A stretch of DNA of 64,000 nt from Fibrobacterales bacterium (GTDB taxonomy: Bacteria > Fibrobacterota > Fibrobacteria > Fibrobacterales > JAOPTW01). Shown here one piece after another: positions 1 to 64,000 of this stretch (the first letter of the stretch is position 1; every line of letters starts with the position of its first letter). Where the stretch lies: the NCBI GenBank assembly GCA_051532055.1, contig JAOPTX010000042.1, positions 111,101 through 175,100 of the forward strand. The letters are read 5' to 3'. The position numbers and the translations under genes are program-made. The notes under the pieces are model-generated. The model worked only from the letters and a program-made list of their open reading frames with translations. It did not search any database and had not been told where the DNA came from.

Positions 1-2
1 TT

Positions 3-410
3 GACCCCAAAAAAGTGGTGATTATAACGAGTGGCCATACCGCCTCAGCGAGTGAATTCCTCATTATGGCCTTAAAAGAGCACATTGATCTTTCAATAGT
101 GGGTCAAAAAACAGCGGGTAAACCAGTTGGAATGTACAGCTTTGATCTCGAAACTCACATGTTTTTCCCTATCTCTTTTATTGGTGGTAGTGGAGGAGAA
201 GACTGGGATTTCTATGACGGAATTGATGTGTCTGTTACAGCACAAGACGATCTGCTTCATACATTAGGCTCCGAAGACGAAGAGGTGCTCGCCGCTTCTT
301 TAGCATTAATAATGGGGAGTTCTACCTCGGCACTATTTAAAAAAACAATTGAGCATCCTATTAATCAAGATTTCAACACAGGATTTCACTCAATAAGAGG
401 GTTCTTTTAA
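3..410 (+). CDS. S41 family peptidase, C-terminal part (5' truncated by window)
   Basis: TASASE catalytic-Ser motif followed by IVGQKTAGKPVG, typical of S41/CPP-like peptidases; the frame stays open to the window edge. Confidence 0.8.
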   Translation, partial: DPKKVVIITSGHTASASEFLIMALKEHIDLSIVGQKTAGKPVGMYSFDLETHMFFPISFIGGSGGEDWDFYDGIDVSVTAQDDLLHTLGSEDEEVLAASLALIMGSSTSALFKKTIEHPINQDFNTGFHSIRGFF

Positions 411-482
411 ATAAATATAAGGCCACAATAAATTTCGCTGTATTGAAATGTGATCCATTTGGGTTACTTTAGCTGAAACAAC

Positions 483-512
483 TTTACTTTTACCTGAATA
501 TGGTGATATACT
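483..512 (+). promoter_or_regulatory. Possible sigma70 promoter of the giant-protein operon
   Basis: TTTACT at 483-488, then TG-n-TATACT (extended -10) at 504-512, about 30 nt before the GTG at 544. Confidence 0.35.
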
Positions 513-543
513 AGTACAAATATTAGACGTTTGAGATCAGTAA

Positions 544-3500
544 GTGCCGTATAAAGCAGTTCTGTTATTATTTCTATTTTGTTCTATACTCAAGGCAGAC
601 CAGACTTGGTTACAAACTGATTGGTCCGGTGGCTCTGGTCAAAATGAGTGGATAGTAATAAATCAATACTTAAGTGATGACTCTCAGTTACATACTGATG
701 ATGTGGGTGAGCTCGGTATAACGTTTAGTGTTCAAAACGGTGATGGTTCAGATGGTAATGTCACTATTTCAACGGTCAATCAGATAGTTAATACTTATTC
801 TGCAATTTCATCAACGAACACAGCCGCAGCTCAAAAACAAGTTGTAGTTCAAGATGGATCTCTATTTAGTGTTGGTGACGAAGTACTTCTCATCCAAATG
901 CAACAATATACTAATGATAATTCGAGTACTGCGGGCACTTATGAATTTGCTCATATATCATCTATTAGTACTAACACCTTAACATTCGTAATTAATTTAT
1001 CCTATGCCTATTACTCGGGAAACTTTGATATGGCACAGGCTAACGCAGCTCAAGTTATCCGTGTCCCTAATTATAATAACCTCACGATAAGTACCGCTGC
1101 ATCCATTACGGGGAGCCCATGGAATGGTACCACTGGCGGAGTAGTTGCCTTTAGAGTTAAAGAGAATTTTATCGCTTCTGGTGCTACGGTCACGGCAGAT
1201 ACTCTCGGTTTTCGCGGTGGGGCGGGTGGGGCGGGGAATGAAGCAAAAGGCTGGGAGGGCGAAGGAATACTCGGGAAAGATATGGCTGAAGGTGATGGTG
1301 ATGGCTGTAACCCTTGTAATAGTTATCCCACTGGGATTAACAATGGTGGGTCTGGAGGGTTTGGGAGATCAATTTATGGTGGTGGAGGTGCCGGTGGTGG
1401 ACACGCGGTTGCAGGTCAAAATGGGGGAGCTAAATATATTGATCAACTCGCACGGGGAGGAATTGCTGTGGGGAATGCTGCGATGACCACTATATTTATG
1501 GGTGGTGGCGGCGGCGGCGGCGGTGACGACGACAATCAACATAATAACATGGTTGACCCGAGCAACGATAGATACTTTTATCATATGTATGGTGGTCGCG
1601 GTGGCGGCATCATCATGATATATGCAAAAACAATGACGGGTGGAACGTTAACAACCAAAGGACAATCCCGTCAAACTCCTTGGGTAAGTAACGGAGCCGC
1701 CGAAGGGAGTGGTGGTGCCGGAGGAAGTATAAGAATACAAGCTAAAGATATCAGTAGTGTTACTCTTGATGTTTCTGGTGGTGATGGAGAAAATGACTAT
1801 GAACAGATTACCGCTGGCTGGGGTGGTGACGGTTCAAATGGGCGAATGCTTTTGGAGTATAGTAGTAAAACGAGTATTGTTAATCAGACGGGAATCAATG
1901 GGGCAAACCAATCAATTAGTGAAGCTACCTTAGGTGCTTATGAATCAGCAGAGGTCGTATCATCCATTTTAGATATGCAATCACTACCAGGAACTCTGTT
2001 TGGACCCATGAGTGCAAACTGGACAGCAACACTTAATGGTGGAGTAGTTAAAGTATATCTACGCACGGCGTTAACTGAAGGAGCTATACCGGGTAAAGCA
2101 TGGACTCAAATTGAAAAGAATGTGATTGTTGATTACTCTGGTGACATTGATTATAATGATAGGTATGTACAGTATCGCGCACTATTACAAGTCGGTACAG
2201 AGTCACCCGTTCTGAATGATATCACAATTACCCTTGGTGATGTTGTTACGCCTCCTACTACACCTGATTCACTTTTTATCTATGGCGATTCGCTTTTTAC
2301 TCCAGAAGATGAGATATTAAGTAGTGATAGTATCGGCTGGAATACTCCAACAGGGTTTCCTGTTAACGCATTAACCTATGAATTTGAAATAGCTTCAGAT
2401 GCTTCTAATTGGGTAGGGACAAGTCTATACAGTGAAAATATTGGAGCTGATACTCAGATTGATTTAGATACTATGTCTATTTCTTTTGTTGAAAATAGTC
2501 GGTATTTCTGGAGAGTGAGGGCTGTGCACCCTGATGCCTCAATGTCTTCATGGACAGGTGACCTACAATCATTTTATATTAATAATGTGAACAGTGCCCC
2601 ACATTCTAATACCCTCCATGAACCAACAGGGTACGAAATATTAAAAAGTACCGATACAATCACCTTTAGAGCTCTTGACGTCGATTCAATCAGTAATACA
2701 CCCGACATTTTAACTTACACTATCGATCTCAGTCTTAATAAATCATTCACCCTTATTGCAAGTTCATATAGCACAACAGATACCTTTGCAGTTATGGGTT
2801 CATTTGGGGTGTTAGTAAACGATCAACTCTATTTTATGAGAGTGCGCGTACAAGATGACGGGGGAGAATCTGGACCGACAATCACCCTATCAGACAGTAT
2901 ACGTTACCTTTTTGAAGGAAACACCCCTCCTCCGGTACCCTCATTTACTGGTGTTTCAGAAGATGATATGATAATAGAAACAGACGTGATTCAATGGAGC
3001 ACTTCTATAGATCCCGATGCAAACCCAGTACTTTATACTATAGAGGGGAGAAGTGATGTTAACGCTGCCGCAGTCTATTACAGCACTGGTATTTCAGCGA
3101 CTTCAGCAACGATTGCTCAACTCATTACTGCTGATTCTTTGGGCGCAACAATTGCTACCTTTAATGATAAGAATCTCTCACTCCGGATTAAAGCAACCGA
3201 TAGTTACAATGAATCGTCAAACTGGTCTGGTTGGATGCGCCTCCATTTTAACGCAGTCAATGACACTCCCTCAGTAGCTAGTATTACCGCTCCAACAGAT
3301 AATCAATTTTTCAGACCTCCACAATCAATAACATGGAACTCTTCATTTCATGGTGATCAGCGTGAAGATTCATATTTTAGTCTTGAACTGGGTAATGCAT
3401 CTGATTTTAATGTTATTATTGAATCGGATACTCTCGCTGAATCCGTGCACGATAAACAACTATCGACGTTCACAAAACTCGATCAGCTCATTGCAAATCA

Positions 3501-6500
3501 AGAGTATTATCTTCGCCTCAAGTCATATGATGCCTCAGGAAATAGTTTTGGTTATTCTCAAGTTAAATCATTTACCTATCTCATCGATTCACTTTTTGCA
3601 CCGGCTACACTCTACAGCTCCCCAGGAATATCATTTGTATCAGGTAACGAGTTTAGTGCAGAAAGTAGTGTAGGGTGGAGTTATTCTGGTGTATATTCCT
3701 ATGGTTTTTTAACCTATGAACTTATCATTGATAATGATGCTTCTTTTGGATCTCCAGAAGTACGCGATACTCTCACTGATACAACTGCTGTATTTACAAG
3801 TCTCACAGGGAACGCCTCTCTCGTCGATAATCAATTTTATTATTGGATCGTTAAAGAAATTCATCCAGATGGTACAAGCTCTAACTATACCGACCCAACC
3901 TCATCATTTTTTTATAATCCTATTAATCAAGCACCAACATTACCAACGAATATATCACCCTTACCATTAAACAATTTAGAACTGTATGTCACCTCTGACT
4001 CACTCTTTAGGTTTTATTCAACTGACGCTGATTCCCTCGGTAATACACCCGACCTTTATAGCTATACTATTCAAGTTTCTACTGATTCTCTTTTTGCTCA
4101 AATCATTTCTACAATACCTGGTGTTTTAGAAGATAGTTATGTAATTGGAAGTGTCCCCGGTCTCCAAGATAGCACTGAATATTTTTGGCGGGTTTTTACG
4201 ACCGATAGTCATGGAGCGTCATCAGATACCGCAGGAACATTCTCTTTTACGTATCTCATGACAAACACCCCACCTTCAGTGGTTCAATTTATTACACTCC
4301 CTGATAGTACCATTGTTGACTCTACCACGTTATTTAAATGGAATCGCTCCTTTGACCCAGAAGGTTCATCAATCCGATATTTCGTGGAGTTTACTCAAGA
4401 CACTACCCGTTTTAGTTTTAATATAATATCCGAAGTGACTGATACTACATACACTTATAGTGAATTGATCACTTTTAATACCATTAAAAAAGTACTAACC
4501 ACAGACACCCTCGATAATGATGTTTATATAGATACAACAACGTCACTGAGTTTTGACGATCAAACCCTCTATCTACGTATTTATTCAATTGATCAATTTA
4601 ACATTAGATCTATAGCCTCTTCATGGACCACGCTCTTTATTGATAGTGAAAATGACACCCCTACTCAAATACAGTTAAAACAACCTCTTGATGACTCTAT
4701 AGATCTTTTTGAAACACAACTAATTACGTATACACAATCAACCGATCCTGATCGATTTGATACACTTTATTACGAAGTAGAGATTTCTAAAACCGTTGAC
4801 TTCTCTACTTTAATGGGGAGCGCTACAACGGCCAAAGGCGATACTGCAATTGGATTTACCGAGTTTACCTTGACTGAACAGTTCGCAAATGGCGACTACT
4901 ATTATGTACGGGTACGGGGACGAGACAATGCTGGGAATAGCGCGGGGTATACGAACCCTCGGCCATTTAAATATTCAGCTAATAATTCTCGGCCTACCAC
5001 TCCTGTAATCACTACACCTGCCGACACTGCAAACACATTTGGTCCTACTGGTCTTATTACATGGAGTACAGCGACCGACCCCGAAGGTGACTTGGTAACC
5101 TATGAGCTGGTAATTGTACCGAGTGATTCTTCCTTTCCTGCCATATTAGAGAACGGATTGAGTTTTGCAACAAGCATAACAAATACTACTTATACATTGT
5201 ATAAGAGCACACACTACGAACATCTTCAAAGCGGAACCCTTTATGCCGCCTACGTACGATCAGTTGATGCTTTTAATGCACCATCAAGTCCATCCGAACC
5301 ACGATACTTTTGGTATTTCTCAACAAAACCAGGAGCGGTTACCCTTCACTCACCTGTCGATTCTACAGAAGGGGATGGTACACTCAGACTCACGTGGAGT
5401 CGCGCTGTAGACACCGATGCAGGTGTAAACGACACAATACGGTATGATATCCTTCTTTCCCAATCTCCTAATTATTCAGACACAGCCTTAAGAGTTAGTG
5501 TAGTTGGAGATACTTCGGCTGCCCTTCAGGATTTACCAGGGATGAATGATTTAGTTGAAGATCGCTATTATTACTGGAAGGTCTTTGCTGTAGATCCTCA
5601 TGGTGAAGTGAGTGAATCAAGTCTTACCAAACTATTCTTTTATAATCTCGGTAATCAGAAACCTAATGTCCCTGATAGCCTTCGCTATTTAAAAAGTGAC
5701 TCCCTCTTTCTTTTTGATGAACTCTTTTGGTGGGCAACTGACCCTGACATTAGCGATAATGGCAAGCTTGTCTATGACCTACAAATTGATGATTCAGATG
5801 TATTTCAATCCCCAATACAGTTTAGCAATATACCACAAGAGTTTGTTGCGCTCAACTATAACGCAGAAACCTTACAACTTCAAAAAAACCACGAATACTT
5901 TTGGAAAGTTCGAGCTCGTGACCCAGCTGGGGAGACGTCGGCCTATACAGCCACACTAATGTCATTTGTTTATATGGGTTTTGATAGTACCATGTTTGAC
6001 ATTTCTACAATATATACTCCATCACGTAGTGTCTTTGTACATACGGATTCGCTCTTTTGGAAACCAGTTACTCATTTAAATAGTAAATATATTGTACGCC
6101 TCTATGATGGATCCACAGGAGGCCTTATCGGTGTTGACACCATATATGCCTCTGAACTAAGTACCTACCGTTATAATGACTCCAGCATGTATATCCCATT
6201 ACTGGCAGTATTGCCTGATTCTCTATATACAGCAGAGAAGTTCTTTAATTGGAGTGTTCAAGCAGCTTCAGATACTCATGACCCTACTTATGGAACAGTA
6301 GTTTCTCATTATTTTTATTTAGGCAAAAAGGAGAAGCTTCAAGATAACAATAGAACCAGTGCATGGATTCTCCCTAAAGATAGTGTCATTCTCTATTCAG
6401 CCGATTCGCTTCTTAACGTTTCCATTCCACAGCATTCATTTAAGGATACATTTGGTGTGGCTTTTGATAGCGTAGGCCTCTTTTTACAAGAACTCCTTCT

Positions 6501-7302
6501 CGATACGTCATCTCAATACACTACCGAAACTAATTATCTCATTGGAAAAATAAACCGAGCCAATCGACATCTTGCTGCAGATCGTGGAATTAAATATGTT
6601 GGTCAGAAAATATTTGAGATTCATGCGGTTGATTTGGTCTCTCAAAAAATAATTCAACCGGATAGTTCCATTAATCTGGTGTTATCAATGCAAGTATCGG
6701 AACAAGATACTAGTGGTGGACGGAGGCTACCAAGGGATTCTCTCTTTACTTATTCTGACACACTCTATGATGTCAATGAGACCTCTATATTTTTGCTCGA
6801 TGAGATAGAAGACCGTTGGGTGATGCAAGAGAGTGAGCTCATAAACAATACAACCCTTAATGATAGTACATCTATATTGGCAAAACGAGCAGAGGTGAAC
6901 CCCCAGTCAATCATTGCTACCACAACGAATCATTTTAGTGTGTATACAATATTAGCAGCTAAAGTGAGTCTCGAACCCTTTAGTGACTTTCTTATCTACC
7001 CATCACCAATCATTACCTCAGATGTCACTGAAGAAAACAGAAATGCCCGTATTAGTTTTCGTATCACACAACCCACTGATATTGCCATTCGGATTTTTTC
7101 TAGAACGGGTAAGCTCGTATGGAAGCAAGACTTATCGGAAGTAATACCAGAAGATGGTACTAAAAATGAAGTCATTTGGAACTGTACCAATCTTGATGAA
7201 TATCTAGTAGGGAATGGTTACTATATCGTAAAACTAAAAGCAACCATTAAAGCGACCGGTAAAAAATATATAGAGAAACAAATTATAGCGGTGGTAAAAT
7301 AA
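544..7302 (+). CDS. Giant secreted surface protein: signal peptide, Gly-rich head, about a dozen FN3/Ig-like repeats, ZU5-like domain (NHFS), FlgD-Ig/T9SS-like C-terminal domain
   Basis: N-terminal signal peptide; WLQTDWSGG start; GGxGG-rich region; repeated W...DP...Y...YYWRV.A.D modules; C-terminal FLIYPSP...IFSRTGKLVW...W...N...GNGYYIVK. Confidence 0.8.
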   Translation: MPYKAVLLLFLFCSILKADQTWLQTDWSGGSGQNEWIVINQYLSDDSQLHTDDVGELGITFSVQNGDGSDGNVTISTVNQIVNTYSAISSTNTAAAQKQVVVQDGSLFSVGDEVLLIQMQQYTNDNSSTAGTYEFAHISSISTNTLTFVINLSYAYYSGNFDMAQANAAQVIRVPNYNNLTISTAASITGSPWNGTTGGVVAFRVKENFIASGATVTADTLGFRGGAGGAGNEAKGWEGEGILGKDMAEGDGDGCNPCNSYPTGINNGGSGGFGRSIYGGGGAGGGHAVAGQNGGAKYIDQLARGGIAVGNAAMTTIFMGGGGGGGGDDDNQHNNMVDPSNDRYFYHMYGGRGGGIIMIYAKTMTGGTLTTKGQSRQTPWVSNGAAEGSGGAGGSIRIQAKDISSVTLDVSGGDGENDYEQITAGWGGDGSNGRMLLEYSSKTSIVNQTGINGANQSISEATLGAYESAEVVSSILDMQSLPGTLFGPMSANWTATLNGGVVKVYLRTALTEGAIPGKAWTQIEKNVIVDYSGDIDYNDRYVQYRALLQVGTESPVLNDITITLGDVVTPPTTPDSLFIYGDSLFTPEDEILSSDSIGWNTPTGFPVNALTYEFEIASDASNWVGTSLYSENIGADTQIDLDTMSISFVENSRYFWRVRAVHPDASMSSWTGDLQSFYINNVNSAPHSNTLHEPTGYEILKSTDTITFRALDVDSISNTPDILTYTIDLSLNKSFTLIASSYSTTDTFAVMGSFGVLVNDQLYFMRVRVQDDGGESGPTITLSDSIRYLFEGNTPPPVPSFTGVSEDDMIIETDVIQWSTSIDPDANPVLYTIEGRSDVNAAAVYYSTGISATSATIAQLITADSLGATIATFNDKNLSLRIKATDSYNESSNWSGWMRLHFNAVNDTPSVASITAPTDNQFFRPPQSITWNSSFHGDQREDSYFSLELGNASDFNVIIESDTLAESVHDKQLSTFTKLDQLIANQEYYLRLKSYDASGNSFGYSQVKSFTYLIDSLFAPATLYSSPGISFVSGNEFSAESSVGWSYSGVYSYGFLTYELIIDNDASFGSPEVRDTLTDTTAVFTSLTGNASLVDNQFYYWIVKEIHPDGTSSNYTDPTSSFFYNPINQAPTLPTNISPLPLNNLELYVTSDSLFRFYSTDADSLGNTPDLYSYTIQVSTDSLFAQIISTIPGVLEDSYVIGSVPGLQDSTEYFWRVFTTDSHGASSDTAGTFSFTYLMTNTPPSVVQFITLPDSTIVDSTTLFKWNRSFDPEGSSIRYFVEFTQDTTRFSFNIISEVTDTTYTYSELITFNTIKKVLTTDTLDNDVYIDTTTSLSFDDQTLYLRIYSIDQFNIRSIASSWTTLFIDSENDTPTQIQLKQPLDDSIDLFETQLITYTQSTDPDRFDTLYYEVEISKTVDFSTLMGSATTAKGDTAIGFTEFTLTEQFANGDYYYVRVRGRDNAGNSAGYTNPRPFKYSANNSRPTTPVITTPADTANTFGPTGLITWSTATDPEGDLVTYELVIVPSDSSFPAILENGLSFATSITNTTYTLYKSTHYEHLQSGTLYAAYVRSVDAFNAPSSPSEPRYFWYFSTKPGAVTLHSPVDSTEGDGTLRLTWSRAVDTDAGVNDTIRYDILLSQSPNYSDTALRVSVVGDTSAALQDLPGMNDLVEDRYYYWKVFAVDPHGEVSESSLTKLFFYNLGNQKPNVPDSLRYLKSDSLFLFDELFWWATDPDISDNGKLVYDLQIDDSDVFQSPIQFSNIPQEFVALNYNAETLQLQKNHEYFWKVRARDPAGETSAYTATLMSFVYMGFDSTMFDISTIYTPSRSVFVHTDSLFWKPVTHLNSKYIVRLYDGSTGGLIGVDTIYASELSTYRYNDSSMYIPLLAVLPDSLYTAEKFFNWSVQAASDTHDPTYGTVVSHYFYLGKKEKLQDNNRTSAWILPKDSVILYSADSLLNVSIPQHSFKDTFGVAFDSVGLFLQELLLDTSSQYTTETNYLIGKINRANRHLAADRGIKYVGQKIFEIHAVDLVSQKIIQPDSSINLVLSMQVSEQDTSGGRRLPRDSLFTYSDTLYDVNETSIFLLDEIEDRWVMQESELINNTTLNDSTSILAKRAEVNPQSIIATTTNHFSVYTILAAKVSLEPFSDFLIYPSPIITSDVTEENRNARISFRITQPTDIAIRIFSRTGKLVWKQDLSEVIPEDGTKNEVIWNCTNLDEYLVGNGYYIVKLKATIKATGKKYIEKQIIAVVK

Positions 7303-8954
7303 TGGTACGATTATACGCCATACTCCTATCTTATTTAGTTTCTATGTCGACAATTAAGGCCGCTAATCTAGAGCCATTTAATCCCATTAATCTCACGACA
7401 GGAAATCAAGATACTCTACTCTTCTTTTTTGAAGCACTGACCTGGGAGGGCAGTGACCCCGATTCATTAGATACACTATTATCCTATCGGATTCAAATTG
7501 ATGACGACAGTAATTTTGCATCACCAGTACTCCAACTGGATACTACTGCATCATCAGTTTTTATTAGTGATTTTAATAACTATTCACAAAAACTTACAAA
7601 TGAAACAACGTACTACTGGAGGGTTCGAGCTAAAGACTCCGACGGGCTGCTATCGGATTATTCCGTAGCCAGTCTGGGTTATAACTTTGTTAATGGCGTC
7701 AACATGCTTGACATCCCTTCAGTAGTTTCGTTTTCACATACAATTAAAGAGCCTACCGACTCTCTTTTTTGGCAATCAGCACTCTATTATGATGCAGAAT
7801 ATACTGTAGAACTCTTTAGAGATGATAGTTCGGTCATTCAAAGCAGAACATTAATTCCCTCAACCAATGATTCTTCTATGTTCATTGGTTCTAACATGTT
7901 TATATCTATTAGTCACCTTTTTGGTGATAGTACCATAGAACCTTTTACGAGTTATTTCTGGACTATACAAGCTTTTGCGAACAACTTGGGCTCATTATCG
8001 GGAATACGTTCTGAGAGGCAACATCTATTTATACACGATAGCACGAATCAGTTGATCACTGCAGCAACAACCCATGCGTGGTCTATTTCTCATAAAGATC
8101 AAGAGATTTTTTCAGCTGACTCACTCATGGTTATCACTATTCCTGACTCAGCATTTGGGGAGACTACTGTTACGGTACTCATCAGTGAACTTCCTGGTGA
8201 GAGTGTTACCGACAGTAGTTCTAGTACAGGAGCCCATAATAACATTGTGTCAGCTCAAAATAATCTTACCGCAGATCGGTTTAGACGTACACTGGGACAA
8301 AAAATTTATGCTATTGATGCTTTGAATAGCAGAACTATGAATCCAATAGCACCTCTCAAAGGTAAAGAAGTCATACTGTCCCAAGCCATTATCCTTAATG
8401 ACACTACATTAACCTCTAATACTCCCATTGAAAGTGCAACGATAGCACAGCTTGATACAACAAGAAATGAGTGGGCCGTTCAATCTTCATCATTGATTTC
8501 TATACAAAGCCAAGAATCTCTTGATTTTTTCAAGTCACACTCTGACCAGCAGTTAACGCATTACATGCAACACACCACCAATCACTTTAGCTATTATACC
8601 ATCCTGTTTCGAGGAGTGGATAGCGAGCCATTTTCCGATTTTTTAGTCTATCCATCACCTATTATTCTCAGTCATGGAACTGATGAAATAAAGAACGCTC
8701 ATATATCATATAGCCTGACAGCAGAGACCTCGATTTCCATAAATATATTCTCGAGAACCGGTAAATTAGTGTGGTCAAAAGACACCATTCATATCGCACC
8801 AACTGATGGCCTTAAAAGTGAAATAGTTTGGAATGGCACTAATAGTGAAGGTACTGTAGTAGGTAATGGTTATTATGTGGTAAAATTGGCAGCAAAAATT
8901 AAAGGTATCGACCGTTACTATAGGGCCAAACAATTAATAGCGGTGGTAAAATAG
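7302..8954 (+). CDS. Short paralogue: signal peptide, two FN3-like modules, ZU5-like domain (NHFS), FlgD-Ig/T9SS-like CTD
   Basis: Overlaps the upstream stop (TAATG); colinear with the last ~550 aa of the two giant proteins; same YPSP/SRTGKLVW/GNGYY/QLIAVVK C-terminus. Confidence 0.8.
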   Translation: MVRLYAILLSYLVSMSTIKAANLEPFNPINLTTGNQDTLLFFFEALTWEGSDPDSLDTLLSYRIQIDDDSNFASPVLQLDTTASSVFISDFNNYSQKLTNETTYYWRVRAKDSDGLLSDYSVASLGYNFVNGVNMLDIPSVVSFSHTIKEPTDSLFWQSALYYDAEYTVELFRDDSSVIQSRTLIPSTNDSSMFIGSNMFISISHLFGDSTIEPFTSYFWTIQAFANNLGSLSGIRSERQHLFIHDSTNQLITAATTHAWSISHKDQEIFSADSLMVITIPDSAFGETTVTVLISELPGESVTDSSSSTGAHNNIVSAQNNLTADRFRRTLGQKIYAIDALNSRTMNPIAPLKGKEVILSQAIILNDTTLTSNTPIESATIAQLDTTRNEWAVQSSSLISIQSQESLDFFKSHSDQQLTHYMQHTTNHFSYYTILFRGVDSEPFSDFLVYPSPIILSHGTDEIKNAHISYSLTAETSISINIFSRTGKLVWSKDTIHIAPTDGLKSEIVWNGTNSEGTVVGNGYYVVKLAAKIKGIDRYYRAKQLIAVVK

Positions 8955-8955
8955 T

Positions 8956-11900
8956 ATGAACCGAGTCTTTTCAACTTCTTGCTTAATGCGTAATCTATTC
9001 ATTGGATTATTCGTTGGCTTTTATGGACCGCTCACTGCAGCTAATACTCATTGGACTCAAACTGATTGGTCTGGTGGGTCTGGACAAAACATTTGGAGTA
9101 ATTCTACTCAGTATGGGTCTGATGATGGGTTGATAAAAACCTCTATTACCAATCAATTATCTATAGAGAATTCCATTAATACAGGAACGGGAACCATAGA
9201 TCTTATTGTTTCATTAGATAGTACTGTAATTAATGAATATAGCGCAGTCATTGGATCCCCTTCTGCAGGATCATTTACTATTGATGTGAGTAATGGATCC
9301 CTTTTTCAAAATGGAAGTGAAATTTTAATCCATCAGACACAACACGCCGATAGTGCAGGAAACTATGAGTTTCATACAGTAGTTTCTAAGGTGGGGAACA
9401 CCCTAAATCTAGATTCGGGTTTAATACATACCTATTATTCTGGAACAGATAATGTGACGGTTTCAAGTACTGCCCAAGTAGTTTCAGTGCCCCATTATAA
9501 CTCAGTAACAATTAATAATGGAGTCACCATGGAATCACGTGAATGGGATGGTGTCACTGGTGGTATTGTCATATTTCGTACTAAAGAGACTGTTACACTT
9601 AATGGCTATATCGATGTAGATGGCCAAGGATTTCGAGGCGGAAATTGTGGGACCTGTGGAGATGCCGCGTGGGGGACTCAAGGTGAAGGTCATACGGGTA
9701 TTGGTGGAAATAGTGTAGTCGCAAACGGTAGTGGTGGCGGTGGTGGATATGGACCATCGGGCATTGGTGGGGAGCCAGGTGCTGGGGGAGGGCATGCTTT
9801 TGCGGGGAGCTCTCCCGCAAGTTATGGAGCGCCGAGTCAGCCCATAGGTGGCGTTGCTGTTGGGGATCCGCAACTCTCCAAAATACTTTTTGGAGGAGGT
9901 GCTGGTGCAGGTGGAGATAATGATAATGGAACTCCATTTCCACAATATGTAAATGGGGGAGGAATTGTGATACTCTTTGCTAAAACAATCGTTGATGCAA
10001 GAATAACATCTAAAGGTGAAGATGGTGTTTTTTCATCTGGAGCAGGAGGAGTGACAGGAGGGGGCGCTGGGGGCGCCATATTATTATCAGCCAAAACTAT
10101 TACAACCCAATCAGTAGATGCTTCTGGTGGTGCTGCAACACCGGGTTCATCACCAGATATTGGGGGGGCGGGGAGTGTTGGAAGAATCAGAATTGATGTT
10201 GAAACCTGCACTGGTTGTACAACTACTCCTACACCCGTGGAAAATATTATTGCGGTAGCAGACTCGGCGGTATTACTCTCTTCTATTTATGCTTTTAACA
10301 ATTCTGACTATTATGGTCCCTATAGAATTAACTGGGAATTTACTGACAATGGGGGGAGTGTTGATGTTTGGATTCGGACTGCCTCAACTACAGGGTCAAT
10401 ACCGGGGGAACCATGGGTACCGGTTATCAAAAATGCCCGAACTGATTTTAATACTGGTTTTTCAAATTCCGATGCCTATGTTCAATACAAAGTAACCCTT
10501 ACTAAAGGCTCAGCAGATAGTCCTATTTTTGAGGAAATAAATATTGAACTCGGAGAAAAACAGACCCCTTTAACTGCTCCAGTAAGACTTTATCTTGGAA
10601 ATGATGTTCTGTTTACCTCTGAAGATGTGCGTTCCCCCGGAGACAACCTATCATGGAGTCAAGATACAACGTTTCCAAGTAACTTTCTTTCCTATGAATT
10701 ATTCATATCTCCTAATGCAAACTATTCTACGATACTGTATCAAGGTAATGTCGGGGGAGACACCCTAGTGAGTCTCGACACCCTGACACTATCTTCGGCC
10801 CTGCAGGATAATACTCCATATTATTGGGCAGTACGTTCTAAAGATGTCGATAATGTAGTCTCAACCTATACTTCACTGGGTAATAGATTTATTTACAATT
10901 CAATAAATCAACCTCCTCCCATACCCGCTATTTACACCAATAGTGGCATTGCGCTCACAGCTACTCAACCTCTGTATTTTAAAAGTCAGGACCCTGACTC
11001 CTTAGGTAACCAACCTGACCAATTAACCTATCGTATTGAACTGGATACAGATCCAGCATTTGGTTCAATTGACGTAACCCATACAACACAAGACACGACT
11101 CCACTTACAGGTTCGATCGCAGGCCTTGTCAATGCCACAAATTACTTTTGGCGTGTTTGGACTGAAGACGACAGTAGTGCAGTGTCTTCTAAAACTACGG
11201 GAACTCACTGGTTTACTTATATACATAGTAATAGCCCACCTTCCGCTATTTCATTGACACTTTTTATTGACGACACAGAATTTTTCGGTGATTCACTCAT
11301 TCGTTGGAATAAGTCCATCGATCCAGAAGGTAATCCCATTACCTATATAATTGAAGGGAGACACAACACTTTTGGGGACACACTTCTATATGCTACTATT
11401 CTTTCAGATACCGCACTTACCTTAAATCAATTGATTGATAGTAATGATATAACAACAGCAGTATCAGAATTTAATGATAGGGATTTTGTTATTCGCGTTA
11501 AAGCCCGCGATTCCTATCAACTAGAGTCCATAGTTTCGGATTGGAAACCTGTCCACTTTAATCAAATTAATGATGTTCCTTCTGCCGTTACAATTACAAC
11601 ACCCTTGGATTCATTAAAACTACGGCCACCAGAAAAAATACGCTATAGTGCATCGTTTCATTCAGATCAAAGAGAGGATATTTTTTATGAAGTAGAGTTG
11701 GGGGCTGACCCTCATTTCATTGCTTCGCTTTCAAAAGATACTGTCCCCGAAGACTCTACTTCTGTACCTTTACAAAACCTCGGTGGTCACTCAACGCTCA
11801 CTATTAACAATTTTTATTATCTTCGGGTCGCAGCATTTGATGCAAACGGAAATAAAGCGTCGAGCTCACCTGTGCGAACATTTCAATATTCAATTGATTC

Positions 11901-14900
11901 TATAACGCCGCCATTACCACTCTCGCTCGGCATGGACTCTCTCTTTGCTTCTGGTAATGAACGAATGAAATCAGATACTCTTGCATGGAGTTGGTCTCGG
12001 GTGTATTCCTATGGCTATCTCGAATACACTCTTCAAATCAGTAGTGACTCACTGTTTACTACACCTCTTATTTCTCTTACTAATTATAGTGATACCTCTG
12101 TGATTATCCAAAATTTACCGAACGTTACTGCTCTCACTGAAAATAAACGTTATTTCTGGAGAGTAAAAGAAATTATTCCTGCAGGTGCTTATTCTGAGTA
12201 TACTGATGTCAGTAATTTCTTTGTACTCAATACTACCAACGATAAACCGCTCACCATATCCTCTTTTTCACCTTCAGTATCAGCCGGTGAACCACCTTTT
12301 TTAACGTCAGACTCTTTACTGAAGTTTATAACAGTTGATCCTGACACGTTAGGTATAACCCCTGACAAACTATCGTATACCATTCAAATTTCACAGAACT
12401 CAGGGTTTACTCCTGTACTCACCACCATCTCAGGTGTTACTGAAAATGAATATCTCTTAGGAAGTATTCCTGAACTCCAAGATACACAAATATACTATTG
12501 GAGAGTTTTTGCTACAGATAATCATGGACTTCGTTCTGACACTACAATTGGTACCCACTATTTTGAGTACTCATTGACTAATGCCGCTCCCAGTAGTGTG
12601 TTTTTTAAAAACCTTCCAGATAGTGCAGAACGCGGAGGTTCAGATCTCCTAGAATGGAATAAATCAATTGACCCTGATGCGCATACGGTGTCCTATGTCA
12701 TTGAGGGGGTTAGTGACACTATCGTTTTTACCCGTGAACTCTACACAATAGTTCCTGACACCTCTCTCACCCTCGATTCTGTATTATCACATAACACTCT
12801 TTCTGTAACTGATTATGATGATAAAATATACTTTGTAAGAATTTACAGTAGAGATCAGTACAATGCTCGCTCCGTACCCTCAGCATGGCAAACTCTTTTT
12901 ATAAACTTAGAAAATGATATACCCACTGCTGTTTCTCTCAAAAAACCTCTTGATGACTCATCTGCAATTGCTGAATCTGAAGGAATTGTGTTTAGCAAGT
13001 CCAAGCATTCAGATCACTTAGAGAGTTTCATCTATATCCTTGAAATTGCCGAAGATACAAGCTTTACTCAACTAATTTCAGTTGATACCCTTTCTTCGAC
13101 TGAAGACTCTCTTGGTTTTTATGATATGAATGGCTCACTATCTCTCGAAAAAGATATTTTCTACCACGTACGAGTTCGCCCCATTGACCGAGCAGGAAAT
13201 GCCCCAGAATGGTCAGCCCCTAAGAGTTTTCAATATATCACCTCAAATGGACGGCCCGGAATTCCCGAACTTATTTCTCCCATTGACACCGTAAAATATT
13301 TTTTACCGCGAGACACCCTATACTGGGGAGGTGTAACAGATGGTGATGGTGATGCTTTTTGGTACGAAGTGTATATCGTGAATATTGATGAACAACCAAC
13401 AAATAAAACTCAAAAAAGTATTGCCTTTAAAACGGGTGTTGATACCACACAGCTCGCTCTCAATGCTCTCGTTAACTACCGTAACCTACAAAGCCATACC
13501 AAATATCGCTGGATTGTTCAGGCTAAAGACATCTACAATGCACCTTCAGGCTATGCAACTGAAGGTATCTTTACCTTTAGATCTACTCGACCCGATGATG
13601 CAGTTATCATAGCCCCAAAGGATTCAGCGGTCGCTAACTTGAGTAATCCCTTTTATTGGCATCCTGCCCACGACGTTGATTTAGGTGTAGATGATGAACT
13701 TCTCTATGAGCTCCTCATTTCGAAATCAGAATCCTTTGATACTAAGGATATTGTTTTACAAGACACAATAATTTCTGATACGCTTGTTGCACTCACCGAC
13801 CTCCCCTCATTTTCAAATGTTCCTGATGACCAATGGTACTATTGGAAGGTATATACCATTGATCGCCATGGACTGAGAAGTGAAGGTGGTATTGCAGAGC
13901 CCTTTTTCTTTAATTTGGGTAATCAAGCACCTACTGCGCCTGTTGATTTAACCATGGGGGACGGAGATTCTCTTTTCTATGCATTTGAAGAACTAAAATG
14001 GACAGGTAGTGACCCTGATCCTCAAGATATTCCCTATCTCGTCTATGATATACAGATTGATGATAGCCATACTTTTGCTTCACCCGACTTTATTCGCTAC
14101 GGGGTAACAGGGGAAACCAATGTTGCACTCAATACCTTTAGTGGGCATCTCAGAATGATACCAGGGCACCGTTATTATTGGCGTGTTATCGCACAAGATT
14201 CCGAAGGGCTCCTCTCACCATTTTCTGATGATAGCACTGCAAGCTTTGTATTTATGCCTTCAGATAGTTCATTGTTTGAGATACCAAATGTTCGTACAAT
14301 CAATAGTTCGGTGCTCACTTCTTTTGATACTCTAGAATGGCATCAACCACTTTTTGATGATGTTTCATACCGTGCACGTATATATTCCCTCAGCGGCGAT
14401 ACACTCAATACGATTGTTTTTAAGGGAGGCGTGGATTCTATTTCTAAAATTGCGCTATCTTCATTACTCCCAGACACCCTCTATCAGGATGAGCACTACT
14501 ATTTTTGGGATATTATTGCCTTTAGCAATACAACACAACCAGAATACGGCCCACTGAAAGAAAATCTTTATTTTTATACAGGAAATCGCTTTAAATCACA
14601 GAATATTTCTGCTACTCGAGCATGGCTCACAGGGCCAGATTCAACTCTGATTCAAAGCGCTGATTCTCTTTTTACAATAGTAATACCGAATAATGCATTT
14701 ACTGACACCGTTGGTATTGTTATGCAAACAGTGCCCAAAGATACATCCGCTATTATTGATAGTACGACCAAGGCATTAGTATCACTTGTTACCTATGCCA
14801 ACAAGGCACTCGCTTCAAATCGTAAACTCTTTCCTTTAGGACAAAAAGTCTTTAGTGTCGAAGCGCATGATCTGGCAACTGATACCGTTGTACAACCCGA

Positions 14901-15552
14901 TAGCACCAGTCAATTGTTATTACATCTCGCCTACGAAAACCGAGATTCTACGGATAGCAGTGTCGTTCAATTTAGTGATTCACTTTTTAGTATCTATAAT
15001 ACTGCTGTATTTTGGCTTGATGAGACTAAAAAAAGGTGGGTTGAGCAACAATCAGTAGTACAACCAGATCTAACGATTGAACAACCAACAATACTTCCTA
15101 AGAAGAGTTTAACTTCAACATCTTCGAATAAAGAAAATGAACGGGCGCCTCACAACCAATTTAATGCTCTAACCTATTCAAACCACTTTTCAGTCTATAC
15201 TATTTTTGCAGTTAAGCGATCTATAGAACCATTTGGTGATTTTCTCATATATCCTTCCCCCATAATAACATCAAGTGAAAACCCCGATAAACAAAAGGCC
15301 CGAATAAGTTTCTCTATTACCGATAAAACATCGATAAACCTTCGAATTTACTCCAGAACTGGCAAATTAGTCTGGAAATATGATAGAATAGAAGAGCCAG
15401 TAGATGGGTTAAAGAATGAAATCATATGGGATTGCAAAAATTTGGATGACTACCTTGTTGGGAATGGATACTACATCGTTAAGATACGTGCTAAATCGGA
15501 AGCAAATAATAAGGTCTACATACAAAAGCAGTTAATTGCAGTGATAAAATAA
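8956..15552 (+). CDS. Giant secreted surface protein, full-length paralogue of 544..7302
   Basis: WTQTDWSGGSGQ N-terminus, Gly-rich head, FN3-like repeats colinear with 544..7302 (shared SFHxDQRED, VYSYGxLxY), NHFSVYT and the same CTD. Confidence 0.8.
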   Translation: MNRVFSTSCLMRNLFIGLFVGFYGPLTAANTHWTQTDWSGGSGQNIWSNSTQYGSDDGLIKTSITNQLSIENSINTGTGTIDLIVSLDSTVINEYSAVIGSPSAGSFTIDVSNGSLFQNGSEILIHQTQHADSAGNYEFHTVVSKVGNTLNLDSGLIHTYYSGTDNVTVSSTAQVVSVPHYNSVTINNGVTMESREWDGVTGGIVIFRTKETVTLNGYIDVDGQGFRGGNCGTCGDAAWGTQGEGHTGIGGNSVVANGSGGGGGYGPSGIGGEPGAGGGHAFAGSSPASYGAPSQPIGGVAVGDPQLSKILFGGGAGAGGDNDNGTPFPQYVNGGGIVILFAKTIVDARITSKGEDGVFSSGAGGVTGGGAGGAILLSAKTITTQSVDASGGAATPGSSPDIGGAGSVGRIRIDVETCTGCTTTPTPVENIIAVADSAVLLSSIYAFNNSDYYGPYRINWEFTDNGGSVDVWIRTASTTGSIPGEPWVPVIKNARTDFNTGFSNSDAYVQYKVTLTKGSADSPIFEEINIELGEKQTPLTAPVRLYLGNDVLFTSEDVRSPGDNLSWSQDTTFPSNFLSYELFISPNANYSTILYQGNVGGDTLVSLDTLTLSSALQDNTPYYWAVRSKDVDNVVSTYTSLGNRFIYNSINQPPPIPAIYTNSGIALTATQPLYFKSQDPDSLGNQPDQLTYRIELDTDPAFGSIDVTHTTQDTTPLTGSIAGLVNATNYFWRVWTEDDSSAVSSKTTGTHWFTYIHSNSPPSAISLTLFIDDTEFFGDSLIRWNKSIDPEGNPITYIIEGRHNTFGDTLLYATILSDTALTLNQLIDSNDITTAVSEFNDRDFVIRVKARDSYQLESIVSDWKPVHFNQINDVPSAVTITTPLDSLKLRPPEKIRYSASFHSDQREDIFYEVELGADPHFIASLSKDTVPEDSTSVPLQNLGGHSTLTINNFYYLRVAAFDANGNKASSSPVRTFQYSIDSITPPLPLSLGMDSLFASGNERMKSDTLAWSWSRVYSYGYLEYTLQISSDSLFTTPLISLTNYSDTSVIIQNLPNVTALTENKRYFWRVKEIIPAGAYSEYTDVSNFFVLNTTNDKPLTISSFSPSVSAGEPPFLTSDSLLKFITVDPDTLGITPDKLSYTIQISQNSGFTPVLTTISGVTENEYLLGSIPELQDTQIYYWRVFATDNHGLRSDTTIGTHYFEYSLTNAAPSSVFFKNLPDSAERGGSDLLEWNKSIDPDAHTVSYVIEGVSDTIVFTRELYTIVPDTSLTLDSVLSHNTLSVTDYDDKIYFVRIYSRDQYNARSVPSAWQTLFINLENDIPTAVSLKKPLDDSSAIAESEGIVFSKSKHSDHLESFIYILEIAEDTSFTQLISVDTLSSTEDSLGFYDMNGSLSLEKDIFYHVRVRPIDRAGNAPEWSAPKSFQYITSNGRPGIPELISPIDTVKYFLPRDTLYWGGVTDGDGDAFWYEVYIVNIDEQPTNKTQKSIAFKTGVDTTQLALNALVNYRNLQSHTKYRWIVQAKDIYNAPSGYATEGIFTFRSTRPDDAVIIAPKDSAVANLSNPFYWHPAHDVDLGVDDELLYELLISKSESFDTKDIVLQDTIISDTLVALTDLPSFSNVPDDQWYYWKVYTIDRHGLRSEGGIAEPFFFNLGNQAPTAPVDLTMGDGDSLFYAFEELKWTGSDPDPQDIPYLVYDIQIDDSHTFASPDFIRYGVTGETNVALNTFSGHLRMIPGHRYYWRVIAQDSEGLLSPFSDDSTASFVFMPSDSSLFEIPNVRTINSSVLTSFDTLEWHQPLFDDVSYRARIYSLSGDTLNTIVFKGGVDSISKIALSSLLPDTLYQDEHYYFWDIIAFSNTTQPEYGPLKENLYFYTGNRFKSQNISATRAWLTGPDSTLIQSADSLFTIVIPNNAFTDTVGIVMQTVPKDTSAIIDSTTKALVSLVTYANKALASNRKLFPLGQKVFSVEAHDLATDTVVQPDSTSQLLLHLAYENRDSTDSSVVQFSDSLFSIYNTAVFWLDETKKRWVEQQSVVQPDLTIEQPTILPKKSLTSTSSNKENERAPHNQFNALTYSNHFSVYTIFAVKRSIEPFGDFLIYPSPIITSSENPDKQKARISFSITDKTSINLRIYSRTGKLVWKYDRIEEPVDGLKNEIIWDCKNLDDYLVGNGYYIVKIRAKSEANNKVYIQKQLIAVIK

Positions 15553-15566
15553 GAGATAGGTAAACT

Positions 15567-17861
15567 ATGCATACTCATAGAGCAAGAGCACTTTTCACAC
15601 TTCTCATAAGTGTTGGAATACTTTATTCAGCAGGTGATCCTGGTGATTACACATTCGAACTAGCTCCTGACGCTGCATCCCAGGGACGTGGCGGTGGTAG
15701 TGCTGCCGAAATTAATGCTGAAGCACTCTATCACAATCCCGCAGGTCTCAGCTTTAACATTTATAACAGTGTAACCATTGGACGTCAAGTACGTGAGTCA
15801 TTTGATCTTACAACATTCTCCTATATACATCCTTTTACCAATGCTGGAGTGGTGGGTATTGCTTTCTATAATGATGCACTCTCTTCGGTGCATAATCAAT
15901 ATTCTGAATTTGGTGAACATATTGGTTCTGATCAGGGCGGAGAAAGGGAGGTAGTCATTGGGTATGGTTATAACTTTTTAGATATGATTGGGGTAGGCTT
16001 AAATTTTAAAATGGCTCATCAAGAGGTAGCTTCGTATACCGACATGGGGTTTGGCTTTGACTTGGGTTTGTTGTATAATTATCAACGAACGTTTATGGCG
16101 GGCGTGAGTCTCGTAAATTTATTTGGTCCTGAAATGCAGCTGGTCAATGTCAGTGAATCATATGCAACAGTCTTAAAGACTGCTGTTGCAAGTCACCTTT
16201 TAAACGAAATATTAGTAATGAGTGCGGATGTCGATATTGTAAATATTCTTGGGGGAGAGGATCCACTGGGTAATGAACTGAAACGCTCGAGTAGGTATCG
16301 CCTTGGAGTCGCTTTTTCTCCTATTAAATATGGTACAATACGTACAGGAGTGAATGGGGTTAATGTGGTTCGAGGTATTACTGATGATGTATGGTACTCT
16401 GTTGGAGCAGGTCTTACCGTCAATAACTTTTCGGTTGATTATGCTTTTTCAACCTCGTTACTTTCAGACGATGCAGAAATAGGCATGGGTTCCAATCACT
16501 ATGTGAGCCTCAATTACCTTATAGGAAAACCCTATGAAAAAGAAAAAGAGGATCTCATCCAACGAGTAAAGGACCTTGAATCGCAAATTAGTCTCAATAA
16601 TGCCCGTCAATCATTTATTGACAAAGAGTATAAAGATGCCCTGAATCAAATTCAAGAATATCTAGTAGTATATCCAATGGACAGTAGTGCACTCGAGTTT
16701 AAATCAGAAATCAGAGGAGAGATCAATCGAGAACGTGTAGTTATTCTCGAGATAGAGTTTATTGAAACGATAAATAACAACCAGTTAATTAAAGCCAAAG
16801 CGATTATTGATGACATAGTACTTCTGAGCCCTCAGTATGAAAATTTGCCAGAATTACAAAAATCATTGGTCACCGCAGAACAAGTTGAAACATTATTTAC
16901 ATCAATTAAAAACTTAACTCCTGACAGTGAACCAGTAAAAATTATAGAAGGATTAGTTCGCATCTATGAATTAAATCCTGACTTTGCACAAGGAGCTTCT
17001 CTTGAGAAAACAGCGAGACCGTATTACAATCAATTAAAAGCCAAAGAACTATATACAACTGCAAGTAGCCTCTTTTACGAAAAGAAAGATGTACAAGCAG
17101 CTCATCAAAAGTTAAAAGAGGCATTAATTCTCGACAAAGATAATAGTGAAGCCAAAAAGCTGTATGAGGAACTTACGAGTAAATTAAGAGCCCAGTTGCT
17201 CAAACAGGCGGCATCTGGAGATGAAGATGCGGTGCTAGAACAAATGGTTGCTCTCGATTTAGATCAACAAATTATTGAAGCCAACAATCTCTTTGATGAT
17301 AAAGATTTTGAAAGTGCTGAAGTAGTGCTTAATAAAATTCTTCGTAAAAACAGTGCTCATCCTGGTGCAACGGTACTTTTGGAAAAGGTTAAAAAAGCAT
17401 CCTATACCCAAACAGCAAAAGCAAGCTACCAAGAAGCGCTCTTAGCCTTTAATAGTGGTGACATGAAAAAAGCATTTGCACTGGTATCCAAAACAATTGA
17501 GATCGATCCAATTCACACAAAAGCAATTGAACTTAAAGAAAATATGATTGCAACCACCCTAACTGATGCAAGAAATGCACTGGAATCCTTTAGAAAAAGT
17601 CAAGTAAATACAGACCTTAAACTCGCACGAGATCTCCTTGATGCGCTTATTGAAGGTGGCACTAGTACAGAAGAAATTACAGCCCTGCAACTCGGTGTTT
17701 CTACTGAAGAACGCGTTCTTTCTGTTCTTATACAAATAGAAAATGGTGAATATAAAAACGCCGAAAAAGAACTCAATGATATTTTACTCAGCAACCCTGA
17801 TAGTAAATCGGCAAAAAGTGCATTTGAAATGCTGAATGAACTTAAGGAGATTTTACAATGA
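15567..17861 (+). CDS. PorV/PorQ-family (FadL-like) outer-membrane beta-barrel fused to a C-terminal TPR-like helical region
   Basis: Signal peptide; DAASQGRGG...ALYHNPAGL motif of PorV/PorQ/FadL-like barrels; amphipathic strands (GFGFDLGLLY, VGAGL, VDYAF, YVSLNY); then ~430 aa of TPR-like helices. Confidence 0.7.
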   Translation: MHTHRARALFTLLISVGILYSAGDPGDYTFELAPDAASQGRGGGSAAEINAEALYHNPAGLSFNIYNSVTIGRQVRESFDLTTFSYIHPFTNAGVVGIAFYNDALSSVHNQYSEFGEHIGSDQGGEREVVIGYGYNFLDMIGVGLNFKMAHQEVASYTDMGFGFDLGLLYNYQRTFMAGVSLVNLFGPEMQLVNVSESYATVLKTAVASHLLNEILVMSADVDIVNILGGEDPLGNELKRSSRYRLGVAFSPIKYGTIRTGVNGVNVVRGITDDVWYSVGAGLTVNNFSVDYAFSTSLLSDDAEIGMGSNHYVSLNYLIGKPYEKEKEDLIQRVKDLESQISLNNARQSFIDKEYKDALNQIQEYLVVYPMDSSALEFKSEIRGEINRERVVILEIEFIETINNNQLIKAKAIIDDIVLLSPQYENLPELQKSLVTAEQVETLFTSIKNLTPDSEPVKIIEGLVRIYELNPDFAQGASLEKTARPYYNQLKAKELYTTASSLFYEKKDVQAAHQKLKEALILDKDNSEAKKLYEELTSKLRAQLLKQAASGDEDAVLEQMVALDLDQQIIEANNLFDDKDFESAEVVLNKILRKNSAHPGATVLLEKVKKASYTQTAKASYQEALLAFNSGDMKKAFALVSKTIEIDPIHTKAIELKENMIATTLTDARNALESFRKSQVNTDLKLARDLLDALIEGGTSTEEITALQLGVSTEERVLSVLIQIENGEYKNAEKELNDILLSNPDSKSAKSAFEMLNELKEILQ

Positions 17862-19126
17862 TCAAGTTACTCTCTATACTCATATGCGTGTGTTTACTCG
17901 TAGGTACAAGCCCTGCGCAAGACCAACAAAATCTAGAACAACTCTATACGAGAAAAGCCGTTAAAGCTTTTGTCTCCAAAGACTTTAACGCCTCTATAGA
18001 GAATGTTAAACAAGTTCTCAGAATTAACCCTAACAATAACCAAGCAAAAAAATTATTGGCTAAAGGGTATTACTTCCAGTCCAAACAACTCTTTGCTGCT
18101 AAAGAGTATTCATTGTGTGACGCAATGCTTGATGAGCTTTTTGTAATCAGTCCAAAACACCAGTTGGGCCTTTCACTACGAGCCAAAGTTAAGCCCCTAT
18201 TGATAGTTCAGCCTACAATGCAAGCGACACAAGAGCAAAGGGGCAGGTCACCTCAACAGATACAACAAATACCCAGTCAAATTATAGTTAAAACTGATGA
18301 TGGGGGTAAAAGTGAAAAGATGATCTCTGCTTTTTTAGCACAATCAGATATGCAACGAGAAATTCAAGCACGTAAAGACTCCCTTTCGCGTCTTCAAAAT
18401 ATTGAACTCATAAACCTTATGAAAGATAGAGATGCTGAAAGTTCAACGAAGTTCAATAAAACCTTCATTTGGGTCGCTATAATCATTATAGGAACTATTT
18501 TCATCATTATCGCGGTCGTGTTTTTACTTGCAAAAATGTTCATTAAAACATCAGAATTACAATCAGCGCAACAATATGAAGTATTACAAAATTTATTATC
18601 TCAAGGTCCAGTAATGAATGAGTCCACCCTCAAACTTACTGCTACTTCTGGTAGTACCGAAGCAGACCTTGATAATGATGATGATCTAAAACGTGCAAAT
18701 GCTGTTGAGGCCATAGCAGAGGATCTCGCTGGGTCCGAATCAGTCAGTGATGAACATAAAGAAAAAATTGAAAAAGTAAGACTTCTCCTAAGTGACAGCA
18801 ATAATAGGGTTAGGGCAAATGCGGCAAAAGTTATTTATGCCATTGATAGTGAAGCTTCACTAAATTGTCTCAAAGAAATGGTCTTTTCTACAAGTAAACG
18901 TCAAAGTGCCTCAGGAATTTGGGCTCTTGGTGAAATCCACTCCAAAGAAACACTGAGTATTATACTGGATAAAGTAGCTGAGAATGATGATGATGAAATT
19001 ATCACACATAATTTACTTAATGCACTAAAAAAGGTCGAGAGCGATGCAGGAGAAGAACTCGATGAAGACGACCGACTTACGATAGTTAAAACATTAGAAG
19101 TGTTGCAGAGTAAAGAGAATGGGTAA
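17858..19126 (+). CDS. Bitopic membrane protein: exported TPR domain, single TM helix, cytoplasmic HEAT repeats
   Basis: Signal peptide; TPR (VLRINPNNNQAKKLL); hydrophobic FIWVAIIIIGTIFIIIAVVFLLA; HEAT repeats (DSNNRVRANAAKVI, SGIWALGEI); ATGA overlap with upstream gene. Confidence 0.7.
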   Translation: MIKLLSILICVCLLVGTSPAQDQQNLEQLYTRKAVKAFVSKDFNASIENVKQVLRINPNNNQAKKLLAKGYYFQSKQLFAAKEYSLCDAMLDELFVISPKHQLGLSLRAKVKPLLIVQPTMQATQEQRGRSPQQIQQIPSQIIVKTDDGGKSEKMISAFLAQSDMQREIQARKDSLSRLQNIELINLMKDRDAESSTKFNKTFIWVAIIIIGTIFIIIAVVFLLAKMFIKTSELQSAQQYEVLQNLLSQGPVMNESTLKLTATSGSTEADLDNDDDLKRANAVEAIAEDLAGSESVSDEHKEKIEKVRLLLSDSNNRVRANAAKVIYAIDSEASLNCLKEMVFSTSKRQSASGIWALGEIHSKETLSIILDKVAENDDDEIITHNLLNALKKVESDAGEELDEDDRLTIVKTLEVLQSKENG

Positions 19127-20474
19127 AAATTTCTATGAATTACTGGGGGTGGAGTCAAAAGCTACAGAACCCGAGATAAAGCTTGCCTATCGAAAACTTG
19201 CTATTCAACTACATCCAGACAAAAACCCAGAAGGGAATACTAAAGAGGCATTTACTGAAGCGGCTCGAGCCTATGAAACATTATATAATCCAGTAACTCG
19301 TGCAGAGTATGATGATTCACTAAAAACGGGTTCTCATAGACCTTCAGCTGTATTCCGGGGTAATAAAGCAGGTGGCCCAGCATTTGATTTTGTTAATGCC
19401 CTTCGTCAATTCATGAATACTGTATCAGAAGGGTCTTATACAACTGAAAGCCAAGACCTTCTCAAAGGAAAAGATATCTCACTCAAGTTTGCAGTAACAC
19501 TTGAAGACATCTATTCCGGTGGTGACAAAACGATCAAACTCAATAGAAAGATGCACTGTAAATCGTGTGCTGGAAAAGGGTCAAATGGCGGGAGTGAAAT
19601 CACTTGTCAATATTGTGCAGGACACGGAAAAGTACTCGATCCCAATTCAAATTCTGCTGTGTTATGCCCAAACTGCCTAGGAACTAAAACACAATTTTCT
19701 GACCCTTGTATGGACTGTAAAGGCAAAGGCATTTCTGAAGCATCTGAAAAAATTACTTTCTCAATTCCAAAAGGAGTAAGTTCCGGAAATATGATTGAGA
19801 TTTTAGGTAAAGGACATTCAGGAGTTCGGAATGCTATTTCCGGTAACTTAGTGATAACCTTTATGGAATCTATTGATGAATCAATTCAGCGGAATAATGC
19901 AGATATTTACAGAAATGTAAATGTCGATATGTTTACTATGATTCTAGGAGGTAAGGCTTCATTCCCTCATATCACAGGAGAAGATATTGTCATTGATATT
20001 GTACCGCACTCACAGGTCGATACCTTAGTTCAATCTATAGGGTATGGATTGCCTTACTACAATGATATTAAAGTAGGTGACTGCTTTTGTAGACTCAAAC
20101 CACAATTACCTGAAAATCTCAACGATGATCAGATCGCTCTTTTTAAAGAGATCCAACAACACATCTCTATTCGCCATCTACCTGATAGTCATTCTGAAAA
20201 CGGATGTTTTATTATCATTCTTAAGCCACAAAATAATATGGTTGACCTGGCACAGGATGTTTTAACAGTGCTTGAACAACGCCCTGATGGGGAAGAAGTC
20301 GTCATTGATGTAACTAGTTTTGGAGACGATATATCAGACGTATTACTCTCATCATTCATTAAGGTTACTAAAAAGCTTCCTGAACAAGAAAAGCTCCTGT
20401 TGGCCGCAAGTGATGAAGTCGAAACTATTATTGAAGAGCTTGGTTTGGGTGACTTCTTAGAAGTCATGATGTAA
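19119..20474 (+). CDS. DnaJ-class chaperone (J domain, Zn finger, C-terminal domain) with an extra STAS-like domain
   Basis: HPD motif; four CxxCxG repeats (CKSCAG, CQYCAG, CPNCLG, CMDCKG); extra ~90 aa tail VVIDVTS...LLSSF...VETIIEELGLGDFL resembling STAS. Confidence 0.8.
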   Translation: MGKNFYELLGVESKATEPEIKLAYRKLAIQLHPDKNPEGNTKEAFTEAARAYETLYNPVTRAEYDDSLKTGSHRPSAVFRGNKAGGPAFDFVNALRQFMNTVSEGSYTTESQDLLKGKDISLKFAVTLEDIYSGGDKTIKLNRKMHCKSCAGKGSNGGSEITCQYCAGHGKVLDPNSNSAVLCPNCLGTKTQFSDPCMDCKGKGISEASEKITFSIPKGVSSGNMIEILGKGHSGVRNAISGNLVITFMESIDESIQRNNADIYRNVNVDMFTMILGGKASFPHITGEDIVIDIVPHSQVDTLVQSIGYGLPYYNDIKVGDCFCRLKPQLPENLNDDQIALFKEIQQHISIRHLPDSHSENGCFIIILKPQNNMVDLAQDVLTVLEQRPDGEEVVIDVTSFGDDISDVLLSSFIKVTKKLPEQEKLLLAASDEVETIIEELGLGDFLEVMM

Positions 20475-20506
20475 AATACTCACACTCCATTTCCCCTAAA
20501 ATTATT

Positions 20507-22741
20507 TTATTCTGGACACCCGTCCTCATCCATAAAGCTATTGAATGTTTCATGTTTATTAGGGCATTGATCCTTAATATCTATAATTCCATCACGATCA
20601 TTATCAGGATCAGGGCACCCATCTTCATCTTCAAATCCATCAAAATCTTCCGTAGATTCAGGGCAGTTATCAAGGTGATCCGGAATCTCATCGTTGTCCA
20701 CAAATTCAGGGCAGCCGTCATCATCATTTATACCATCTAAGTCTTCAGGTATTGATACACAACGATCAAAATTATCTAAAATGCCATCACCATCATTATC
20801 GAGTTCGGGGCAGCCGTCTTGGTCAAGATATCCATCAATATCTTCAGCACTTAAAGGGCATAGGTCTAGGCTATCAATAATTCCATCATCATCATTATCA
20901 TATTCAGGGCAACCATCCTGATCAAGGTATCCATCAATATCTTCAGGTATCATTTTACATTGATCGAGTGAATCCAGTATATTATCATTATCATCATCTA
21001 AATCAGGGCATCCATCAGTATCCAAGAATGAGTCTTTATCCTCAGCATCATAAGGACAAGCGTCACGATGGTCAGGAATACCGTCCTCATCATGATCCGT
21101 TATTTCACAATCCTCAATATCATTGTCCCTGCAAAATACTACCCGCTCAAAATAAGAACTATCAATAGAGTGATTAGCAATCATGTCAGGCTTTTTCCAC
21201 CATGCATCCAAAAACCGAATATCTTCATTAATGGAAATTCCTGCGTTATCAACTTCATACCTGCTATTAATCCGGTTTCGTGTTGAAAATCCAATATGGA
21301 TTAATGAATTTGTATACTGTGCAATTTGAGAGAGATCCATTGATAAATGTATTCCAGCCTCTATACCACGATCAAAATTAAATCGTATCGAAACCTCTGC
21401 ATTAAAATCCGGTCCTAAAGGGTGATTACCCACAAGACCCACTGCAGTGGTCGTATCTTTGTAGGTTCCCCCTTCTAAATACCACTGGACTCTACTCATA
21501 GATCCACTAAGTGGGGGGTGTACAGGGACTTTCGCAATCCGATACATCATAAAAGGACTATTTTGAAGCTCTTCTTGATTAATCATTCCTAAAGAAAATT
21601 CCATTGGCCTCCAATTAAACAGAGAAACCTTCTGCCCCCACAATACACCACGTGCATTATAACCAAAATAACCAAAGGACACTTGGGGGAATCGAATCGA
21701 CATAAAATTGTTTGAGTATTTAACAGGTATTTCATATTGTAACACTCGTCTCGACCAATAGGATATACTCGTCAAGTCATTCTCATGAGCAGATAGTAGG
21801 GGTAAATTAAATGTGTTAACCCACATAAGATTGGGGACTCCTGTTTCAACGGCAATATCACTCTCAATACCTATTCTATACGCAAGATTTTCTTGATAGC
21901 TTCCCACTAAATCCGGTTTTATATCAATCCATATAATAGGTTCTTTAAAATTCATTCTTTTTTTGATTCGCTCAAGATCTGGATCAATTGTTTTAAAGTT
22001 CTTAGTGTATTCAAAGCCCACAACAAATGAACTCATATGATCGGGATAGAACCGTGTTGAAGCACGACCAAGCATAATACTCAAACCGGTATAGGGGTGT
22101 TTTTCAAAGCTAGGGCGGAGCAGTAAAAACTGACTTAATTCAAAACCGAGATCACTCAATTTATTTTCAAATATTAAGGAATAACTCCCATTATCGATAA
22201 TTCCATTCAGAAAGGCGCGAATAGGAGTATAAAGCTCCTTTTGGGGACTCTCTTTAGTATAACGCTGATACACAGCCCCTGTTTCAAATATTATTTTTGT
22301 TTGAAAAGGGTAAAAATTTGTTGAACCCACAAAGAATAGATTCCCAATAAAGTTGTGTTTATTAAGTAAATCTGTGGTTCCGATACTCAGTAGAGGTGAG
22401 TTGCCTGAAAAGCGTTCAAATTGGTATTTTATTGCCAAACGGGGCACATAAAAATTATCCCCATCTGAAGTCATCGTTGATATAACAGTGCCCATTTCAA
22501 GATTATTGAGTAATGCAAGGTTAAAACCACCATTGAATGATTGGCGAGTAATATCTGGATATGGACTATAATAAACAGGAAGGATATTGCCAAAGCCCGT
22601 AAAAGTACCACTCGGCTTAATGGATGCAGATGGTGTTGTGTGGTATCCATACAACCCGTCAATGGATATAAACTGTCCCATCAACAGAGTCGTTGACACA
22701 GAAATTAAAAGTATAAGAGATCTAACGTTCACACGACTCAC
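20507..22741 (-). CDS. YjbH-like outer-membrane protein with C-terminal thrombospondin type-3-like Ca-binding repeats
   Basis: N-terminal GLYGYHTTPSA resembles the YjbH GxxGxxxxPxA motif; C-terminal repeats DxDxDGIxDxxDxCP..EDxDGxxDxDGCP. Confidence 0.6.
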   Translation of the reverse strand: MSRVNVRSLILLISVSTTLLMGQFISIDGLYGYHTTPSASIKPSGTFTGFGNILPVYYSPYPDITRQSFNGGFNLALLNNLEMGTVISTMTSDGDNFYVPRLAIKYQFERFSGNSPLLSIGTTDLLNKHNFIGNLFFVGSTNFYPFQTKIIFETGAVYQRYTKESPQKELYTPIRAFLNGIIDNGSYSLIFENKLSDLGFELSQFLLLRPSFEKHPYTGLSIMLGRASTRFYPDHMSSFVVGFEYTKNFKTIDPDLERIKKRMNFKEPIIWIDIKPDLVGSYQENLAYRIGIESDIAVETGVPNLMWVNTFNLPLLSAHENDLTSISYWSRRVLQYEIPVKYSNNFMSIRFPQVSFGYFGYNARGVLWGQKVSLFNWRPMEFSLGMINQEELQNSPFMMYRIAKVPVHPPLSGSMSRVQWYLEGGTYKDTTTAVGLVGNHPLGPDFNAEVSIRFNFDRGIEAGIHLSMDLSQIAQYTNSLIHIGFSTRNRINSRYEVDNAGISINEDIRFLDAWWKKPDMIANHSIDSSYFERVVFCRDNDIEDCEITDHDEDGIPDHRDACPYDAEDKDSFLDTDGCPDLDDDNDNILDSLDQCKMIPEDIDGYLDQDGCPEYDNDDDGIIDSLDLCPLSAEDIDGYLDQDGCPELDNDGDGILDNFDRCVSIPEDLDGINDDDGCPEFVDNDEIPDHLDNCPESTEDFDGFEDEDGCPDPDNDRDGIIDIKDQCPNKHETFNSFMDEDGCPE

Positions 22742-22788
22742 AACTATAAAGGTAACTGTTCCTCTATAGGTTTTCGGCTTTATTTAGC

Positions 22789-23322
22789 TTATCGTTTAGA
22801 ACCTTTCGCAATAAGTCGATTTTTTTTAAGATTTTCCATGTAATAGAGGGATGCAAAAAAACAAATACCCCCTATAATTGTTGCGAGCACCGTCATACCG
22901 ACCATAAAACTCACAAAATGAAGAGTATTTTCGGAGGCAAGAGCTGCAAGTCCTCTTAAGGTTTCACCGTAACTCTGCAACTCTGTCAAAGAAAATCCCT
23001 GAGATATTTTTTGGAAAATCGTTAGAAATTCAAAAGGGGGCGGGTCAATAATAGCAGTCCCGATAGCGTATCCCCCAGGATAGAACAGAGGAAATTGGGT
23101 TGCAGGATTTGCAATAAAAGAAGAAGTAACTCCCGGTATAACAGGAATATGTATGATTTTACAAACGAGTACCGTGAGGGCAATGGCAATACCAATAGTT
23201 GGCATTACACCTATCCAGACACCAAGAAATATAGAGAGTGCTACAGGGAACGACTGCTGATCACGAGGAAACAGTTTGTAGCGATAATATCGGACAGCGC
23301 GAGTGATTTTTTCTCTATTCAT
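22789..23322 (-). CDS. DUF2062 family membrane protein
   Basis: ALSIFLGVWIGVMPTIG and ANP.T..P.FY motifs; hydrophobic helices. Confidence 0.75.
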   Translation of the reverse strand: MNREKITRAVRYYRYKLFPRDQQSFPVALSIFLGVWIGVMPTIGIAIALTVLVCKIIHIPVIPGVTSSFIANPATQFPLFYPGGYAIGTAIIDPPPFEFLTIFQKISQGFSLTELQSYGETLRGLAALASENTLHFVSFMVGMTVLATIIGGICFFASLYYMENLKKNRLIAKGSKR

Positions 23323-23471
23323 AAAGTGGCTAGATCAGTTCAGTATGATCATATTCTCCTAAACAGCCAAAATTTAACTTATTCCAAGAGGATGTGATTT
23401 AAAAAGGGGTATTAATTTTGTATTTTTGCACCTAAAGAATGATTTATTACCCTACCTCTCAGGAGACTTCT

Positions 23472-24359
23472 GTGTCAGAGACTACTCATCGAAAAGATAC
23501 TATTATTCGATCCACTGCCGAAAAGGCGCCCTTTAGAGTTGTCGTCATTGATTTTACCAATACAGCAAATAAAATTGGAATGATACAAGGGGCTGAAGCT
23601 TGGACCCTTTCACTTCTTGCAGAGGCTTCTATCGCATCACTCATGCTCTCTTCATCTTTAAAGGATAATGGAACGGTAAGCTTTAAAGCTGAGTTTTCAG
23701 GTGACATTAGCTATGTAATGGCTGATTCAACACCTGCTGGACTGGTTCGTGCTAAAATTCCTCATCAGGAAATTGATGCAGCGGGTGACTTTGAACTCCT
23801 ATTATCACCTCAAACTATTCGAGTCAAAAAGTACAACAAAGAAGCTAAAATGCTATCTGAAGGTATCGTTGAGATGACTCACCCTGAAATTAGTAAATCT
23901 CTCGCGGCATACTATCTCAATTCTGAGCAAACAAAGTCTGCAGTTGGTATTGCTACTAAATTAAAAGAGGGTACTACTAAGGAACTTGAATTTGCTGTAG
24001 GGTTTCTTGTAGAGGCTTTTCCTGATATTGATGATAAAACAACAGCCATTCTTGAACAAGTCATTGTTAATATGAAACCATTTGGAGATTTCAGTACACC
24101 TGATGGCTACGATATTGAAGGACTCCTTTCTGAACTTTATGGCCCGTTTACACCCGTTATTCATGCAACGCGAGACCCAGAATTCAAATGTTTTTGTTCA
24201 AAAGAGCGCTCGCTCAACTCACTACAAGCTTTAACGAAAGAAGACATTGAAGACATTATTACAAAAGGCGACGATACAGAAATAATCTGTGATTATTGCC
24301 GAACACAGTACCTATTCACCCCAACTGAAATTCAAGAACAACTTAAGGGAGCGGAATAA
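23472..24359 (+). CDS. hslO: Hsp33 redox-regulated chaperone
   Basis: YY..SEQ motif; C-terminal CxC...CxxC Zn switch (CFCS...CDYC); GTG at 23472 follows AGGAG (ORF track starts at 23439). Confidence 0.9.
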   Translation: MSETTHRKDTIIRSTAEKAPFRVVVIDFTNTANKIGMIQGAEAWTLSLLAEASIASLMLSSSLKDNGTVSFKAEFSGDISYVMADSTPAGLVRAKIPHQEIDAAGDFELLLSPQTIRVKKYNKEAKMLSEGIVEMTHPEISKSLAAYYLNSEQTKSAVGIATKLKEGTTKELEFAVGFLVEAFPDIDDKTTAILEQVIVNMKPFGDFSTPDGYDIEGLLSELYGPFTPVIHATRDPEFKCFCSKERSLNSLQALTKEDIEDIITKGDDTEIICDYCRTQYLFTPTEIQEQLKGAE

Positions 24360-24970
24360 TGGCTATACAAAAAATTATTACCCTCGATTTAGAAGGCGTT
24401 CTCATTCCGGAAGTGTGGATCGAGTTTGCAAAAAAAACAGGAATTGAAGAGTTAAAATTGACCACTCGTGACATCCCTGATTATGACGAGTTGATGCAAG
24501 GGCGTCTCAATATTTTAAATGAAAACAACTTCAAGCTCAGTCAAATACAAGAAGTTATAGGAACACTCGAGCCACTCAAAGGTGCAAAAGAGTTTCTTAC
24601 TGAGCTACGTTCCATCACACAGGTTATCATCTTATCTGATACCTTTGTAGAATTTGCAGTCCCTTTCATGAAGCAGCTCGATTGGCCAACCATTTTTTGT
24701 CACAATCTTAAAGTTGAGAATGATGTCATTGTTGATTATTGTCTAAGACAGCCAGACCAGAAGAAAAAAGCAGTCCAAGCACTTACGGGGCTAAATTACT
24801 CTATCTGTGCTGCAGGTGACTCGTTTAATGATACAACAATGCTTAAGGAGGCAGAACTCGGCATTCTCTTCAAATCCAACAAGGCGATTCAGGATCAATT
24901 CCCTGAACTTCCTGCCGTAGAAGAATATCCTGATCTCATGAAACTCATAAAGAATTTCCTTAATCAGTAA
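24359..24970 (+). CDS. thrH: Phosphoserine phosphatase / homoserine phosphotransferase
   Basis: HAD motif LDLEGVLIPE, TTRDIPDYD.LM, ILSDTF, AAGDSFNDTTML. Confidence 0.92.
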   Translation: MAIQKIITLDLEGVLIPEVWIEFAKKTGIEELKLTTRDIPDYDELMQGRLNILNENNFKLSQIQEVIGTLEPLKGAKEFLTELRSITQVIILSDTFVEFAVPFMKQLDWPTIFCHNLKVENDVIVDYCLRQPDQKKKAVQALTGLNYSICAAGDSFNDTTMLKEAELGILFKSNKAIQDQFPELPAVEEYPDLMKLIKNFLNQ

Positions 24971-25048
24971 TTTCTAAGAATTAAATTCTTTAGTGCCGCC
25001 CGTCATATCCGTAAAAGGCATACTATTAATAGGAAAGATCAAACAACC

Positions 25049-26569
25049 TTACTCTTTCTTGCCTTTGGCCATAAAGAGTATCAACGTTACGATAACAATT
25101 GCAAGTAAAATTCCAATTATCGCATTGATAGAATTACGAGTGAGGCCGAGTCTATCTATAAAAGATGCTGCACTTCCATCTTGGCCAGGTAGGTCGACTT
25201 CAATGACCATATCATCAGCTTCATACGTCTCATTCATAGTTGATTTTTTTAGAATTTGATTCACTTTTGCATCCATGCTTTGAAGCTCTTTAATGAAGTA
25301 CCCTTCATTAAAATCACCATAAATCCCAGAAACTTGCCACCAAATATTTTCTAATCCCTCTTTTAGCACATAACCAATCTCAGCCCATTCAGGAATATTA
25401 GGAAAAGCCCGCCCCATTTTTAAACTCGTTAAAACGGCTTGATAATAGTCACTATTAACTTCCGGCACATTATTTATAATCTTCTTTTTAGTGGAAAATG
25501 CACCAATATCTCGGGTATAATGAAAGAGAGTAGAGTCCTGCATGAGGAACCCTAATAACTTAAGGGCTTTCTCTTTGTTTTTTGAGTATTTAGGTATCGC
25601 AAGGTTACTTCCACCCATAAAAGTAAACTGTCCACCTGGGCCTTTTGGATAAGGTACCAAAACCATATCTTCAAGTTTATCTAATTTTGCTTTACCTTCT
25701 TTTACTCTATTATAATGACGGGTTAACGCACCAAAAGTCGTTCCCAATAAGCAGAAAGAATTACCATTAGTGAATTTTCGTTCTGTGACGATGGTTCCCC
25801 GTTCAATATCTGCTGAGTCTACAAGTTTCTCAAAATAGTATGAGATGTACTCTCGGATCCCTGCAATTGTTTTTGGATCACTCATATTACTTACAAACTT
25901 GTCATCAACTTCTTTTACAAATGATCCTCCATGTGACCATATCCATGGGGCAAAATTATGAATCAAATTCCAGTCTCCTATTCCTGAAAATGAAATAGGC
26001 CATACTCGTTTTCCTTCGTGAAATTCCTTTTTCTGTGCAAAAATTTTGAGTGATTTCTTAAAACCCTCCATTGTCTCGAAGTTCTTTAAAGAATAACCCA
26101 TTGAGTCAAAGTACCGTTTATTCAGAGATATGGTACGAATATCTAAAAACCAAGGTAATGACACTATTTCACTAAAGCCATATCTATGAGTTGAACTCCA
26201 TGTAGCGGGTAAAAACTCTTCAGGTCTTGAAAGTGACTCTATATAAGGGGTCAAATCAAGTAAAGCACCAATCTCACTTAGATAGGGGACCCAAGTAGTT
26301 CCCACTTGTACTATATCTGGCCCCCTGCGTGTTTTTGCAATCATTTTAAGCCGTGAGAAGGCATTCCCCCAGCTTAACACTTCAACATTAACAGTAATAC
26401 CGGGGTTCTCTTTTTCAAACTGGTCAGTATATGCTTTTAAATTCTTTTTAGGTTGTTCACCATTAGGCATGATCCACATATTCAATGTAGTGGTCGCGAG
26501 CGCTGAACTTGCCACAATAGAGAGAACAATGAAAATATTTCGGATTTTTAAAAAGCCGTAGCTTTGCAT
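25049..26569 (-). CDS. Sugar-type extracellular solute-binding protein (family 1) with C-terminal TM anchor
   Basis: FEKENPGITVNVE, PDIVQVGTTW, LPWFLD.R, FMGGSNLAI motifs; C-terminal hydrophobic helix followed by KGKKE. Confidence 0.8.
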   Translation of the reverse strand: MQSYGFLKIRNIFIVLSIVASSALATTTLNMWIMPNGEQPKKNLKAYTDQFEKENPGITVNVEVLSWGNAFSRLKMIAKTRRGPDIVQVGTTWVPYLSEIGALLDLTPYIESLSRPEEFLPATWSSTHRYGFSEIVSLPWFLDIRTISLNKRYFDSMGYSLKNFETMEGFKKSLKIFAQKKEFHEGKRVWPISFSGIGDWNLIHNFAPWIWSHGGSFVKEVDDKFVSNMSDPKTIAGIREYISYYFEKLVDSADIERGTIVTERKFTNGNSFCLLGTTFGALTRHYNRVKEGKAKLDKLEDMVLVPYPKGPGGQFTFMGGSNLAIPKYSKNKEKALKLLGFLMQDSTLFHYTRDIGAFSTKKKIINNVPEVNSDYYQAVLTSLKMGRAFPNIPEWAEIGYVLKEGLENIWWQVSGIYGDFNEGYFIKELQSMDAKVNQILKKSTMNETYEADDMVIEVDLPGQDGSAASFIDRLGLTRNSINAIIGILLAIVIVTLILFMAKGKKE

Positions 26570-26805
26570 ACTATTCCAATTTTACGTAGTTATAATTTAA
26601 TATAGTATAATTCGGTTTCTTTGTTAGAGATCTAATCTTTCTCATTATTGCTTAACAAGTAAAATTAAGATTTTTTAAAATACATACTGAAACGGCATCA
26701 TAAATCGTGTAAAAAACTTACTCACTCATAAAGTTATGGTACTTCGATGACTAAAAATGATCTTTTTCCTATAATTTCAATGAGTTTAAAGCAATCGGAT
26801 AATGT

Positions 26806-29364
26806 ATGACCATTCCTGAACATTTTACCCAACTAAAAGAAAAAGTTAAAAAGCCAGAGCTCCTGCTCCCTCTCATTTTTCCTGTAGTTGTCGTTGTTCT
26901 TCTTATTCTTCTTGCTCAAAAAGGGCCGCTTCGTGAATTAGTTGATAATTTGGCAGGAGGAAAATATTTTCTCAAACAAGTTATGGATCAGCATGAAAGT
27001 TTTTGGATTCTTCTCCTTAATATCATTGTAATCGGTGCGCTCTCTATTGTAAAAAGAAAGTCATTATGGGAGTTTTTTAAGAAGTATACCCCAAGTAAAT
27101 CAACGATTGTAGTTCTTACATCACTTGCCGTTATCTGTACTTGGTTTACTGGCACTTATATCGTTGAACGTCATCGTGTTCAGTCAGATGAATCTATTTA
27201 TCTAGCTGCAGCCCAAAACATGTATCATAATCAGAGTGCCGGTGCATGCAAAGAGGGTTACTTTGACGCGAAAGGTGACATGAACTGTAAAACGACTGTT
27301 ACTAATTTTAAAGCAAAAGGCCTCGCGCTCCTATACATGATCCCCATGAAGTTTTTAGGTGAAGACCTTGAATGGATTTTTAAACTACAGTTACTTTTCT
27401 ATTTCCTTATGTTCTTCGCAACCTTTTACGGAATTAACAGTTGGACGAATAACGAGGTACTTTCTCTCTTTTCAACAGCTATGCTCGGTTTGACGCCGAC
27501 ACTCATGTTTCAGTTTCGGTCATCATCGGTGGAACCTCTCTATGTACTCCTCTCGCTCACTGCGCTCTTTTTAATGAAATGGGCTTTTGAGCACAGTAAA
27601 GATCATTGGGATTGGGCACTGTTTGCATCATTTTTAGGATTATTTGCACAAACAAGACAAGAGACCGTATTTTGTTTCTTAGCATTTGGCATTTTTTCGC
27701 TCCCCCTTCTTCTCGATAATAGGAAGAGCTTTCACGCATTTACAACATTTCTTACCTTCTTCAGTATCCCTATATTGATTACCATCTCAATTTATCAAGG
27801 GTATTCATTTCAAGGGGGGGAACATAGTGCTCATGGGCACTTCTGGGAAAACCTTTGGATTAACTTAAAACTCATGATTAATACTCCTATGAAAGGCGAC
27901 CTCCTTGATAACCCTTTCCTCAGTTATCAAACGGTACTTGCTATTGCAGGCTTCGTAACTTTTTGTGTGGCCGCATTTAAAAATAGTTCTTATCGTAAGT
28001 GGTTGCTCTTCTTAGCACTATACCATATCCAAAGTTTTATGATATTCGAAAATGTTTCAGGTGATTTCACTATTAACATTAACCAACGATATATCCTTAT
28101 AGTACTCCCAACCATGGCTTTTTTCGCCGGGTTTTTCATATATCAAGTTCTTGCTGTTTGGATCAAAAAATTTATTGGCGGGGGAGACGAAACCGTTTCT
28201 GTTCAAAAAAACATTGCTTTTACCCTCTTAGTGTTAGCAGTGATATTTTCACTTACTTATAGACATCAACCAAGTTTTGAAAAAAACATAATGTACAAAC
28301 GTAATCATCTCACCACTGAACAAGTAGAACTTCGTGGTTGGATTTCTGAAAATGAAGGGCGTAAACTCTTCATATATGGCCGCCCTTATCATATGATAGG
28401 TTATGGCCACTCATCTATGCATTACCGTAACTTCAAATCCCTTGGTTCTATAAAGCAAAAAGAATTAATGAAGTCATTTGGTGGGGAAGTGTACTATGTA
28501 CGAGGGCTTGATTGTTGGAATAGTAAATCATTTCACAAAAAGGCTGTTGAAACTCGAATAGAGGCAGTATGTGATGGTTTTGAGCAGTCCTATGACCTTC
28601 AAGAAGTATTTCGTTCTAAAGTAGTGCGGAGCTATCCTCTATACATATCTAAACTCCATGGCAAAAGAGTAATGCAAATCGAAAGAGATCTTACTCTTTC
28701 AGATATAATTATAACTGATAAATCTCTTTCAGTTACACTCTCACTTAAGAAAATCGGTAAGTCTGCTGATTTCGATATCATTTTTAATGGACAAAAAGTA
28801 CAGTCGATTAAACCTAAAAAAGGTGATACTGAGCTCAACATACCCCTTAAAGAAAAAATTATTGGTTTTTATACCTTAGAAGTGCTTGCTTTTAATAGTA
28901 AAGGAAGAGATCTAGGTAGAGTTACAAAAGATGGGTTTATTGACGACCCATCAGTAAAGCCACTGACACAGCTTAAAGCTATAAAGAGCATTCAATCATG
29001 GTCTAAGGCTCAAATAGATAAATCTCTCGATGGAAACGTATTGAAAATTGGTGGAAGAGAGTTTACTAGTGGGTATGGTGTTCACGCCTTTTCAACTCAA
29101 GATTTTCAACTAGATAGTCATTACAAATCATTTATAGCGGGTTATGGTCTTGATGATGAAGACCCTGGAGGAGATGGTGTTCGCTTTATAGTTTATGGTG
29201 ATGGAAAAGAGTTATTTAAATCATCTGTTGTAAAGAATTTTACCTATAATAGCCTAACAATCGATGTTTCTAATGTTAAGGTACTTTCACTGCAAGTTGA
29301 CTCACTTACAGACAAACATTATGATCACGCTGACTGGATACAACCAATTCTTATAAAACAGTAG
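26806..29364 (+). CDS. GT-C-fold (ArnT/PMT-like) polytopic membrane glycosyltransferase with C-terminal NPCBM/NEW2 domain
   Basis: QSDESIY (DE motif after the first TMs), TRQE, many TM helices; C-terminal GYGVHAFS...GLDDE...VRFIVYGDGKELF...DHADW matches NPCBM. Confidence 0.7.
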   Translation: MTIPEHFTQLKEKVKKPELLLPLIFPVVVVVLLILLAQKGPLRELVDNLAGGKYFLKQVMDQHESFWILLLNIIVIGALSIVKRKSLWEFFKKYTPSKSTIVVLTSLAVICTWFTGTYIVERHRVQSDESIYLAAAQNMYHNQSAGACKEGYFDAKGDMNCKTTVTNFKAKGLALLYMIPMKFLGEDLEWIFKLQLLFYFLMFFATFYGINSWTNNEVLSLFSTAMLGLTPTLMFQFRSSSVEPLYVLLSLTALFLMKWAFEHSKDHWDWALFASFLGLFAQTRQETVFCFLAFGIFSLPLLLDNRKSFHAFTTFLTFFSIPILITISIYQGYSFQGGEHSAHGHFWENLWINLKLMINTPMKGDLLDNPFLSYQTVLAIAGFVTFCVAAFKNSSYRKWLLFLALYHIQSFMIFENVSGDFTININQRYILIVLPTMAFFAGFFIYQVLAVWIKKFIGGGDETVSVQKNIAFTLLVLAVIFSLTYRHQPSFEKNIMYKRNHLTTEQVELRGWISENEGRKLFIYGRPYHMIGYGHSSMHYRNFKSLGSIKQKELMKSFGGEVYYVRGLDCWNSKSFHKKAVETRIEAVCDGFEQSYDLQEVFRSKVVRSYPLYISKLHGKRVMQIERDLTLSDIIITDKSLSVTLSLKKIGKSADFDIIFNGQKVQSIKPKKGDTELNIPLKEKIIGFYTLEVLAFNSKGRDLGRVTKDGFIDDPSVKPLTQLKAIKSIQSWSKAQIDKSLDGNVLKIGGREFTSGYGVHAFSTQDFQLDSHYKSFIAGYGLDDEDPGGDGVRFIVYGDGKELFKSSVVKNFTYNSLTIDVSNVKVLSLQVDSLTDKHYDHADWIQPILIKQ

Positions 29365-29371
29365 GATATAA

Positions 29372-29644
29372 ATGGACATTGAGCTAAAACTCGGAATCTT
29401 TATAGCGATACTTTTCCTATTCGTTGTAGGTGTTTCGTTTATGATTATCATGAATACCATAGGTGGGATTTCACATGCGCTAGAGCGCCTTCAGGAGATC
29501 ATTTCAAAAGAAGTCATACTCACCCACAATCAGAAGATTCAAGATCTTAAATTTGAACTTCAGCGCCGCGAAAATACAGAAGAACGAAAAAAGCGCCAAG
29601 AGGCACTTCTTAATGTACCACTTATTAAAAATGATGATGAATAA
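29372..29644 (+). CDS. Small single-TM hypothetical protein with coiled-coil tail
   Basis: ORF with RBS (AGGA), tightly packed between the GT gene and gmk; N-terminal TM. Confidence 0.7.
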   Translation: MDIELKLGIFIAILFLFVVGVSFMIIMNTIGGISHALERLQEIISKEVILTHNQKIQDLKFELQRRENTEERKKRQEALLNVPLIKNDDE

Positions 29645-29647
29645 TTT

Positions 29648-30214
29648 ATGAAATCGACACTTTTTGTACTCTCTGCTGCCTCTGGTGCAGGAAAAACGAC
29701 ATTAAAAGATAGAGTAATAGAAGATTTTGAAACACTTTCTTACTCTATTTCAGCTACGACCCGACCACCACGAACTGGGGAAGTCGATGGTCAGCATTAT
29801 TTCTTTAAAACCGTTGATCAGTTTAAAAAGATGATTAAAAATAATGAATTAATTGAGTATATGGAAGTCCATGGTAACTACTATGGAACCCCGCGTGGCT
29901 ACGTAGAAGATCAACTTTCTAAAGGCATTAGTGTCATTCTCGATATGGATGTATATGGTAAAATTACTTTTGATAAAGAGTACCCTAATGCAGTCGGCAT
30001 TTTCATAATGCCTCCTAATATGGCTGAGATGGAAAACCGTCTTCGTCACAGAGGGACCGATAGTGAAGAGGTGATTCAGTTGCGCCTTACAAATGCACGT
30101 GAAGAAATTGACTTTGCTGAAACTAAAGGGAAGTACGAACATTTACTCATTAATGATGAACTTGAAAAAGCAGTGAGTGACTTCAAAGGGTTACTCAATA
30201 CCTACATAAGTTAG
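29648..30214 (+). CDS. gmk: Guanylate kinase
   Basis: P-loop SAASGAGKTT, SISATTRPPR.GE.DG.HY, GNYYGT. Confidence 0.95.
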   Translation: MKSTLFVLSAASGAGKTTLKDRVIEDFETLSYSISATTRPPRTGEVDGQHYFFKTVDQFKKMIKNNELIEYMEVHGNYYGTPRGYVEDQLSKGISVILDMDVYGKITFDKEYPNAVGIFIMPPNMAEMENRLRHRGTDSEEVIQLRLTNAREEIDFAETKGKYEHLLINDELEKAVSDFKGLLNTYIS

Positions 30215-30265
30215 CGATTCATTAAACCTAAACATCTCTACATTTTCTCAATAAGCATAACTACC

Positions 30266-30300
30266 CTTGCACAGTACTTAACAAGAATGTTATCTTTGCA
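30266..30300 (+). promoter_or_regulatory. Putative promoter, Bacteroidota-style -7 box TAnnTTTG
   Basis: TATCTTTG at 30291-30298 with CTTG/TTGCAC about 21 nt upstream; 30 nt before the leader ORF. Confidence 0.45.
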
Positions 30301-30327
30301 TCATTAATTAACAACTAAAGAAACAGT

Positions 30328-30402
30328 ATGAACTTTTGTCTTAGAAACCTCGCAGTCAAGTTACCGGTATGGAATATACCAGGAGTTGTCCACCGTTTCT
30401 AA
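30328..30402 (+). CDS. Putative 24-aa leader peptide MNFCLRNLAVKLPVWNIPGVVHRF
   Basis: Hand-translated ATG..TAA lying between a promoter-like motif and an intrinsic terminator upstream of the EamA gene. Confidence 0.6.
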   Translation: MNFCLRNLAVKLPVWNIPGVVHRF

Positions 30403-30424
30403 GTATCTCTACTATTAGCAGAGC

Positions 30425-30460
30425 AAAGAGCCGTGGATTATTCCACGGCTCTTTTTTTTT
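30425..30460 (+). terminator. Intrinsic terminator (attenuator) in the EamA leader
   Basis: AAAGAGCCGTGGA-ttat-TCCACGGCTCTTT perfect 13-bp stem running into a T tract. Confidence 0.85.
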
Positions 30461-30525
30461 ACCCAAAAATCAGGCGGAGGCCTAAGAGGGTGGCACGCCC
30501 TATTACTGTGCAAAAGGAGTACACC

Positions 30526-31452
30526 ATGATTACTAAAATCATTTCATATAGCGCTATATACCTCATTTGGGGGTCAACTTACTATTTCATTAAAACAGCG
30601 GTAACAACTGTTTCTCCCTTTTATGTAGTTGGTATCAGGTTTACTATGGGTGCCCTAGTACTTTTTGCCTTTGCATGTTTAGCTAAAAGAATAAAAAAGA
30701 GACCCACTCTACAGCAAAGTATCAATGCTGTCTTTATAGGGATGTTGTTACTCATGGGTGCTAATGGATTAGTAACCATAGCAGAGCAACATGTCGATAG
30801 TTATCTCTTTGCACTAATGGCAAGTTCATTGCCGCTAGTAACTATTTTTTTTGATTGGCTAATCAATGGCAAACGAATTACTATAATAGCTGGTATTGGT
30901 ATCCTTTCCGGAATTACAGGAGTTATAGTTCTACTCTCAGATGGGTCGAGTCAACTGAGCGCTGTCTCCAATGAATTATGGCTTGGAGTTCTTGCAATTA
31001 TTTTGTGGGCCCTCGGTTCAAGCTTAAGTAAACAACTTGCACTTCCTACTGACCCTGTAATAAATTCGTTAATCCAGCAAGGTTCAGTTGGTGTAATTTC
31101 TCTTATACTTATTCAGTTTTATGCCCCAGCCTCTCAGTATACTTGGAGTGAAATTGCTACAGTCTCATGGTTTTCAATAGGGTACTTAGCAATAGCCGGA
31201 TCCTTTGCTTTGGTCTGTTATGGCTGGCTGCTTCAAAATGAACCCCTCTCTCGAGTAATGAGTTACACCTTTATTAATCCGTTAATTGCTATAAGTTTAG
31301 GGGTTTTCATTGGGGGTGAAAAGATTGTTTCGACTATTGGACCCAGTGCAGGACTCATTGCACTGGGACTCATTTGTATGTTTTATGAAAAACAGATTCT
31401 ATCGATGATTCGAAAAGCTTTTGGTAAACCCAAGATTATTAACCCTTCTTAG
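30526..31452 (+). CDS. EamA/DMT family transporter (YedA-like)
   Basis: IYLIWGSTY, RF, YTFINPLIA..LG..GE motifs, 10 TMs; ATG at 30526 follows AAGGAG. Confidence 0.9.
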   Translation: MITKIISYSAIYLIWGSTYYFIKTAVTTVSPFYVVGIRFTMGALVLFAFACLAKRIKKRPTLQQSINAVFIGMLLLMGANGLVTIAEQHVDSYLFALMASSLPLVTIFFDWLINGKRITIIAGIGILSGITGVIVLLSDGSSQLSAVSNELWLGVLAIILWALGSSLSKQLALPTDPVINSLIQQGSVGVISLILIQFYAPASQYTWSEIATVSWFSIGYLAIAGSFALVCYGWLLQNEPLSRVMSYTFINPLIAISLGVFIGGEKIVSTIGPSAGLIALGLICMFYEKQILSMIRKAFGKPKIINPS

Positions 31453-31513
31453 GTCACTGAATTCCTCTAAAACAATTCAGACATTACCTGTATTGTTTTA
31501 GAGGATACTGTTG

Positions 31514-32272
31514 TTATTCCCTTACAAATACCATTTTAGTAGCATCAGATTTATCTGGCTGATAATTATACCCATCAACGCTATATGATTTAAGGTCCGT
31601 AGGTGCGGTAATTTTATTTTTCACAATATACCGAGCCATTTTGCCACGGGCTGCTTTCGCATAGACACTGACAGTTTTGAGTGTTCCGTTTTTAAGGTCC
31701 AAGAAAATAGGAGTTATCACAGTTGCGTCTAAGTTCTCAAAATCTATAACCTTAGAATATTCGTCTGATGCTAAATTAAGGATCGTTTTGTCACCACTCA
31801 ACTCTGTACTCAATTGTTTGGTCACTCGTTCTTTCCAGTAATGGTACGGGTTTTTACTCTCACCGAGTGGAGTACGGTACCCAAGCTCAAACCGATAGTG
31901 TTTCATAAGATCGAGTGGTTTAAGCATACCATAAAATCCAGAAAGAATTCGAATCGTTTTATCAGCATATATGAGTTCACTATCATTAAAACTATGAGGG
32001 TCCATACTTTCAAATACATGGCCAGCAAAAGCAAGTAACGCTTCAGTGCTATTATGAGCTGTATGTTTTTTATCCCAGTGGGCGATCATGTTTATGGTTG
32101 ATTCAGCTAAGGCATCACTGATTGCCATAACCTTTTTGAGGTGTGGTTCATTCCACTCTAATAGAAACTCATTGATCTCTTCGGATTCCTTTAAAAATTG
32201 TGGTGCACGGTATTGTTTGGTAAGTGCATGCTTAATTTTCATTTTCTTAGCAGGGGAGAGTAACACAATCAT
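31514..32272 (-). CDS. yaaA: YaaA/UPF0246 peroxide-stress protein
   Basis: LLSPAK, ILSGFYG.L.PLD...YR.E.G, NLASDEY, AK.ARG.MAR. Confidence 0.9.
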   Translation of the reverse strand: MIVLLSPAKKMKIKHALTKQYRAPQFLKESEEINEFLLEWNEPHLKKVMAISDALAESTINMIAHWDKKHTAHNSTEALLAFAGHVFESMDPHSFNDSELIYADKTIRILSGFYGMLKPLDLMKHYRFELGYRTPLGESKNPYHYWKERVTKQLSTELSGDKTILNLASDEYSKVIDFENLDATVITPIFLDLKNGTLKTVSVYAKAARGKMARYIVKNKITAPTDLKSYSVDGYNYQPDKSDATKMVFVRE

Positions 32273-32694
32273 GCGATGTCGTCCTTTCTTCTTGTCTTTT
32301 CACTATCTCGTTCGTTTGCCATATCTTGAAGTTCATATTTGAGGGCATCGCCTGAAATCCATATTTCCCATAGAGATATACAAAGGGATATACAGAGTAA
32401 TGCGAGGCTCAAGCCAAAGGCATGTTTACCAGCTGACACATTTTCTACAAAGAGCATTAGCATAGAAACAGTGCAAAAAAGGAAACTGGTAATGCCAAAA
32501 GCCTGCATTATTCTAATAAGGTTGAGCCGTTTTCGTAAGTTCTCAATTTGAGGGTCGATAATATGCGACATTTTTTCTCTGCCATTTGCGTGCAGCTGTC
32601 GTATCAATTGAGCAGTAATAGCGAACCGATTGGTGTACGCAAGTAGCAGCAATGAAATTGCGGGGAACAGTAGGGCGGGGGTTGTCAGTATCAT
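32269..32694 (-). CDS. DUF2721 family membrane protein
   Basis: TTPALLFPAISLLLLAYTNRF signature; ATG at 32694 follows GGAG. Confidence 0.8.
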   Translation of the reverse strand: MILTTPALLFPAISLLLLAYTNRFAITAQLIRQLHANGREKMSHIIDPQIENLRKRLNLIRIMQAFGITSFLFCTVSMLMLFVENVSAGKHAFGLSLALLCISLCISLWEIWISGDALKYELQDMANERDSEKTRRKDDIA

Positions 32695-32895
32695 ATATAT
32701 CTCCAGTTGCGCCAAAGATACAAAAAGTATGGAGAGTAGTGGTTGTTGGTTGGATGGTTTGTTGGGGATTAATTTGATTTTTCAGAGTTATAGTTGAGGT
32801 GTTTGCGTTTATAACAATTGACTTGAATAGAGTATAGTAGACCGCTAAAGTGATCTCTATACTCTGTGATATCTAAAAAGAACAAATCACTCCTA

Positions 32896-34341
32896 TTATT
32901 TCCCTTTCAAATACTTGCTATCGCCACCATTCTCATAGATGTCAATATCTTCTTGAGAGGGTTCTACCTGTTGATCTACCACAGCCCAAGAAATTTCAGG
33001 TCTGAGCGCTCCAGTCATTAGGTCTTGACGATACCCAACAAATCCAGATATATATTCCATAGAATATTTAGTGCCAAAATAATCCCACAATACAGGCGCT
33101 TGAGATAGACCACTTGGTAGAATATCTGTTTCAGCTGATCGACCCATTATAGCTACTTCTTCTCCAGTATCGTCATCATAGGTATACTCAATGGGCCACT
33201 CTTCTTTAATAAAACGTTCGAACCCATCATCATACTCCATATAAGGAAAAAAGAGTAATATCCACCCTGCGATGTAAACATTTCCACACCCAATAGTGCC
33301 TTCAACGTATATACCTTTCCAAAAATCAGCATCCGCTTCTCCTTTCGAAGCTGCAATAAATTGATCGAGAATCGGGGACAATTCATTAATCCACCAAGCA
33401 AGGTCGTAATCGCGCAAAGCTTCAGCTTTGGACTTAACCAATTCCCAATCTGCAGTCGTTCCTTCAAGAGTAACAAAAGGAATTCCACATCCAGTGGTCA
33501 TCGAATAAGAGAAATAACTTTTCATAGCATCCATAAGGGTGATTTGAAAAGCGGCTTTCTCTATTGGTGTTGTGGTCGAGAACTTACCCGTAACGAGATC
33601 AAGAAGTTCAGTTCCTGTATTTGCTTCTATAGAGTCCGAGAATTCTTCAAAAGTACCCGCCCAATCATTATAAAGACTTCCCTTAGAAAATGAATCCCGT
33701 CTAATATTCAATTTTTTCTTGCCATCAAAATCAACAAACTGACTCCTCAGGTCTTCAGAGTTCTCATTTATATGAGTCGCAAAACCTTGTGAAATTAAAA
33801 GCCAAATCATATCAGGTGAAATCACAAAGTTATAATGATTGGCATAAGCTCTACGAAGGGCCTCCATGAAAGCATGATATGAAGTAGGGACCAAATCAAT
33901 TTCTTTATACGCCGTTGCTTCAACGACTCTGTTAGGGAGGGTATCAGGAAATATTTTTGGATCGAGTAGTTCATCAGAGGTATAATCCCAAGCATCTTCA
34001 CCTAAAAATGACTTTCGTTCTTTTACATTTCTATCAATGACCATTTTTTTAATGACTACTTCATCATAAGGGAGAGTACCCAGGATTTCAGTGATCGGCT
34101 CTACGGTATCAACAGCAAAGGTTACCTTCCTTGAGGTAAGAAAGGAATCATCTGCAATGATCCTTTGTAATATAACGGGCTTATTAGAGCTAGAATATTC
34201 TTCGTCTTGCTCCTCTGAAGAGGAGCTTGAGTAGTGATGACTCGAATCATTTTCACTGGTTTGATCACTATTGGTTGACTCATCAAAAAGGCATCCAATG
34301 AATAAAAGCTGGGTAATAAGGAGTATAATAAGGGTTTTCAT
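32896..34341 (-). CDS. DUF4419 family lipoprotein
   Basis: Lipobox FIGC, Ser-rich linker; AYA.H...ISPDMIWL.I.QGF..H, FSTTT, YFSY...CGIP..TLEG...DW. Confidence 0.8.
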   Translation of the reverse strand: MKTLIILLITQLLFIGCLFDESTNSDQTSENDSSHHYSSSSSEEQDEEYSSSNKPVILQRIIADDSFLTSRKVTFAVDTVEPITEILGTLPYDEVVIKKMVIDRNVKERKSFLGEDAWDYTSDELLDPKIFPDTLPNRVVEATAYKEIDLVPTSYHAFMEALRRAYANHYNFVISPDMIWLLISQGFATHINENSEDLRSQFVDFDGKKKLNIRRDSFSKGSLYNDWAGTFEEFSDSIEANTGTELLDLVTGKFSTTTPIEKAAFQITLMDAMKSYFSYSMTTGCGIPFVTLEGTTADWELVKSKAEALRDYDLAWWINELSPILDQFIAASKGEADADFWKGIYVEGTIGCGNVYIAGWILLFFPYMEYDDGFERFIKEEWPIEYTYDDDTGEEVAIMGRSAETDILPSGLSQAPVLWDYFGTKYSMEYISGFVGYRQDLMTGALRPEISWAVVDQQVEPSQEDIDIYENGGDSKYLKGK

Positions 34342-34542
34342 GGTTTTTAACCTATGGAGTGCAATTTCTTTACAACTTAAATTCTTTTTAAATGATATAA
34401 AAGAGAATTGTTACAGGAAATTCATTAAACGTTCTCATGTTGTGAGCACGGAATTTAACATCTCGCTTATACTCTAAACCTAAAATAGTTAACCAATATT
34501 GTCCCTCACAGGTTAACTATCCTTACTTAGTCAGTAAAACAA

Positions 34543-36024
34543 TCACATATCTCTCACTAATCGCACATAATTATATATTCGAATAACATCACCTTGAGGA
34601 CCATGTCCTTCTGGCCAATCAGCAGGATCACCAGTTTTTGGGTCACTTCTCTGGGCGCCAGCACCATGAACATCAAGTAAACTTGTGGTGCCTGTGGCAG
34701 GTGATTCGAAAAATCCCAGCGCTTCACCAAATGAAAAGTAGACTGCATTATCACTACTCATCATATTTTGGTGTGTTGTCGATGACCAATAGAAGGGGTA
34801 ATTCGTTTCACTTCCTTCGTCTATAATTTCTGAAACCTGAAAAAGAGTATCTATAGCAGCACTATTGGTCTCTTGAGGGGAGCGAGTATAATCAACAATA
34901 CTGTGTAGCTCTTTTGCATTTGGAAGACGCCAATCACTCTGCCCAAGATAGTCTTCACTATTTTTCTGTTCCGCATACTCTAATGCTTCTTCCCAGTACA
35001 TACCTGACTCACTGTCAGCTTGTTGCCACATTAACCCTGTAGCGTTGTCACTTATAGTGCCATCTGCATTATCAGTAAATGCATTAACGCCATATTTTGT
35101 ATTTTCCCGAACAAACCGTACGGTAAACTCATTATCTTGCCCCTGCCGCAACAAAGGGTACCCTTTGATTCTACCATCTGCTACATTTACTCCAAATACT
35201 GTTTCATCCCGCCCCATAGTCACTCCAGTATAGATCGTTGAAGTGAGCATCTGAGTGTCAATAATTCGAGTACCATTGGCGCCATAAGCAAAATCAAAAT
35301 AGGATGAATCGATAAAGGGAACCGCACCGACTGGAACCGTAGTGTCATCTGGCCCACTCACATCTTTACCACTAAACAGCATGAGTGAATACGCTTCTTT
35401 TATAGTGGGAACACGCCAATCATTATGACCACCTAAATCAAGAGACAAAGCAGTTGCTATTGCATCATTGTATGACATGACCGTAAACTCTTGTTGCCAC
35501 ATGAGGCCCGTAACATTGTCAGTAATCGTACCATCACCATTATCGGTATAAGATGGTTGATGTCCAATATGCTGTGCGTCCTGACCATAAAAAGCCTCTT
35601 TAGTCGACGGCTCGTCAATGGCACTTCTATTATCAAAAAAGGTGTTTAGCCCAGTGTCGACTATTTTATAAGTTCTCCTTACTTCAAGTTCAGATTCGAT
35701 ATTTGTTTCGGATGATTCTCTATTCGATGAAGAAACTAGTTCTACCACCATCTCAGAAGAGATAGTTTCATCTGCGTTAATAGAACTAACTCCATCACTC
35801 GAAGATGAGTTTTCTACTTCTGAAGCTTCTGAGGAGGTTTGTGACATCTCTGCAGAACTAACCTCAAGTGCAGAGCTTCTATCACCTTGTAAAGTGAAGT
35901 TACCCGAATCCTGACCTTGACTTGATTCCCCTTGACTCGACTGTGTCTCAATGTTCTGAGTAGAATCAAACATGCAGTTTACAACCAATGACAATATTCC
36001 AAGTACCATTAATACATTTTTCAT
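34543..36024 (-). CDS. Lipoprotein with two DUF1566 (Lcl C-terminal) domains
   Basis: Two copies of DNxDGTIxDNxTGLMWQ...DWR(V/L)P..KE; terminal YVRLVR; Ser/Glu-rich linker. Confidence 0.85.
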   Translation of the reverse strand: MKNVLMVLGILSLVVNCMFDSTQNIETQSSQGESSQGQDSGNFTLQGDRSSALEVSSAEMSQTSSEASEVENSSSSDGVSSINADETISSEMVVELVSSSNRESSETNIESELEVRRTYKIVDTGLNTFFDNRSAIDEPSTKEAFYGQDAQHIGHQPSYTDNGDGTITDNVTGLMWQQEFTVMSYNDAIATALSLDLGGHNDWRVPTIKEAYSLMLFSGKDVSGPDDTTVPVGAVPFIDSSYFDFAYGANGTRIIDTQMLTSTIYTGVTMGRDETVFGVNVADGRIKGYPLLRQGQDNEFTVRFVRENTKYGVNAFTDNADGTISDNATGLMWQQADSESGMYWEEALEYAEQKNSEDYLGQSDWRLPNAKELHSIVDYTRSPQETNSAAIDTLFQVSEIIDEGSETNYPFYWSSTTHQNMMSSDNAVYFSFGEALGFFESPATGTTSLLDVHGAGAQRSDPKTGDPADWPEGHGPQGDVIRIYNYVRLVRDM

Positions 36025-36222
36025 AGATATATCCTTTTTATAGCCATCATTACGATGGTCACACCCTCGTGTCTATAGAGATAAGATAGATTTATAAACC
36101 TCATTATGATTGAGTCAGATTCTTAATCCGCTCTCTTTAAGGGAGCACAATGGTATTATTGGATTTACCGGGTGAGTAATTCACTCATTTGTGACAATGA
36201 TAATGTAAGAGCTAAATTAGAA

Positions 36223-36252
36223 AGAGCATTTTTCAATTAAGAAAAATGCTCT
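36223..36252 (-). terminator. Probable terminator hairpin after 36281..37039
   Basis: AGAGCATTTTTC-aattaa-GAAAAATGCTCT 12-bp inverted repeat; weak U tract. Confidence 0.5.
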
Positions 36253-36280
36253 ACTGAAAAGTAGCTCAGTGTATTTTAAT

Positions 36281-37039
36281 TTATGGTTTGTACGTCAAAA
36301 CGTAAATCCATCTACCGCCCGCATCTTTATTCAAATCACCAGAAGTAACAGTCCAAATAGTATTCCCATATTTACTCCCTGTTGCATATGAATTATCAGA
36401 ACTTAAGATTGCGATACCTTTATAGGGGGTAGAACCTTGCTTATGTGAAATAGTGACATAAGCACCGTTATTTTTTTTGTTGAGATCATAGGCATAATCA
36501 TTACCATAAGTAGCATTCCCTCCAATAATACCATTTCGAGTCCAGCTACTATTACTCCATGAGGTTGCATTAGCAGAATGTTTTGTTAACAGAGAACTAT
36601 TAGGGCTGCTTTCATAGAGTATCTCACTTATTCCGTTACCACATACTACATCATATACACACATGTATATATAGTCTCCTGGAGAGCCTTCATTTAAATC
36701 TCTATCTAATTTTGTATAGCCAGAGGGACACGCTTCATCTTTATTTGGTCCAACAAACCAAATGTTTTTCACTGACTCTCCAGTTGAGGCAGGATCTATA
36801 GTGTTTTCTCTTTTTAAAATATGAGTTCCCGTTATAATGCCACTCGTTGTATAAATTGTGTCGTTCGCAGATCCTTCACCTTTCTCATATACCGGCTTAT
36901 TATTGAGAATACTATTTTCTTTGTCACTGATACTGTCCATTTTATTATCTGATGTATTATTTGAAACCACATCATAGGTTGAACAACCCATTACTGAAGC
37001 CAAGACTATTGAGATAGTTGCTAAACTTTTTAAGTTCAT
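36281..37039 (-). CDS. Lipoprotein with a three-fold DLNxxxxGxYIY repeat (MABP/beta-prism-like)
   Basis: Lipobox VMGC; repeats DLNEGSPGDYIY, DLNKKNNGAYVT, DLNKDAGGRWIY. Confidence 0.6.
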   Translation of the reverse strand: MNLKSLATISIVLASVMGCSTYDVVSNNTSDNKMDSISDKENSILNNKPVYEKGEGSANDTIYTTSGIITGTHILKRENTIDPASTGESVKNIWFVGPNKDEACPSGYTKLDRDLNEGSPGDYIYMCVYDVVCGNGISEILYESSPNSSLLTKHSANATSWSNSSWTRNGIIGGNATYGNDYAYDLNKKNNGAYVTISHKQGSTPYKGIAILSSDNSYATGSKYGNTIWTVTSGDLNKDAGGRWIYVLTYKP

Positions 37040-37450
37040 ATTTTTCCTTACTGTTGTATGTTAATTAAATACCTCTCTATTGAGGTCACAGTAAAATTGC
37101 TTTATTCAATACCTAAATAAACAAACTTGAAAGCTTTTGTGTTCCAAAGTGTTTTTTGACAGTAAACACTTCTTGATGCATTATCAAAATGCTTAAATAC
37201 ATTACACTTTTCTCTATTCAATTCTTGTACGATTCCACCACTAAGATGCGAAACATAGCGTATACTAAACATCGTTAACAATGGAGTACACCTTGAGCTA
37301 ATATAGGAGAGAAGTCTTTGCTCGTTGAGGGAAACACATATGTAAAAATCAATAGTCGTAATAACATTTCCAGAGAAGTGTTCTAATATAAACCTAATTT
37401 TATTGGATTACTTTCGACAATAAGAACAGAAGTATAACTGCACTTTTGCG

Positions 37451-38626
37451 TTATTCATGAGTCACCCAAAAATCCCATACTTTTACTTCTCCATAATTTT
37501 CGGGATCACCACTCGAGTCACCTTCTTTTGATGAGTTACTCTGCGTATAATTTCCCACTTTAAAATAGGTCTCATCGTATGATAAATCCATTACATAATC
37601 CGTATCATCACTTTTAATAAGATATGATTCCGCAACTCCATCATCATACAATTTATTGAGCTTTCCATCTTCACTGTAATATACGTAATGCTTTCCATCG
37701 ACTACCTTAAAAATAACTTCGTGGATAGTCCCGAGTGCATAGTCATTCTTAATAGTCAGGTCTTCCTGTAAATCGCCTCCATTAAAGCTCAAGAAAAGGT
37801 GTGTCCCTTCAAGCCTCAGGACCATTGCATCGTCTATTCCTTCGGTTTTATTTCCATGTATTTGTGTCGCAACGAGATGGTCTTTGACTATGGGTAAGTG
37901 TGTTATAGCTTGTTTTACGTATATAACATGTGTCCCATCAGTAGTCCAATACACATCTTCCTTGCCGTCATCTGTTCGCTCTCTCAGTTCTGAGCGAATA
38001 TAGGGGGAGTTTGGTGTTGAATTGTTGTCATCCTTAATAGGGGAGTAGAAAACAATGGCATCACCATCAACATAATAGTACTCGTTTTTTACATCTTTTA
38101 GATCCTTAATTTCCGATCCATCAGGGAAGGTAATTTTCCATTGTTCAAAATTTCTCATTAATGTTGCGGGGCTCGCTCCTGATTCCCAATCACCTGAACC
38201 GATAGCAGTCATTAAGACACCATTACTCGAAGAGCGACTGGCATCAGAAGAATCCATACTGCTTTGAATATCGGTATCACTCGATGGCACATCATCATTT
38301 GATAAGTCACCTTCTATTGGCATCTTTGAATTACTCGAAAGCATGCCACCGCTTGAGGTAGAGAGGCCACTCGATTCATTTTTTTTACTCGACGATTCAG
38401 TATTAATCCTTTCAAATGAACTACTGGAATTATCATCCTCACGAGAAGATTCTGCAGTATTATCTTCAAAATACTTTATATCAGAACTAAGGATTATTGC
38501 TGAATTACTCGAATTTCCATCGGAACTTGCTATATCGCTTCGGGTAGTCGTATCTCCACATCCAACAATTATTGTCGCTACACCTATAAAACCAAGACAT
38601 TTCTTAGTTAAGTTACTCTTTCGCAC
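37451..38626 (-). CDS. Polysaccharide lyase family 7 (alginate lyase-type) lipoprotein
   Basis: Lipobox IVGC, Ser-rich linker; PL7 motifs RSELRE, QIH, YFKVGNYTQ; AAGGAG before GTG. Confidence 0.85.
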   Translation of the reverse strand: MRKSNLTKKCLGFIGVATIIVGCGDTTTRSDIASSDGNSSNSAIILSSDIKYFEDNTAESSREDDNSSSSFERINTESSSKKNESSGLSTSSGGMLSSNSKMPIEGDLSNDDVPSSDTDIQSSMDSSDASRSSSNGVLMTAIGSGDWESGASPATLMRNFEQWKITFPDGSEIKDLKDVKNEYYYVDGDAIVFYSPIKDDNNSTPNSPYIRSELRERTDDGKEDVYWTTDGTHVIYVKQAITHLPIVKDHLVATQIHGNKTEGIDDAMVLRLEGTHLFLSFNGGDLQEDLTIKNDYALGTIHEVIFKVVDGKHYVYYSEDGKLNKLYDDGVAESYLIKSDDTDYVMDLSYDETYFKVGNYTQSNSSKEGDSSGDPENYGEVKVWDFWVTHE

Positions 38627-38812
38627 CTATTCTCCTTAGTATACCATCACAGTAGTATGTAATCTATTTAGTTGCGAGCAACTAATACTCGTTCACTCAT
38701 GGCGAACATAATAAACATAAAGGGCTGTTTTTTTACCTATGAGTTGATTTTTTTGAGGTTCGAGTCTCTCTGTTGTACCTTACATTGATGATTCATATAG
38801 GCTTTTTGATAC

Positions 38813-38845
38813 AAAAAAAGGCTACCTCACTTAATGAGATAGCCT
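38813..38845 (-). terminator. Intrinsic terminator after the GH5 gene
   Basis: 11-bp stem (one G-U on the minus strand) followed by a T7 run on the minus strand. Confidence 0.75.
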
Positions 38846-38870
38846 GTATATTTATAGGTATTGAGTCAAT

Positions 38871-41800
38871 TTATGGGCAACCAACTTGACCACTACAAGG
38901 ATCTGAAGTCCCTTCGGTGAGCCAAATGTTGTCAATATAGACGCTATTAGTACCGGTAGCACCGATATTAAAAACAATACGAGCATCAGCAGTTTCAGTC
39001 ATGGTAAAAGTGTAGCTGTAACGAGCCATACTTGTACCGAGTACTGATCCATTACCAATATTCGCATAATCGCTCCATGGGCTTCCATCGGTCTCTACTT
39101 TGATTTTAGCTATGCGATTAACTGAAGCACGAGCATCAAATGCGAAGGTATAGGTAACGCCATTTTGTAAAACAAAATTATCCTGGGATGGCTGAATGTT
39201 CCAATCAGAAGTTCCTGGGTCTGATATAGCTACTTTGTACGCACCACCTGAAACTGAACAGGTCGCTGCTCCGCCCCAAATATTACACATCCAATCAGTA
39301 GTTCCATTTGAGAAATCGCCATTGTTCAAAATATTAACTGCAGGCACTGCATCTGTAGTTCCTGTAACGCTATTACTAAACGCAACAGAGGCATTACCTT
39401 CTGCATCTTTAGCTTTCACAGTGAAACTATAGGCTGATTCAGCATTAAGGCCTGTTACAGTATAACTGCTGCTACTGGTCGTTGTAAGGAATACGTTATC
39501 GCGATAGACATCATAGCCTGTAACAGCAACGTTATCTGTTGCGCTATTCCAGTCAAGGCTGATTGCACTTGAAGTAACACCCGTAACTACAAGTCCAACA
39601 ACAGTACTTGGTGCTTCAGTATCAGGAATAACTGGAACAAAGCGAACCCAATTCAAGTTCTGACTTCCATTACCAAAAGAGAGTTGTACCGTATGGATAT
39701 CACCATTATCTATTGAAAATACCTCAGATGTCCCAGTTTTCCAGGTCTGATACTTATTTCCACTTCCGGTATAGGTACTGCTTGCTTTAGTGTAAGTTGT
39801 TTTAGTAGCACCATCAATCTTGATTTTTATTATCCGGTTAGTACTCCAAGTAGCGTGTCGTACTTCAACCTTCCAAAGCCCTTCAGCAAGGGTTAGGTTG
39901 TCGTATTGGGTCCATCTATCAGTTGAAATCCAACCAATATTTAATCCGCCACCGACATCATCAGTACCTTCTGTTTGAATTGACGCATGTTTTGAAGAAT
40001 AGTCTTCCGCTTCAATAAGAAGAGCTACTTGTGTAGGTTGAGCATCAGTAGTAACCACTATTGGTGTACTATGAGTAGATTGATTCCCTGCAGCGTCTTC
40101 TGAGTTTACCGTAATAACATATTCAGTCTCTTCATTCAAGCCTTGAATTGAGGCGATAGTTTCGGGACCAACAGTCTGAGAATATACACCATCTATAAAT
40201 ACATTATACCCAAATACTCCAACATTGTCTGTTGACACTGCCCAAGATATTGATAGGGACGAGGTACCAGTTGCCTCTCCTGCAACAGAAACCGGAACTG
40301 TAGGTGCTTCGGTATCGTTATCGGTGTTTGCTATTGCAATAGCACTTGCTACAGAGCGATTTCCAGCAGCGTCCTGAGCAATAACATGATACTCATATCT
40401 TGTGTTATGAAGTAAGCCCGTAATCTCGTATGATGTTACGGTTCCAAGACTGACGAGTAAATCATTATGCGTATACACGTCATACCCTACAACACCGATG
40501 TTATCTGTTGACGCATTCCACTCTAGGTTGATTGAATGCATACCTGTTGCAGTTGCAATAGTCGCCGTTGGTGCCGTTGGAGCCTCAGTATCAGGAGGTG
40601 TATCAGTAGTTACAGTAGCCACATTACTTACAGTAGACTTGTTACCCGCTGCATCAGATGCAATTACAGTAATAGCATAAGAAGTCTCAGCCGTAAGTCC
40701 AGTAACAGATGAAGAAATAGTGGTCACTGATTTGTTAAAAACACCATCGACATAGATATCATAACTGCTCACACCAATATTATCGTTAGCCGCAGACCAT
40801 GATACAGAAACTGACGTTGTCCCGGTAGACGAAGCGGTTACTGATGTTGGTTCAGTTGGTGCTTCAGTATCGTCATCTGTGGTTGCCATTGCTGTAGCAC
40901 TTGCCACAGAGAAATTACCCGCTGCATCTTTTGCAACAACATGAAAAGTATACATGGTATTGTGCAGTAGATTAGTAATTTCATATGACGTTACCGTTCC
41001 TAAACTTACGAGTAAATCACTACCCTGGTACACATCATAACCAATTACTCCAACATTGTCAGTTGAAGTATTCCAAACAAGATTGATTGAATACATGCCT
41101 GTAGCAGTTGCAATTGCAGACGTCGGTGCTGTTGGCGACTGAGTATCAGGAGGGTCTAATGTAGTAACAGACATGCCTTGGCTTACTGTTGATTCGTTAC
41201 CTGCAGCATCAATTGCTTTAACCGTTATGGTATAAGTCGTCGCAGGGGTTAATTGATTAACCACTGCAGAAGGGGTAGTAACGGATGTATTGAATAAACC
41301 ATCAACAAATACATCGTAGCTTACCACACCAACATTGTCACTTGACGCAGACCATGTTACCGCAACACTATATGGATCCATAGAAGCGGCAGCAACATTT
41401 GTTGGAACCGTAGGTGCTTCTTCGTCACCTGCAGTTACAATCACAACAGCAGCGCTCTGAGGAGAATGATTACTCGATGCATCTATTGCAACGATAGATA
41501 TTGTGTTGCTTGTACCAACAGGGAGACCCGTGATACTCGTCGTAGTAATAGGACCTACTGATTTTTTGAGTACACCATTTACATAAATACCATATCCAGC
41601 GATTTCATTGTTGTCCGACGCTTCGCTCCATGATAGTAGTGCAGAAGATACACCGTTCAATGATGCTGCAAGGTTTAAAGGAGTGGTAGGATTTTCTGTA
41701 TCTCCGTTACCACAGCTACTTTCTACTGCGAAAACTACATTATCTATGATAACATCTGAAGTACCGCGTCCACCAAATTTAAAACCAACTTTAGCTTGAG

Positions 41801-43571
41801 TATACGCACTGCCAGAAGTAAACGTATGTGAGTAGTCACGCATAGAGGTTGTAACTGAGTGTACTCTTGAATTGATACTCGCGTATGGAGCACCATCTTG
41901 CTCTATCATAAACTCAACATCACGATTAGAGGTGGCACGTGCACTGTATTTAACAATATAGCGCGTGTTACTCCAAATATCAGTGCTGTTCCAGTATTGA
42001 ATTTGCCAATTGGCACCTGCAGTTGTGATATTTGCATACAATTCATTATTACCAGTGCTAAATGTTGCACTTGCACCAGAGGCATCAACCCAATTGTTCC
42101 ACCCAGCAGAACCGGTTGAAAAGTTACCATTATCGAGCTGGTTATTACACGATTCATTGCTAAATGAAGGGATAGTGATACGTGCATAAGATCTATGAGT
42201 ATTACCATCATTATCAGTTACTTTTAATCTAATAGTGTGAATTCCCTCTGAAAGAGAGAGTGCAGGGTTTTGAGATGTGGCAACCGTTACACCATTATCT
42301 TTCCATTGATAGCTTACAATATGTCCATCATCAGACGCAACACCAGTAAACTGAACTATTTCACCAGCCGCACCATCAGTGTCGAATACTATCTGATCAT
42401 CACCTGCATAACCCGTTGGTCTACCCGGAGCTTCACAAGGGTCACACGTCTTATTGTTGTCTTTTTCTTCGTTCAAAAAGTCTTTAGTATAGCGTCCCAT
42501 ATATCCAGGACCTTCAGCTAATACAGTAAACTGATCATCTTCAAACATAATAGGTCTAAAACTATTATCAAATACCCATGCAGTAAAGCTCAAGTTGTTC
42601 GCTTTAATATAATTTTTAAGAGAAACACCATAGGCGTCCTGATCGATAGGAGTTGTGGTAACACAATCTTCGATAGGGCATGGTGCGCCAACTTCATAAC
42701 CAAATTCAGTTACTATAATAGGGAAGTTGTTTACGGTTGATCCTACATATTGGTTCAGTGATGGATCACCTTTCCAGTGAGATCCATAAATATGGAGTGC
42801 ATAGCCAATACGTTCTTCAGGAGCAGGGTCTTGTATTGGGTTACTATTAATACCAGCGAGTTCATGAGTATATACCGGACTTCCTACAACAAGAAAAGTC
42901 TCTGTAGCACCCATATCATTACGGATATATTCTACGAGAGGCTGGGCAAGATCATCTTTAAAGTCATCCCAAAGAATACTCCCTCCAGAAGATCCACCAG
43001 GCCACACGTGATTATCGAGGTCAGATACTGGCTCATTAAACAGTTCAAAGAGTACATTAGGATTGTCTCCATACCGATCAGCAGCCCATCCCCAAAATAG
43101 TTTTGTTGCATCTATATTTGAGAGAAAGTAGTTCCAGTTATTTGTGGAGTGGTAATCAATAAGGCAATAAATATCTTGGAGAACACATTCATCAACAGCA
43201 GCATCAATAAAATCAGTCCAACCATCAGGATCAGTGTTCCAACCACCGAATCCCCATCCCATATCATCAACATGGACTGGAATACGAATAATGTTTGAGT
43301 GCCAACCCTTAGATGCATCTGATGCAAGGCGGAGGGTAGCGCGAAGCTGATTGAGGGGTGTATTGGTTAAGTCATTACTGTAATGACCTTCTACCGTATT
43401 GACATTTGTTGCGGTAAATTTTGCATCTGCAATAGCAACGCCTCTCAAGACGACAACGTTACCATCTGAATCACAGATGTCCTTGCCGCAACTCTGAAGA
43501 CGGGGTTTTGCCAATGTAACTGACACACCGAGTACTAATAGCGTTGCAATCACTGTTTTGAATAATTTCAA
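38871..43571 (-). CDS. Multimodular GH5 glycoside hydrolase: GH5 - PKD-like - CBM4/9-like - 6xFN3 - CBM6/35-like - FN3 - CBM4/9-like
   Basis: IRIP, IDYH, ELFNEP (acid/base), HIY, VTEFG (nucleophile); seven DxxxPx-initiated FN3 repeats; IEAEDY module; two NG(N/D)FS modules; TTG at 43571 follows AAGGAG. Confidence 0.88.
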   Translation of the reverse strand: MKLFKTVIATLLVLGVSVTLAKPRLQSCGKDICDSDGNVVVLRGVAIADAKFTATNVNTVEGHYSNDLTNTPLNQLRATLRLASDASKGWHSNIIRIPVHVDDMGWGFGGWNTDPDGWTDFIDAAVDECVLQDIYCLIDYHSTNNWNYFLSNIDATKLFWGWAADRYGDNPNVLFELFNEPVSDLDNHVWPGGSSGGSILWDDFKDDLAQPLVEYIRNDMGATETFLVVGSPVYTHELAGINSNPIQDPAPEERIGYALHIYGSHWKGDPSLNQYVGSTVNNFPIIVTEFGYEVGAPCPIEDCVTTTPIDQDAYGVSLKNYIKANNLSFTAWVFDNSFRPIMFEDDQFTVLAEGPGYMGRYTKDFLNEEKDNNKTCDPCEAPGRPTGYAGDDQIVFDTDGAAGEIVQFTGVASDDGHIVSYQWKDNGVTVATSQNPALSLSEGIHTIRLKVTDNDGNTHRSYARITIPSFSNESCNNQLDNGNFSTGSAGWNNWVDASGASATFSTGNNELYANITTAGANWQIQYWNSTDIWSNTRYIVKYSARATSNRDVEFMIEQDGAPYASINSRVHSVTTSMRDYSHTFTSGSAYTQAKVGFKFGGRGTSDVIIDNVVFAVESSCGNGDTENPTTPLNLAASLNGVSSALLSWSEASDNNEIAGYGIYVNGVLKKSVGPITTTSITGLPVGTSNTISIVAIDASSNHSPQSAAVVIVTAGDEEAPTVPTNVAAASMDPYSVAVTWSASSDNVGVVSYDVFVDGLFNTSVTTPSAVVNQLTPATTYTITVKAIDAAGNESTVSQGMSVTTLDPPDTQSPTAPTSAIATATGMYSINLVWNTSTDNVGVIGYDVYQGSDLLVSLGTVTSYEITNLLHNTMYTFHVVAKDAAGNFSVASATAMATTDDDTEAPTEPTSVTASSTGTTSVSVSWSAANDNIGVSSYDIYVDGVFNKSVTTISSSVTGLTAETSYAITVIASDAAGNKSTVSNVATVTTDTPPDTEAPTAPTATIATATGMHSINLEWNASTDNIGVVGYDVYTHNDLLVSLGTVTSYEITGLLHNTRYEYHVIAQDAAGNRSVASAIAIANTDNDTEAPTVPVSVAGEATGTSSLSISWAVSTDNVGVFGYNVFIDGVYSQTVGPETIASIQGLNEETEYVITVNSEDAAGNQSTHSTPIVVTTDAQPTQVALLIEAEDYSSKHASIQTEGTDDVGGGLNIGWISTDRWTQYDNLTLAEGLWKVEVRHATWSTNRIIKIKIDGATKTTYTKASSTYTGSGNKYQTWKTGTSEVFSIDNGDIHTVQLSFGNGSQNLNWVRFVPVIPDTEAPSTVVGLVVTGVTSSAISLDWNSATDNVAVTGYDVYRDNVFLTTTSSSSYTVTGLNAESAYSFTVKAKDAEGNASVAFSNSVTGTTDAVPAVNILNNGDFSNGTTDWMCNIWGGAATCSVSGGAYKVAISDPGTSDWNIQPSQDNFVLQNGVTYTFAFDARASVNRIAKIKVETDGSPWSDYANIGNGSVLGTSMARYSYTFTMTETADARIVFNIGATGTNSVYIDNIWLTEGTSDPCSGQVGCP

Positions 43572-43969
43572 ATTTTTTCTCCTTGATTTGTATGTGTATG
43601 CACCAGTCTTATGCAATAGGTACCAGCATGACAATTATTTTTGTTCATAGCATTAATACACTGCATTGGATAGAAGTATCTTGATTCAGAAATATCTGAG
43701 TATATATATGTGGCATGCATTCAAGTATTCTAAGTGTATTGAATGCAAACTTCTAACCGCGTGTCCCAAACGTAGTGCTGCTTACAAATATACTACAGTT
43801 GATTTTAATTAAAAGATCAGAGCAGCGTTGTAGACAACTATTTGTATTAACTGAAAGTGACTAATGTAAAATCGGACTACATATTGATAGTTTTTCGTAG
43901 TTTACCCTAGGTAAGCAGGGGTATTATGATTATGTGAACGAGCTAAACAGGGAGCTGAATAGTTATACA

Positions 43970-45487
43970 TTATTCCTCAAAATCAACCTGCGGGACCCAC
44001 GTAGCATCGTCACCATACGTACCAAGCATATCGATGAGTGTTCCATCGTTACCATTGACAGAGCCATCTTTGACAATCGTCATCTGTAAGGGATTATACA
44101 CAAAATCATAACTGAGCACTAATCGAGTTGTATCACTCAATTGTTCAGTTGAGTGATACATATCTCTTTTTATTTCTGAAGCAGTAAGTGCTCGATTCCA
44201 AATGCGCGCATTATCCATACGCCCATCAAAGACCCCGTCTCTTTCCACAGTGCTCTGACCCAAGTAATTAACCGATCGTTCGACCGCATCAGGATTTGCA
44301 AAAATTCCACGGTCTTTAGATCTAATCAATTCACCATTTTTATAGAACGAGATAAGGCCACTTGGAGTTACGCATAGGGCAATATGCATCCATTCACCTA
44401 CAAAAAGAGCGTTATAAACTTCTTCTATTATCCATGGCCTATGTTCTCCAGATGGATCAGTATTAGTCATTGCATATCTGAGGTTATACATTCCATTCAC
44501 CTCCCGAAGCCCAAACGCAGCAGCATAGTCATCATTTGGACCTTTCGATAGGTGAAACAAGTGTATTATTGTGTCCATTACATCCCATCTTACCCAAGTT
44601 TCGAATGTAATACCATAGGTTGGCCAATCGTAATTCATATCACTCTCTATTTTTACATGCTCAGGCCTGCCATTAAAGTTTAACACTGAAGGTACCAGTA
44701 GATTACTCGACGACGAAACACTCATTGATGATAGTATCATGACCTCTACAGATGATGACGATTGGGATGATTGGGATGATAGGGAGGAGGATGATAGGGA
44801 AGAGGATAATTCCAACAGTGAGGAACTTGAACTGATTGATGCACTCGATGCATCAATAGTGTCAATAGTTGTGACATAATTGGTATCACTCGTTACCACG
44901 TCGACACTTTCAACATTCAGTAATACCTCAGAACCTTGTGCATCTCCAGAAAAATAGAACTCTGGATACACACCCGTAGGCAGCTTATCGATGACTACTG
45001 TAGCTATGGAATCAACTGAATACACCACACTACCTACACGGGTAGAATTTTTAACATATACCTGTCCATTTACAATGGGGGTATAATCAGATAAGGTGAT
45101 TACAATGGTACCGGTACCTTGAAGGGTGTCAGATGATTCTAAATCACTGGTATCATTAATAAGAAGTGAGGAATTGTAAAAGCCCGTTGATGCATTTTCA
45201 TTAATCACTTCAAGGGCATAGAGTCCGCTATCCAAATTATCAAAGGCATAGTGACCTTCTGTATTACTGAGAACTGTTTTACGAAGTATATTGAGGCTAT
45301 CTACTACTGGACTGTAGCCGTCTGATATAAGTGATACGGTTACACCGTTTTCTGGAGTTCCATTAGCGGTATACAGAGTTCCTGCAATTTGACCACCTGT
45401 TTCAATATCTGTAATACCAGATACATCGTCGCTATTAGATGAACATGCAAATAAAAAAAAACTAATCGTCAGCAATATACTTTTCAT
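43970..45487 (-). CDS. Lipoprotein with carboxypeptidase-regulatory-like Ig domain, Ser linker and LamG/concanavalin-like domain
   Basis: Lipobox LFAC; EGHYAFDNL.SG.Y; TFETWV, WMHIA, YKNG, FDGRMDNARIWNRAL. Confidence 0.8.
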   Translation of the reverse strand: MKSILLTISFFLFACSSNSDDVSGITDIETGGQIAGTLYTANGTPENGVTVSLISDGYSPVVDSLNILRKTVLSNTEGHYAFDNLDSGLYALEVINENASTGFYNSSLLINDTSDLESSDTLQGTGTIVITLSDYTPIVNGQVYVKNSTRVGSVVYSVDSIATVVIDKLPTGVYPEFYFSGDAQGSEVLLNVESVDVVTSDTNYVTTIDTIDASSASISSSSSLLELSSSLSSSSLSSQSSQSSSSVEVMILSSMSVSSSSNLLVPSVLNFNGRPEHVKIESDMNYDWPTYGITFETWVRWDVMDTIIHLFHLSKGPNDDYAAAFGLREVNGMYNLRYAMTNTDPSGEHRPWIIEEVYNALFVGEWMHIALCVTPSGLISFYKNGELIRSKDRGIFANPDAVERSVNYLGQSTVERDGVFDGRMDNARIWNRALTASEIKRDMYHSTEQLSDTTRLVLSYDFVYNPLQMTIVKDGSVNGNDGTLIDMLGTYGDDATWVPQVDFEE

Positions 45488-45728
45488 AATAAACCTATTG
45501 AATGTACCACATTAGATGCAGAACAAACTGGATTTTGTACAAAATAGAGATCGATATGATATGCAGTGGACATGCTACCATCCAAAACTCTTGTGTGTGT
45601 GTGCTTCAGTATACCCCTAATATGATCCAATTTCAATACTATTTATAGTGATGTTTTCACTATTTAGGGCGATGTAATGGAATAGCCATACCGCTAGAAT
45701 TAATGGGGATACGAGTATAACCGTGAAC

Positions 45729-45830
45729 TTATAATACTGTTACGACACTCGCGTAAGATAGTCCCAATAGGACTAATCCTACAATACTATATGGAATGAC
45801 ACCCAATATCGTTTCATCAAGCTGATTCAT
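45729..45830 (-). CDS. Putative 33-aa single-TM small protein MNQLDETILGVIPYSIVGLVLLGLSYASVVTVL
   Basis: Hand-translated; GAGGGG RBS-like sequence 7 nt upstream of ATG; below the ORF-track size cutoff. Confidence 0.4.
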   Translation of the reverse strand: MNQLDETILGVIPYSIVGLVLLGLSYASVVTVL

Positions 45831-46113
45831 TAGTATTCCCCTCAATATGTTTTTCTCTCTTATCTTCATCGTCTGCCTTATTGGATAGGAGTGTGAATAT
45901 GTGTGTTTCCCGTTCCATACATATAAATGTAGATACGATTACAATGAATAGAATAGCTGAGCCCAGCAACCGGTAACTTTTCGGTTACACCTGTAACCGC
46001 TTAAGCATATTTAGGCAATAATTGGCTAATATTTGGACTGTAGAGTAAAGAAGCGAGTATTTACGGGATAGTAAACAAGAACGGTGCTCCATATTCTTTA
46101 AGCAATGGCTTGG

Positions 46114-47019
46114 TTATTTTCTCTTAAAACCCTTGATTGAAAGGGTAACACCCCCAAGGATGACGAGAATGGCCCCTACGATTTTGAGTGCCGTAAATGG
46201 CTCATCATACACGACACTCCCCAGCACAAGTACTGTAACTGGACCTACGGCACCATAAATAGAGACACGCTCTGGACCGAGCTCGGCTAACCCTTTATTG
46301 ATCATAAAAGAGGGGAGAACCGTACATCCTGCGCCAATTGCACTTCCAATAAGAAGTACATCTGTTGAAATTTCTGCAAATCCAATGGGTGATGCAATTG
46401 AGAAATGGGTAACCAAAGAGACTGCTGAAGTGAGCATTGCATAGGAGGTAAACCGAATACTCCCTATTTTTTTAATGAGCTTTCCGCCAACCACAAGGAA
46501 TATGGCAAAGGTAAAAGCTGCTGCAACGATCAGGAATGACCCAAAGAGTTGATCGCTGTTATCAAAATTAACATCACCAAAAAACATGCACAAAATACCA
46601 GAATAACTGATTATGAGTGCAACGAGGACTCTGCGTGTAATCTTTTGTTTGAGTATACCCACAGATATGATAAAAACAAAGGTAGGGTAGAGGTAAAGTA
46701 TCATTCGTTCTAGGCCCGAACTAATATACTGCATACCGGTAAAGTCCATAAAACTTGATAAGTAATAGCCGATAATTCCTAAGAAAAGAAGCGTCAACCA
46801 CTCTTTCTTAGTAATGGGTACTTTTGAGCGTTGACTTGCTATTATACCAATAATGATGTAAAATGGTGCGGCAGATGCCATTCGGAGCATAAGAACCGTT
46901 AATGGCGACGCCCCATGCAGGTACGCCCATTTCGCAAGAAGCACTTTACTCGAAAAGAGTATGGTGCCTATCACCGTGAGTATAATACTCAGTTTCTCTT
47001 GAGATTGATTATGTGCCAT
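46114..47019 (-). CDS. DMT/EamA family transporter
   Basis: LFSSK, GYYLSSF.DF.G.QYIS.GLER.ILY.YPT; 10 TMs. Confidence 0.88.
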   Translation of the reverse strand: MAHNQSQEKLSIILTVIGTILFSSKVLLAKWAYLHGASPLTVLMLRMASAAPFYIIIGIIASQRSKVPITKKEWLTLLFLGIIGYYLSSFMDFTGMQYISSGLERMILYLYPTFVFIISVGILKQKITRRVLVALIISYSGILCMFFGDVNFDNSDQLFGSFLIVAAAFTFAIFLVVGGKLIKKIGSIRFTSYAMLTSAVSLVTHFSIASPIGFAEISTDVLLIGSAIGAGCTVLPSFMINKGLAELGPERVSIYGAVGPVTVLVLGSVVYDEPFTALKIVGAILVILGGVTLSIKGFKRK

Positions 47020-47147
47020 TAGGGTAGAGCCTCACTTTAAGGGGCAATACTAACTAATAATGCATATAACCGCTTCTTTTTGAGCGGTAATTACATATTT
47101 TATATATATTAACCACGAACAAAAGTCCTCTCACACATAGGAATTCC

Positions 47148-48050
47148 ATGATTAAAGCACTTGCCCTCCCAGCAATTTCGTTATCCCTTTTTCTGATCAT
47201 AGGCTGTGGAAAATCAACTGTCGAAGAATTTTATAAAAACAGCAGTCAACTTAAGACAAGTTATACGACCAAAACGACCGATTCCGGCACCGTAATAAAA
47301 CATGGACTCTCAACTGAATGGAGTCGTCGTGGTGCAATTATGAAAACTGAGAAATATACTAATGGGGTTCTCGATAGTATTGCGACATACTGGTTTGCCA
47401 AAGACAAAAAAGAGCGCCAGTTAACCTACACAACGGGTATTAAAAATGGGGATGAGACCTGGTGGCACCCTAATGGACAAGTAAAAAGTGAAACACAGTG
47501 GGAAAACGGCAAAATTGTAGGTACCAAAACGGAGTGGAGTAATAGTGGTCACAAAATCTACGAAGCCAAATTTAAAGATGGTGAAAAAGATGGTATTGAA
47601 TCAGAGTGGTTTGCTGATGGTGAATTGAAAATCCAAACAAGTTGGCTCAGTGGTAAAAAAGACGGAAAAGAGAACGAATGGTGTTTTGACGCAAAAAACA
47701 GTGGAAAACATCTCGTAGGCCACGAAAGACATTGGAAGGAAGGCAAACAAGTTAAAACTGAACGCTGGTATGACTGTCAATTCAATGGAGCCCTTTCTTC
47801 AAGAATCCCTTACACTAATGGCAAAATGGACGGTAAATATGTGGCCTATTGGGTATCGGGACCTTATAAAGGTCGTGTCATGGAGAGTGCATACTATAGA
47901 AATGGTAATGAAAAACTTTCTTCTAAGAAAAGATACTTTAACCCTGAAGATGAAAACAAGCGTCCACGCTCAACACCTATTATTGGATTGACCTCCAAAG
48001 AAAAGAAGATGATTAGACTCCAGAAGAAAATGGCGCGAGCCAAAAACTAG
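47148..48050 (+). CDS. Lipoprotein with MORN-variant (YwqK-like) repeats
   Basis: Lipobox IIGC; repeated G.K.G....W...G....E..(Y/W) units. Confidence 0.75.
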   Translation: MIKALALPAISLSLFLIIGCGKSTVEEFYKNSSQLKTSYTTKTTDSGTVIKHGLSTEWSRRGAIMKTEKYTNGVLDSIATYWFAKDKKERQLTYTTGIKNGDETWWHPNGQVKSETQWENGKIVGTKTEWSNSGHKIYEAKFKDGEKDGIESEWFADGELKIQTSWLSGKKDGKENEWCFDAKNSGKHLVGHERHWKEGKQVKTERWYDCQFNGALSSRIPYTNGKMDGKYVAYWVSGPYKGRVMESAYYRNGNEKLSSKKRYFNPEDENKRPRSTPIIGLTSKEKKMIRLQKKMARAKN

Positions 48051-48075
48051 TAGAACCCTTCTTATTAGATTTACG

Positions 48076-48112
48076 GAGACCCCAAAGTGAATGCTTTGGG
48101 GTCTTTTTTTTT
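48076..48112 (+). terminator. Intrinsic terminator
   Basis: AGACCCCAAAG-tgaatg-CTTTGGGGTCT followed by a T run. Confidence 0.88.
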
Positions 48113-48247
48113 GAGATGCTACTCTATGGAAATATCGTAACATCACATTTTGTGAGGGATATACACGAGCAGCTACAACCATAAGGAGAATACTTATTTA
48201 AACCTTTATATCTTATAAATATGTCTACAGTTATTCAGGTATCAATT

Positions 48248-49453
48248 ATGAAAGCCCTTTATACATATCCTCTTGTTTTTTGTATTGGAATGCTCACTAT
48301 GCAGTGCCAATTTATTAACGACAAACCAATCTCAGGGGTAGACTCCGAAGAACAGTCATCTTCTTGGCACAGCCAGGAACCAGAGAGCTCATCTAGGGAA
48401 CCTTCAGATGTGAACACAGAGTCGTCATTCAATACAGCAAATTCAAGTTTTTTGAACTCTCATACTGACGTAAAAGAAGAGAAGGTCATTCTTTATTCCT
48501 CATATGACTCTTTGGAAAGGAGTTCTAATTATCAATCATCTGAAGAACCCCCTACAGAAATTTTAGAGAGTAGTAGCAGTAGTAGTAGTAGTGATACTCT
48601 GACTATCGAACAGCGTAGAAACGGACGTGACCTTCCTTATAAATATACTACGAATGATTCTACATATTTAGCGCCAGACGATTCACTTTTTTTTCTAACA
48701 CCACCACGCATGTATACCTGGGTTGTATATCACAAAGATGCAGATGATGACACGCTATTTGTCCACTCGGATATTATATTTGAAAGCCCAAACTGGGAAG
48801 AAGAACCTATAGAACTCATGATTTATAATGAATATTTTAATGAAGACTATACACTTGCAGAAGAATTGATTCCAGAAAAATATCTAAGTGCTGACGATAC
48901 TGTATATGTTAACTATGGCACCAACCCATTATACTCGGGATTCGCAAAAGATACGGTCAATCTTATCATTGATTTTTATTACGATGAGCAAACCTTTTTC
49001 AAATATTTTATTGAGAATACACTTTTTATGAATTCTGAAGGGGATATTTCTTTTGATAATCTAAATCATACAACGATTCTCTCAGCTCCCGAGTGGATTA
49101 CCTCACATTCAACTTATACACCACAATTATTTCCGAGTGAAATGGGGGCAAACTATACACGGTATAATTGTGAAGATGGTCGTAGTTTTACGAATGACAT
49201 AGCAGGAGCTGGATCAGGTGACCGATTTTACTTTGGTGGTTTTCCCTACTATATAGAGTTAGGAACCTATACTCAGATGAGTTGGAATAATAACGCCAGC
49301 GATTCAATAGGTATCTGGGTTATTGAATCAACCAATGCCTATGGGAATAAAGACACCTTAACCATTACAACACATCACTACTATGCAGATAGATGCACCC
49401 ATTCTGACTGCTCTTTTGTTATTAGAGAAGATGAAATTCTCTGTGGGTCTTAA
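48248..49453 (+). CDS. Hypothetical lipoprotein with Ser-rich linker
   Basis: MKALY...LTMQC signal/lipobox-like; poly-Ser stretch; no recognised domain. Confidence 0.65.
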   Translation: MKALYTYPLVFCIGMLTMQCQFINDKPISGVDSEEQSSSWHSQEPESSSREPSDVNTESSFNTANSSFLNSHTDVKEEKVILYSSYDSLERSSNYQSSEEPPTEILESSSSSSSSDTLTIEQRRNGRDLPYKYTTNDSTYLAPDDSLFFLTPPRMYTWVVYHKDADDDTLFVHSDIIFESPNWEEEPIELMIYNEYFNEDYTLAEELIPEKYLSADDTVYVNYGTNPLYSGFAKDTVNLIIDFYYDEQTFFKYFIENTLFMNSEGDISFDNLNHTTILSAPEWITSHSTYTPQLFPSEMGANYTRYNCEDGRSFTNDIAGAGSGDRFYFGGFPYYIELGTYTQMSWNNNASDSIGIWVIESTNAYGNKDTLTITTHHYYADRCTHSDCSFVIREDEILCGS

Positions 49454-49717
49454 TATGTACGTTTAGAAGAGCTATAAAGTACAATCTCTATTTCATTTGT
49501 TATTTAAAACTAAAAGTTTGGTTACATCACCTTATATTAGTGCGCTTAAATCTTTTTTGTGTACTCAACGCATTTAATTTTTTTGAGCCTACGTAAACAT
49601 TTAGGTACATGAATAAGCGACCATTATAGACAACGCTATGTCAGCAGTGGGGAACAATAATTGACTACTCGTGTGCAGACAATTTTATTCATATCTACTG
49701 AGCCGAGATACGCTGTC

Positions 49718-49744
49718 AAAAAGGCCACAACGTTTGTTGTGACC
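49718..49744 (-). terminator. Intrinsic terminator after 49789..51084
   Basis: 9-bp stem with a G-U pair on the minus strand, then T5. Confidence 0.6.
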
Positions 49745-49788
49745 CTTAAATTAGTGAATGTTTCTACTGACGATTTCTATTGAATAAA

Positions 49789-51084
49789 TTAAAAACACTT
49801 TCCATACCGACATATACCTTTGCCATTTGCTCTACGAATGGTATTCCTATTCTCTTGTATTTCTGTTATGTAAGTCTTGAGTTTTTCAGGAGTAAGCTCT
49901 GCTGACAAATCATTGATAGTCACTTCTGTAGAAGTGGGAGGAATAATCATGCTATTTCCGCTTTCATATATGTTGATAGAAAGTACCCCACTTTTGTGGC
50001 GGTATTTCTTTTTCTTACTTTTAAACTTCAGAGAAGCGGGTATATGACCATTTCTTCTTGCTTGTCTCATGCCTGAAACAAAAAATGCTGATACACGATC
50101 TGTACCGTTCAGGTCTAATAGCGTATAATCAGTTTTTTGCTGGTTCTCATCATCAATACTCATCATTATCGTTTGAGAAGAGTCTAGTCTAGAGTTGGTC
50201 GTGTAATCGATCGTTACATTGTATTGATACATTCCGTTACCTAAGTAGTTTACACTGATATCTGTAATTTCCAGTAGGGGTTGAACGACAACATTTTGGC
50301 TTTCAGAATATACCGTTTTACCATCTTCATTCACGATCTCTATCTTAACGCTATACTTATGACCGATAGGGTTCCCTATAATTGATCCATTTCCAATACA
50401 CATTCCCGTTGAAAGAGTCATGTCGCAGGTTGGCTCAATGTTGAATTGTGGTGATGTGTCATCTACAGGAGTGGCTGTTATATTCACAGCGCCCTGGTAA
50501 CTCTTTTCAGAACTACTGATACTAATATCAACTTCAATATTGATAAATGTGGATGAAAATCCTTTATCGTATGTGAGTGCAACGAGTTGTATAGCGCCTA
50601 TGTTATACTCTTCTTTATCTTCGTTTTCTACCACCACTTCTACTTTGGTGGGGGCACCCAGCTTATTTCCTTTTAGATCAAGCATACTCAATTCAACAAT
50701 ATACCGTACCTCAAGTGGTTTATCACCATTATCTATAACCGCGAGAAAACCAGCTTCACCCTGCCAATCATCTATAAAGTGAGCGGTGCCCGTTACTTTT
50801 ATTTGGCTATGTGCAGAGAGATCAACAAAGGTGTATTGGATCTGATCCACTTGAGCAATGACTTCTTTATCACCCTCTACTTGAATAAACAAATTAAATG
50901 AATTGGAGTTCTGAACTGTAATTCGGGCATTTTTGATCGGGCTACTTATTAAAGACACCTTTGATAAAGAGTATTGCTGTGAATCAGGTTTTATTTGTGT
51001 ATAATACTCTGTACCTAGTTGACAGCTCATGAGCATTGAGAAAAAGGCTACGCACATTAATTTGTAAAGAGTGTTGTTTGTCAT
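49789..51084 (-). CDS. Hypothetical lipoprotein, beta-sandwich-rich, basic C-terminus
   Basis: Lipobox LMSC; long ORF; no recognised family. Confidence 0.65.
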   Translation of the reverse strand: MTNNTLYKLMCVAFFSMLMSCQLGTEYYTQIKPDSQQYSLSKVSLISSPIKNARITVQNSNSFNLFIQVEGDKEVIAQVDQIQYTFVDLSAHSQIKVTGTAHFIDDWQGEAGFLAVIDNGDKPLEVRYIVELSMLDLKGNKLGAPTKVEVVVENEDKEEYNIGAIQLVALTYDKGFSSTFINIEVDISISSSEKSYQGAVNITATPVDDTSPQFNIEPTCDMTLSTGMCIGNGSIIGNPIGHKYSVKIEIVNEDGKTVYSESQNVVVQPLLEITDISVNYLGNGMYQYNVTIDYTTNSRLDSSQTIMMSIDDENQQKTDYTLLDLNGTDRVSAFFVSGMRQARRNGHIPASLKFKSKKKKYRHKSGVLSINIYESGNSMIIPPTSTEVTINDLSAELTPEKLKTYITEIQENRNTIRRANGKGICRYGKCF

Positions 51085-51371
51085 TATGAATTTCTCGAAA
51101 AAAAGTATGAGTATAAATATATATTACCTGATTTTGGGCAAATTAATTTCAGATGTTTCAGGATGATTTTACAGCTTTGTAATTGTAGAATTCGATGGGT
51201 ATATTCATAAAGTACTTCGTTTTAAAAAGGCAGCGTCAATTGTGGCAACTGCCTTATTTAAACATGAAAGACACTATGAGATACTAACATCTATTTCACC
51301 CTTATTTTTATTATTACCTGAATCAATACTTTTATAGTATAATAAAGCACACGTTTTAACATGAATCACAA

Positions 51372-52175
51372 TTGTTAAAGAATAATTCTTCGGGTATTTT
51401 AATTTCAATCATATGTAGTTTGATTCTACTTTATTCTCAACCTGTGGCAAAAAACAAAAAAGTACTCGTAAATGCATGGGGAGAAAACTGGGAACCATTT
51501 TGGATAAAAAATGAAAAGGGGTATTTTGGTATTGATCTCGAACTTTTACAAGAAGTGGTTGATTTAGCTGGGTTTGAGTTACAATACACAAAACATAGTG
51601 TCCCCTGGAAGCGACACTTGCATAGTTTAAAAACAGGTACTATCGACTTGGCTACAAGTGCCTCTAAAACCAAAGAGAGAGAAGTGTATGCTTATTTTAC
51701 GATACCATATCGGCATGAGCGTGTGGGGCTCTATTTTAGAAATGATGATGTAAATAAATATGAAATTCAAAAAATAGAAGACCTTTTGAACTACCCGAAT
51801 CTCAAAGTTGGCATCGAGTCCGGAGTGTATTACGGAAGACGTATCGATTCACTATTGAACACTATTAAACATCGTGTTGAGGCAATAACCGATGAAAATG
51901 ATTCAAACAGAAAAAAACTTATCTACAAGCGAATTGATTGCTATTTAGGGTACCCTACTTCTGAAATAGCTTATAAGGACACAAGTGACATTGTTGAATT
52001 ACACACAATGCCACTTATTACTACCGGAGACATCCATATTATGCTCAGTAAAAAGAATAATACTTCTGAAGAATTTAATGCTCTTAATAACGCTCTAAAA
52101 GAAATTATGACCAATGGAACCTATGATAGAATAGTCAAGAAATATAGTGAAAAATATGGCGTGGCTATCTGGTGA
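51372..52175 (+). CDS. Amino-acid-type substrate-binding protein (family 3), stand-alone
   Basis: WEPF, GIDLEL, PWKR...LK.G.ID, T.ERE..AYFT.PY, L.YKRID, NGTYD.I..KY. Confidence 0.85.
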   Translation: MLKNNSSGILISIICSLILLYSQPVAKNKKVLVNAWGENWEPFWIKNEKGYFGIDLELLQEVVDLAGFELQYTKHSVPWKRHLHSLKTGTIDLATSASKTKEREVYAYFTIPYRHERVGLYFRNDDVNKYEIQKIEDLLNYPNLKVGIESGVYYGRRIDSLLNTIKHRVEAITDENDSNRKKLIYKRIDCYLGYPTSEIAYKDTSDIVELHTMPLITTGDIHIMLSKKNNTSEEFNALNNALKEIMTNGTYDRIVKKYSEKYGVAIW

Positions 52176-52229
52176 AGCAATAAAACATTGTATCGCAATG
52201 AAACCTAAACCTGTAATTCTAACAACTCT

Positions 52230-52632
52230 AAACATTGCCTGATAAAGAACAGGCGGAAGCCCACCATTAGCCTTATGCGGTCGTTCATTATTATAACTCC
52301 ATAACCACTTTGTGGCTAGGTGTTGTGCATGTTCAAAAGTTTCAAAAAGGTTCAAATCAAAACATTCATGGCGAACTGTACGATTAAACCTCTCAACATA
52401 TGCATTCTGAGTTGGTTTCCCTGGTTGAATATGTAATAACACTACATCATTATCTTCTGCCCACTTTCGCAGTACTTCACAGATGTACTCCGGCCCATTA
52501 TCACATCTGATAGAGTTTGGTTTACCCCTCCATTCTATAACCTGTTCAAGGCTTCGTATAGCTCTTCATACCATACTCACGGCAAAGCTCTTGCACCTTA
52601 GTTCCAGCTTCTGCTTGTCGTAATATGGCCAT
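52230..52632 (-). mobile_element. Internally deleted IS3-family (IS407-like) remnant
   Basis: OrfA piece MAILRQAEAGTKVQELCREYGM (from 52632) abuts, at ~52566, the OrfB C-terminal piece RAIRSLEQVIEWRGKPNSIRCDNGPEY...IQPGKPTQNAYVERFN...YNNERPH; ends approximate, no IRs recognised. Confidence 0.85.
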
Positions 52633-52768
52633 GAAAGCAGACGAGAGCACATTCAAGCAAGACCTACAAGCGATAAGAGGGCTGAAGGTAGATCTACCTC
52701 AGTAACGCCCTCAAATTAATAGTAGACCGCCACTCATATTGCAGCGGTCGATTTGATACTATAATTTA

Positions 52769-53938
52769 TTACCTCGCTACCGACCACGTATCGGTATGAT
52801 CAAAGTTACCATCAAGGTAATTCCATGTAATCGTAGTATATTTTATTTTTATAGTTTCTAAAAATGGTGCATCTGAAGGATTTTCTAGTGGTTGACTTGT
52901 ATTTTGAACACTCACAATCTGGCAATCTTCTAGTTCAATTTCATAAAGCTTCACTAGATGGTTTTGAGGGTCATAAAAGTCAATTTTAATATTAGGAATG
53001 TTTTTTTGCGGGCTGTTATACATATGCATGTATGAAGAGGCTCTGTCGAACTCTTTCTTAATGGTAATAAATTTATGCTTTGTTATAGATGATGATTCAG
53101 AATCAACACCTATTGTATGGTCAAAGTCAAGTAATGCGATTGACCCCTCTAAACCCGCAATTTCAACACCACCTATAATGTTATCCATTGTCATAAACAT
53201 GTGTGATGGACGGTCTTCTTTTACATTTTTTTGATACCGATAAGAAAGGTATCCATCATAATAGGTCCATGTCATTTCTTCATAATCAAGGTAAAACGCT
53301 TCTTCGTCTCCATCATTAGTATTGTTTTCAATTTTTTTGATGATTGCATTTTTTAGATACACACGATACATTATTCGAGTACTCTCTTCATTTTCAAAGA
53401 AGTAGAAAAAGAGCCATGGTATTTTCTCACCTGTTGAATACTTAGAGAGTAGGTTATGAGATGCTTTATCAACATCTTTTGAAGCTTTAATAAGGCTAGA
53501 ACCCTCATTATCTTCAACTGAACCCATCGTATAGTCAAGATTGAATATTCGAGTTGACCCTTCCCAGCCTGGAGCCTCGACGCTACCGACAAATCCGTAA
53601 GCACGCATGTATATTTTTTTACCCGAGAATTTTCCAGGAATTGCATTTTCTAAATCTGAAACTTCAAGATTACCTGAGATGTCGGCAACAGCATAGCCTG
53701 TGGCGGTACATACTTTAATTGTTTTTTCATTTTCAATATAGTAGAACTCTCCTCGATTTGCGCTAGTGCACGATGGCAAATTGGATGTATTGCCAACTAC
53801 TTTGGCCCCAAGGGCTGTAGCAGTTTCTTTATTATCTTGTTCAAATATCTGGGCTGCTGGAGCGGTATTATTCTGGTCACACCCGAGTAATAGTAGCGTC
53901 AGTGCACAGGCACAGCTTATTAACGTTAATCTTTTCAT
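52769..53938 (-). CDS. Lipoprotein with two tandem Hcp/TssD (T6SS tube-like) domains
   Basis: Lipobox LLGC; two copies of GxVE..G.EGS....K..D(K/R)AS....L....I...E...Y....W.Y.DG; second copy ends ITWNYLDGNFDHTDTW; ATG at 53938 follows AAAGGA. Confidence 0.8.
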   Translation of the reverse strand: MKRLTLISCACALTLLLLGCDQNNTAPAAQIFEQDNKETATALGAKVVGNTSNLPSCTSANRGEFYYIENEKTIKVCTATGYAVADISGNLEVSDLENAIPGKFSGKKIYMRAYGFVGSVEAPGWEGSTRIFNLDYTMGSVEDNEGSSLIKASKDVDKASHNLLSKYSTGEKIPWLFFYFFENEESTRIMYRVYLKNAIIKKIENNTNDGDEEAFYLDYEEMTWTYYDGYLSYRYQKNVKEDRPSHMFMTMDNIIGGVEIAGLEGSIALLDFDHTIGVDSESSSITKHKFITIKKEFDRASSYMHMYNSPQKNIPNIKIDFYDPQNHLVKLYEIELEDCQIVSVQNTSQPLENPSDAPFLETIKIKYTTITWNYLDGNFDHTDTWSVAR

Positions 53939-54566
53939 GAGTTTCAATCCTTTGTTGATCGGTTAATTTAGGTTACGGATTGAAACAATAGTTATAACCA
54001 AAGATGGTAACTAGGCACAGAGAGTGTGGAAATATGATTTCCGTTTAAGATGGTGTTTAAGAATCGAGTGATTGGAAAGATGAGACATATGATGCCGGTG
54101 ATTTAATTCGATGTGTTGGCTGTTTCGGTTGTTGCGCTTCAAAGGTGTTCTTTATAAGTTGTAGAATGGGGGAGGGCTTCTTTACTACCGATAGTGCTAG
54201 TTATACATTGGGTGCCGGCAATCAACCAAAAGGCTTTGATCAAAGTAAATCGTGATTTTTATATTATTATTATTATTATTAAAAAAATAAGGGACCGCAA
54301 TTACACGACCCCTCATAATTCTATGAATGGATTAATCATATATCCGTATCACCCTTATTCTTCCTCTTATGCCTCCTCTTCAATCACTGGTTCTATATTC
54401 ATTCCTGCTTGAAAATACATTTTTCTACATCTCAACAAAGAGCCAGAAATGTATAAATATGACAATCTACATCTCAAGCATACAATATAATGTTATTCGT
54501 TCCATTCAATAATGGCAACACCAAATAAATGTGCAAAGTTAATACCGTGTATGAAGGCTACAACAC

Positions 54567-56858
54567 CTATGGTGAGATTGCGAATTCAAAGGTGTCGGCC
54601 ACTACTACATCAGCATCGTTAGTGAGTTCTAAAATGTAATTATGCAAACCAGTATCATTAGGAACCTCATAGTCAATTGAGTATTGATTTGAATAAGCAT
54701 TAATTGAGTCAGCATCATCCCCAGTTCCATCAAAAAGAACAATTCCACTGTCAATATACAGGTGCATTCTAGTGAACGAACTATATAGATAACTATCGTA
54801 CGCTCTAAACCTAACGTTAACGGTATCTCCAGCCCGAACACTCAGGGAGGTATTCGTTTCAAGGTTCCCACCCAGAGTACTATCTCGCACAGTTATATAT
54901 TTTGAATACTCCTGCTCGACGCCCAAGGGGTTAGTTACCTGTACCCTTAATTCTTCACCGACCGTAGTTACATGCCCTTTGCACGTATCACCAACAATAG
55001 CTTTTGTTGAGTCTCCCATAGAACACAGCACCTCAAACTCACCATTAAGGGTATCGGTGATTGTTACCACATAGCTTAATGTATCGTTAATTCGATAAAA
55101 TGAAGGCATTAGAGACGTGTCATTATTGAGTATCACGTCACTAAACGTGACCTCGTATTCCGGGTATGATACTTCTATAGAACTCACTAGAGAATCAACC
55201 ACTTCGACAAATCCCAATGAGTTTCTCTCTTCTCCATGGCAGCGAATAAGATGCACCCAGCCACTCACCTCCTTCAGAATATCATAAAAAACGAACCCAC
55301 GCTCTGATACGCTACCCGAGTATTCAATTCTTCGGAGACCATCAATGGTACTACTATCAACCACCACAAGATCAATAATTTCACTTCCCGACCGGGCACC
55401 CACATCACTTAAATACGTGTTTGAGATATGTACATAGTCGCTGTCCATAACTGTTTGATATACACACGAACTTCTCATATCTTCTGTATAGTTGTAGCCT
55501 GAATAAAAAGGATTTTTAAATTCGTGACCGCTACTCACTTTTGAATACGTCCACGAATCAGGAAATGCCATTTGTATAGTGTCACTATCAGTGATACCAG
55601 CAAGGCGAATGGTATCAAACACATGCGGTTCTATTAAAACCGTCTGTCTCATAGTATCTGTAACAGCATCAACATCCTGGACTTCGAGAAAAAAGGTGAT
55701 TGAATCAACTCCTTGGGGAATGATATATTCAACAGTAACTGTGGTGTCTTGTAGCAACTCCTCACGAACCAGCAAACCCTCTAAGAGTGCTAACGTATCT
55801 TCTTCGGAGTTCCATAAGGCAAAATGCCCTAATCCGTTATATTGAATATTCTTGTACCCTCGTGCCTCTACATTAATTCGTGCATTGGGGTGAATTGTTG
55901 ATTCTGCAATGGTTACTATGGTGGTTGGCTCACTGACCTCATATTCCACCGCAAGTAAAAAGGTATCGCCCGGAATATTGGTCAAAGGATTAATACTGTA
56001 TATTACTATCGTATCCAACTCACTACTATTTCCGGTAACCAAACCTGAACAAGTATTTTCTTCGGCAGTTATTATTTGATTCATAAATTCACACTTCAAG
56101 AGACCGTTCATTTCCATAGGGTCGGTATTATTGAGCCGTATCGCAAAGGTGTCTCGCACGGTCATCGTAATGTTGGGGTCGCCTCCATCAGAGCCCCAAC
56201 CTCGATTGCTATCATAAATTAATGCAGCACTGGTATCGTTCATAAACCACCCAGAGTTATATGATAGCTCCACGGTAGAGAGAGTTATATCGATAGATGA
56301 ACGCACCTGATCAAGGTCAGGGAGTTCTATAACCTTTGATGTATCACACATAAAACGAATAAGATATCCTTTTCCCTCCAGAGGAATGACGATATCATAG
56401 GCACGAACCTCAGTTTGGTGATGCAGTGCACTATAGCGTAAGGTATACCCTTGTGCAAATTGAGTCGAATCAATCAACTGCACATTACTTAACGTATCAT
56501 CTCTTGTATCATTGTTTGCATTAATAAGTATGTGACTGGGGGCTGTATACTCAGAAACAGTAAGGATACTTAATCCCACACCTGTATAGAGGTATTCCGT
56601 GTCAAACGACAACACTTGGGGTATAAACGCATAAACGTTTTGACTGCCCTCTAAGGTGTTCCACACTGTGGGAAGTTCCAGATGTACCGTATCATTTGAA
56701 TAGCCGGTGTACCAAACTATTCCACGCTCACTGGAAGGTGCCCCAGGAACAAACGCTTCATAATGGGGAGTCGATACAAAACAACCGAACCACACCAGAG
56801 AGCACAACATAAGGCTTATCATCAATACACTTGAACGAATCATAGTAACACCTCCCAA
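54567..56858 (-). CDS. Lipoprotein made of two diverged ~380-aa internal repeats
   Basis: Lipobox WFGC; repeat pairs DTVHLELP/DTIQMAFP, YDIVIPLEGKGYLIRF/YDILKEVSGWVHLIRC, SSIDIT/SSIEVS, NDTS/NDTS; true start probably the second Met (~56843). Confidence 0.65.
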   Translation of the reverse strand: MGGVTMIRSSVLMISLMLCSLVWFGCFVSTPHYEAFVPGAPSSERGIVWYTGYSNDTVHLELPTVWNTLEGSQNVYAFIPQVLSFDTEYLYTGVGLSILTVSEYTAPSHILINANNDTRDDTLSNVQLIDSTQFAQGYTLRYSALHHQTEVRAYDIVIPLEGKGYLIRFMCDTSKVIELPDLDQVRSSIDITLSTVELSYNSGWFMNDTSAALIYDSNRGWGSDGGDPNITMTVRDTFAIRLNNTDPMEMNGLLKCEFMNQIITAEENTCSGLVTGNSSELDTIVIYSINPLTNIPGDTFLLAVEYEVSEPTTIVTIAESTIHPNARINVEARGYKNIQYNGLGHFALWNSEEDTLALLEGLLVREELLQDTTVTVEYIIPQGVDSITFFLEVQDVDAVTDTMRQTVLIEPHVFDTIRLAGITDSDTIQMAFPDSWTYSKVSSGHEFKNPFYSGYNYTEDMRSSCVYQTVMDSDYVHISNTYLSDVGARSGSEIIDLVVVDSSTIDGLRRIEYSGSVSERGFVFYDILKEVSGWVHLIRCHGEERNSLGFVEVVDSLVSSIEVSYPEYEVTFSDVILNNDTSLMPSFYRINDTLSYVVTITDTLNGEFEVLCSMGDSTKAIVGDTCKGHVTTVGEELRVQVTNPLGVEQEYSKYITVRDSTLGGNLETNTSLSVRAGDTVNVRFRAYDSYLYSSFTRMHLYIDSGIVLFDGTGDDADSINAYSNQYSIDYEVPNDTGLHNYILELTNDADVVVADTFEFAISP

Positions 56859-57724
56859 AAACCTGCCAAACCAATTTTCATATACATACCGCCATCACTA
56901 GTAAGTTTGGCTTCAGGAACTTCAAATGCTCCAATCGGCTTGAAGCCAAAGGAATCCATTCCAATTTCAAATTCAATCCCAACAAAAGAGGTTATCCGCT
57001 GTATCATTCCAAACCCAAAAAAGAATCCCTCACTATTTTCCATTATTTTAGGGGCTCCCTGTAGGTACACATTTTCTTTGAGCAACACTTCATCGGTTCG
57101 CCAGACATACGCCCTTCCAAGGAGCAAATACAAAAGGGTTCCATGGGTAACATCATCTACTCGGTCTCTTGAAATGTACATGGAGAGCATTAAAGAGGTT
57201 ATCAGTGTCTCATTATGAACCTTCCATTGGTCAATAGCAGAGACATCTGCAAAAATACTCTCTTTAACCGTATATTGATTGTAGAGGTAGTCGACACGCA
57301 ACCCAAAGATTTTATAGAATAGAAGGTACGCCGAAACACCAACGGGCTCCTTAGAAATCTCTACAATATCATCGGGCCCATATGTTGATGACGCAGCCTT
57401 TGCTGGCTCATAGCCACCACTCGCATTCCAGGTCGCTTCTTTGGCCTTGGAATCACTCGTGTATAATCCTTTAAACGAGGCGTGAACACTTAACCCAAAA
57501 TCTATCGTGCACCGAGCATATTCCAATTTACAAAGGGGTACTTTGGGTGCCTGAGTAGCGTTTTCACTGTAGCCGTAGTTAGATTTTGTATTCTCAGTAT
57601 CTCGATCGGAATCAGGATAGCGGTTATTAGTTGTTCCTCGTTCTCTGGCATCAACATGTATAGTCAAAAGAACCGAAATGATACACACTACTGAACGTAT
57701 ACCCATGATATATTCCTCTCTCAA
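56840..57724 (-). CDS. Putative small outer-membrane beta-barrel protein
   Basis: Signal peptide; alternating strands FGLRVDYLY, GFFFGFGM, VGIEFEIG, YMKIGLAGFW; overlaps the downstream lipoprotein gene. Confidence 0.55.
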   Translation of the reverse strand: MREEYIMGIRSVVCIISVLLTIHVDARERGTTNNRYPDSDRDTENTKSNYGYSENATQAPKVPLCKLEYARCTIDFGLSVHASFKGLYTSDSKAKEATWNASGGYEPAKAASSTYGPDDIVEISKEPVGVSAYLLFYKIFGLRVDYLYNQYTVKESIFADVSAIDQWKVHNETLITSLMLSMYISRDRVDDVTHGTLLYLLLGRAYVWRTDEVLLKENVYLQGAPKIMENSEGFFFGFGMIQRITSFVGIEFEIGMDSFGFKPIGAFEVPEAKLTSDGGMYMKIGLAGFWEVLL

Positions 57725-57797
57725 ATCTCAACAAAACATATTAAATGCGGAACATCATTTAAAGTGAATATCCTACCTATAACTCCGGACTACCGAA

Positions 57798-58145
57798 TTA
57801 AGTATTATATGTATCCGATACTAAGAGTGTATGATGTGAAAAGACAGGCGCCATAATTACTACAATCTGTTGAATTCGCTCATATGATATAGCTGGGTTG
57901 TTTAGGATTTCTCGAGAATAAATGAGAGCAAGGTCATAATCACTGATGGAACATTCTTCATATTTTATTTTGTGCGCAAGACATTTGAGTGCCAGTGCAG
58001 TACCAAGCCGCAAGTCAAGCGTATCTCCATTCTCACCCCGTTCACTGACTTGGCTGTCTGCGAGTGAAGTAAGTGCCTTGTTGGTACACCCCGCAAACAT
58101 TGTGCGGGTGAATGATTCATAGTAGTGGTCATTCGCATCAGTCAT
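57798..58145 (-). CDS. Hypothetical protein
   Basis: 115-aa ORF filling an intergenic gap; no motif recognised. Confidence 0.45.
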   Translation of the reverse strand: MTDANDHYYESFTRTMFAGCTNKALTSLADSQVSERGENGDTLDLRLGTALALKCLAHKIKYEECSISDYDLALIYSREILNNPAISYERIQQIVVIMAPVFSHHTLLVSDTYNT

Positions 58146-58217
58146 ACCACTATTTTAATACATAATTATCTAATATGCACTGACTATTAATGGGACAATG
58201 GGGTAGTGCAGCCACCC

Positions 58218-58400
58218 CTAAAGAATTCTGTCACTAAAATCAGTGCGAAGCACACCCCACAACACATCCGCAACAATCCCCAACCCAATAGCAATAAATC
58301 CCACACCTACCGCTTGTCTAAGTGCAACATTTCTCTGATTTTTAAGCGACCTGTACACGACCATATCATACACACTTGAAAATACGTCGAAAATTAACAT
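58218..58400 (-). CDS. Possible small membrane protein
   Basis: 60-aa ORF with one hydrophobic segment. Confidence 0.3.
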   Translation of the reverse strand: MLIFDVFSSVYDMVVYRSLKNQRNVALRQAVGVGFIAIGLGIVADVLWGVLRTDFSDRIL

Positions 58401-58486
58401 GTATACCCAGTTTTTTAAAAAAAAACAGGGTATAATACATATGTATCAATAATTATTTTGCATAAAGTAGGTAAGCAACTCTTCAT

Positions 58487-59731
58487 ATGAAAGCATATAT
58501 AATTAGTAAAAACGAATTCATCTCTTCATTTTTTGGAAATTATCTAGAAGAGAACGGATATTCACTCCATTCTCATGTCTCCATATTAGATGCATGGCAA
58601 GATATACGATTAGATACAGAGACACCAATTATTTTTATTCAATATCAAAAGGATAATGAAGAAAATGATTCGTTTGTACAACGGATTAGAAAATTTGACG
58701 CGTTACAAGACCGGCACTCATTTCTTATTTACCTCTATAGTACCACTCGTCACAAAATGGATAACTCCTTAAAAGCATCAAAAAGTACTATCGATATGCA
58801 CCTCACAAGCCCGAGCGTATCACTGACTGATCAGTTTGAGACAATACAGATGTTTACTGCATTAATGAGAATAGTACATTATGAACAAAAAGTAAAAAAG
58901 CAGACTACCGAGCTTTTTGAGTATGCTGAAAAGATGGAACACTTGGCGCAACAGAGAGCTGAACAACTGATTCACGCCGACCGCATGGTTACACTCGGCA
59001 CCATGTCTGCCGGTATTGCCCATGAAATTAATAACCCCACCTCGTTTATTTCTGGAAATATCCAAACAATAGAACGAGGATGGAACATGATTCAAGATAC
59101 CTTGAAAGAAAATCATGTATTACAAGATAACGAACGACTTACTCTGATTACTAATGAGTTTCCTAATATGATACAGGGCGTTAAAAAAGGTGTGGAACGT
59201 ATTACCAACATTGTAAAGGGCTTAAAGCTTTACTCCCGGCAAGAAAAATCATCAAAACAATCACTTAATCTTATTACTTGTATAAATGACGCACTTGAGA
59301 TGTGTCGTGCCATTGCCAAAAAGGTTACCATACAAACAAACTATGCACATGAGACTCTGTATGTCAATGCAGATCGCACTCAACTGAGTCAAGTTATTGT
59401 TAATCTGATAACTAATGCTGCAGATGCACTCGCACAGAGTTCGAGCCCACTCATAGTAATAGATGTATCCTGTGATACTACAACAATTGAAATTACCTGT
59501 AGAGATAATGGACCGGGGATTTCAGATGCAGTCCTCCAAAAGCTCTTTAATCCTTTTTTTACCACAAAAGATAAAAGTACGGGCACAGGCCTAGGATTAT
59601 CAATATCGAAAGGAATAATAGAAGATCATGGCGGAATTATAAGGGCAACTTCAACTGAAAATAGTGGGGCATGTTTTATTATTACTCTCCCTGTTTCTCA
59701 GGCTCCTTTAAACGAGGAAACACCAAAATGA
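58487..59731 (+). CDS. Cytoplasmic NtrB-like histidine kinase with degenerate receiver-like N-terminus
   Basis: H-box AHEINNP, N-box QVIVNLITNA, DNGPG, FNPFFTTK, GTGLGL; no TM. Confidence 0.9.
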   Translation: MKAYIISKNEFISSFFGNYLEENGYSLHSHVSILDAWQDIRLDTETPIIFIQYQKDNEENDSFVQRIRKFDALQDRHSFLIYLYSTTRHKMDNSLKASKSTIDMHLTSPSVSLTDQFETIQMFTALMRIVHYEQKVKKQTTELFEYAEKMEHLAQQRAEQLIHADRMVTLGTMSAGIAHEINNPTSFISGNIQTIERGWNMIQDTLKENHVLQDNERLTLITNEFPNMIQGVKKGVERITNIVKGLKLYSRQEKSSKQSLNLITCINDALEMCRAIAKKVTIQTNYAHETLYVNADRTQLSQVIVNLITNAADALAQSSSPLIVIDVSCDTTTIEITCRDNGPGISDAVLQKLFNPFFTTKDKSTGTGLGLSISKGIIEDHGGIIRATSTENSGACFIITLPVSQAPLNEETPK

Positions 59732-60174
59732 GTGAAGAAATATATGGAAGAATCTTAATTGTAGATGACGAAATCGAGATCTGTGAAATGCTGGAACGCA
59801 ATTTTAAAATGCTTGGTCATACAGTCAATTATGCGCAAAATGGAAAAGAAGCACTGGAACTGCTTGCTATCAGTCCATACGACATAGTTATTAGTGATAT
59901 CATAATGCCAATAATGGATGGCATTATGCTTCTTAAAGAAATTCGTAATACGTATCCGATGACAAAAGTTATCATGATAACCGGATATGTTACCTTGGAG
60001 AATGCACTGGAATGCATGAAAAAGCAAGCAGAAACATGCATATTTAAACCACTTAATAATCTCAGTGAACTGGAAGAGGCGGTGAATCAAGCACTCAGAA
60101 ATTTGATCCGCTGGAATCAAAAATTTCGAGAACTCAAGGGCCTAAGAGACGCCAATGAAGGAAGAGAATCATGA
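59728..60174 (+). CDS. Single-domain response regulator
   Basis: ILIVDDE, ISDIIMP.MDG, MITG, KP; ATGA overlap with the kinase stop. Confidence 0.9.
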   Translation: MSEEIYGRILIVDDEIEICEMLERNFKMLGHTVNYAQNGKEALELLAISPYDIVISDIIMPIMDGIMLLKEIRNTYPMTKVIMITGYVTLENALECMKKQAETCIFKPLNNLSELEEAVNQALRNLIRWNQKFRELKGLRDANEGRES

Positions 60175-62264
60175 GTGGCGTTCAACTTCAGGTAGATCCT
60201 GAAATCAGAGCCGAATTTATTGATGAATCACTCGATTCTCTCACTCATGTCATCCAAAGACTTATTTCTCTAGAAAAGAGTAAGGAGCCTGCAGAAGAAA
60301 TTGAAGTTATTTTCAGGTCAGTACATTCTATAAAGGGAAGTGCTCCTTATTTTGGATTAATGCACCTTGCACATCTTTCTCATGAAGTTGAAAATGTTCT
60401 TGATAGCATACGGAGAGGAACGGTATCTGTTCACCATGATCTTATTGACCTACTCCTTGAGTGCCTCGACTTTTTAAAAGCAATTCTAGAACGTGTTCTT
60501 AAAGGCGCCACCGAGCTGGAAGATGAAGCAACCTACAATACACTTTTGTCTAAATTACAACAGCTCCTTTCAGCGGGAAAGCACTCATTAGAAGCGGTAT
60601 TACAAACTATCCTCTCTCACCCCGCTGTTCTCAACACACCTGACCTTCGTGAACATATGGTTCAGTTAGTATCCCTTTGTGATGTCGAACCTAAAGAGCT
60701 TGACCAAAACGAGCTTATGCAATCGCTGAAAAATACTCCAAGTGAATTGGACGAATTACAGACATTACTTCAAGAGCCTCCCCCCGACCTTTCTATTGAT
60801 CTCGTTGAACCGCTGATACAAAAATTACTCTCTCTTAACGAAAATACCGATGCAGAAACACTCCTGCAATCAGCACTAAATGAGTTAACTCTTCTCAGTA
60901 ATACCATTGGTATTGGCGATCAAGTTACTCGTGATTCATTTCTTGAACACCTCAACTCTTTTGCTGCAAAAGCAAAATGGACATCAACTCAGTCCGTTTC
61001 TGAAAGTTCTGCTGAAGAAAATATTTCTGCCCCCGACGCCTCTCCTGCCAAGCCCCCTCCAGACACAACAAAAACGCTCCGTGTCTCAGAAAAGAGTATT
61101 GAAGACTTCCTAGAGCAAGTTGCTGAATTGATTACTGTCAGAGAGATGTATAGCCATTTACAATTAAAAATTAAAAATTCAGATGAGAACCCAACTACCA
61201 GTTCCGAATTCAGCCAACTCAATGGCATGTTTACGGACTTATCAAATAAACTACTCTATAGTATCATGGAAGTAAGAAAAGTACCCGCTGGAAATATCCT
61301 CAATAAAGTTCATCGTATAGTTCGAGATGTCGCACAAGCAAAACAGAAAGAGATTGATATAGAAATTATCGGGGATGATTTACTCATAGACAAATCAATT
61401 ATTGAACTCCTCGAAATGCCGTTAGTGCACATGGTTAGAAACGCCGCTGATCATGGGATCGAACCTCCCGATGAGCGGCAACAGAGAGGTAAGTCATCTA
61501 ACGGAGTAATTAACATATCACTTACAGAATCAGATGAGTCACTCATATTAGAGGTTCGGGATGATGGGCAGGGAATCAATCTGGAAAAGATCAGAGAAAT
61601 AGCAATAGAACAGGGAATTATTACCAAAAACGAAAAACTAGAACAGAAGCAGCTTATTGATCTTCTTTTTAAATCCGGAGTCTCTACAGCTCAAGAAGTT
61701 ACCGATATTTCTGGACGGGGCGTTGGCATGGACGTCGTGAGGCAAAATATTAAAAAGGCTGGAGGCGATATATCAATTGAAACGACAGCAGGTGAAGGAA
61801 GTTGCTTCCGCATTGATGTCCCACAGAATAGTGGCACTCAGATATTTAACGGATTTGTAGTTGTGGCACATTCAAATAAATTTATTATACCGGTTTCCGA
61901 TGTCATAAAAACGTTCCAACTAGAAAAAGAGTTGCATACCACAATAACAGGTAATAGAGAAGCAATTGTATATGAGGATAGTATCGTACCACTGCTCCGC
62001 CTTGAAAGGTTATTATTTAACATACAAGAAGAATGTACCTTTCAATCAATTGAACAAGGGACCATCGTAATACTTGAGTATGATTCATTCAGATTCGCAG
62101 TCAGTATCGATGCAGTTGATTCCATTATGCAATTGGTCCTAAAAAATGTTAATGGAATTCCTTCTCTTGATTACGTATTTTCAGGTGCTGCTCTTTTAGG
62201 AGATGGAAACATTGCATTGGTACTCGATACCGAAAAATTGGCGAGTCTCCTTGATAAGAAGTAA
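60171..62264 (+). CDS. cheA: Chemotaxis-type histidine kinase CheA
   Basis: HPt FRSVHSIKG; PLVHMVRNAADHGIE; DDGQG; GVST...ISGRGVGMDVV; C-terminal CheW-like domain (SGAALLGDG.IALVLD). Confidence 0.92.
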   Translation: MSGVQLQVDPEIRAEFIDESLDSLTHVIQRLISLEKSKEPAEEIEVIFRSVHSIKGSAPYFGLMHLAHLSHEVENVLDSIRRGTVSVHHDLIDLLLECLDFLKAILERVLKGATELEDEATYNTLLSKLQQLLSAGKHSLEAVLQTILSHPAVLNTPDLREHMVQLVSLCDVEPKELDQNELMQSLKNTPSELDELQTLLQEPPPDLSIDLVEPLIQKLLSLNENTDAETLLQSALNELTLLSNTIGIGDQVTRDSFLEHLNSFAAKAKWTSTQSVSESSAEENISAPDASPAKPPPDTTKTLRVSEKSIEDFLEQVAELITVREMYSHLQLKIKNSDENPTTSSEFSQLNGMFTDLSNKLLYSIMEVRKVPAGNILNKVHRIVRDVAQAKQKEIDIEIIGDDLLIDKSIIELLEMPLVHMVRNAADHGIEPPDERQQRGKSSNGVINISLTESDESLILEVRDDGQGINLEKIREIAIEQGIITKNEKLEQKQLIDLLFKSGVSTAQEVTDISGRGVGMDVVRQNIKKAGGDISIETTAGEGSCFRIDVPQNSGTQIFNGFVVVAHSNKFIIPVSDVIKTFQLEKELHTTITGNREAIVYEDSIVPLLRLERLLFNIQEECTFQSIEQGTIVILEYDSFRFAVSIDAVDSIMQLVLKNVNGIPSLDYVFSGAALLGDGNIALVLDTEKLASLLDKK

Positions 62265-62290
62265 AAATTTGTGCATTAGCAAATTACCTA

Positions 62291-63139
62291 TCACTCTTCT
62301 GGGATAATTTTTGTTTCAATTTCCACTAGAAGCGCATCATGATCACCGGCAGAAATAGTATTCAAAATAAACTCCTTATTACACTTCCAGCAAAATGGCT
62401 CTGATAACTCATACTTTTTCGTATAAAGGAATTCAGCATACTGTAGAACAACCAGAACCTTTGTAATCAGAGGCTCTATTTCAGGATTCTTTATAAGAGC
62501 AACATCCTGTTCAATGTTTTCAGAATGATGCAAGAGTATTCCCCAATACAGTAGTTTCGGAAATTCCCATTTTTTCGATAGAAAATGGCCTACAACCGCA
62601 TGGTCTACCATAAACTGGTTATCTTCATACGTTAAAATTGACTTATCTGAACTATATGCATGATTGAGATAAAATTCCAAATAACCTTGATATTCCTCAG
62701 CAAGTGCAGGCACTCCACAATTACTTAAAAAGGATATGGAAAATGCCTCATCTGAAGATATAAGCTTATGTTTCTGGGCAACAATAGCCGCAATTTGCGC
62801 AATTAATGTTGACTGATTCCAAAACGTTGCAATAGCTTCGGAATCACTTTGATGCGATTCGCGTAAAGTAAAACAGTATACAAGATTAGTAACATTTGAA
62901 AGTCCAAGAAGGATAATTGCTTGTTGAATAGAAGTAACTTTTTCTGAGAGATTAAAAGCTGCAGAATTTACCGTTCGAAGTATTGCAGCAGAAAGGGCCA
63001 TGTCCTGATGTACTATTTTAGAAATTTTTGTAATATCACATCCATGTTCACTTTCTTCCAAATAATCAGCAAGCAACTTTGGTTGTGAAGGAATTGGAAG
63101 GTTTTCCAAAATCATAGCGGTAAGTTTACTATTCTTCAT
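62291..63139 (-). CDS. HDOD domain protein
   Basis: LP..P, D.ALSA.ILRTVNSAAF, SIQQAI.LLG, DHA.VG..L..KW.FP, I..HH. Confidence 0.88.
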   Translation of the reverse strand: MKNSKLTAMILENLPIPSQPKLLADYLEESEHGCDITKISKIVHQDMALSAAILRTVNSAAFNLSEKVTSIQQAIILLGLSNVTNLVYCFTLRESHQSDSEAIATFWNQSTLIAQIAAIVAQKHKLISSDEAFSISFLSNCGVPALAEEYQGYLEFYLNHAYSSDKSILTYEDNQFMVDHAVVGHFLSKKWEFPKLLYWGILLHHSENIEQDVALIKNPEIEPLITKVLVVLQYAEFLYTKKYELSEPFCWKCNKEFILNTISAGDHDALLVEIETKIIPEE

Positions 63140-63329
63140 ATATTTTTACACATAAACATATTTATTAACTCCAGTATACCATTTATTCTGATAAATTACT
63201 GTAAGAAAAAAATATTTAATAAATGATTCCATTTCCAATGTCAAGGACGAATCGTGAAGATAGAAAGGCTTCATTAGCATCCTGAAACGCATATTTGGGG
63301 TCAGTAGGGGAGTGCCGAGCCTACTTCAA

Positions 63330-64000
63330 TTATTTGAGATTAGGTTTCATCTCAACAACATATGACCCTGAGGGTACAGAAAAATCTGGTTTATCCTGTC
63401 CATTCATTCCTATAGAATTTTTATACAAAACCTTTCCATGTATAGATAGAACTCTACTTATATATAAATGGGGATTCATGGTTTTTAGGTTGTTTACCAG
63501 TGGTACATTTCCAATAGCATTCATAATGAAATAGGTATGCCCCTGTACTGCTGTATACCCGATGCCATCATGCATCCTGGTTTGTAACTCATCAGATGAT
63601 AGTGCTGCACTTGATAGAGATGACGAAGATGACGAAGATGATGATGATAACGATGAAGATGAAGAACGCGAAGACGATGACAACGACAATGAAGAAGAAA
63701 GTGCATTACTCATTATGGCAGAAGAGGACGTTGTCAAATCGGATGAGTTGCTGATATCGTTTCTTTCGTCACTACTTGCCGGGAACATAGAGTAAGGGTC
63801 AATTTCTCTAATAGATACCATTTTATATTCTGCGGTATCATTATCTGTTCGCCAGTACACATTTCCTCCTGATAATATAGGGGCAAAGGGGTCGGAATAA
63901 CTACACCCTGATATATCTGCACCTTCCCAGTTCGTACCATCGTCAGTAACATCTCCTAACAACTGCCACGTCCCTCCGTCAGCAGGGTTTCCGTCAGAAA
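63330..64000 (-). CDS. C-terminal part of a secreted protein with poly-Ser linker and short basic C-terminal sorting-like domain (5' truncated)
   Basis: Frame open to the window edge; long Ser tract; tail RVLSIHGKVLY...VPSGSYVVEM resembles T9SS-type CTDs. Confidence 0.65.
   Translation of the reverse strand, partial: SDGNPADGGTWQLLGDVTDDGTNWEGADISGCSYSDPFAPILSGGNVYWRTDNDTAEYKMVSIREIDPYSMFPASSDERNDISNSSDLTTSSSAIMSNALSSSLSLSSSSRSSSSSLSSSSSSSSSSLSSAALSSDELQTRMHDGIGYTAVQGHTYFIMNAIGNVPLVNNLKTMNPHLYISRVLSIHGKVLYKNSIGMNGQDKPDFSVPSGSYVVEMKPNLK

Follow-up and report, generated by a model that had tools for sequence, protein, structure and literature searches.

A six-gene Fibrobacterales locus that may link type IX secretion cargo at the cell surface to the cytoplasm

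Introduction

What might genes for large surface proteins, a PorV-like outer-membrane barrel, an inner-membrane protein and a DnaJ-STAS fusion do together when they lie end to end on one strand? The question is raised by DNA from a Fibrobacterales bacterium (the window, that is, the whole stretch of 64,000 nt that was analysed), in which six open reading frames, A to F, all on the + strand, span positions 544-20474. Judged from sequence, the six genes together look like an undescribed surface-to-cytoplasm link. The literature that we searched, which took in few subscription journals, holds no description of a PorV-TPR/TPR-TM-HEAT pair, of a DnaJ-STAS fusion, or of a GAIN/ZU5 domain joined to a type IX secretion system (T9SS) C-terminal domain (CTD). 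The reading that we favour, a cargo-specific display-and-reporting module plugged into the host T9SS translocon, is as a whole model an even call.

Results

The genes and their domains are as follows:
544..7302, + strand: gene A, a 2252-aa surface protein with a signal peptide (recognised by eye), an AgmC_N-like Gly-rich head, Ig/FN3-like repeats, a GAIN/ZU5-type domain and a T9SS CTD
7302..8954, + strand: gene B, 550 aa
8956..15552, + strand: gene C, 2198 aa
15567..17861, + strand: gene D, 764 aa; by profile matches, a PorV/PorQ-like outer-membrane barrel (aa ~25-321) and a periplasmic TPR arm of ~440 aa
17858..19126, + strand: gene E, 422 aa; signal peptide, TPR pair, linker, predicted coiled coil, TM segment (198-234) and cytoplasmic HEAT repeats with an NNRVRANA motif
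19119..20474, + strand: gene F, 451 aa; J domain with HPD, zinc-finger region, DnaJ_C and a C-terminal STAS domain (aa ~348-451)

An initial annotation had described six same-strand genes with five tight junctions, and the reading-frame coordinates bear this out: A and B meet in TAATG at 7298-7302, gaps of 1 nt and 14 nt separate B from C and C from D, D and E share ATGA at 17858, and E and F overlap by 8 nt at 19119. Gaps of 15 nt or fewer are found in 889 of 2213 same-strand neighbour pairs of the host genome (40%), so that five such junctions in a row would be expected about 1% of the time if independent; this tightness is suggestive, not proof, of one transcript from A to F. Upstream of the block lies a 133-nt gap, and at its other end a convergent gene starts at 20507. 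One metatranscriptome run contained 10% of the locus words and yielded 10 short contigs, at least 99% alike, over A, B, C, D and F; none of the eight contigs listed of those 10 spans a junction. Promoter and terminator scans stood at chance level (57 against 59.3 expected; 9 against 12.5 expected), and Rfam gave no match within positions 1-24000 of the window. The same chance-level scans returned a putative candidate at 483-512.

Inspection of the three cargo proteins reveals a common plan. C is a paralog of A, 36% identical along its full length and of the same architecture, and B is a short paralog of the C-terminal quarter of both, comprising Ig-like domains, the GAIN/ZU5-type domain and the CTD. 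The Gly-rich head of A (aa 66-449; 27% Gly within 220-450) has no Pfam or PDB sequence match, and its Atlas matches all fall below 0.9; the NF047640 model matches A (E 1.4e-42) and C (E 3.6e-27), both below cut-off. The N-termini of the cargo proteins look basic-hydrophobic by eye, and a 19-residue hydropathy scan flagged none of A to D. The features at the C-terminal ends of the cargo are these:
14593..15219, + strand: GAIN/ZU5-fold domain of C (aa 1880-2088), from an AlphaFold2 model with mean pLDDT 84
15184..15192, + strand: H-F-S motif of C, in the turn before the last strand of this domain
6931..6939, + strand: H-F-S motif of A (H2130-F2131-S2132), by alignment to the modelled domain of C
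8583..8591, + strand: H-F-S motif of B (H428-F429-S430), motif present
15220..15549, + strand: T9SS-type C-terminal sorting domain of C, by structural match of the model
about 6970-7299, + strand: counterpart of the C CTD in A
about 8622-8951, + strand: counterpart of the C CTD in B

The three proteins do share the ending Q(I/L)IAV(V/I)K, as had been noticed, but their CTDs are not near-identical, the last 105 aa being only 57, 65 and 54% identical in pairwise comparison. Structural alignment (VIA-align) of the modelled CTD of C (model residues 211-319) finds its best match in the PorU CTD (6za2; Z 12.6, rmsd 2.5, 98 aligned), followed by the CTDs of PorZ (5m11; Z 10.8) and mirolase (Z 9.7), and the predicted fold is the C-terminal Ig-like beta-sandwich of T9SS sorting domains. 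By sequence, CHU_C, Por_Secre_tail and FlgD_ig match it weakly and below cut-off; neither type A (TIGR04183/PF18962) nor type B (PF13585) models pass (21.8 and 24.8 bits against cut-offs of 27), and A, B and C are absent from the 20 TIGR04183 matches of the host genome. The CTD of these proteins is a separate CTD subtype.

Directly before the CTD, all three proteins carry a GAIN/ZU5-fold domain that does not appear in the initial annotation. Foldseek with the two-domain model of C returned mostly multi-Ig proteins; VIA-align resolved the two domains and aligned the first (model residues 1-209) with the GAIN domain of CD97 (9mqr; Z 10.2, rmsd 3.3, 138 aligned), ankyrin ZU5 (3f59; Z 9.9), the GAIN domain of BAI3 (4dlo; Z 9.5), Gpr126 (Z 9.4), CELSR1 (Z 9.1) and CARD8 (Z 8.8). 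Pfam has no match for this domain of C. The model combines a GAIN-B-like beta-sandwich with an H-x-S/T motif before the last strand, the HFS occupying model positions 198-200, after strand 189-196 and ahead of strand 201-207. In the main text of a recent preprint, MAIN domains are likewise GAIN-B-like folds with HFS in a turn, and they cleave at that turn, before the last strand (10.64898/2026.05.12.724683; for the ZU5/GAIN superfamily, as outlined there, PMC3482391). By this analogy, self-cleavage between F and S of the motif is predicted for A, B and C. The order of signal peptide, adhesion domains, cleavage domain and surface anchor is also that of MAIN proteins as the main text gives it, except that a T9SS CTD, seated on an outer-membrane barrel, serves as the anchor here. 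Brogan and Rudner present MAIN proteins in that text as tethered, not signalling (10.64898/2026.05.12.724683); it mentions T9SS, type IX, PorV and FlgD nowhere, and the supplementary tables may list CTD-bearing members. HFS is retained in six of the seven cargo proteins of loci carrying DnaJ-STAS, being lost in that of G072. Of 45 domain-plus-CTD representatives, 22 have lost the catalytic motif, as have most cargo that neighbour D-E pairs in other phyla than Fibrobacterota, and several of these cargo are devoid of the whole domain; shedding is therefore optional to the module.

The description of D as a PorV-TPR barrel holds in substance: a profile of the D family matches PorV (6H3I_F) over its first 217 positions with E 8.5e-13, supporting homology, and TPR matches fall in the tail, where the last repeat is kept in aligned barrel-TPR relatives. 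D differs from F. johnsoniae PorV (6H3I chain F) and from PorQ in its 440-aa TPR extension and in scoring below the family cut-off (NF033709; E 4.7e-14, 52.7 bits against 90). No PorP model matches D, and OmpA_C matches none of the six genes. It is one of nine PorV-like genes in the host genome and is apparently cargo-specific, not a general shuttle.

E was correctly recognised as a TPR-TM-HEAT membrane protein, with HEAT_2 over cut-off. Its HEAT part is the best-conserved region of the D-E pair (mean identity 43% against 24-26%), and a passive tether would seem to have no need of a conserved cytoplasmic domain. D and E co-duplicate, the paralogous pairs of two genomes (G315 and G316) each matching the same-type pair of the other, and barrel distances track the periplasmic distances of E (Spearman 0.64, 0 of 2000 shuffles, kinship uncontrolled). 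With E as query, the Atlas returned, as leads only, generic HEAT clusters and, at 0.89-0.90, clusters from Myxococcota.

Of 296 Fibrobacterota genomes, 4 encode E in full length. With cargo and DnaJ-STAS profiles both built from these loci themselves, the same four are the only genomes in which this type of cargo reaches E<1e-100 (the next best stands at 1e-19) and, among the matches listed (143 weaker ones lie beyond), the only ones in which a DnaJ match extends into STAS. They represent four families with identical gene order. The initial annotation had staked its reading on synteny in relatives, and the order cargo-barrel-adaptor-DnaJ-STAS is indeed kept in all four genomes and in one metagenome locus; a same-genus genome (G238, 91% complete) is without the module. 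Across phyla, counted at E<1e-40 with near-full profile coverage, a PorV-like gene lies directly upstream or one gene away for 31 of 43 distinct full-length E proteins and is absent upstream for 12; a CTD cargo gene precedes the barrel in 18 of those 31, the studied window counted, and one subfamily of D-E pairs has no adjacent cargo. DnaJ-STAS follows only five of the 43 adaptors. Because of these two proportions, the barrel-TPR and TPR-TM-HEAT pair is, as far as gene neighbourhoods tell, the conserved core across phyla and DnaJ-STAS a lineage-specific output, dispensable for the working of the D-E pair. The conserved linkage first proposed thus stands with a different centre, in the D-E pair, and with the addition of the GAIN/ZU5 domain that had been overlooked. 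These loci share no conserved regulator, whether sigma factor, kinase or other. HEAT-only matches that have neither signal peptide nor TM segment, such as 438-aa Riflebacteria proteins, belong to a different family and were left out of the count.

Like class A DnaJ, F has a J domain with HPD, a zinc-finger region (three exact CxxCxGxG repeats and a fourth reading CPNCLGTK) and DnaJ_C; the STAS half of the proposed fusion has no Pfam match in F itself and is assigned by modelled fold, a STAS match passing Pfam in four of five F orthologs tested. The tail model aligns with anti-sigma-factor antagonists at TM 0.71, its top 10 Foldseek matches are all STAS (TM 0.58-0.73, E about 1e-3; the alignment behind the model consists of STAS orthologs), and a STAS profile matches TM1442 with E 3e-13. 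F thus appears to carry the fold of SpoIIAA and TM1442. In contrast to class A DnaJ and to these antagonists, F fuses the two modules and is a second, fast-evolving DnaJ paralog besides the housekeeping copy. The DnaJ-STAS fusions stand apart from housekeeping DnaJ, and their G/F-rich linker is largely lost to a P/A/S/T-rich stretch, in which housekeeping copies differ. In anti-sigma-factor antagonists a serine of STAS serves as phospho-acceptor; the aligned site is Ser in five of seven fusions, Asp407 (adjoined by Ser406) in F and Glu in G089. As a query, the double-STAS region found only two homologous proteins. In favour of the reporting module, GrpE and STAS-TM genes adjoin DnaJ-STAS in G294, L129 and, convergently, G072; against it, the studied locus is without these GrpE and STAS-TM genes of its relatives, and no second GrpE turned up in its genome.

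Do these features speak for a chaperone of secretion instead of a reporter? D could be the dedicated carrier and E the inner-membrane tether of a DnaJ-STAS that, with GrpE and DnaK, keeps proteins of 2,200-3,400 aa export-competent, passes them onward and sends no inward signal. DnaJ-STAS loci do have the largest cargo (2198-3375 aa, against mostly 600-1050 aa in loci without it), F retains HPD and the client-binding domains, and GrpE is adjacent in three of the five DnaJ-STAS loci with flanks. Such a biogenesis kit would leave the conserved HEAT domain of 38 of 43 loci, which have no DnaJ, unexplained; other CTD proteins of more than 2000 aa in the genome, known by size alone, have no known adjacent helpers, and STAS domains are typically regulatory interaction modules. 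We regard this explanation as possible but unlikely.

The order of the core recalls SprB-SprF and PG1035-PorP-PorE, in which, in the cited portions of these reports, an adhesin-like cargo gene is followed by that of its own carrier barrel and a periplasm-side partner, and cargo of type B remain on the PorP/SprF barrel cognate to each (PMC12618676, PMC9143113, 10.1101/2020.05.13.094771). By analogy, retention on the barrel is probable in the system studied here. The likeness has limits: the CTD matches PorU, PorZ and type A folds, the barrel is PorV-like with a fused TPR arm, E sits in the inner membrane and has its HEAT domain in the cytoplasm whereas PorE is a peptidoglycan-binding lipoprotein, a DnaJ-STAS gene follows, and the host lies outside Bacteroidota. 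The same portions describe T9SS operons that encode a cargo together with its cognate barrel and an anchor protein (PMC12618676; PMC9143113), and in most loci the core trio occurs without DnaJ. Cargo, D and E might form an equivalent static anchor, seated in the inner membrane and not in the cell wall, with DnaJ-STAS a co-transferred neighbour that has a separate job. This we consider improbable: among the matches listed, DnaJ-STAS is found only beside E, across four families, its fusions are separate from housekeeping DnaJ, and an anchor would have no need of a highly conserved cytoplasmic domain.

The genome check proposed earlier, for sprA, porKLMN and porU, gave a mixed outcome. SprA (2319 aa, over cut-off) is encoded on another contig (C32), and since export needs it, calling the operon 'self-contained' was an overstatement. 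A PorU-like sortase reaches 346 bits against a cut-off of 420, and GldL, M, N and K are none of them over cut-off in this 94%-complete assembly, in searches that had no positive control and in which no control genome was over cut-off. In five of five other-phylum genomes tested, SprA-like genes occur below cut-off. J protein, GrpE and membrane tether together recall the mitochondrial import motor. As a general substitute for the T9SS motor the module is rejected: SprA is present in 118 of 121 Fibrobacterota genomes but E in 4 of 296, and the T9SS of other Fibrobacterota is therefore powered another way. That count, the want of DnaJ in most D-E loci and the uncontrolled Gld searches make it very improbable that F, in a host for which no GldLM motor is recognisable, enlists DnaK to pull on E so that the TPR arm extracts D and its cargo from SprA, even though carrier-plus-substrate extraction is the energy-requiring step (PMC10994853).

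Discussion

In the display-and-reporting module that we favour, A, B and C would cross the inner membrane by Sec and, through their CTD, the outer membrane by way of SprA. Gene order and the type B analogy suggest that the dedicated PorV-like barrel D then collects and retains the CTD; alternatively, the PorU-like sortase could cut off the CTD and fix the cargo in place with no part for D. Following MAIN domains, the GAIN/ZU5-type domain would cut itself at F|S of HFS, and because of that cut the large ectodomain would be held non-covalently on a stub of ~121 aa (the last strand and the CTD), from which force might shed it. The pairing of the two genes across phyla points to binding between the periplasmic TPR arm of D and the TPR of E, which would tie the barrel to the inner membrane. 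The weakest steps are the last: the cytoplasmic HEAT domain may pass the state of barrel or cargo to a cytoplasmic partner, and in Fibrobacterota that partner may be the STAS domain of DnaJ-STAS, by which DnaK would be recruited either to the complex or to a client with a regulatory role.

Similar in layout, in the account given by the main text of the MAIN preprint, are adhesion GPCRs and RsgI/SEAL anti-sigma factors: a beta strand retains the self-cleaved ectodomain, the membrane-crossing module comes after it, and force sensing is possible (10.64898/2026.05.12.724683). Unlike those proteins, the present system has no 7TM or anti-sigma domain; separate proteins would cross two membranes, and the J-protein would be the output. 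A tentative extension, which we think doubtful as it stands, is a diderm counterpart of the adhesion GPCR made from T9SS parts: engagement or shear of a giant adhesin that cuts itself in a GAIN-type domain and stays on its dedicated PorV-TPR barrel would be relayed from TPR to TPR in the periplasm and then, by the inner-membrane HEAT adaptor, to a J-protein gated by STAS, which would direct DnaK to one particular client. On this view the pair of barrel and adaptor would serve several uncultured phyla as a trans-envelope wire of general use, in which both cargo and outputs can be exchanged.

The known roles of T9SS carriers are those of shuttle or wall anchor, and MAIN domains are known to act in release on proteins anchored to the wall; this locus unites a T9SS carrier with a MAIN-type domain and supplements the two with a conserved adaptor that sits in the inner membrane and has a cytoplasmic part. 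If the proposed links are true, cargo of the T9SS can inform the cytoplasm with no need of a TonB-type receptor, force sensing of the GAIN type may reach into Gram-negative signalling, and a signalling route would have an Hsp70 co-chaperone as its output. The locus also bears on the T9SS-like systems of phyla that have SprA but no recognisable GldLM motor.

Organization of the locus and its T9SS setting

The locus comprises six genes:
544-7302 (+), A, surface cargo protein with a T9SS-type C-terminal domain (CTD)
7302-8954 (+), B, surface cargo protein with a T9SS-type CTD
8956-15552 (+), C, surface cargo protein with a T9SS-type CTD
15567-17861 (+), D, PorV-like barrel with a TPR arm
17858-19126 (+), E, TPR-TM-HEAT inner-membrane adaptor
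19119-20474 (+), F, DnaJ-STAS protein

A check of the sequence recovered all six reading frames and all five tight junctions described in the initial annotation. Because 889 of 2213 same-strand neighbour pairs across the genome are spaced by at most 15 nt, this run is only suggestive of one operon; promoter scans of the locus gave matches at chance level.

The host genome (5.17 Mb, 94% complete) encodes SprA, scoring above cut-off, and a PorU-like protein scoring below it; searches of this 94% complete assembly for GldL, GldM, GldN and GldK, run without a positive control, returned nothing over cut-off. It also holds ten PorV-family matches in nine genes and 20 type A CTD matches. SprA occurs in 118 of 121 genomes of the phylum, and T9SS-type signals have already been proposed for Fibrobacter succinogenes (PMC6851124). 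Fused barrels are common here, with further PorV-like genes of 750-973 aa carrying extra domains at C21:52643-54895, C32:168460-171381 and C1:13628-15880.

The cargo carry a predicted self-cleavage domain before the CTD

A and C are paralogs along their full length (36%); B corresponds to the final ~550 aa of the two (34%). The three CTDs, previously called near-identical, share only 54-65% identity; a profile built from them retrieves only these three proteins from the genome, and with a wider profile they score far above everything else. In A and C, a Gly-rich head resembling AgmC_N (below cut-off) precedes Ig/FN3-like repeats and two terminal domains.

An AlphaFold2 model of C residues 1880-2198 (39 sequences, pLDDT 84) identifies the C-terminal domain as a T9SS CTD, with PorU as best structural match (Z 12.6), and assigns the preceding domain a fold of the GAIN/ZU5 type (Z 10.2 to CD97, 9.9 to ankyrin ZU5 and 9.5 to BAI3); these last Z values are middling, but the domain is matched along the same stretch by six GAIN/ZU5/FIIND entries. 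An H-F-S motif sits in the turn preceding the last strand of this domain, and lies 122-123 residues from the C-terminus in A, B and C alike. Published MAIN domains are cut between F and S of the same motif, and their fragments remain associated (10.64898/2026.05.12.724683); the main text of that preprint names T9SS, PorV and FlgD nowhere, whereas the cargo here carry a T9SS CTD. Large bacterial surface proteins with ZU5 domains were noted earlier (PMC3482391). Among the best 150 representatives, 45 (including A, B and C) combine the GAIN/ZU5 domain and CTD in one stretch; H-x-S/T is kept in 23 of these and absent from 22.

Elsewhere in the genome, a 985-aa protein (C42:85292-88249, +) bears an HFS-type motif 247 aa before its end and is possibly another self-cleaving surface protein. 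Sequons of the form D-(S/T)-(A/I/L/M/T/V), the Bacteroidota O-glycosylation motif, number ~2 per 100 aa in the cargo (544-15552) versus 0 in D, 0.24 in E and 0.44 in F; A, B and C are likely to be heavily glycosylated.

Barrel and adaptor genes are linked beyond the phylum

D resembles PorV at a score below the family cut-off, and the profile of its family matches PorV 6H3I_F. Short relatives retain the first TPRs behind the barrel and the last TPR, between which the Fibrobacterota forms insert ~300 aa. For E, a protein search found nine further strong relatives, eight with coverage of at least 88%. Full-length E is present in 4 of 296 Fibrobacterota genomes (G253 being counted in denominators only), and all four show the conserved order cargo-barrel-E-DnaJ, a synteny that the initial annotation had set as a test of its reading, one with a STAS-TM gene inserted between barrel and E. 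Metagenome loci L129/L130 repeat this order; in L128, E-DnaJ lies at the start of a contig. Two more E relatives come from contigs equal in length (59,778 and 212,276) to those of HFS-type cargo proteins, an indirect sign of linkage.

In a second phylum, 25 of 26 genomes have E matches, often several each, and a SprA-like gene below cut-off was found in all five genomes tested outside Fibrobacterota. In the pool of all retrieved loci, a sample neither random nor independent, the 43 distinct full-length E proteins include 31 with a barrel gene upstream. CTD cargo accompanies the barrel at 18 of those 31 (17 tabulated plus the window's, added separately because that locus is incomplete in the pooled table), and ten others are too short to reveal a cargo gene. 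The remaining 12 adaptors have no barrel upstream, several having a TPR-only gene. D-E paralogous pairs duplicate together, and within the pair sequence conservation is highest in HEAT.

One adaptor subfamily (L256:5222-7825, L259-L262, L093) follows a secreted TPR-only protein, itself preceded by a coiled-coil gene. These TPR-only proteins share their terminal TPR with the barrels, which suggests that this repeat is the adaptor-binding unit. Another subfamily (L059:7651-10387, L089, L102, L114) pairs barrel-TPR and adaptor without cargo, with conserved downstream genes that by eye resemble a PHP phosphoesterase (~290 aa), a CBS protein (~160 aa) and a transporter (~390 aa). At L052:7934-9103, a PorV-like barrel preceding an adaptor bears a short non-TPR, LysM-like tail (by eye) in place of the TPR arm.

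The co-chaperone is a distinct DnaJ-STAS fusion

F retains HPD as well as its client-binding domains. No Pfam model matches the tail of F; four of five orthologs pass the STAS model, the family profile matches TM1442 and SpoIIAA, and a structure model of the tail matches STAS proteins. A 16-row tree places all nine housekeeping DnaJs in one supported group (96/92), separate from the seven long-branched fusions. Among the matches listed from a 296-genome search (143 weaker ones lie beyond), a DnaJ match runs into STAS only in the four module genomes. Linkage of DnaJ-STAS to the adaptor, part of the initial proposal, stands in those four genomes and fails in most pooled loci; a DnaJ-STAS gene lies downstream of only 5 of the 43 adaptors. 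Both L129 and, in convergent orientation, G072 have GrpE together with a STAS-TM gene next to DnaJ-STAS; G294 has GrpE beside it and STAS-TM before E; the locus described here and G089 have neither gene.

Several other genes in the window were recorded. An Hsp33 (HslO) chaperone gene (23439-24359, +), 3 kb past DnaJ-STAS and not seen at related loci, is probably there by chance. A convergent 744-aa gene (20507-22741, -) ends in thrombospondin type 3 repeats and weakly resembles myxobacterial TraB/MtsC; no homologue was seen beside the module in relatives. A 392-aa protein (52769-53947, -) has two matches to Hcp, the T6SS tube protein, and no further T6SS genes were recognised among the window ORFs scanned. 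A polysaccharide cluster (37451-45487, -) encodes an alginate lyase, a laminin-G lectin and a 1587-aa GH5 protein that also carries FN3 and CBM domains.

A possible display-and-reporting module

Published work describes cognate carriers encoded directly after their cargo as retaining and targeting it, and PorE homologs as tying some of them to the wall (PMC12618676; 10.1101/2020.05.13.094771; PMC9143113); energy is required to extract the carrier-substrate from SprA (PMC10994853). On this basis, we infer a scheme in which cargo would be exported via SprA and then retained on barrel D, a TPR-TPR link would join D to E, and a HEAT-STAS link would join E to DnaJ/DnaK; shedding at HFS would be optional. 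Genes, domains, folds, the HFS motif and synteny are what the data establish, while every interaction, the cleavage and the direction in which information travels belong to the inferred scheme. That such an assembly displays cargo and reports on it, with information presumably passing along these links, is the reading we favour, though only as an even call. Against it, most loci lack the DnaJ, HFS is frequently lost, the genome has a sortase-like protein and no conserved regulator lies nearby.

A kit for biogenesis of the giant cargo is a less probable but serious alternative. The static anchor, with DnaJ as a passenger, would fit the wall tethering by PorE homologs and the rarity of DnaJ-STAS behind pooled adaptors, and is unlikely given the conserved place of DnaJ-STAS in the four module genomes. 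An energiser of extraction from SprA would answer the published energy requirement, and is very improbable.

Our literature search found no description of this module. Display and reporting through it could constitute a novel type of mechanosensing relay at the cell surface, a prospect we consider doubtful at roughly one chance in four; the module is kin to cargo-plus-cognate-carrier systems, of which it is a further variant.

Follow-up and report, generated by a model that had tools for sequence, protein, structure and literature searches.

Within the window, by which we mean the whole 64,000-nucleotide stretch analyzed, three paralogous open reading frames lie on the forward strand: A (544..7302, 2252 aa), B (7302..8954, 550 aa) and C (8956..15552, 2198 aa), with a 1-nt overlap between the end of A and the beginning of B. 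In A, a signal-peptide-like N-terminus is followed by an AgmC_N-like head, Ig/FN3-type repeats, a ZU5-like domain and a C-terminal sorting or anchor domain (CTD); C has the same layout, and all three proteins have hydrophobic N-termini when read by eye. The pre-CTD domain, ZU5/GAIN-like in the comparisons below, occupies 6358..6957 in A, 8064..8612 in B and 14617..15213 in C, and the CTD extends over 6973..7299, 8622..8951 and 15226..15549, respectively, all on the forward strand. Three further genes follow on the same strand. The first (15567..17861, 764 aa) encodes a putative barrel of the PorV/PorQ family (aa ~31-298) that is extended C-terminally by TPRs, the second (17858..19126) a 422-aa protein, and the third (19119..20474), the conserved last gene of the cassette, a DnaJ paralogue that scores 248.6 bits, below the cut-off of 377.2.

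Each paralogue contains a single HFS tripeptide (aa 2130 in A, 428 in B and 2077 in C), encoded at 6931..6939, 8583..8591 and 15184..15192. The initial annotation, which read NHFS(V/Y)YTI in all three proteins and placed the His codons at 6931, 8583 and 15184, was correct in this, and the landmarks that it assigned to the domain were also found. The domain opens with SADSL (nt 6397 in A, 8112 in B and 14656 in C) followed by IP..(A/S)F.(D/E)T, and the Trp ahead of the motif (W391 in B) is invariant in the three paralogues, in all seven members of the family (A, B, C, P0002, L036, L037 and L038) and in every row of the merged 34-row alignment used for modelling. The distance from motif to CTD, given earlier as about 10-15 aa, is 11 residues from the Ser to the modelled CTD start, seven of them in a beta-strand of the B model; the entire tail beyond HFS measures 120 aa in A and B and 119 aa in C. 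When the 9698 stop-to-stop frames of at least 80 aa in the whole 5.17-Mb genome were scanned with a regular expression for HFS, 10-35 aa and [FLIV][YF]P[NS]P, the matches were A, B and C only. Since just three of 9698 frames match, the pattern is not one of chance. Conservation among homologues, on which the idea of a functional site depended, was also seen: at 18-33% identity, A, B, C, P0002, L036 and L038, six of the seven family members, keep HFS. L037 reads SFG, and this joint loss of His and Ser is as expected for residues that act as a pair.

The Pfam ZU5 model (PF00791) gave no match to A, B or C at E<=1, its gathering score of 21 bits not being reached, and a search of the genome found none at the positions of these domains at E<=10; the model also found none in L036-L038 at E<=10, while the positive control L006 scored 39.4 bits. 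Comparison of profiles suggested the proposed likeness to ZU5. With hhalign, the seven-member family aligned over 67 columns with 28 genuine ZU5 domains of the same phylum at a probability that is not decisive (Prob 64%, E 6.4e-5), the Trp and NHF[ST] being aligned; the score of 35.5 was above that of the reversed control (11.8) and above all 30 column shuffles (best, 22.3). Under relaxed settings four landmarks were colinear, namely IP..A, the GQK/GPDG region, the Trp and NHF[ST]. Scored with an HMM built from the genuine ZU5 domains, the seven family domains reached only 2.4-10.4 bits, and the family profile matched nothing at E<=10 among PDB sequences. L037 and L038, which belong to the family at E 6e-13 and 1e-7, contain a stretch, ...DTN..DG...L.IF.LNE...W, that aligns with ...D.D.DQDG...L.IVFWDG..W of ZU5, and as judged from these alignments the two proteins bridge the A/B/C-type family and genuine ZU5 domains. 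Pfam overlooks this putative A/B/C-type branch of the superfamily, so that such modules are probably under-counted.

Genuine Pfam ZU5 domains are present in 25 of the 296 genomes of the phylum. At 28 Pfam-positive loci the site residues are HFT (25 loci) or, once each, HFS, HFA (L028) and TFS; N, H and F vary hardly or not at all across these domains, and 27 of the 28 are followed by a CTD of 102-120 aa extending to the stop, a range that includes the tails of A, B and C. Among 36 ZU5 matches from databases, 31 have H-[FL]-[ST], four have [STR]FS and one has lost the motif. Scanning with a CTD HMM found no CTD behind 31 of the 36, for example behind the N-terminal ZU5 domains of the lipoproteins P0011-P0019.

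A structural model of the B module was obtained with AF2 from the merged 34-row alignment (pLDDT 87.2, pTM 0.70). It should be noted that 27 of these rows are Pfam-ZU5 proteins, to which the modelled fold is therefore partly owed; when the alignment was confined to four rows of the family itself, the domain had a pLDDT below 50. In the model the domain comprises residues 4-186 and the CTD residues 190-299, and HFS (177-179) forms a turn that leads from strand 169-175 to strand 180-186 and lies in a block with a pLDDT of 96. The turn thus precedes the last strand (SVYTILA in A), which is the position of cleavage in ZU5, FIIND, GAIN and MAIN domains. Comparison with known folds, which had been proposed as a check on the ZU5/GAIN assignment, superposed this model, derived as it is from mostly Pfam-ZU5 rows, on solved ZU5, FIIND and GAIN structures. 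For residues 1-189, VIA-align gave the ankyrin ZU5 domain 3ud1_A (Z 10.7, rmsd 3.3, 138 aligned) and two other ZU5 structures, 3kbt_D (Z 10.5) and 3f59 (Z 10.3), the GAIN domains of BAI3 (4dlo, Z 9.3-10.1; 4dlo_A, 10.1) and CD97 (9mqr_A, Z 9.6), and the FIIND of CARD8 (7jkq_B, Z 9.4); Foldseek also gave UNC5b (3g5b, E 5.9e-4) and NLRP1 (7crw_A, E 7.7e-4). Among the matches listed, the top ones that span most of the N-terminal domain are all ZU5, FIIND or GAIN (Z 9.3-10.7) save two axonemal chains, and the ZU5 and GAIN matches, being less than one Z unit apart, are not ranked against each other. The alignments to ankyrin ZU5 and BAI3 GAIN extend to model residues 186-188. Relative to Pfam ZU5 the domain has two insertions, a helical one of ~40 residues and one of ~25-30 residues before the last hairpin. 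From model and profile together, the pre-CTD domain is probably a divergent ZU5/GAIN-type beta-sandwich, an assignment made jointly with the overall explanation given below. The initial annotation, which saw a ZU5-like domain ending in H-F-S and also invoked Nup98, was thus partly supported, by the modelled fold, the profile comparison, the conserved motif and known precedent; it was not borne out by Pfam ZU5, and the Nup98 autoproteolytic domain was absent from the 50 structural matches listed and had no Pfam match on A, B or C.

The CTD of B is closest, among the matches listed, to the CTD of PorU (Z 12.7-12.9, 22% identity), followed here by the CTDs of PorZ (Z 10.6) and mirolase (Z 9.9). 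In the PDB, phmmer returned PorU as the sole sequence match (E 0.0026), in an alignment that starts at the F of HFS. No curated Pfam or NCBIfam CTD model was above cut-off on A, B or C; the scores were 22.1 bits for CHU_C, 21.3 for FlgD_ig and 15.5 for Por_Secre_tail, against a cut-off of 27. By its modelled structure, the CTD would be an Ig-like domain that most resembles those of PorU and PorZ, which are retained. The genome encodes SprA, at 534+139 bits (680 with neighbours, above cut-off), and has 10 PorV_fam matches, two of which exceed the cut-off. As part of the same joint explanation, A, B and C are likely to be secreted, repeat-rich surface proteins exported by this genome's type IX secretion system (T9SS). 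There is also a PorU-like gene, at 345.9 bits under the cut-off of 420, whose product could remove the CTD of A, B and C in the usual way.

The barrel encoded at 15567..17861 scores 52.7 bits (E 4.7e-14) with NF033709, for which the cut-off is 90, and 37.3 bits with PorQ; its counterparts score 114.1 (L075), 81.1 (L074) and 68.2 bits (L076) with NF033709. A counterpart follows the cargo gene in all three family homologues, and in each of the 10 neighbourhoods examined the gene after the cargo is of the PorV/PorQ family. Four of four operons, from different families of the phylum, share the gene order. The counterparts of the 422-aa protein in the homologous operons have 441-451 aa, and two of the three match TPR/HEAT-type models; in two of the four operons the DnaJ paralogue forms a fusion with a STAS anti-sigma-antagonist domain.

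Many ZU5 domains of eukaryotes are not known to cleave themselves. Non-cleaving examples are those of ankyrin and ZO-1, and it is these that the phylum's own ZU5 domains match best in sequence and structure. It is accordingly conceivable, if rather unlikely in our estimation, that the fold is ZU5-like and non-catalytic, with HFS a structural turn, the domain a spacer or adaptor, and the CTD removed by a PorU-like sortase; the genome does have SprA and a PorU-like protein, and the SFG of L037 and the HFA of L028 indicate that the fold can do without the motif. However, H-F-[ST] ranks with the most strongly conserved residues, being kept in 6/7 family members, 26/28 loci and 31/36 database matches; L037 drops His and Ser together, as would be the case for a working pair; and the MAIN domains described below are proven to be cleaved at an HFS in this turn. 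There is less to be said for an unrelated beta-sandwich, whose likeness to ZU5/GAIN would come from the merged alignment and a short shared strand motif. The silence of Pfam ZU5, the family profile's failure to match PDB sequences, the poor 4-row model and a probability of just 64% over 67 columns are what it would predict, but the hhalign score beats the reversed control and 30/30 shuffles, four landmarks align in order, L037 and L038 bridge the groups, and both groups have the same module order and downstream barrel; we consider it quite improbable. That HFS belongs to an extended CTD signal or a sortase recognition site, as its position 11 residues ahead of the CTD and the start of the PorU alignment at F might suggest, is hardly credible, since the motif also closes ZU5 domains behind which the CTD HMM found no CTD and, in the model, HFS and the next strand sit in the N-terminal sandwich, where the ankyrin and BAI3 alignments reach them.

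We therefore favor, with a probability of roughly 0.6, the explanation that A, B and C combine an autoproteolysing pre-CTD domain, an ectodomain held by a single strand and a CTD seated on a dedicated barrel. Domains of the ZU5/GAIN type with His-Phe-Ser are self-cleaving in relatives, and so the three proteins are probably held by a breakable, non-covalent joint. Once the ZU5-like domain had folded, the His of N-H-F-S would activate the Ser, and an N-O acyl shift would cut the chain at the Phe-Ser bond. S(V/Y)YTI.., now an N-terminal strand, would remain hydrogen-bonded within the sandwich, keeping the ectodomain non-covalently on a ~13.5-kDa fragment made up of this strand and the CTD, and the CTD would in turn be held by the PorV/PorQ-family barrel encoded directly 3' to C. 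Such an anchor would be independent of the sortase and would contain its own breakpoint, at which the ectodomain could be released, for example under load. It is from the motif, its conservation, the profile similarity, the modelled fold, the recurrent module and the synteny that we infer cleavage, CTD retention and release.

The conserved gene order in all four operons also allows a further reading, that the cassette serves as a mechanosensor across a diderm envelope, in analogy with adhesion GPCRs. The giant adhesin would hang by one beta-strand from a CTD plugged into a PorQ-like barrel. Load would extract the strand, shed the ectodomain and expose a tethered peptide, and the ~430-aa periplasmic TPR extension of the barrel, the conserved TPR/HEAT-type protein and the DnaJ paralogue, with its STAS fusion in two of the four operons, would relay the signal inward. 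We regard this as quite improbable.

Cargo of the T9SS is generally considered either to be set free or to be linked covalently to LPS by the PorU sortase, whereas PorP-like barrels hold type B cargo. If the favored explanation of a self-cleaving, barrel-held cargo is true, a third solution exists, in which anchoring is non-covalent, sortase-independent and breakable; cargo of this class would have a self-cleaving ZU5/GAIN-type joint, an adjoining PorU/PorZ-like CTD and its own PorV/PorQ-family barrel. The MAIN principle would likewise extend from Gram-positive walls to the diderm outer membrane. Paralogue B, with 550 aa, is a small construct in which this can be tested directly.

In architecture and motif, A, B and C are most readily likened to proteins with MAIN domains, microbial GAIN-like domains described in a recent preprint, with B. 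subtilis YfkN as an example (Brogan & Rudner, bioRxiv, May 2026; 10.64898/2026.05.12.724683). According to its main text, the cleavage of MAIN domains at HF|S occurs both in vitro and in cells, the products stay associated, release triggered by shear is proposed, and the proteins are discussed as a Gram-positive counterpart of autotransporters. In both cases a signal peptide is followed by a large adhesion-type ectodomain, an HFS-ended beta-sandwich and a surface anchor, and HFS lies in the turn between the last two strands, in A/B/C according to the model. The anchors differ: MAIN proteins, mostly from Bacillota, have sortase motifs, wall-binding or SLH domains, whereas A, B and C have a T9SS-type CTD and their own barrel in a diderm. 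Thus HF|S cleavage with retained association is already known, and the context of T9SS CTD and dedicated barrel is absent from the main text of the preprint, which has no mention of T9SS, type IX, PorV, ZU5 or Fibrobacter.

Bacterial ZU5 autopeptidase domains (PF00791) from the same phylum resemble the A/B/C domain in ending with NHF[TS] and a homologous CTD; the A/B/C domain differs in its two extra insertions and in escaping the Pfam model. In toxins, ZU5 domains are described as N-terminal and tied to TcdB/TcaC export (Zhang et al. 2012, PMC3482391). Eukaryotic ZU5/FIIND domains (PIDD1, NLRP1, CARD8) and adhesion-GPCR GAIN domains have the fold class of the model (Z 9.3-10.7); their site, H/S-F-S or H-L-T, precedes the last strand, through which the fragments are retained. 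Unlike A/B/C, they occur in cytosolic death-fold or 7TM contexts, and no match to them was found at sequence level. Type B CTD cargo such as SprB/SprF has, like A/B/C, a cargo gene followed by the gene for its own anchoring barrel; this barrel is of the PorP rather than the PorV/PorQ family, the CTD is of another type, and no autoproteolytic module is reported for this cargo (cited in PMC10947112). In the T9SS attachment complex of P. gingivalis, PorZ-PorQ and PorU-PorV are pairs in which an uncleaved CTD anchors a protein on a PorV/PorQ barrel, and their CTDs are structurally the nearest, among the matches listed, to the CTD modelled here; the barrel at 15567..17861 hits the PorV_fam and PorQ models at the scores given above. 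The P. gingivalis pairs are components of the secretion machine, whereas here the partner is a cargo adhesin and the barrel carries a TPR extension of ~430 aa.

The + strand operon at the start of the window is tightly packed, with junctions that overlap or are at most 14 nt apart. It opens with three tandem genes for secreted paralogues, A (544..7302, 2252 aa), B (7302..8954, 550 aa, a short version of A and C) and C (8956..15552, 2198 aa). The first gene 3' of C encodes a PorV/PorQ-family barrel with a TPR extension (15567..17861, 764 aa), and a 422-aa gene (17858..19126) and a 451-aa DnaJ paralogue (19119..20474) follow on the same strand. The last ~320 residues of A, B and C are 39-48% identical. 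Pfam and NCBIfam scans found many Ig/FN3-type repeats in A and C. The glycine-rich heads of A (residues 66-449, 739..1890) and C (residues 77-423, 9184..10224) match the AgmC N-terminal domain NF047640 at E 1.4e-42 and 3.6e-27, with 146 and 95 bits against a cut-off of 275. AgmC is the Myxococcus adventurous-gliding protein, and the resemblance of the heads hints that the ectodomain serves in adhesion or motility.

The initial annotation had proposed self-cleavage at an HFS motif that closes a ZU5-like domain just ahead of the C-terminal type IX secretion system (T9SS)-like sorting domain (CTD), and the sequence features that it described are all present. The motif occurs once per protein as NHFS(V/Y)YTI, its His codon lying at 6931 in A, 8583 in B and 15184 in C, and the domain opening SADSL..IP..(A/S)F.(D/E)T was found at 6397, 8112 and 14656. 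The conserved Trp is invariant, lying ~37 residues ahead of the motif in B and farther ahead in A and C. The tail C-terminal to the motif is 119-120 aa in all three. In the whole 5.17-Mb genome the pattern of HFS plus CTD start is found in 3 of 9698 frames, those of A, B and C, and an HMM built from the window CTD detected only these and one weak match. Elsewhere in this genome, a 1438-aa CTD protein (G000:C10:53796-55549) adjoins a PorV-family gene and has ZU5-like landmarks (..LTLPDSLF.., ..W.., ..ASLGYSIFT) without HFS.

The pre-CTD domain is rare. Pfam and NCBIfam scans of A, B and C assigned no family to the ~190 residues ahead of the CTD and detected no autoproteolytic family; the Pfam ZU5 model gave no match even at E<=10. 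When the B domain was searched with phmmer against 1.84 billion representatives, only A, B and two further proteins were returned: P0002, a 3130-aa metagenome protein that carries SHFSVYTL and the same CTD, and P0004, a low-complexity repeat protein whose match we read as spurious. Searches with a word index contributed just C and P0006, the latter 3130 aa long and probably identical to P0002. When metagenome and genome contigs were scanned for the pattern, 225 and 64 stretches fitted it, and tblastn confirmed none of them; no match was found among the 60 close relatives searched, same genus included. A family profile search of 296 genomes of the phylum gained three homologues: L036 (E 1e-54, THFSIYTL), L038 (E 1e-7, DHFSVYTV) and L037 (G132:C33, E 6e-13). 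The resulting seven members are 18-33% identical, and HFS is kept in six of them, since only L037 departs, with TSFGIFTI at the position of NHFSVYTI. L037 lacks His as well as Ser, so it is predicted not to cleave and would serve as a natural negative control; the paired loss fits two residues acting jointly. The family profile had no matches to PDB sequences at E<=10. In the ESM Atlas the top clusters are unnamed (0.90-0.91), and a ZU5 cluster first appears at rank 23 (0.87), which we treat only as a lead.

Pfam ZU5 domains were found above cut-off in 25 of the 296 genomes. The analysis took in 28 of 32 ZU5 places, leaving out L017 (in-frame stop), L029 (partial, TGA) and two further places. 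The domain ends in NHFT at 25 of these loci and in HFS, HFA and TFS at one each, and the N, H and F of the motif are invariant or almost so. At 27 of the 28 loci the remaining 102-120 aa up to the stop codon form a tail that can be aligned with the CTD of the window proteins, so that ZU5, HF[ST], ~12 residues and a CTD form a recurrent architecture of the phylum. Five ZU5-positive genomes have two matches ~3-4 kb apart on the same contig and strand; these are likely tandem cargo genes, resembling the window's three. The 28-row profile matches ZO-1 and ankyrin ZU5 structures (E 3e-5) and thus represents genuine ZU5. In profile-profile comparison with it, a 4-row alignment of the window family gave a probability of 20% (E 1.1e-3) and the 7-row alignment one of 64% (E 6.4e-5). 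The latter match scores 35.5 and spans 67 columns, the Trp and NHF[ST] among them; a reversed alignment scored 11.8 and 30 column shuffles at most 22.3. Under permissive settings four landmarks were colinear, namely the IP..A strand, the GQK/GPDG region, the Trp strand and NHF[ST], and a MAFFT alignment of the family with ZU5 gave the identical register. HMM-to-sequence scores are weak (2.4-10.4 bits). Overall, homology to ZU5 is likely, yet sequence alone does not prove it.

AlphaFold2 models were made for B residues 252-550, numbered 1-299. With the 4-row family alignment the CTD alone was confident and the pre-CTD domain had pLDDT<50; with a merged 34-row alignment mean pLDDT was 87.2 and pTM 0.70. 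Since 27 of the 34 rows are Pfam-ZU5 proteins, this model is not independent of the ZU5 hypothesis. In it HFS (177-179) falls within a turn of four residues that links strands 169-175 and 180-186, all in a stretch modelled at pLDDT 96, and the CTD occupies residues 190-299. Comparison with 48,161 chains by VIA-align, which is independent of Foldseek and has a stated background of Z 7-8, a level that Z ~10 exceeds, gave matches spanning most of residues 1-189: ankyrin ZU5A-ZU5B (3ud1_A, Z 10.7, rmsd 3.3, 138 aligned), ZU5-ANK (3f59_A, Z 10.3, 126/149 aligned), ankyrin-B (6m3q_E, Z 10.1), the GAIN domains of CD97 (9mqr_A, Z 9.6) and BAI3 (4dlo_B, Z 9.3), the CARD8 FIIND (7jkq_B, Z 9.4), and two axonemal chains of unplaced relation (9fqr_Hn and 8glv_AE, Z 9.5 and 9.1). 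Two GH2 chains cover 74/76-299, and hence only part of the ZU5-like domain, at rmsd 7-8; the remaining matches listed cover the CTD only. Further matches from a second search were 3kbt_D, at Z 10.5, and 4dlo_A, at Z 10.1. Foldseek included UNC5b and NLRP1 among its matches (E 6-8e-4); on the two-domain model, Ig-like matches to the CTD predominate. ZU5 and GAIN_B structures tie, with no ranking between them. The ZU5-like fold proposed initially is thus favored by structure and profile comparisons, although the Pfam model is silent, and the domain very probably has a ZU5/GAIN-like fold.

The motif could instead be regarded as part of the CTD. This was rejected. Among 36 database proteins matched by the ZU5 profile at E<=1e-5, the motif is H-[FL]-[ST] in 31, [STR]-F-S, the FIIND-type variant, in four, and lost in one (for five proteins it was placed by eye in the full sequence). 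Because just five of the 36 have a CTD, the motif belongs to the ZU5 domain. One group (P0011-P0019, P0022-P0025, P0030-P0032 and the locus L026 of genome G176) consists of ~520-650-aa proteins in which an N-terminal ZU5 closes with [DEKNT]HFSKY; behind it lie ~390 aa without assigned function, and a CTD is lacking. Several have, by eye, a lipoprotein-like Cys after a hydrophobic leader; ZU5 cleavage would release their C-terminal part from the lipid anchor. Another protein, P0020 (898 aa), has about six tandem ZU5-like repeats, each closing with H-[FL]-[TSR].

The CTD itself resembles those of PorU and PorZ. Searched against PDB sequences, the C-terminal 299 aa of B matched only the PorU CTD (E 0.0026), and the best structural matches listed are the CTDs of PorU (Z 12.7-12.9, 22% identity), PorZ (Z 10.6) and mirolase (Z 9.9). 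On A, B and C none of the curated CTD models, whether type A or type B, reached its cut-off. Three large CTD proteins elsewhere in the genome (G000:C3, C15 and C38; frames of 2129, 1786 and 1107 aa) likewise have PorU-like CTDs; the conserved ~230-aa region that they share ahead of the CTD (..GWNQV.NPY.F..) has no relation to the ZU5-like domain. In this genome SprA scores above cut-off and a PorU-like gene below its own (345.9 bits), and PorV_fam has ten matches. Downstream DNA was taken for the three family homologues and for seven Pfam-ZU5 cargo genes (7 of 25 genomes), a non-random sample chosen for tandem pairs or top scores; in all ten neighborhoods the gene directly 3' of the cargo is of the PorV/PorQ family (E 5e-16 to 1e-32). 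In four of four operons (the window and the homologues' L074, L075 and L076) the cargo is followed, in this order, by a TPR-tailed PorV/PorQ-like barrel of 760-782 aa, a protein of 422-451 aa and a DnaJ paralogue of 436-588 aa. The homologues' counterparts of the 422-aa protein are 441-451 aa long, two of the three with TPR/HEAT-type matches. The DnaJ paralogues of L075 and L076 bear a STAS anti-sigma-antagonist domain. The chances that the CTD would stay on the adjacent barrel appear evenly balanced.

ZU5, GPS and Nup98 domains were brought together by Zhang et al. 2012 (PMC3482391), beyond which a literature search for ZU5 and Fibrobacter found nothing; no work tying ZU5 to type IX secretion was found, joint mentions being unrelated. 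According to the preprint of Brogan & Rudner (bioRxiv 10.64898/2026.05.12.724683, May 2026), microbial GAIN-like (MAIN) domains are cut within HFS, at F|S, both in vitro and in cells, cleavage is lost with S-to-A and regained with S-to-T, and the fragments remain associated. A, B and C themselves are predicted to cleave at F|S and to stay joined through the strand, with a probability of roughly 0.6. The idea in the initial annotation is essentially the MAIN/GAIN principle, by now experimentally established in other systems. T9SS, PorV, ZU5 and Fibrobacter are absent from the preprint's main text; its supplementary tables might list such architectures. What the window adds is a superfamily branch invisible to Pfam, the fusion of a ZU5/GAIN-like domain to a PorU/PorZ-like T9SS CTD, and strict linkage of the cargo to a dedicated PorV/PorQ-family barrel. 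Typical MAIN proteins, as the preprint describes them, run from signal peptide through adhesion or enzyme domains and MAIN to a surface anchor, and shear-driven release is proposed for them. They are anchored through sortase, wall-binding and SLH domains, whereas the window proteins have T9SS-type CTDs, and CTD and barrel together could plausibly hold the protein on the outer membrane of a diderm by a non-covalent joint that can break.

Follow-up and report, generated by a model that had tools for sequence, protein, structure and literature searches.

Organization of the tandem-Hcp locus

The gene described here is encoded on the reverse strand of a 64-kb stretch of DNA from a marine bacterium, referred to as the window throughout. 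It forms an intact open reading frame of 389 codons starting from ATG, and its product reads as a lipoprotein in which a small head module is followed by two Hcp-like domains, D1 and D2. An alternative TTG start three codons 5′ of the ATG would give a product of 392 residues. The sequence AGGA is found 9 nt ahead of the ATG at 53938. The features of the gene and its immediate surroundings are the following, in window coordinates.

52769..53938, minus strand: whole gene, lipoprotein with tandem Hcp domains (ORF list and translation; PF05638 E 5.8e-31, TIGR03344 E 1e-26)
53879..53938, minus strand: signal peptide and lipobox, residues 1-20, with Cys20 as the predicted lipidated mature residue 1 (pattern match, conservation)
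53675..53809, minus strand: head module, residues ~44-88, a small beta domain with the Cys pair C57/C77 (alignment, AF2)
53225..53620, minus strand: Hcp-like domain 1 (D1), residues ~107-238, strongly diverged (PF05638, 44.4 bits)
52772..53212, minus strand: Hcp-like domain 2 (D2), residues ~243-389 (PF05638, 69.9 bits)
52769-52771, minus strand: stop codon TAA, the end of the tandem-Hcp gene
54287..54316, minus strand: terminator-like hairpin of 13 pairs with a T-run, closing the upstream gene pair (from a consensus scan only)
52095..52700, minus strand: remnant of an IS3-type transposase directly downstream of the tandem-Hcp gene, marking a variable segment

The tandem-Hcp gene is probably transcribed on its own, because the predicted terminator-like hairpin closes the gene pair upstream of it. 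A scan for sigma-70 promoters stayed at chance level, with 9 found and 8.7 expected. In the transposase remnant, Pfam rve_3 matched a 115-residue ORF at 52095-52442 with E 4e-22, and the reading frame upstream of this ORF is broken; 114 bases of the remnant are 98% identical to a contig end in a genome of the same genus. The segment of the window from ~48.1 to 54.56 kb is missing from this same-genus genome, where an unrelated lipoprotein occupies the slot. By this comparison of genomes, the segment carrying the tandem-Hcp gene is species-specific and variable. Such a setting, with the remains of a transposase next door, would suit a gene that is young or dispensable. The GC content of the gene is 36.7% compared to 39.7% for the genome, its GC3 is 0.297 compared to 0.301 in the genome's own Hcp, and base composition gave no clear mark of a foreign origin.

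Pfam searches on 17 neighbours found no effector or immunity gene near the tandem-Hcp gene. PHROGs and PADLOC, libraries without coverage of T6SS immunity, gave no match for the protein or for four of its neighbours. No ligand, partner gene or conserved neighbour gives a pointer to function. The expression search returned no RNA dataset with the gene and a single DNA dataset, a marine metagenome that is the possible source of the assembly; the only RNA run of that metagenome sample held next to none of the gene's sequence words.

Signal peptide, lipobox and export

The N-terminus consists of MKR, a hydrophobic run and LLLG-C20, and it matches a PROSITE-style lipobox pattern. The signal-peptide call is rule-based: the lipobox pattern follows PS51257, and the rule asks for a positive n-region, a hydrophobic h-region and, no further than ~35 residues in, [LVI][ASTVIL][GAS]C. 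All 21 homologous N-termini in the alignment have the lipobox Cys of position 20, and the Sec/SPII signal proposed in the first-pass annotation of this DNA is borne out by pattern and conservation alike. Both Lgt (PF01790, E 8.4e-60) and LspA (PF01252, E 2.4e-34) are encoded in the genome.

It had also been considered that the real start might lie downstream of the lipobox. 5′ of the conserved head, in-frame starts are limited to the ATG and the TTG three codons before it; the next ones are a TTG within the invariant LPxC motif and an ATG at codon 111, at the start of D1. The start-codon check thus yielded none usable downstream of the signal peptide. That the product is an exported lipoprotein and not a cytoplasmic tube subunit is well supported by these sequence features. 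The residue at position +2 after the lipobox cysteine is Asp. In E. coli, Asp at this position is an inner-membrane retention signal, a rule that may not be that of the host phylum.

The head module

The small module with a pair of cysteines, singled out in the first-pass annotation, proved to be conserved: L54, P55, C57 and C77 are invariant across the 21 homologous N-termini of the alignment. AF2 folded the head with pLDDT values of 86-95 over residues ~41-88. The module is common to a lineage-specific lipoprotein family. In all six head paralogues of the genome collagen repeats (PF01391) come directly after the head, and Fib_succ_major (PF09603) is also present in 4 of these 6 head and collagen paralogues. 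In the same order, a larger related family has heads that do not precede collagen.

The closest fold to the head was the trimerization domain of collagen XV, a weak match with Z 4.4 and an rmsd of 3.0 Å over 45 of 53 aligned residues; the trimerization domain of collagen XVIII matched weakly as well (Z 3.4). None of the 48,161 solved chains searched reached Z 5 or more. A homologue search with the head region 30-100 returned only the query. The weakness of the fold match and the larger same-order family without collagen after the head both count against a trimer role of the head.

The two Hcp domains

The family profiles PF05638 (T6SS_HCP; 107.9 bits, cut-off 23.5) and TIGR03344 (TssD; 93.8 bits, cut-off 58.9) each matched the whole protein in two stretches. 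This agrees with the two tandem Hcp domains first described from the sequence, whose coordinates were placed within a few codons of ours. A six-frame search of the genome located D2 at 52817-53197 (E 9.2e-19, 69.9 bits) and D1 at 53261-53611 (E 7.6e-11, 44.4 bits), both over the cut-off. The profile envelopes of the two domains lie ~4 residues apart. Between D1 and D2 the identity is 28% (E 3e-14); against the genome's own Hcp it is 25% for D1 and 39% for D2. In D1 the conserved His is gone and several conserved Hcp residues are lost.

Because whole-protein alignments placed all homologues on D2, leaving D1 and the head with zero coverage, the tandem region and the head were folded separately. 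D2 was obtained with a pLDDT of about 90 and matched Hcp1 of EAEC (4hkh_A) with Z 20.4 and an rmsd of 1.6 Å over 139 aligned residues (Foldseek E 2.9e-12). The model of D1 has pLDDT values of 41-81 and the same order of strands and helix as D2, with a pTM of 0.55 for the domain pair. A search of solved structures revealed no chain that matched both Hcp domains together. When compared to canonical Hcp, the extended loop is 8 residues shorter in D1 and 5 residues shorter in D2. The shortened loops in both domains could weaken ring contacts.

Predicted assembly

The three-copy fold gave a median score of 0.53, compared to 0.25 for the best control; among proteins of known structure, this mark is attained by 20 of the 30 that were solved as pairs and by 1 of the 23 solved as single chains. 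Between runs, at least 46% of the contacts agree, with partner pLDDT values of at least 71. All confident contacts are between D2 and D2 (construct residues 147-284), without alternating D1-D2 contacts, and one copy is flanked by the other two. In the model, the D2-D2 contacts are those of the canonical homo-oligomeric Hcp interface. The prediction thereby supports self-association via the canonical side-by-side interface and may reflect the model's memory of solved Hcp hexamers. The result leans towards D2, as the alignment used for this fold had no depth over D1.

Where a tube domain has been duplicated in tandem, a trimeric pseudo-hexameric ring is reported to result, as in pb6 of the phage T5 tail tube, hub proteins and the spike proteins of the T6SS (PMC5717097), and a heterohexamer of Hcp2 and Hcp3 has been solved, as stated in its entry (PDB 9vnd). 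By analogy, and from the trimeric collagen that follows the head in the six paralogues, a trimeric pseudo-hexamer is plausible for the tandem-Hcp protein. The contacts confined to D2, the low-confidence model of D1 and the lack of a match to both domains among the solved chains count against it. Of the lipid-anchored, exported trimeric ring put forward in the first-pass annotation, export and self-association are supported, the latter by the score of the three-copy fold; the predicted contacts are D2-D2 and not the D1-D2 contacts that such a ring would have.

The T6SS of the organism

The gene had been described as an Hcp protein without a T6SS. This holds for the locus, as no T6SS gene (vgrG, tssB/C, PAAR) was found in the window, either in the ORF list or by Pfam on the 17 neighbours, but not for the genome: contig C1 carries a full T6SS (TssA-M) with its own canonical Hcp of 155 residues. 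The tandem-Hcp gene lies 110 kb into a different contig. The same-genus genome has a T6SS and no tandem-Hcp gene. Across the phylum, an Hcp match was obtained in 107 of 251 genomes, a count that includes one unpublished genome (G195). Four of the five relatives with exported Hcps (G173, G187, G229 and G134) also have a canonical Hcp match; the fifth, G100, which is 91% complete, has an exported Hcp and no canonical Hcp match.

Distribution and phylogeny

No orthologue of the whole protein was found among 5.8 billion protein clusters, where only the query was returned, among 1.84 billion cluster representatives or in the genomes of 40 relatives, and no related locus turned up in 185,579 species genomes or in the JGI metagenomes. 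Among the exported Hcp-fold proteins described below, the best match to the query covered one domain only, with E 1.4e-13 and 35% identity. Across all searches, this genome alone combined a lipobox and the head with two Hcp domains. The tandem-Hcp protein is, by this distribution, a lineage-specific fusion.

A quick tree of 167 rows gave neither D1 nor D2 a supported placement. D2 groups with P0009 (support 95/80) and P0035 (99/96), and the shortened loop is common to all three. In a more careful tree, sister pairs were formed by both domains of P0026, by both of P0121 and by domains one and two of P0069. This pairing within the other tandem proteins makes it likely that the Hcp duplication in the query was independent. 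AU tests rejected neither D1 and D2 as sisters (p 0.40) nor the grouping of D2 with the Hcp of the genus itself (p 0.44).

Exported Hcp-fold proteins

The premise that Hcp is always signal-less did not survive a search among Hcp-domain relatives: 64 of 123, the query included, have a signal-like hydrophobic N-terminal extension. The suggested search for other Hcp proteins with signal peptides was likewise productive, with six exported forms in the same phylum. Partner domains in the wider set comprise collagen (P0121, P0100), dockerin (P0113) and an Ig-like domain (P0075), and P0074 has a lipobox. T9SS-type tails are found on P0026, P0129 and P0122; in Pfam, PF18962 stays below its cut-off on these tails and FlgD_ig passes. 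A search based on P0026 gave mostly matches to the T9SS tail, P0129 being the single further Hcp-bearing protein.

The number of tandem Hcp domains reaches eight (P0254), and exported proteins with 1, 6 or 8 domains were seen. The idea that copy numbers divide six is ruled out by the eight domains of P0254. The exported Hcps examined in relatives are never located beside T6SS genes; some have GH10/CBM genes as neighbours. Related loci were found neither for P0009 in species genomes nor for P0254 in metagenomes. The ESM Atlas gave a weak lead, a cluster of 199-residue Hcp-domain proteins, mostly from Myxococcota, with a score of 0.77, below the guide value of 0.9.

Our search of open-access literature turned up no paper dealing with an Hcp that is tandem, linked to T9SS, a lipoprotein or equipped with a signal peptide. 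One large survey of Hcp discarded genes bearing PEP-CTERM ahead of analysis (PMC8262886); such proteins have therefore been seen already, yet were not examined there. The query looks like one case of a broader and essentially undescribed class of Hcp-fold proteins linked to Sec signals, lipoboxes, T9SS-type tails, collagen or dockerin.

Interpretation

We consider the locus to hold a genuine gene whose product, an Hcp-fold protein anchored by lipid outside the cytoplasm, would most likely form a trimeric pseudo-hexamer ring and is not part of a T6SS tube; taken as a whole, we give this reading about even confidence. As judged from the sequence features, the precursor would be exported by Sec, lipidated at Cys20 by Lgt and cleaved by signal peptidase II. 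A flexible tether of ~23 residues would lead to the small disulfide-bonded head, which probably gathers three chains, because the lineage otherwise places this head at the base of surface lipoproteins with trimeric collagen stalks. The two diverged Hcp domains may then come to lie side by side in a membrane-tethered ring, the likeliest form being three chains with six domains, a pseudo-hexamer like T5 pb6 or gp27/VgrG. Such a ring would most likely be a scaffold that binds or holds some partner outside the cytoplasm.

The same lipoprotein might instead assemble from six chains, with D2 as a hexamer ring and the D1 ring stacked on it or splayed, giving a two-layer segment of tube with six lipid tails. 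This arrangement, fairly unlikely in our view, accounts for a three-copy fold in which every confident contact is D2-D2 and the central copy meets a neighbour on either side, as in the homo-hexameric ring of Hcp. It also suits the greater closeness of D2 to canonical Hcp, in profile score as in identity, the stacking of canonical Hcp rings as tubes reported in PMC2944823, and the exported proteins with 1, 6 or 8 Hcp domains, by which two domains times three chains is no general rule. The D2-only contacts may however stem from alignment depth confined to D2 and from model memory of Hcp hexamers, the usual setting of the head is trimeric collagen, and the envelopes of D1 and D2 are separated by just the few residues given above; the known tandem tube-fold proteins pb6 and gp27/VgrG set their domains side by side (PMC5717097). 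A quite different view takes the gene as a young chimeric orphan, formed when the head was joined to a duplicated Hcp in a transposon-active, lipoprotein-rich region, and now unexpressed or drifting to loss. The lack of an orthologue in clusters, relatives, species genomes and JGI metagenomes speaks for such an origin, as do the segment missing from the same-genus genome, the transposase remnant directly downstream and the conserved residues lost from D1. Yet the frame of 389 codons is intact, the head retains every invariant residue of its family, and both Hcp domains stay over the profile cut-off although the pair share just 28% identity and resemble the canonical Hcp on C1 at 25% (D1) and 39% (D2); D2 still gives a fold match of Z 20.4. 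Sequences that have moved so far apart and kept their fold favour long maintenance over a recent accident, and analogous architectures (collagen with two Hcp domains; signal peptide, two Hcp domains and T9SS-type tail) arose independently elsewhere. We regard the orphan as unlikely.

An exported ring could also act, in the periplasm or at the surface, as a decoy or sponge for incoming T6SS cargo (effectors carried in the Hcp lumen) or for the tip of an attacker's tube, and would then be a new form of T6SS immunity. Hcp rings hold effectors inside by overall fit (PMC8262886), many T6SS effectors act outside the cytoplasm, where the protein would sit, and attacks are plausible with a T6SS in the organism and Hcp matches in many genomes of the phylum (107 of 251), including four of the five relatives with exported Hcps. 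Against this role stand the neighbourhood, with no effector or immunity gene and with exported Hcps of relatives never beside T6SS genes, the same-genus genome with its T6SS and without the tandem-Hcp gene, and G100 with an exported but no canonical Hcp. The partners of the wider set (dockerin, collagen, T9SS-type tails, GH10/CBM neighbours) suit surface or scaffold roles better than immunity, and PADLOC and PHROGs gave no match, although neither library covers T6SS immunity. We hold a decoy function to be distinctly improbable. A channel or a non-contractile tube, also named in the first-pass annotation, would be speculative roles. The most far-reaching proposal would see widespread extracytoplasmic Hcp rings or tubes, linked to Sec, lipobox, T9SS, PEP-CTERM, collagen or dockerin, and in the query a T6SS-tube-derived trimeric pseudo-hexamer that captures attackers' effectors or tube tip as immunity by structural mimicry; in this full form we hold it to be highly unlikely. 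Finally, a mis-annotated cytoplasmic protein, starting at Met111 as a tandem Hcp without a signal and serving the T6SS on C1, could draw on the in-frame ATG at the start of D1 and on the complete T6SS of the genome. The region before codon 111 is nevertheless protein-coding by homology, with C20, L54, P55, C57 and C77 invariant in 21 sequences, the head folds with high pLDDT (86-95), AGGA precedes the ATG at 53938 by 9 nt, and the gene sits 110 kb along a different contig, well away from a T6SS cluster that has its own Hcp. These observations leave the internal start barely credible.

The literature treats Hcp as a tube subunit and effector chaperone that is cytoplasmic and has no signal peptide. 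Here, the Hcp fold is found behind a lipoprotein signal, doubled, and joined to a head whose usual load is a trimeric collagen stalk. Our searches suggest that the protein is one of many in an unstudied group: of the Hcp-domain relatives retrieved, about half have signal-like N-termini. If rings form outside the cell, they would constitute a new family of extracellular ring scaffolds with phage-tail ancestry, for which surface display, the holding of cargo and defence against T6SS attack are possible roles. Genome surveys that equate PF05638 matches with T6SS tubes would then call for caution.

Comparison with known systems

In the T5 tail tube protein pb6, in gp27 and in VgrG, as in the tandem-Hcp protein, the tube or hexamerisation domain is doubled in one polypeptide (PMC5717097), and a trimer of tandem-Hcp chains would likewise have six domains per ring. 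Those proteins are parts of injection machines and assemble in the cytoplasm, whereas the tandem-Hcp protein is a predicted Sec-exported lipoprotein. It further differs from them in that no solved chain matches across both of its Hcp domains and in that its predicted contacts are D2-D2.

The profiles of T6SS Hcp/TssD, represented by EAEC Hcp1 (4hkh) and the genome's own Hcp, are passed by both domains of the query. D2 shares the Hcp beta-barrel fold with EAEC Hcp1; for D1 the likeness is limited to the same order of secondary structure, at low pLDDT. T6SS Hcps are described in PMC2944823 as having no classical signal peptide, in contrast to the query with its lipoprotein signal. The T6SS protein is a single domain of about 155-170 residues, whereas the query has 389 residues with two Hcp domains and a head. 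Its loops are shorter than those of T6SS Hcp, D2 by 5 and D1 by 8 residues, and its gene is not among T6SS genes.

Specialised Hcps with a C-terminal toxin extension are known as the Hcp-ET type; signal-less Hcps with C-terminal extensions occur in the same phylum (L044, L046, L047, L049, L050 and L051). Like the Hcp-ET type, the query is a multi-domain protein with an Hcp domain. In that type, however, Hcp is at the extreme N-terminus, without a signal peptide and with a non-Hcp C-terminal extension, whereas the extension of the query is N-terminal (signal and head) and its second domain is another Hcp.

Several proteins of the wider set, which come from metagenomes and from the host phylum, resemble the query in placing Hcp behind a secretion signal, although none is an orthologue: P0009 and P0035 have a signal peptide and a short-loop Hcp, P0026 a signal peptide, two Hcp domains and a T9SS-type tail, and P0074 a lipobox and Hcp. 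P0121, with a signal peptide, collagen and two Hcp domains, is not an orthologue either; like the query, it pairs a trimer-forming element with two Hcp domains. With the six head-collagen-Fib_succ_major lipoproteins of this genome, the tandem-Hcp protein shares the lipobox and the head, including the invariant LPxC and the second Cys. Unlike these paralogues, it has neither collagen nor PF09603 by Pfam and carries two Hcp domains instead.

Tandem Hcp domains

The gene under study is an intact open reading frame:
52769..53938, minus strand, tandem-Hcp gene, 389 codons from ATG

The Pfam profile T6SS_HCP (PF05638) matched its product in two stretches (E 5.8e-31, 107.9 bits, cut-off 23.5), as did TIGR03344 (TssD; E 1e-26). 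In a six-frame PF05638 search of the whole genome, the second domain (D2, residues ~243-389) alone scored 69.9 bits (E 9.2e-19) at 52817-53197 and the first (D1, residues ~107-238) 44.4 bits (E 7.6e-11) at 53261-53611. The two tandem Hcp domains proposed in the first-pass annotation, at coordinates within a few codons of these, are thus confirmed well past chance. D2 is 39% and D1 25% identical to the canonical Hcp, the 155-aa tube protein of the same genome, and the two domains share 28% identity (E 3e-14). The extended loop is shortened in both, to 12 residues vs 17 in the canonical Hcp; by script alignment the deficit was 5 residues in D2 and 8 in D1. The conserved Hcp histidine is absent from D1.

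AlphaFold2 modelling of residues 100-389 gave a mean pLDDT of 75.6 and a pTM of 0.55, with pLDDT around 90 in D2 and 41-81 in D1 and strands and helix in the same order in both. The closest solved structure to D2 was EAEC Hcp1 (Z 20.4, rmsd 1.6 Å, 139 aligned residues), followed by about ten further Hcp structures; Foldseek returned E 2.9e-12, with a target-normalised TM-score of 0.89. No solved chain in the fold searches matched D1 and D2 together, so these searches do not inform on how the domains pack.

Start codon and export

At the N-terminus MKR is followed by a hydrophobic stretch and then LLLG-C, whose cysteine is at position 20; this matches a lipobox pattern. AGGA, read from the sequence, lies 9 nt ahead of the ATG. 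In-frame start-like codons are TTG at -2, ATG at 1, TTG at 54 and ATG at 111; the first of these lies three codons 5' of the ATG and would add MKL, and TTG at 54 is part of LPxC, an invariant motif of a small head module (residues ~44-88). The head recurs in six proteins of the query genome, in more of a same-genus genome, in others from further genomes of the order and in metagenomes, and 21 aligned homologous N-termini show no variation at C20, L54, P55, C57 and C77. The region 5' of codon 111 is therefore coding and, as the only starts that take in the head also take in the signal peptide, the exported form is favoured over a start downstream of the lipobox. The lipoprotein signal and the small Cys-pair module (C57 and C77) noticed at first pass are both borne out by this conservation. 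The Cys pair would fit a disulfide in an oxidising compartment. Lgt and LspA are both encoded in the genome, and residue +2 is Asp, which in E. coli causes inner-membrane retention. The DNA was present in one public sequencing run, labelled marine metagenome.

The gene is parted from the gene pair upstream by:
54316-54287, minus strand, terminator-like hairpin

An (ATA)n microsatellite at ~54270-54290 abuts this hairpin.

Head module and assembly

Residues ~41-88 were predicted as a small beta domain with pLDDT 86-95 (AlphaFold2, 21-row alignment). Its best match among 48,161 solved chains was the trimerization domain of human collagen XV (3n3f_B; Z 4.4, rmsd 3.0 Å, 45 of 53 residues), followed by collagen XVIII (Z 3.4) and a large number of neck domains from trimeric phage tailspikes (Z ~3); no chain reached Z 5, and the fold match is weak alone. 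In all six paralogues of the query genome the head directly precedes collagen triple-helix repeats (PF01391), and we therefore regard it as the globular base of obligately trimeric stalks; four of the six end C-terminally in Fib_succ_major (PF09603). This domain, with the sizes of the relatives, would point to a member of the Fibrobacter phylum. From fold match and collagen context together, a role in trimerisation can reasonably be inferred; it is not proven, since the head also occurs, with no collagen after it, in a larger family of relatives in the order.

Folding three copies of residues 100-389 gave a median score of 0.53 (runs 0.48, 0.53 and 0.58) vs 0.25 for the best control. This passed the mark, which 20 of 30 proteins with solved pair structures and 1 of 23 with solved single-chain structures also reach; these counts hold only roughly, as the calibration was built on two copies and other alignments. 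Runs agreed in at least 46% of contacts, with partner pLDDT of at least 71. All confident inter-copy contacts fell within D2 (construct residues 147-284), with one copy flanked by the other two. Because only D2 had alignment depth and Hcp hexamers have been solved, the pass says little beyond a resemblance to Hcp rings.

Two assemblies were weighed on these models. A trimer closing one pseudo-hexameric ring appears more likely than a hexamer with a ring of D2 and a second layer of D1. The trimer is favoured by the trimeric-stalk context of the head and has precedents in T5 pb6, phage hub proteins and T6SS spikes (PMC5717097) and in the solved Hcp2-Hcp3 heterohexamer (PDB 9vnd). Against it, the confident predicted contacts are D2-D2 and not the alternating D1-D2 of such a ring: the three copies formed an open arc with the canonical side-by-side Hcp interface. 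The protein would most likely form a membrane-tethered ring, probably trimeric, serving as a putative binding or scaffold ring for a partner. The exported ring could also be a decoy for incoming Hcp-binding effectors, as first suggested, though with low probability.

The organism's T6SS

The assembly (5.17 Mb, 181 contigs) holds a complete system by NCBIfam:
contig C1, ~36-63 kb (L075, L076), T6SS cluster (TssA-M, ClpV, VgrG)

It comprises TssK, TssL, TssM, TssA, TssB, TssC, the 155-aa Hcp, TssE, TssF, TssG, ClpV/TssH and VgrG; the TssA call is a 123-aa N-terminal fragment below the NCBIfam cut-off. The earlier statement that there is no T6SS is therefore right for the locus and wrong for the organism. 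Being exported, the tandem protein cannot be the tube of this system. The cluster also contains two paralogous ~350-aa genes, one after VgrG and one beside a 363-aa gene labelled PAAR-like by eye; none of the three had an NCBIfam match.

Locus and origin

No orthologue was found among 5.8 billion protein clusters or in 40 genomes from the same genus and order, and the genome and metagenome contig collections yielded nothing. Among 1.84 billion cluster representatives there were 128 matches at E <=0.001, the best non-self one a single domain (E 1.4e-13, 35% identity). The same-genus genome has the canonical Hcp only. In a phylum sample 107 of 251 genomes had an Hcp match (one unpublished genome, G195, is counted); among the matches listed (all but 16 rows), two in one frame occurred in the query genome only.

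Flanking genes are 77-79% nucleotide-identical in the same-genus genome, but on separate contigs, and an unrelated lipoprotein of 1032 aa occupies the corresponding place there. The interval ~48.1-54.56 kb is almost without counterpart, except for one short match near 49.5 kb and a piece of the element directly downstream of the gene:
~52095-52700, minus strand, broken IS3-type transposase (rve_3)

As 114 bases of this remnant are 98% identical to a contig end in the same-genus genome, the element family was recently active in the genus. An overlapping gene pair at 54567-57724 (minus strand; 294 and 763 aa, each with a signal-like N-terminus) is kept there at 77% nucleotide identity and has no family in Pfam, PHROGs or PADLOC.

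A maximum-likelihood tree of 57 rows placed D2 as sister to P0009 (support 95/80), within a clade that also takes in P0035 (99/96). These two Hcps, both metagenomic, share the short loop of D2 and have N-termini that resemble signals. The genus's own Hcp fell in another clade (99/94), and D1, on a long branch, had no supported placement. AU tests rejected neither a sister pairing of D1 and D2 (p 0.40) nor a grouping of D2 and the Hcp of the genus (p 0.44). The loop shortening common to both domains mildly favours a possible internal duplication. The domain pairs of P0026, of P0121 and the first two domains of P0069, all tandem Hcp proteins, are sisters (support >=100/96), so these tandems arose independently.

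Elsewhere in the window, two giant paralogues (544-7302 and 8956-15552, plus strand; 2252 and 2198 aa) have signal-like N-termini and open on a similar motif, with a 550-aa gene between them and further secreted or lipoprotein genes downstream. Polysaccharide-handling surface proteins are frequent around a cellulase:
38871-43634, minus strand, GH5 cellulase, 1587 aa, seven fibronectin-III stretches, CBM4_9, CBM6 and CBM35
37451-38626, alginate-lyase lipoprotein, adjoining the cellulase
43970-45487, Laminin_G_3 lipoprotein, adjoining the cellulase

Exported Hcp-fold proteins

We compared 123 Hcp-domain sequences (121 matches from the cluster-representative search, the query and P0129). The Hcp domain stood at the very start in 51, as it does in canonical Hcp, and 8 had an N-terminal extension without a hydrophobic segment. 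The search for other signal-peptide Hcp proteins, suggested at first pass, was productive: 64 of the 123, query counted, had an extension with a hydrophobic segment resembling a signal peptide or membrane anchor, called by a hydropathy heuristic cut-off in a set drawn by likeness to the query, so that the share is no estimate for the whole Hcp family. Partner domains include collagen with two Hcp domains (P0121) or one (P0100), a dockerin with six (P0113, metagenomic), an Ig-like domain with six (P0075, metagenomic) and a lipobox with Hcp (P0074); the metagenomic P0254 bears a signal and eight tandem Hcp domains. T9SS-type tails occur on P0026 (from a precomputed Pfam list), P0129 and P0122, the last two with FlgD_ig above cut-off and PF18962 below (26.9 and 21.4 bits vs 27). 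These partners confirm that the setting is extracellular.

Twelve long Hcp-bearing frames came from the same phylum, six exported-looking and six signal-less with C-terminal extensions. In L041, L042 and L043 a signal peptide precedes Hcp; L045 and L048 add a C-terminal tail; L040, near a GH10/CBM6 xylanase, starts with an aromatic-rich domain resembling that of P0056. The exported forms at L040-L048 (genomes G173, G187, G229, G134 and G100) are independent within the phylum. None of those examined had T6SS genes beside it; neighbours include a GGDEF sensor, a GH10 xylanase with CBM6, a Fib_succ_major protein and an RND efflux operon.

Open-access full text yielded no literature on signal-peptide, lipoprotein, T9SS-linked or tandem Hcp, and no published account of the six- to eight-Hcp extracellular architecture (P0075, P0113, P0254) was found. 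A large Hcp survey dropped PF05638 genes with a PEP-CTERM sorting signal before analysis (PMC8262886), so such genes had already been seen and set aside.

In summary, the sequence identifies the query as a real lineage-specific lipoprotein, joining a borrowed trimer-stalk head to two diverged Hcp-fold domains. The protein itself belongs to a known fold family, Hcp, in altered form; more interesting is the wide range of exported Hcp-fold proteins that surround it.
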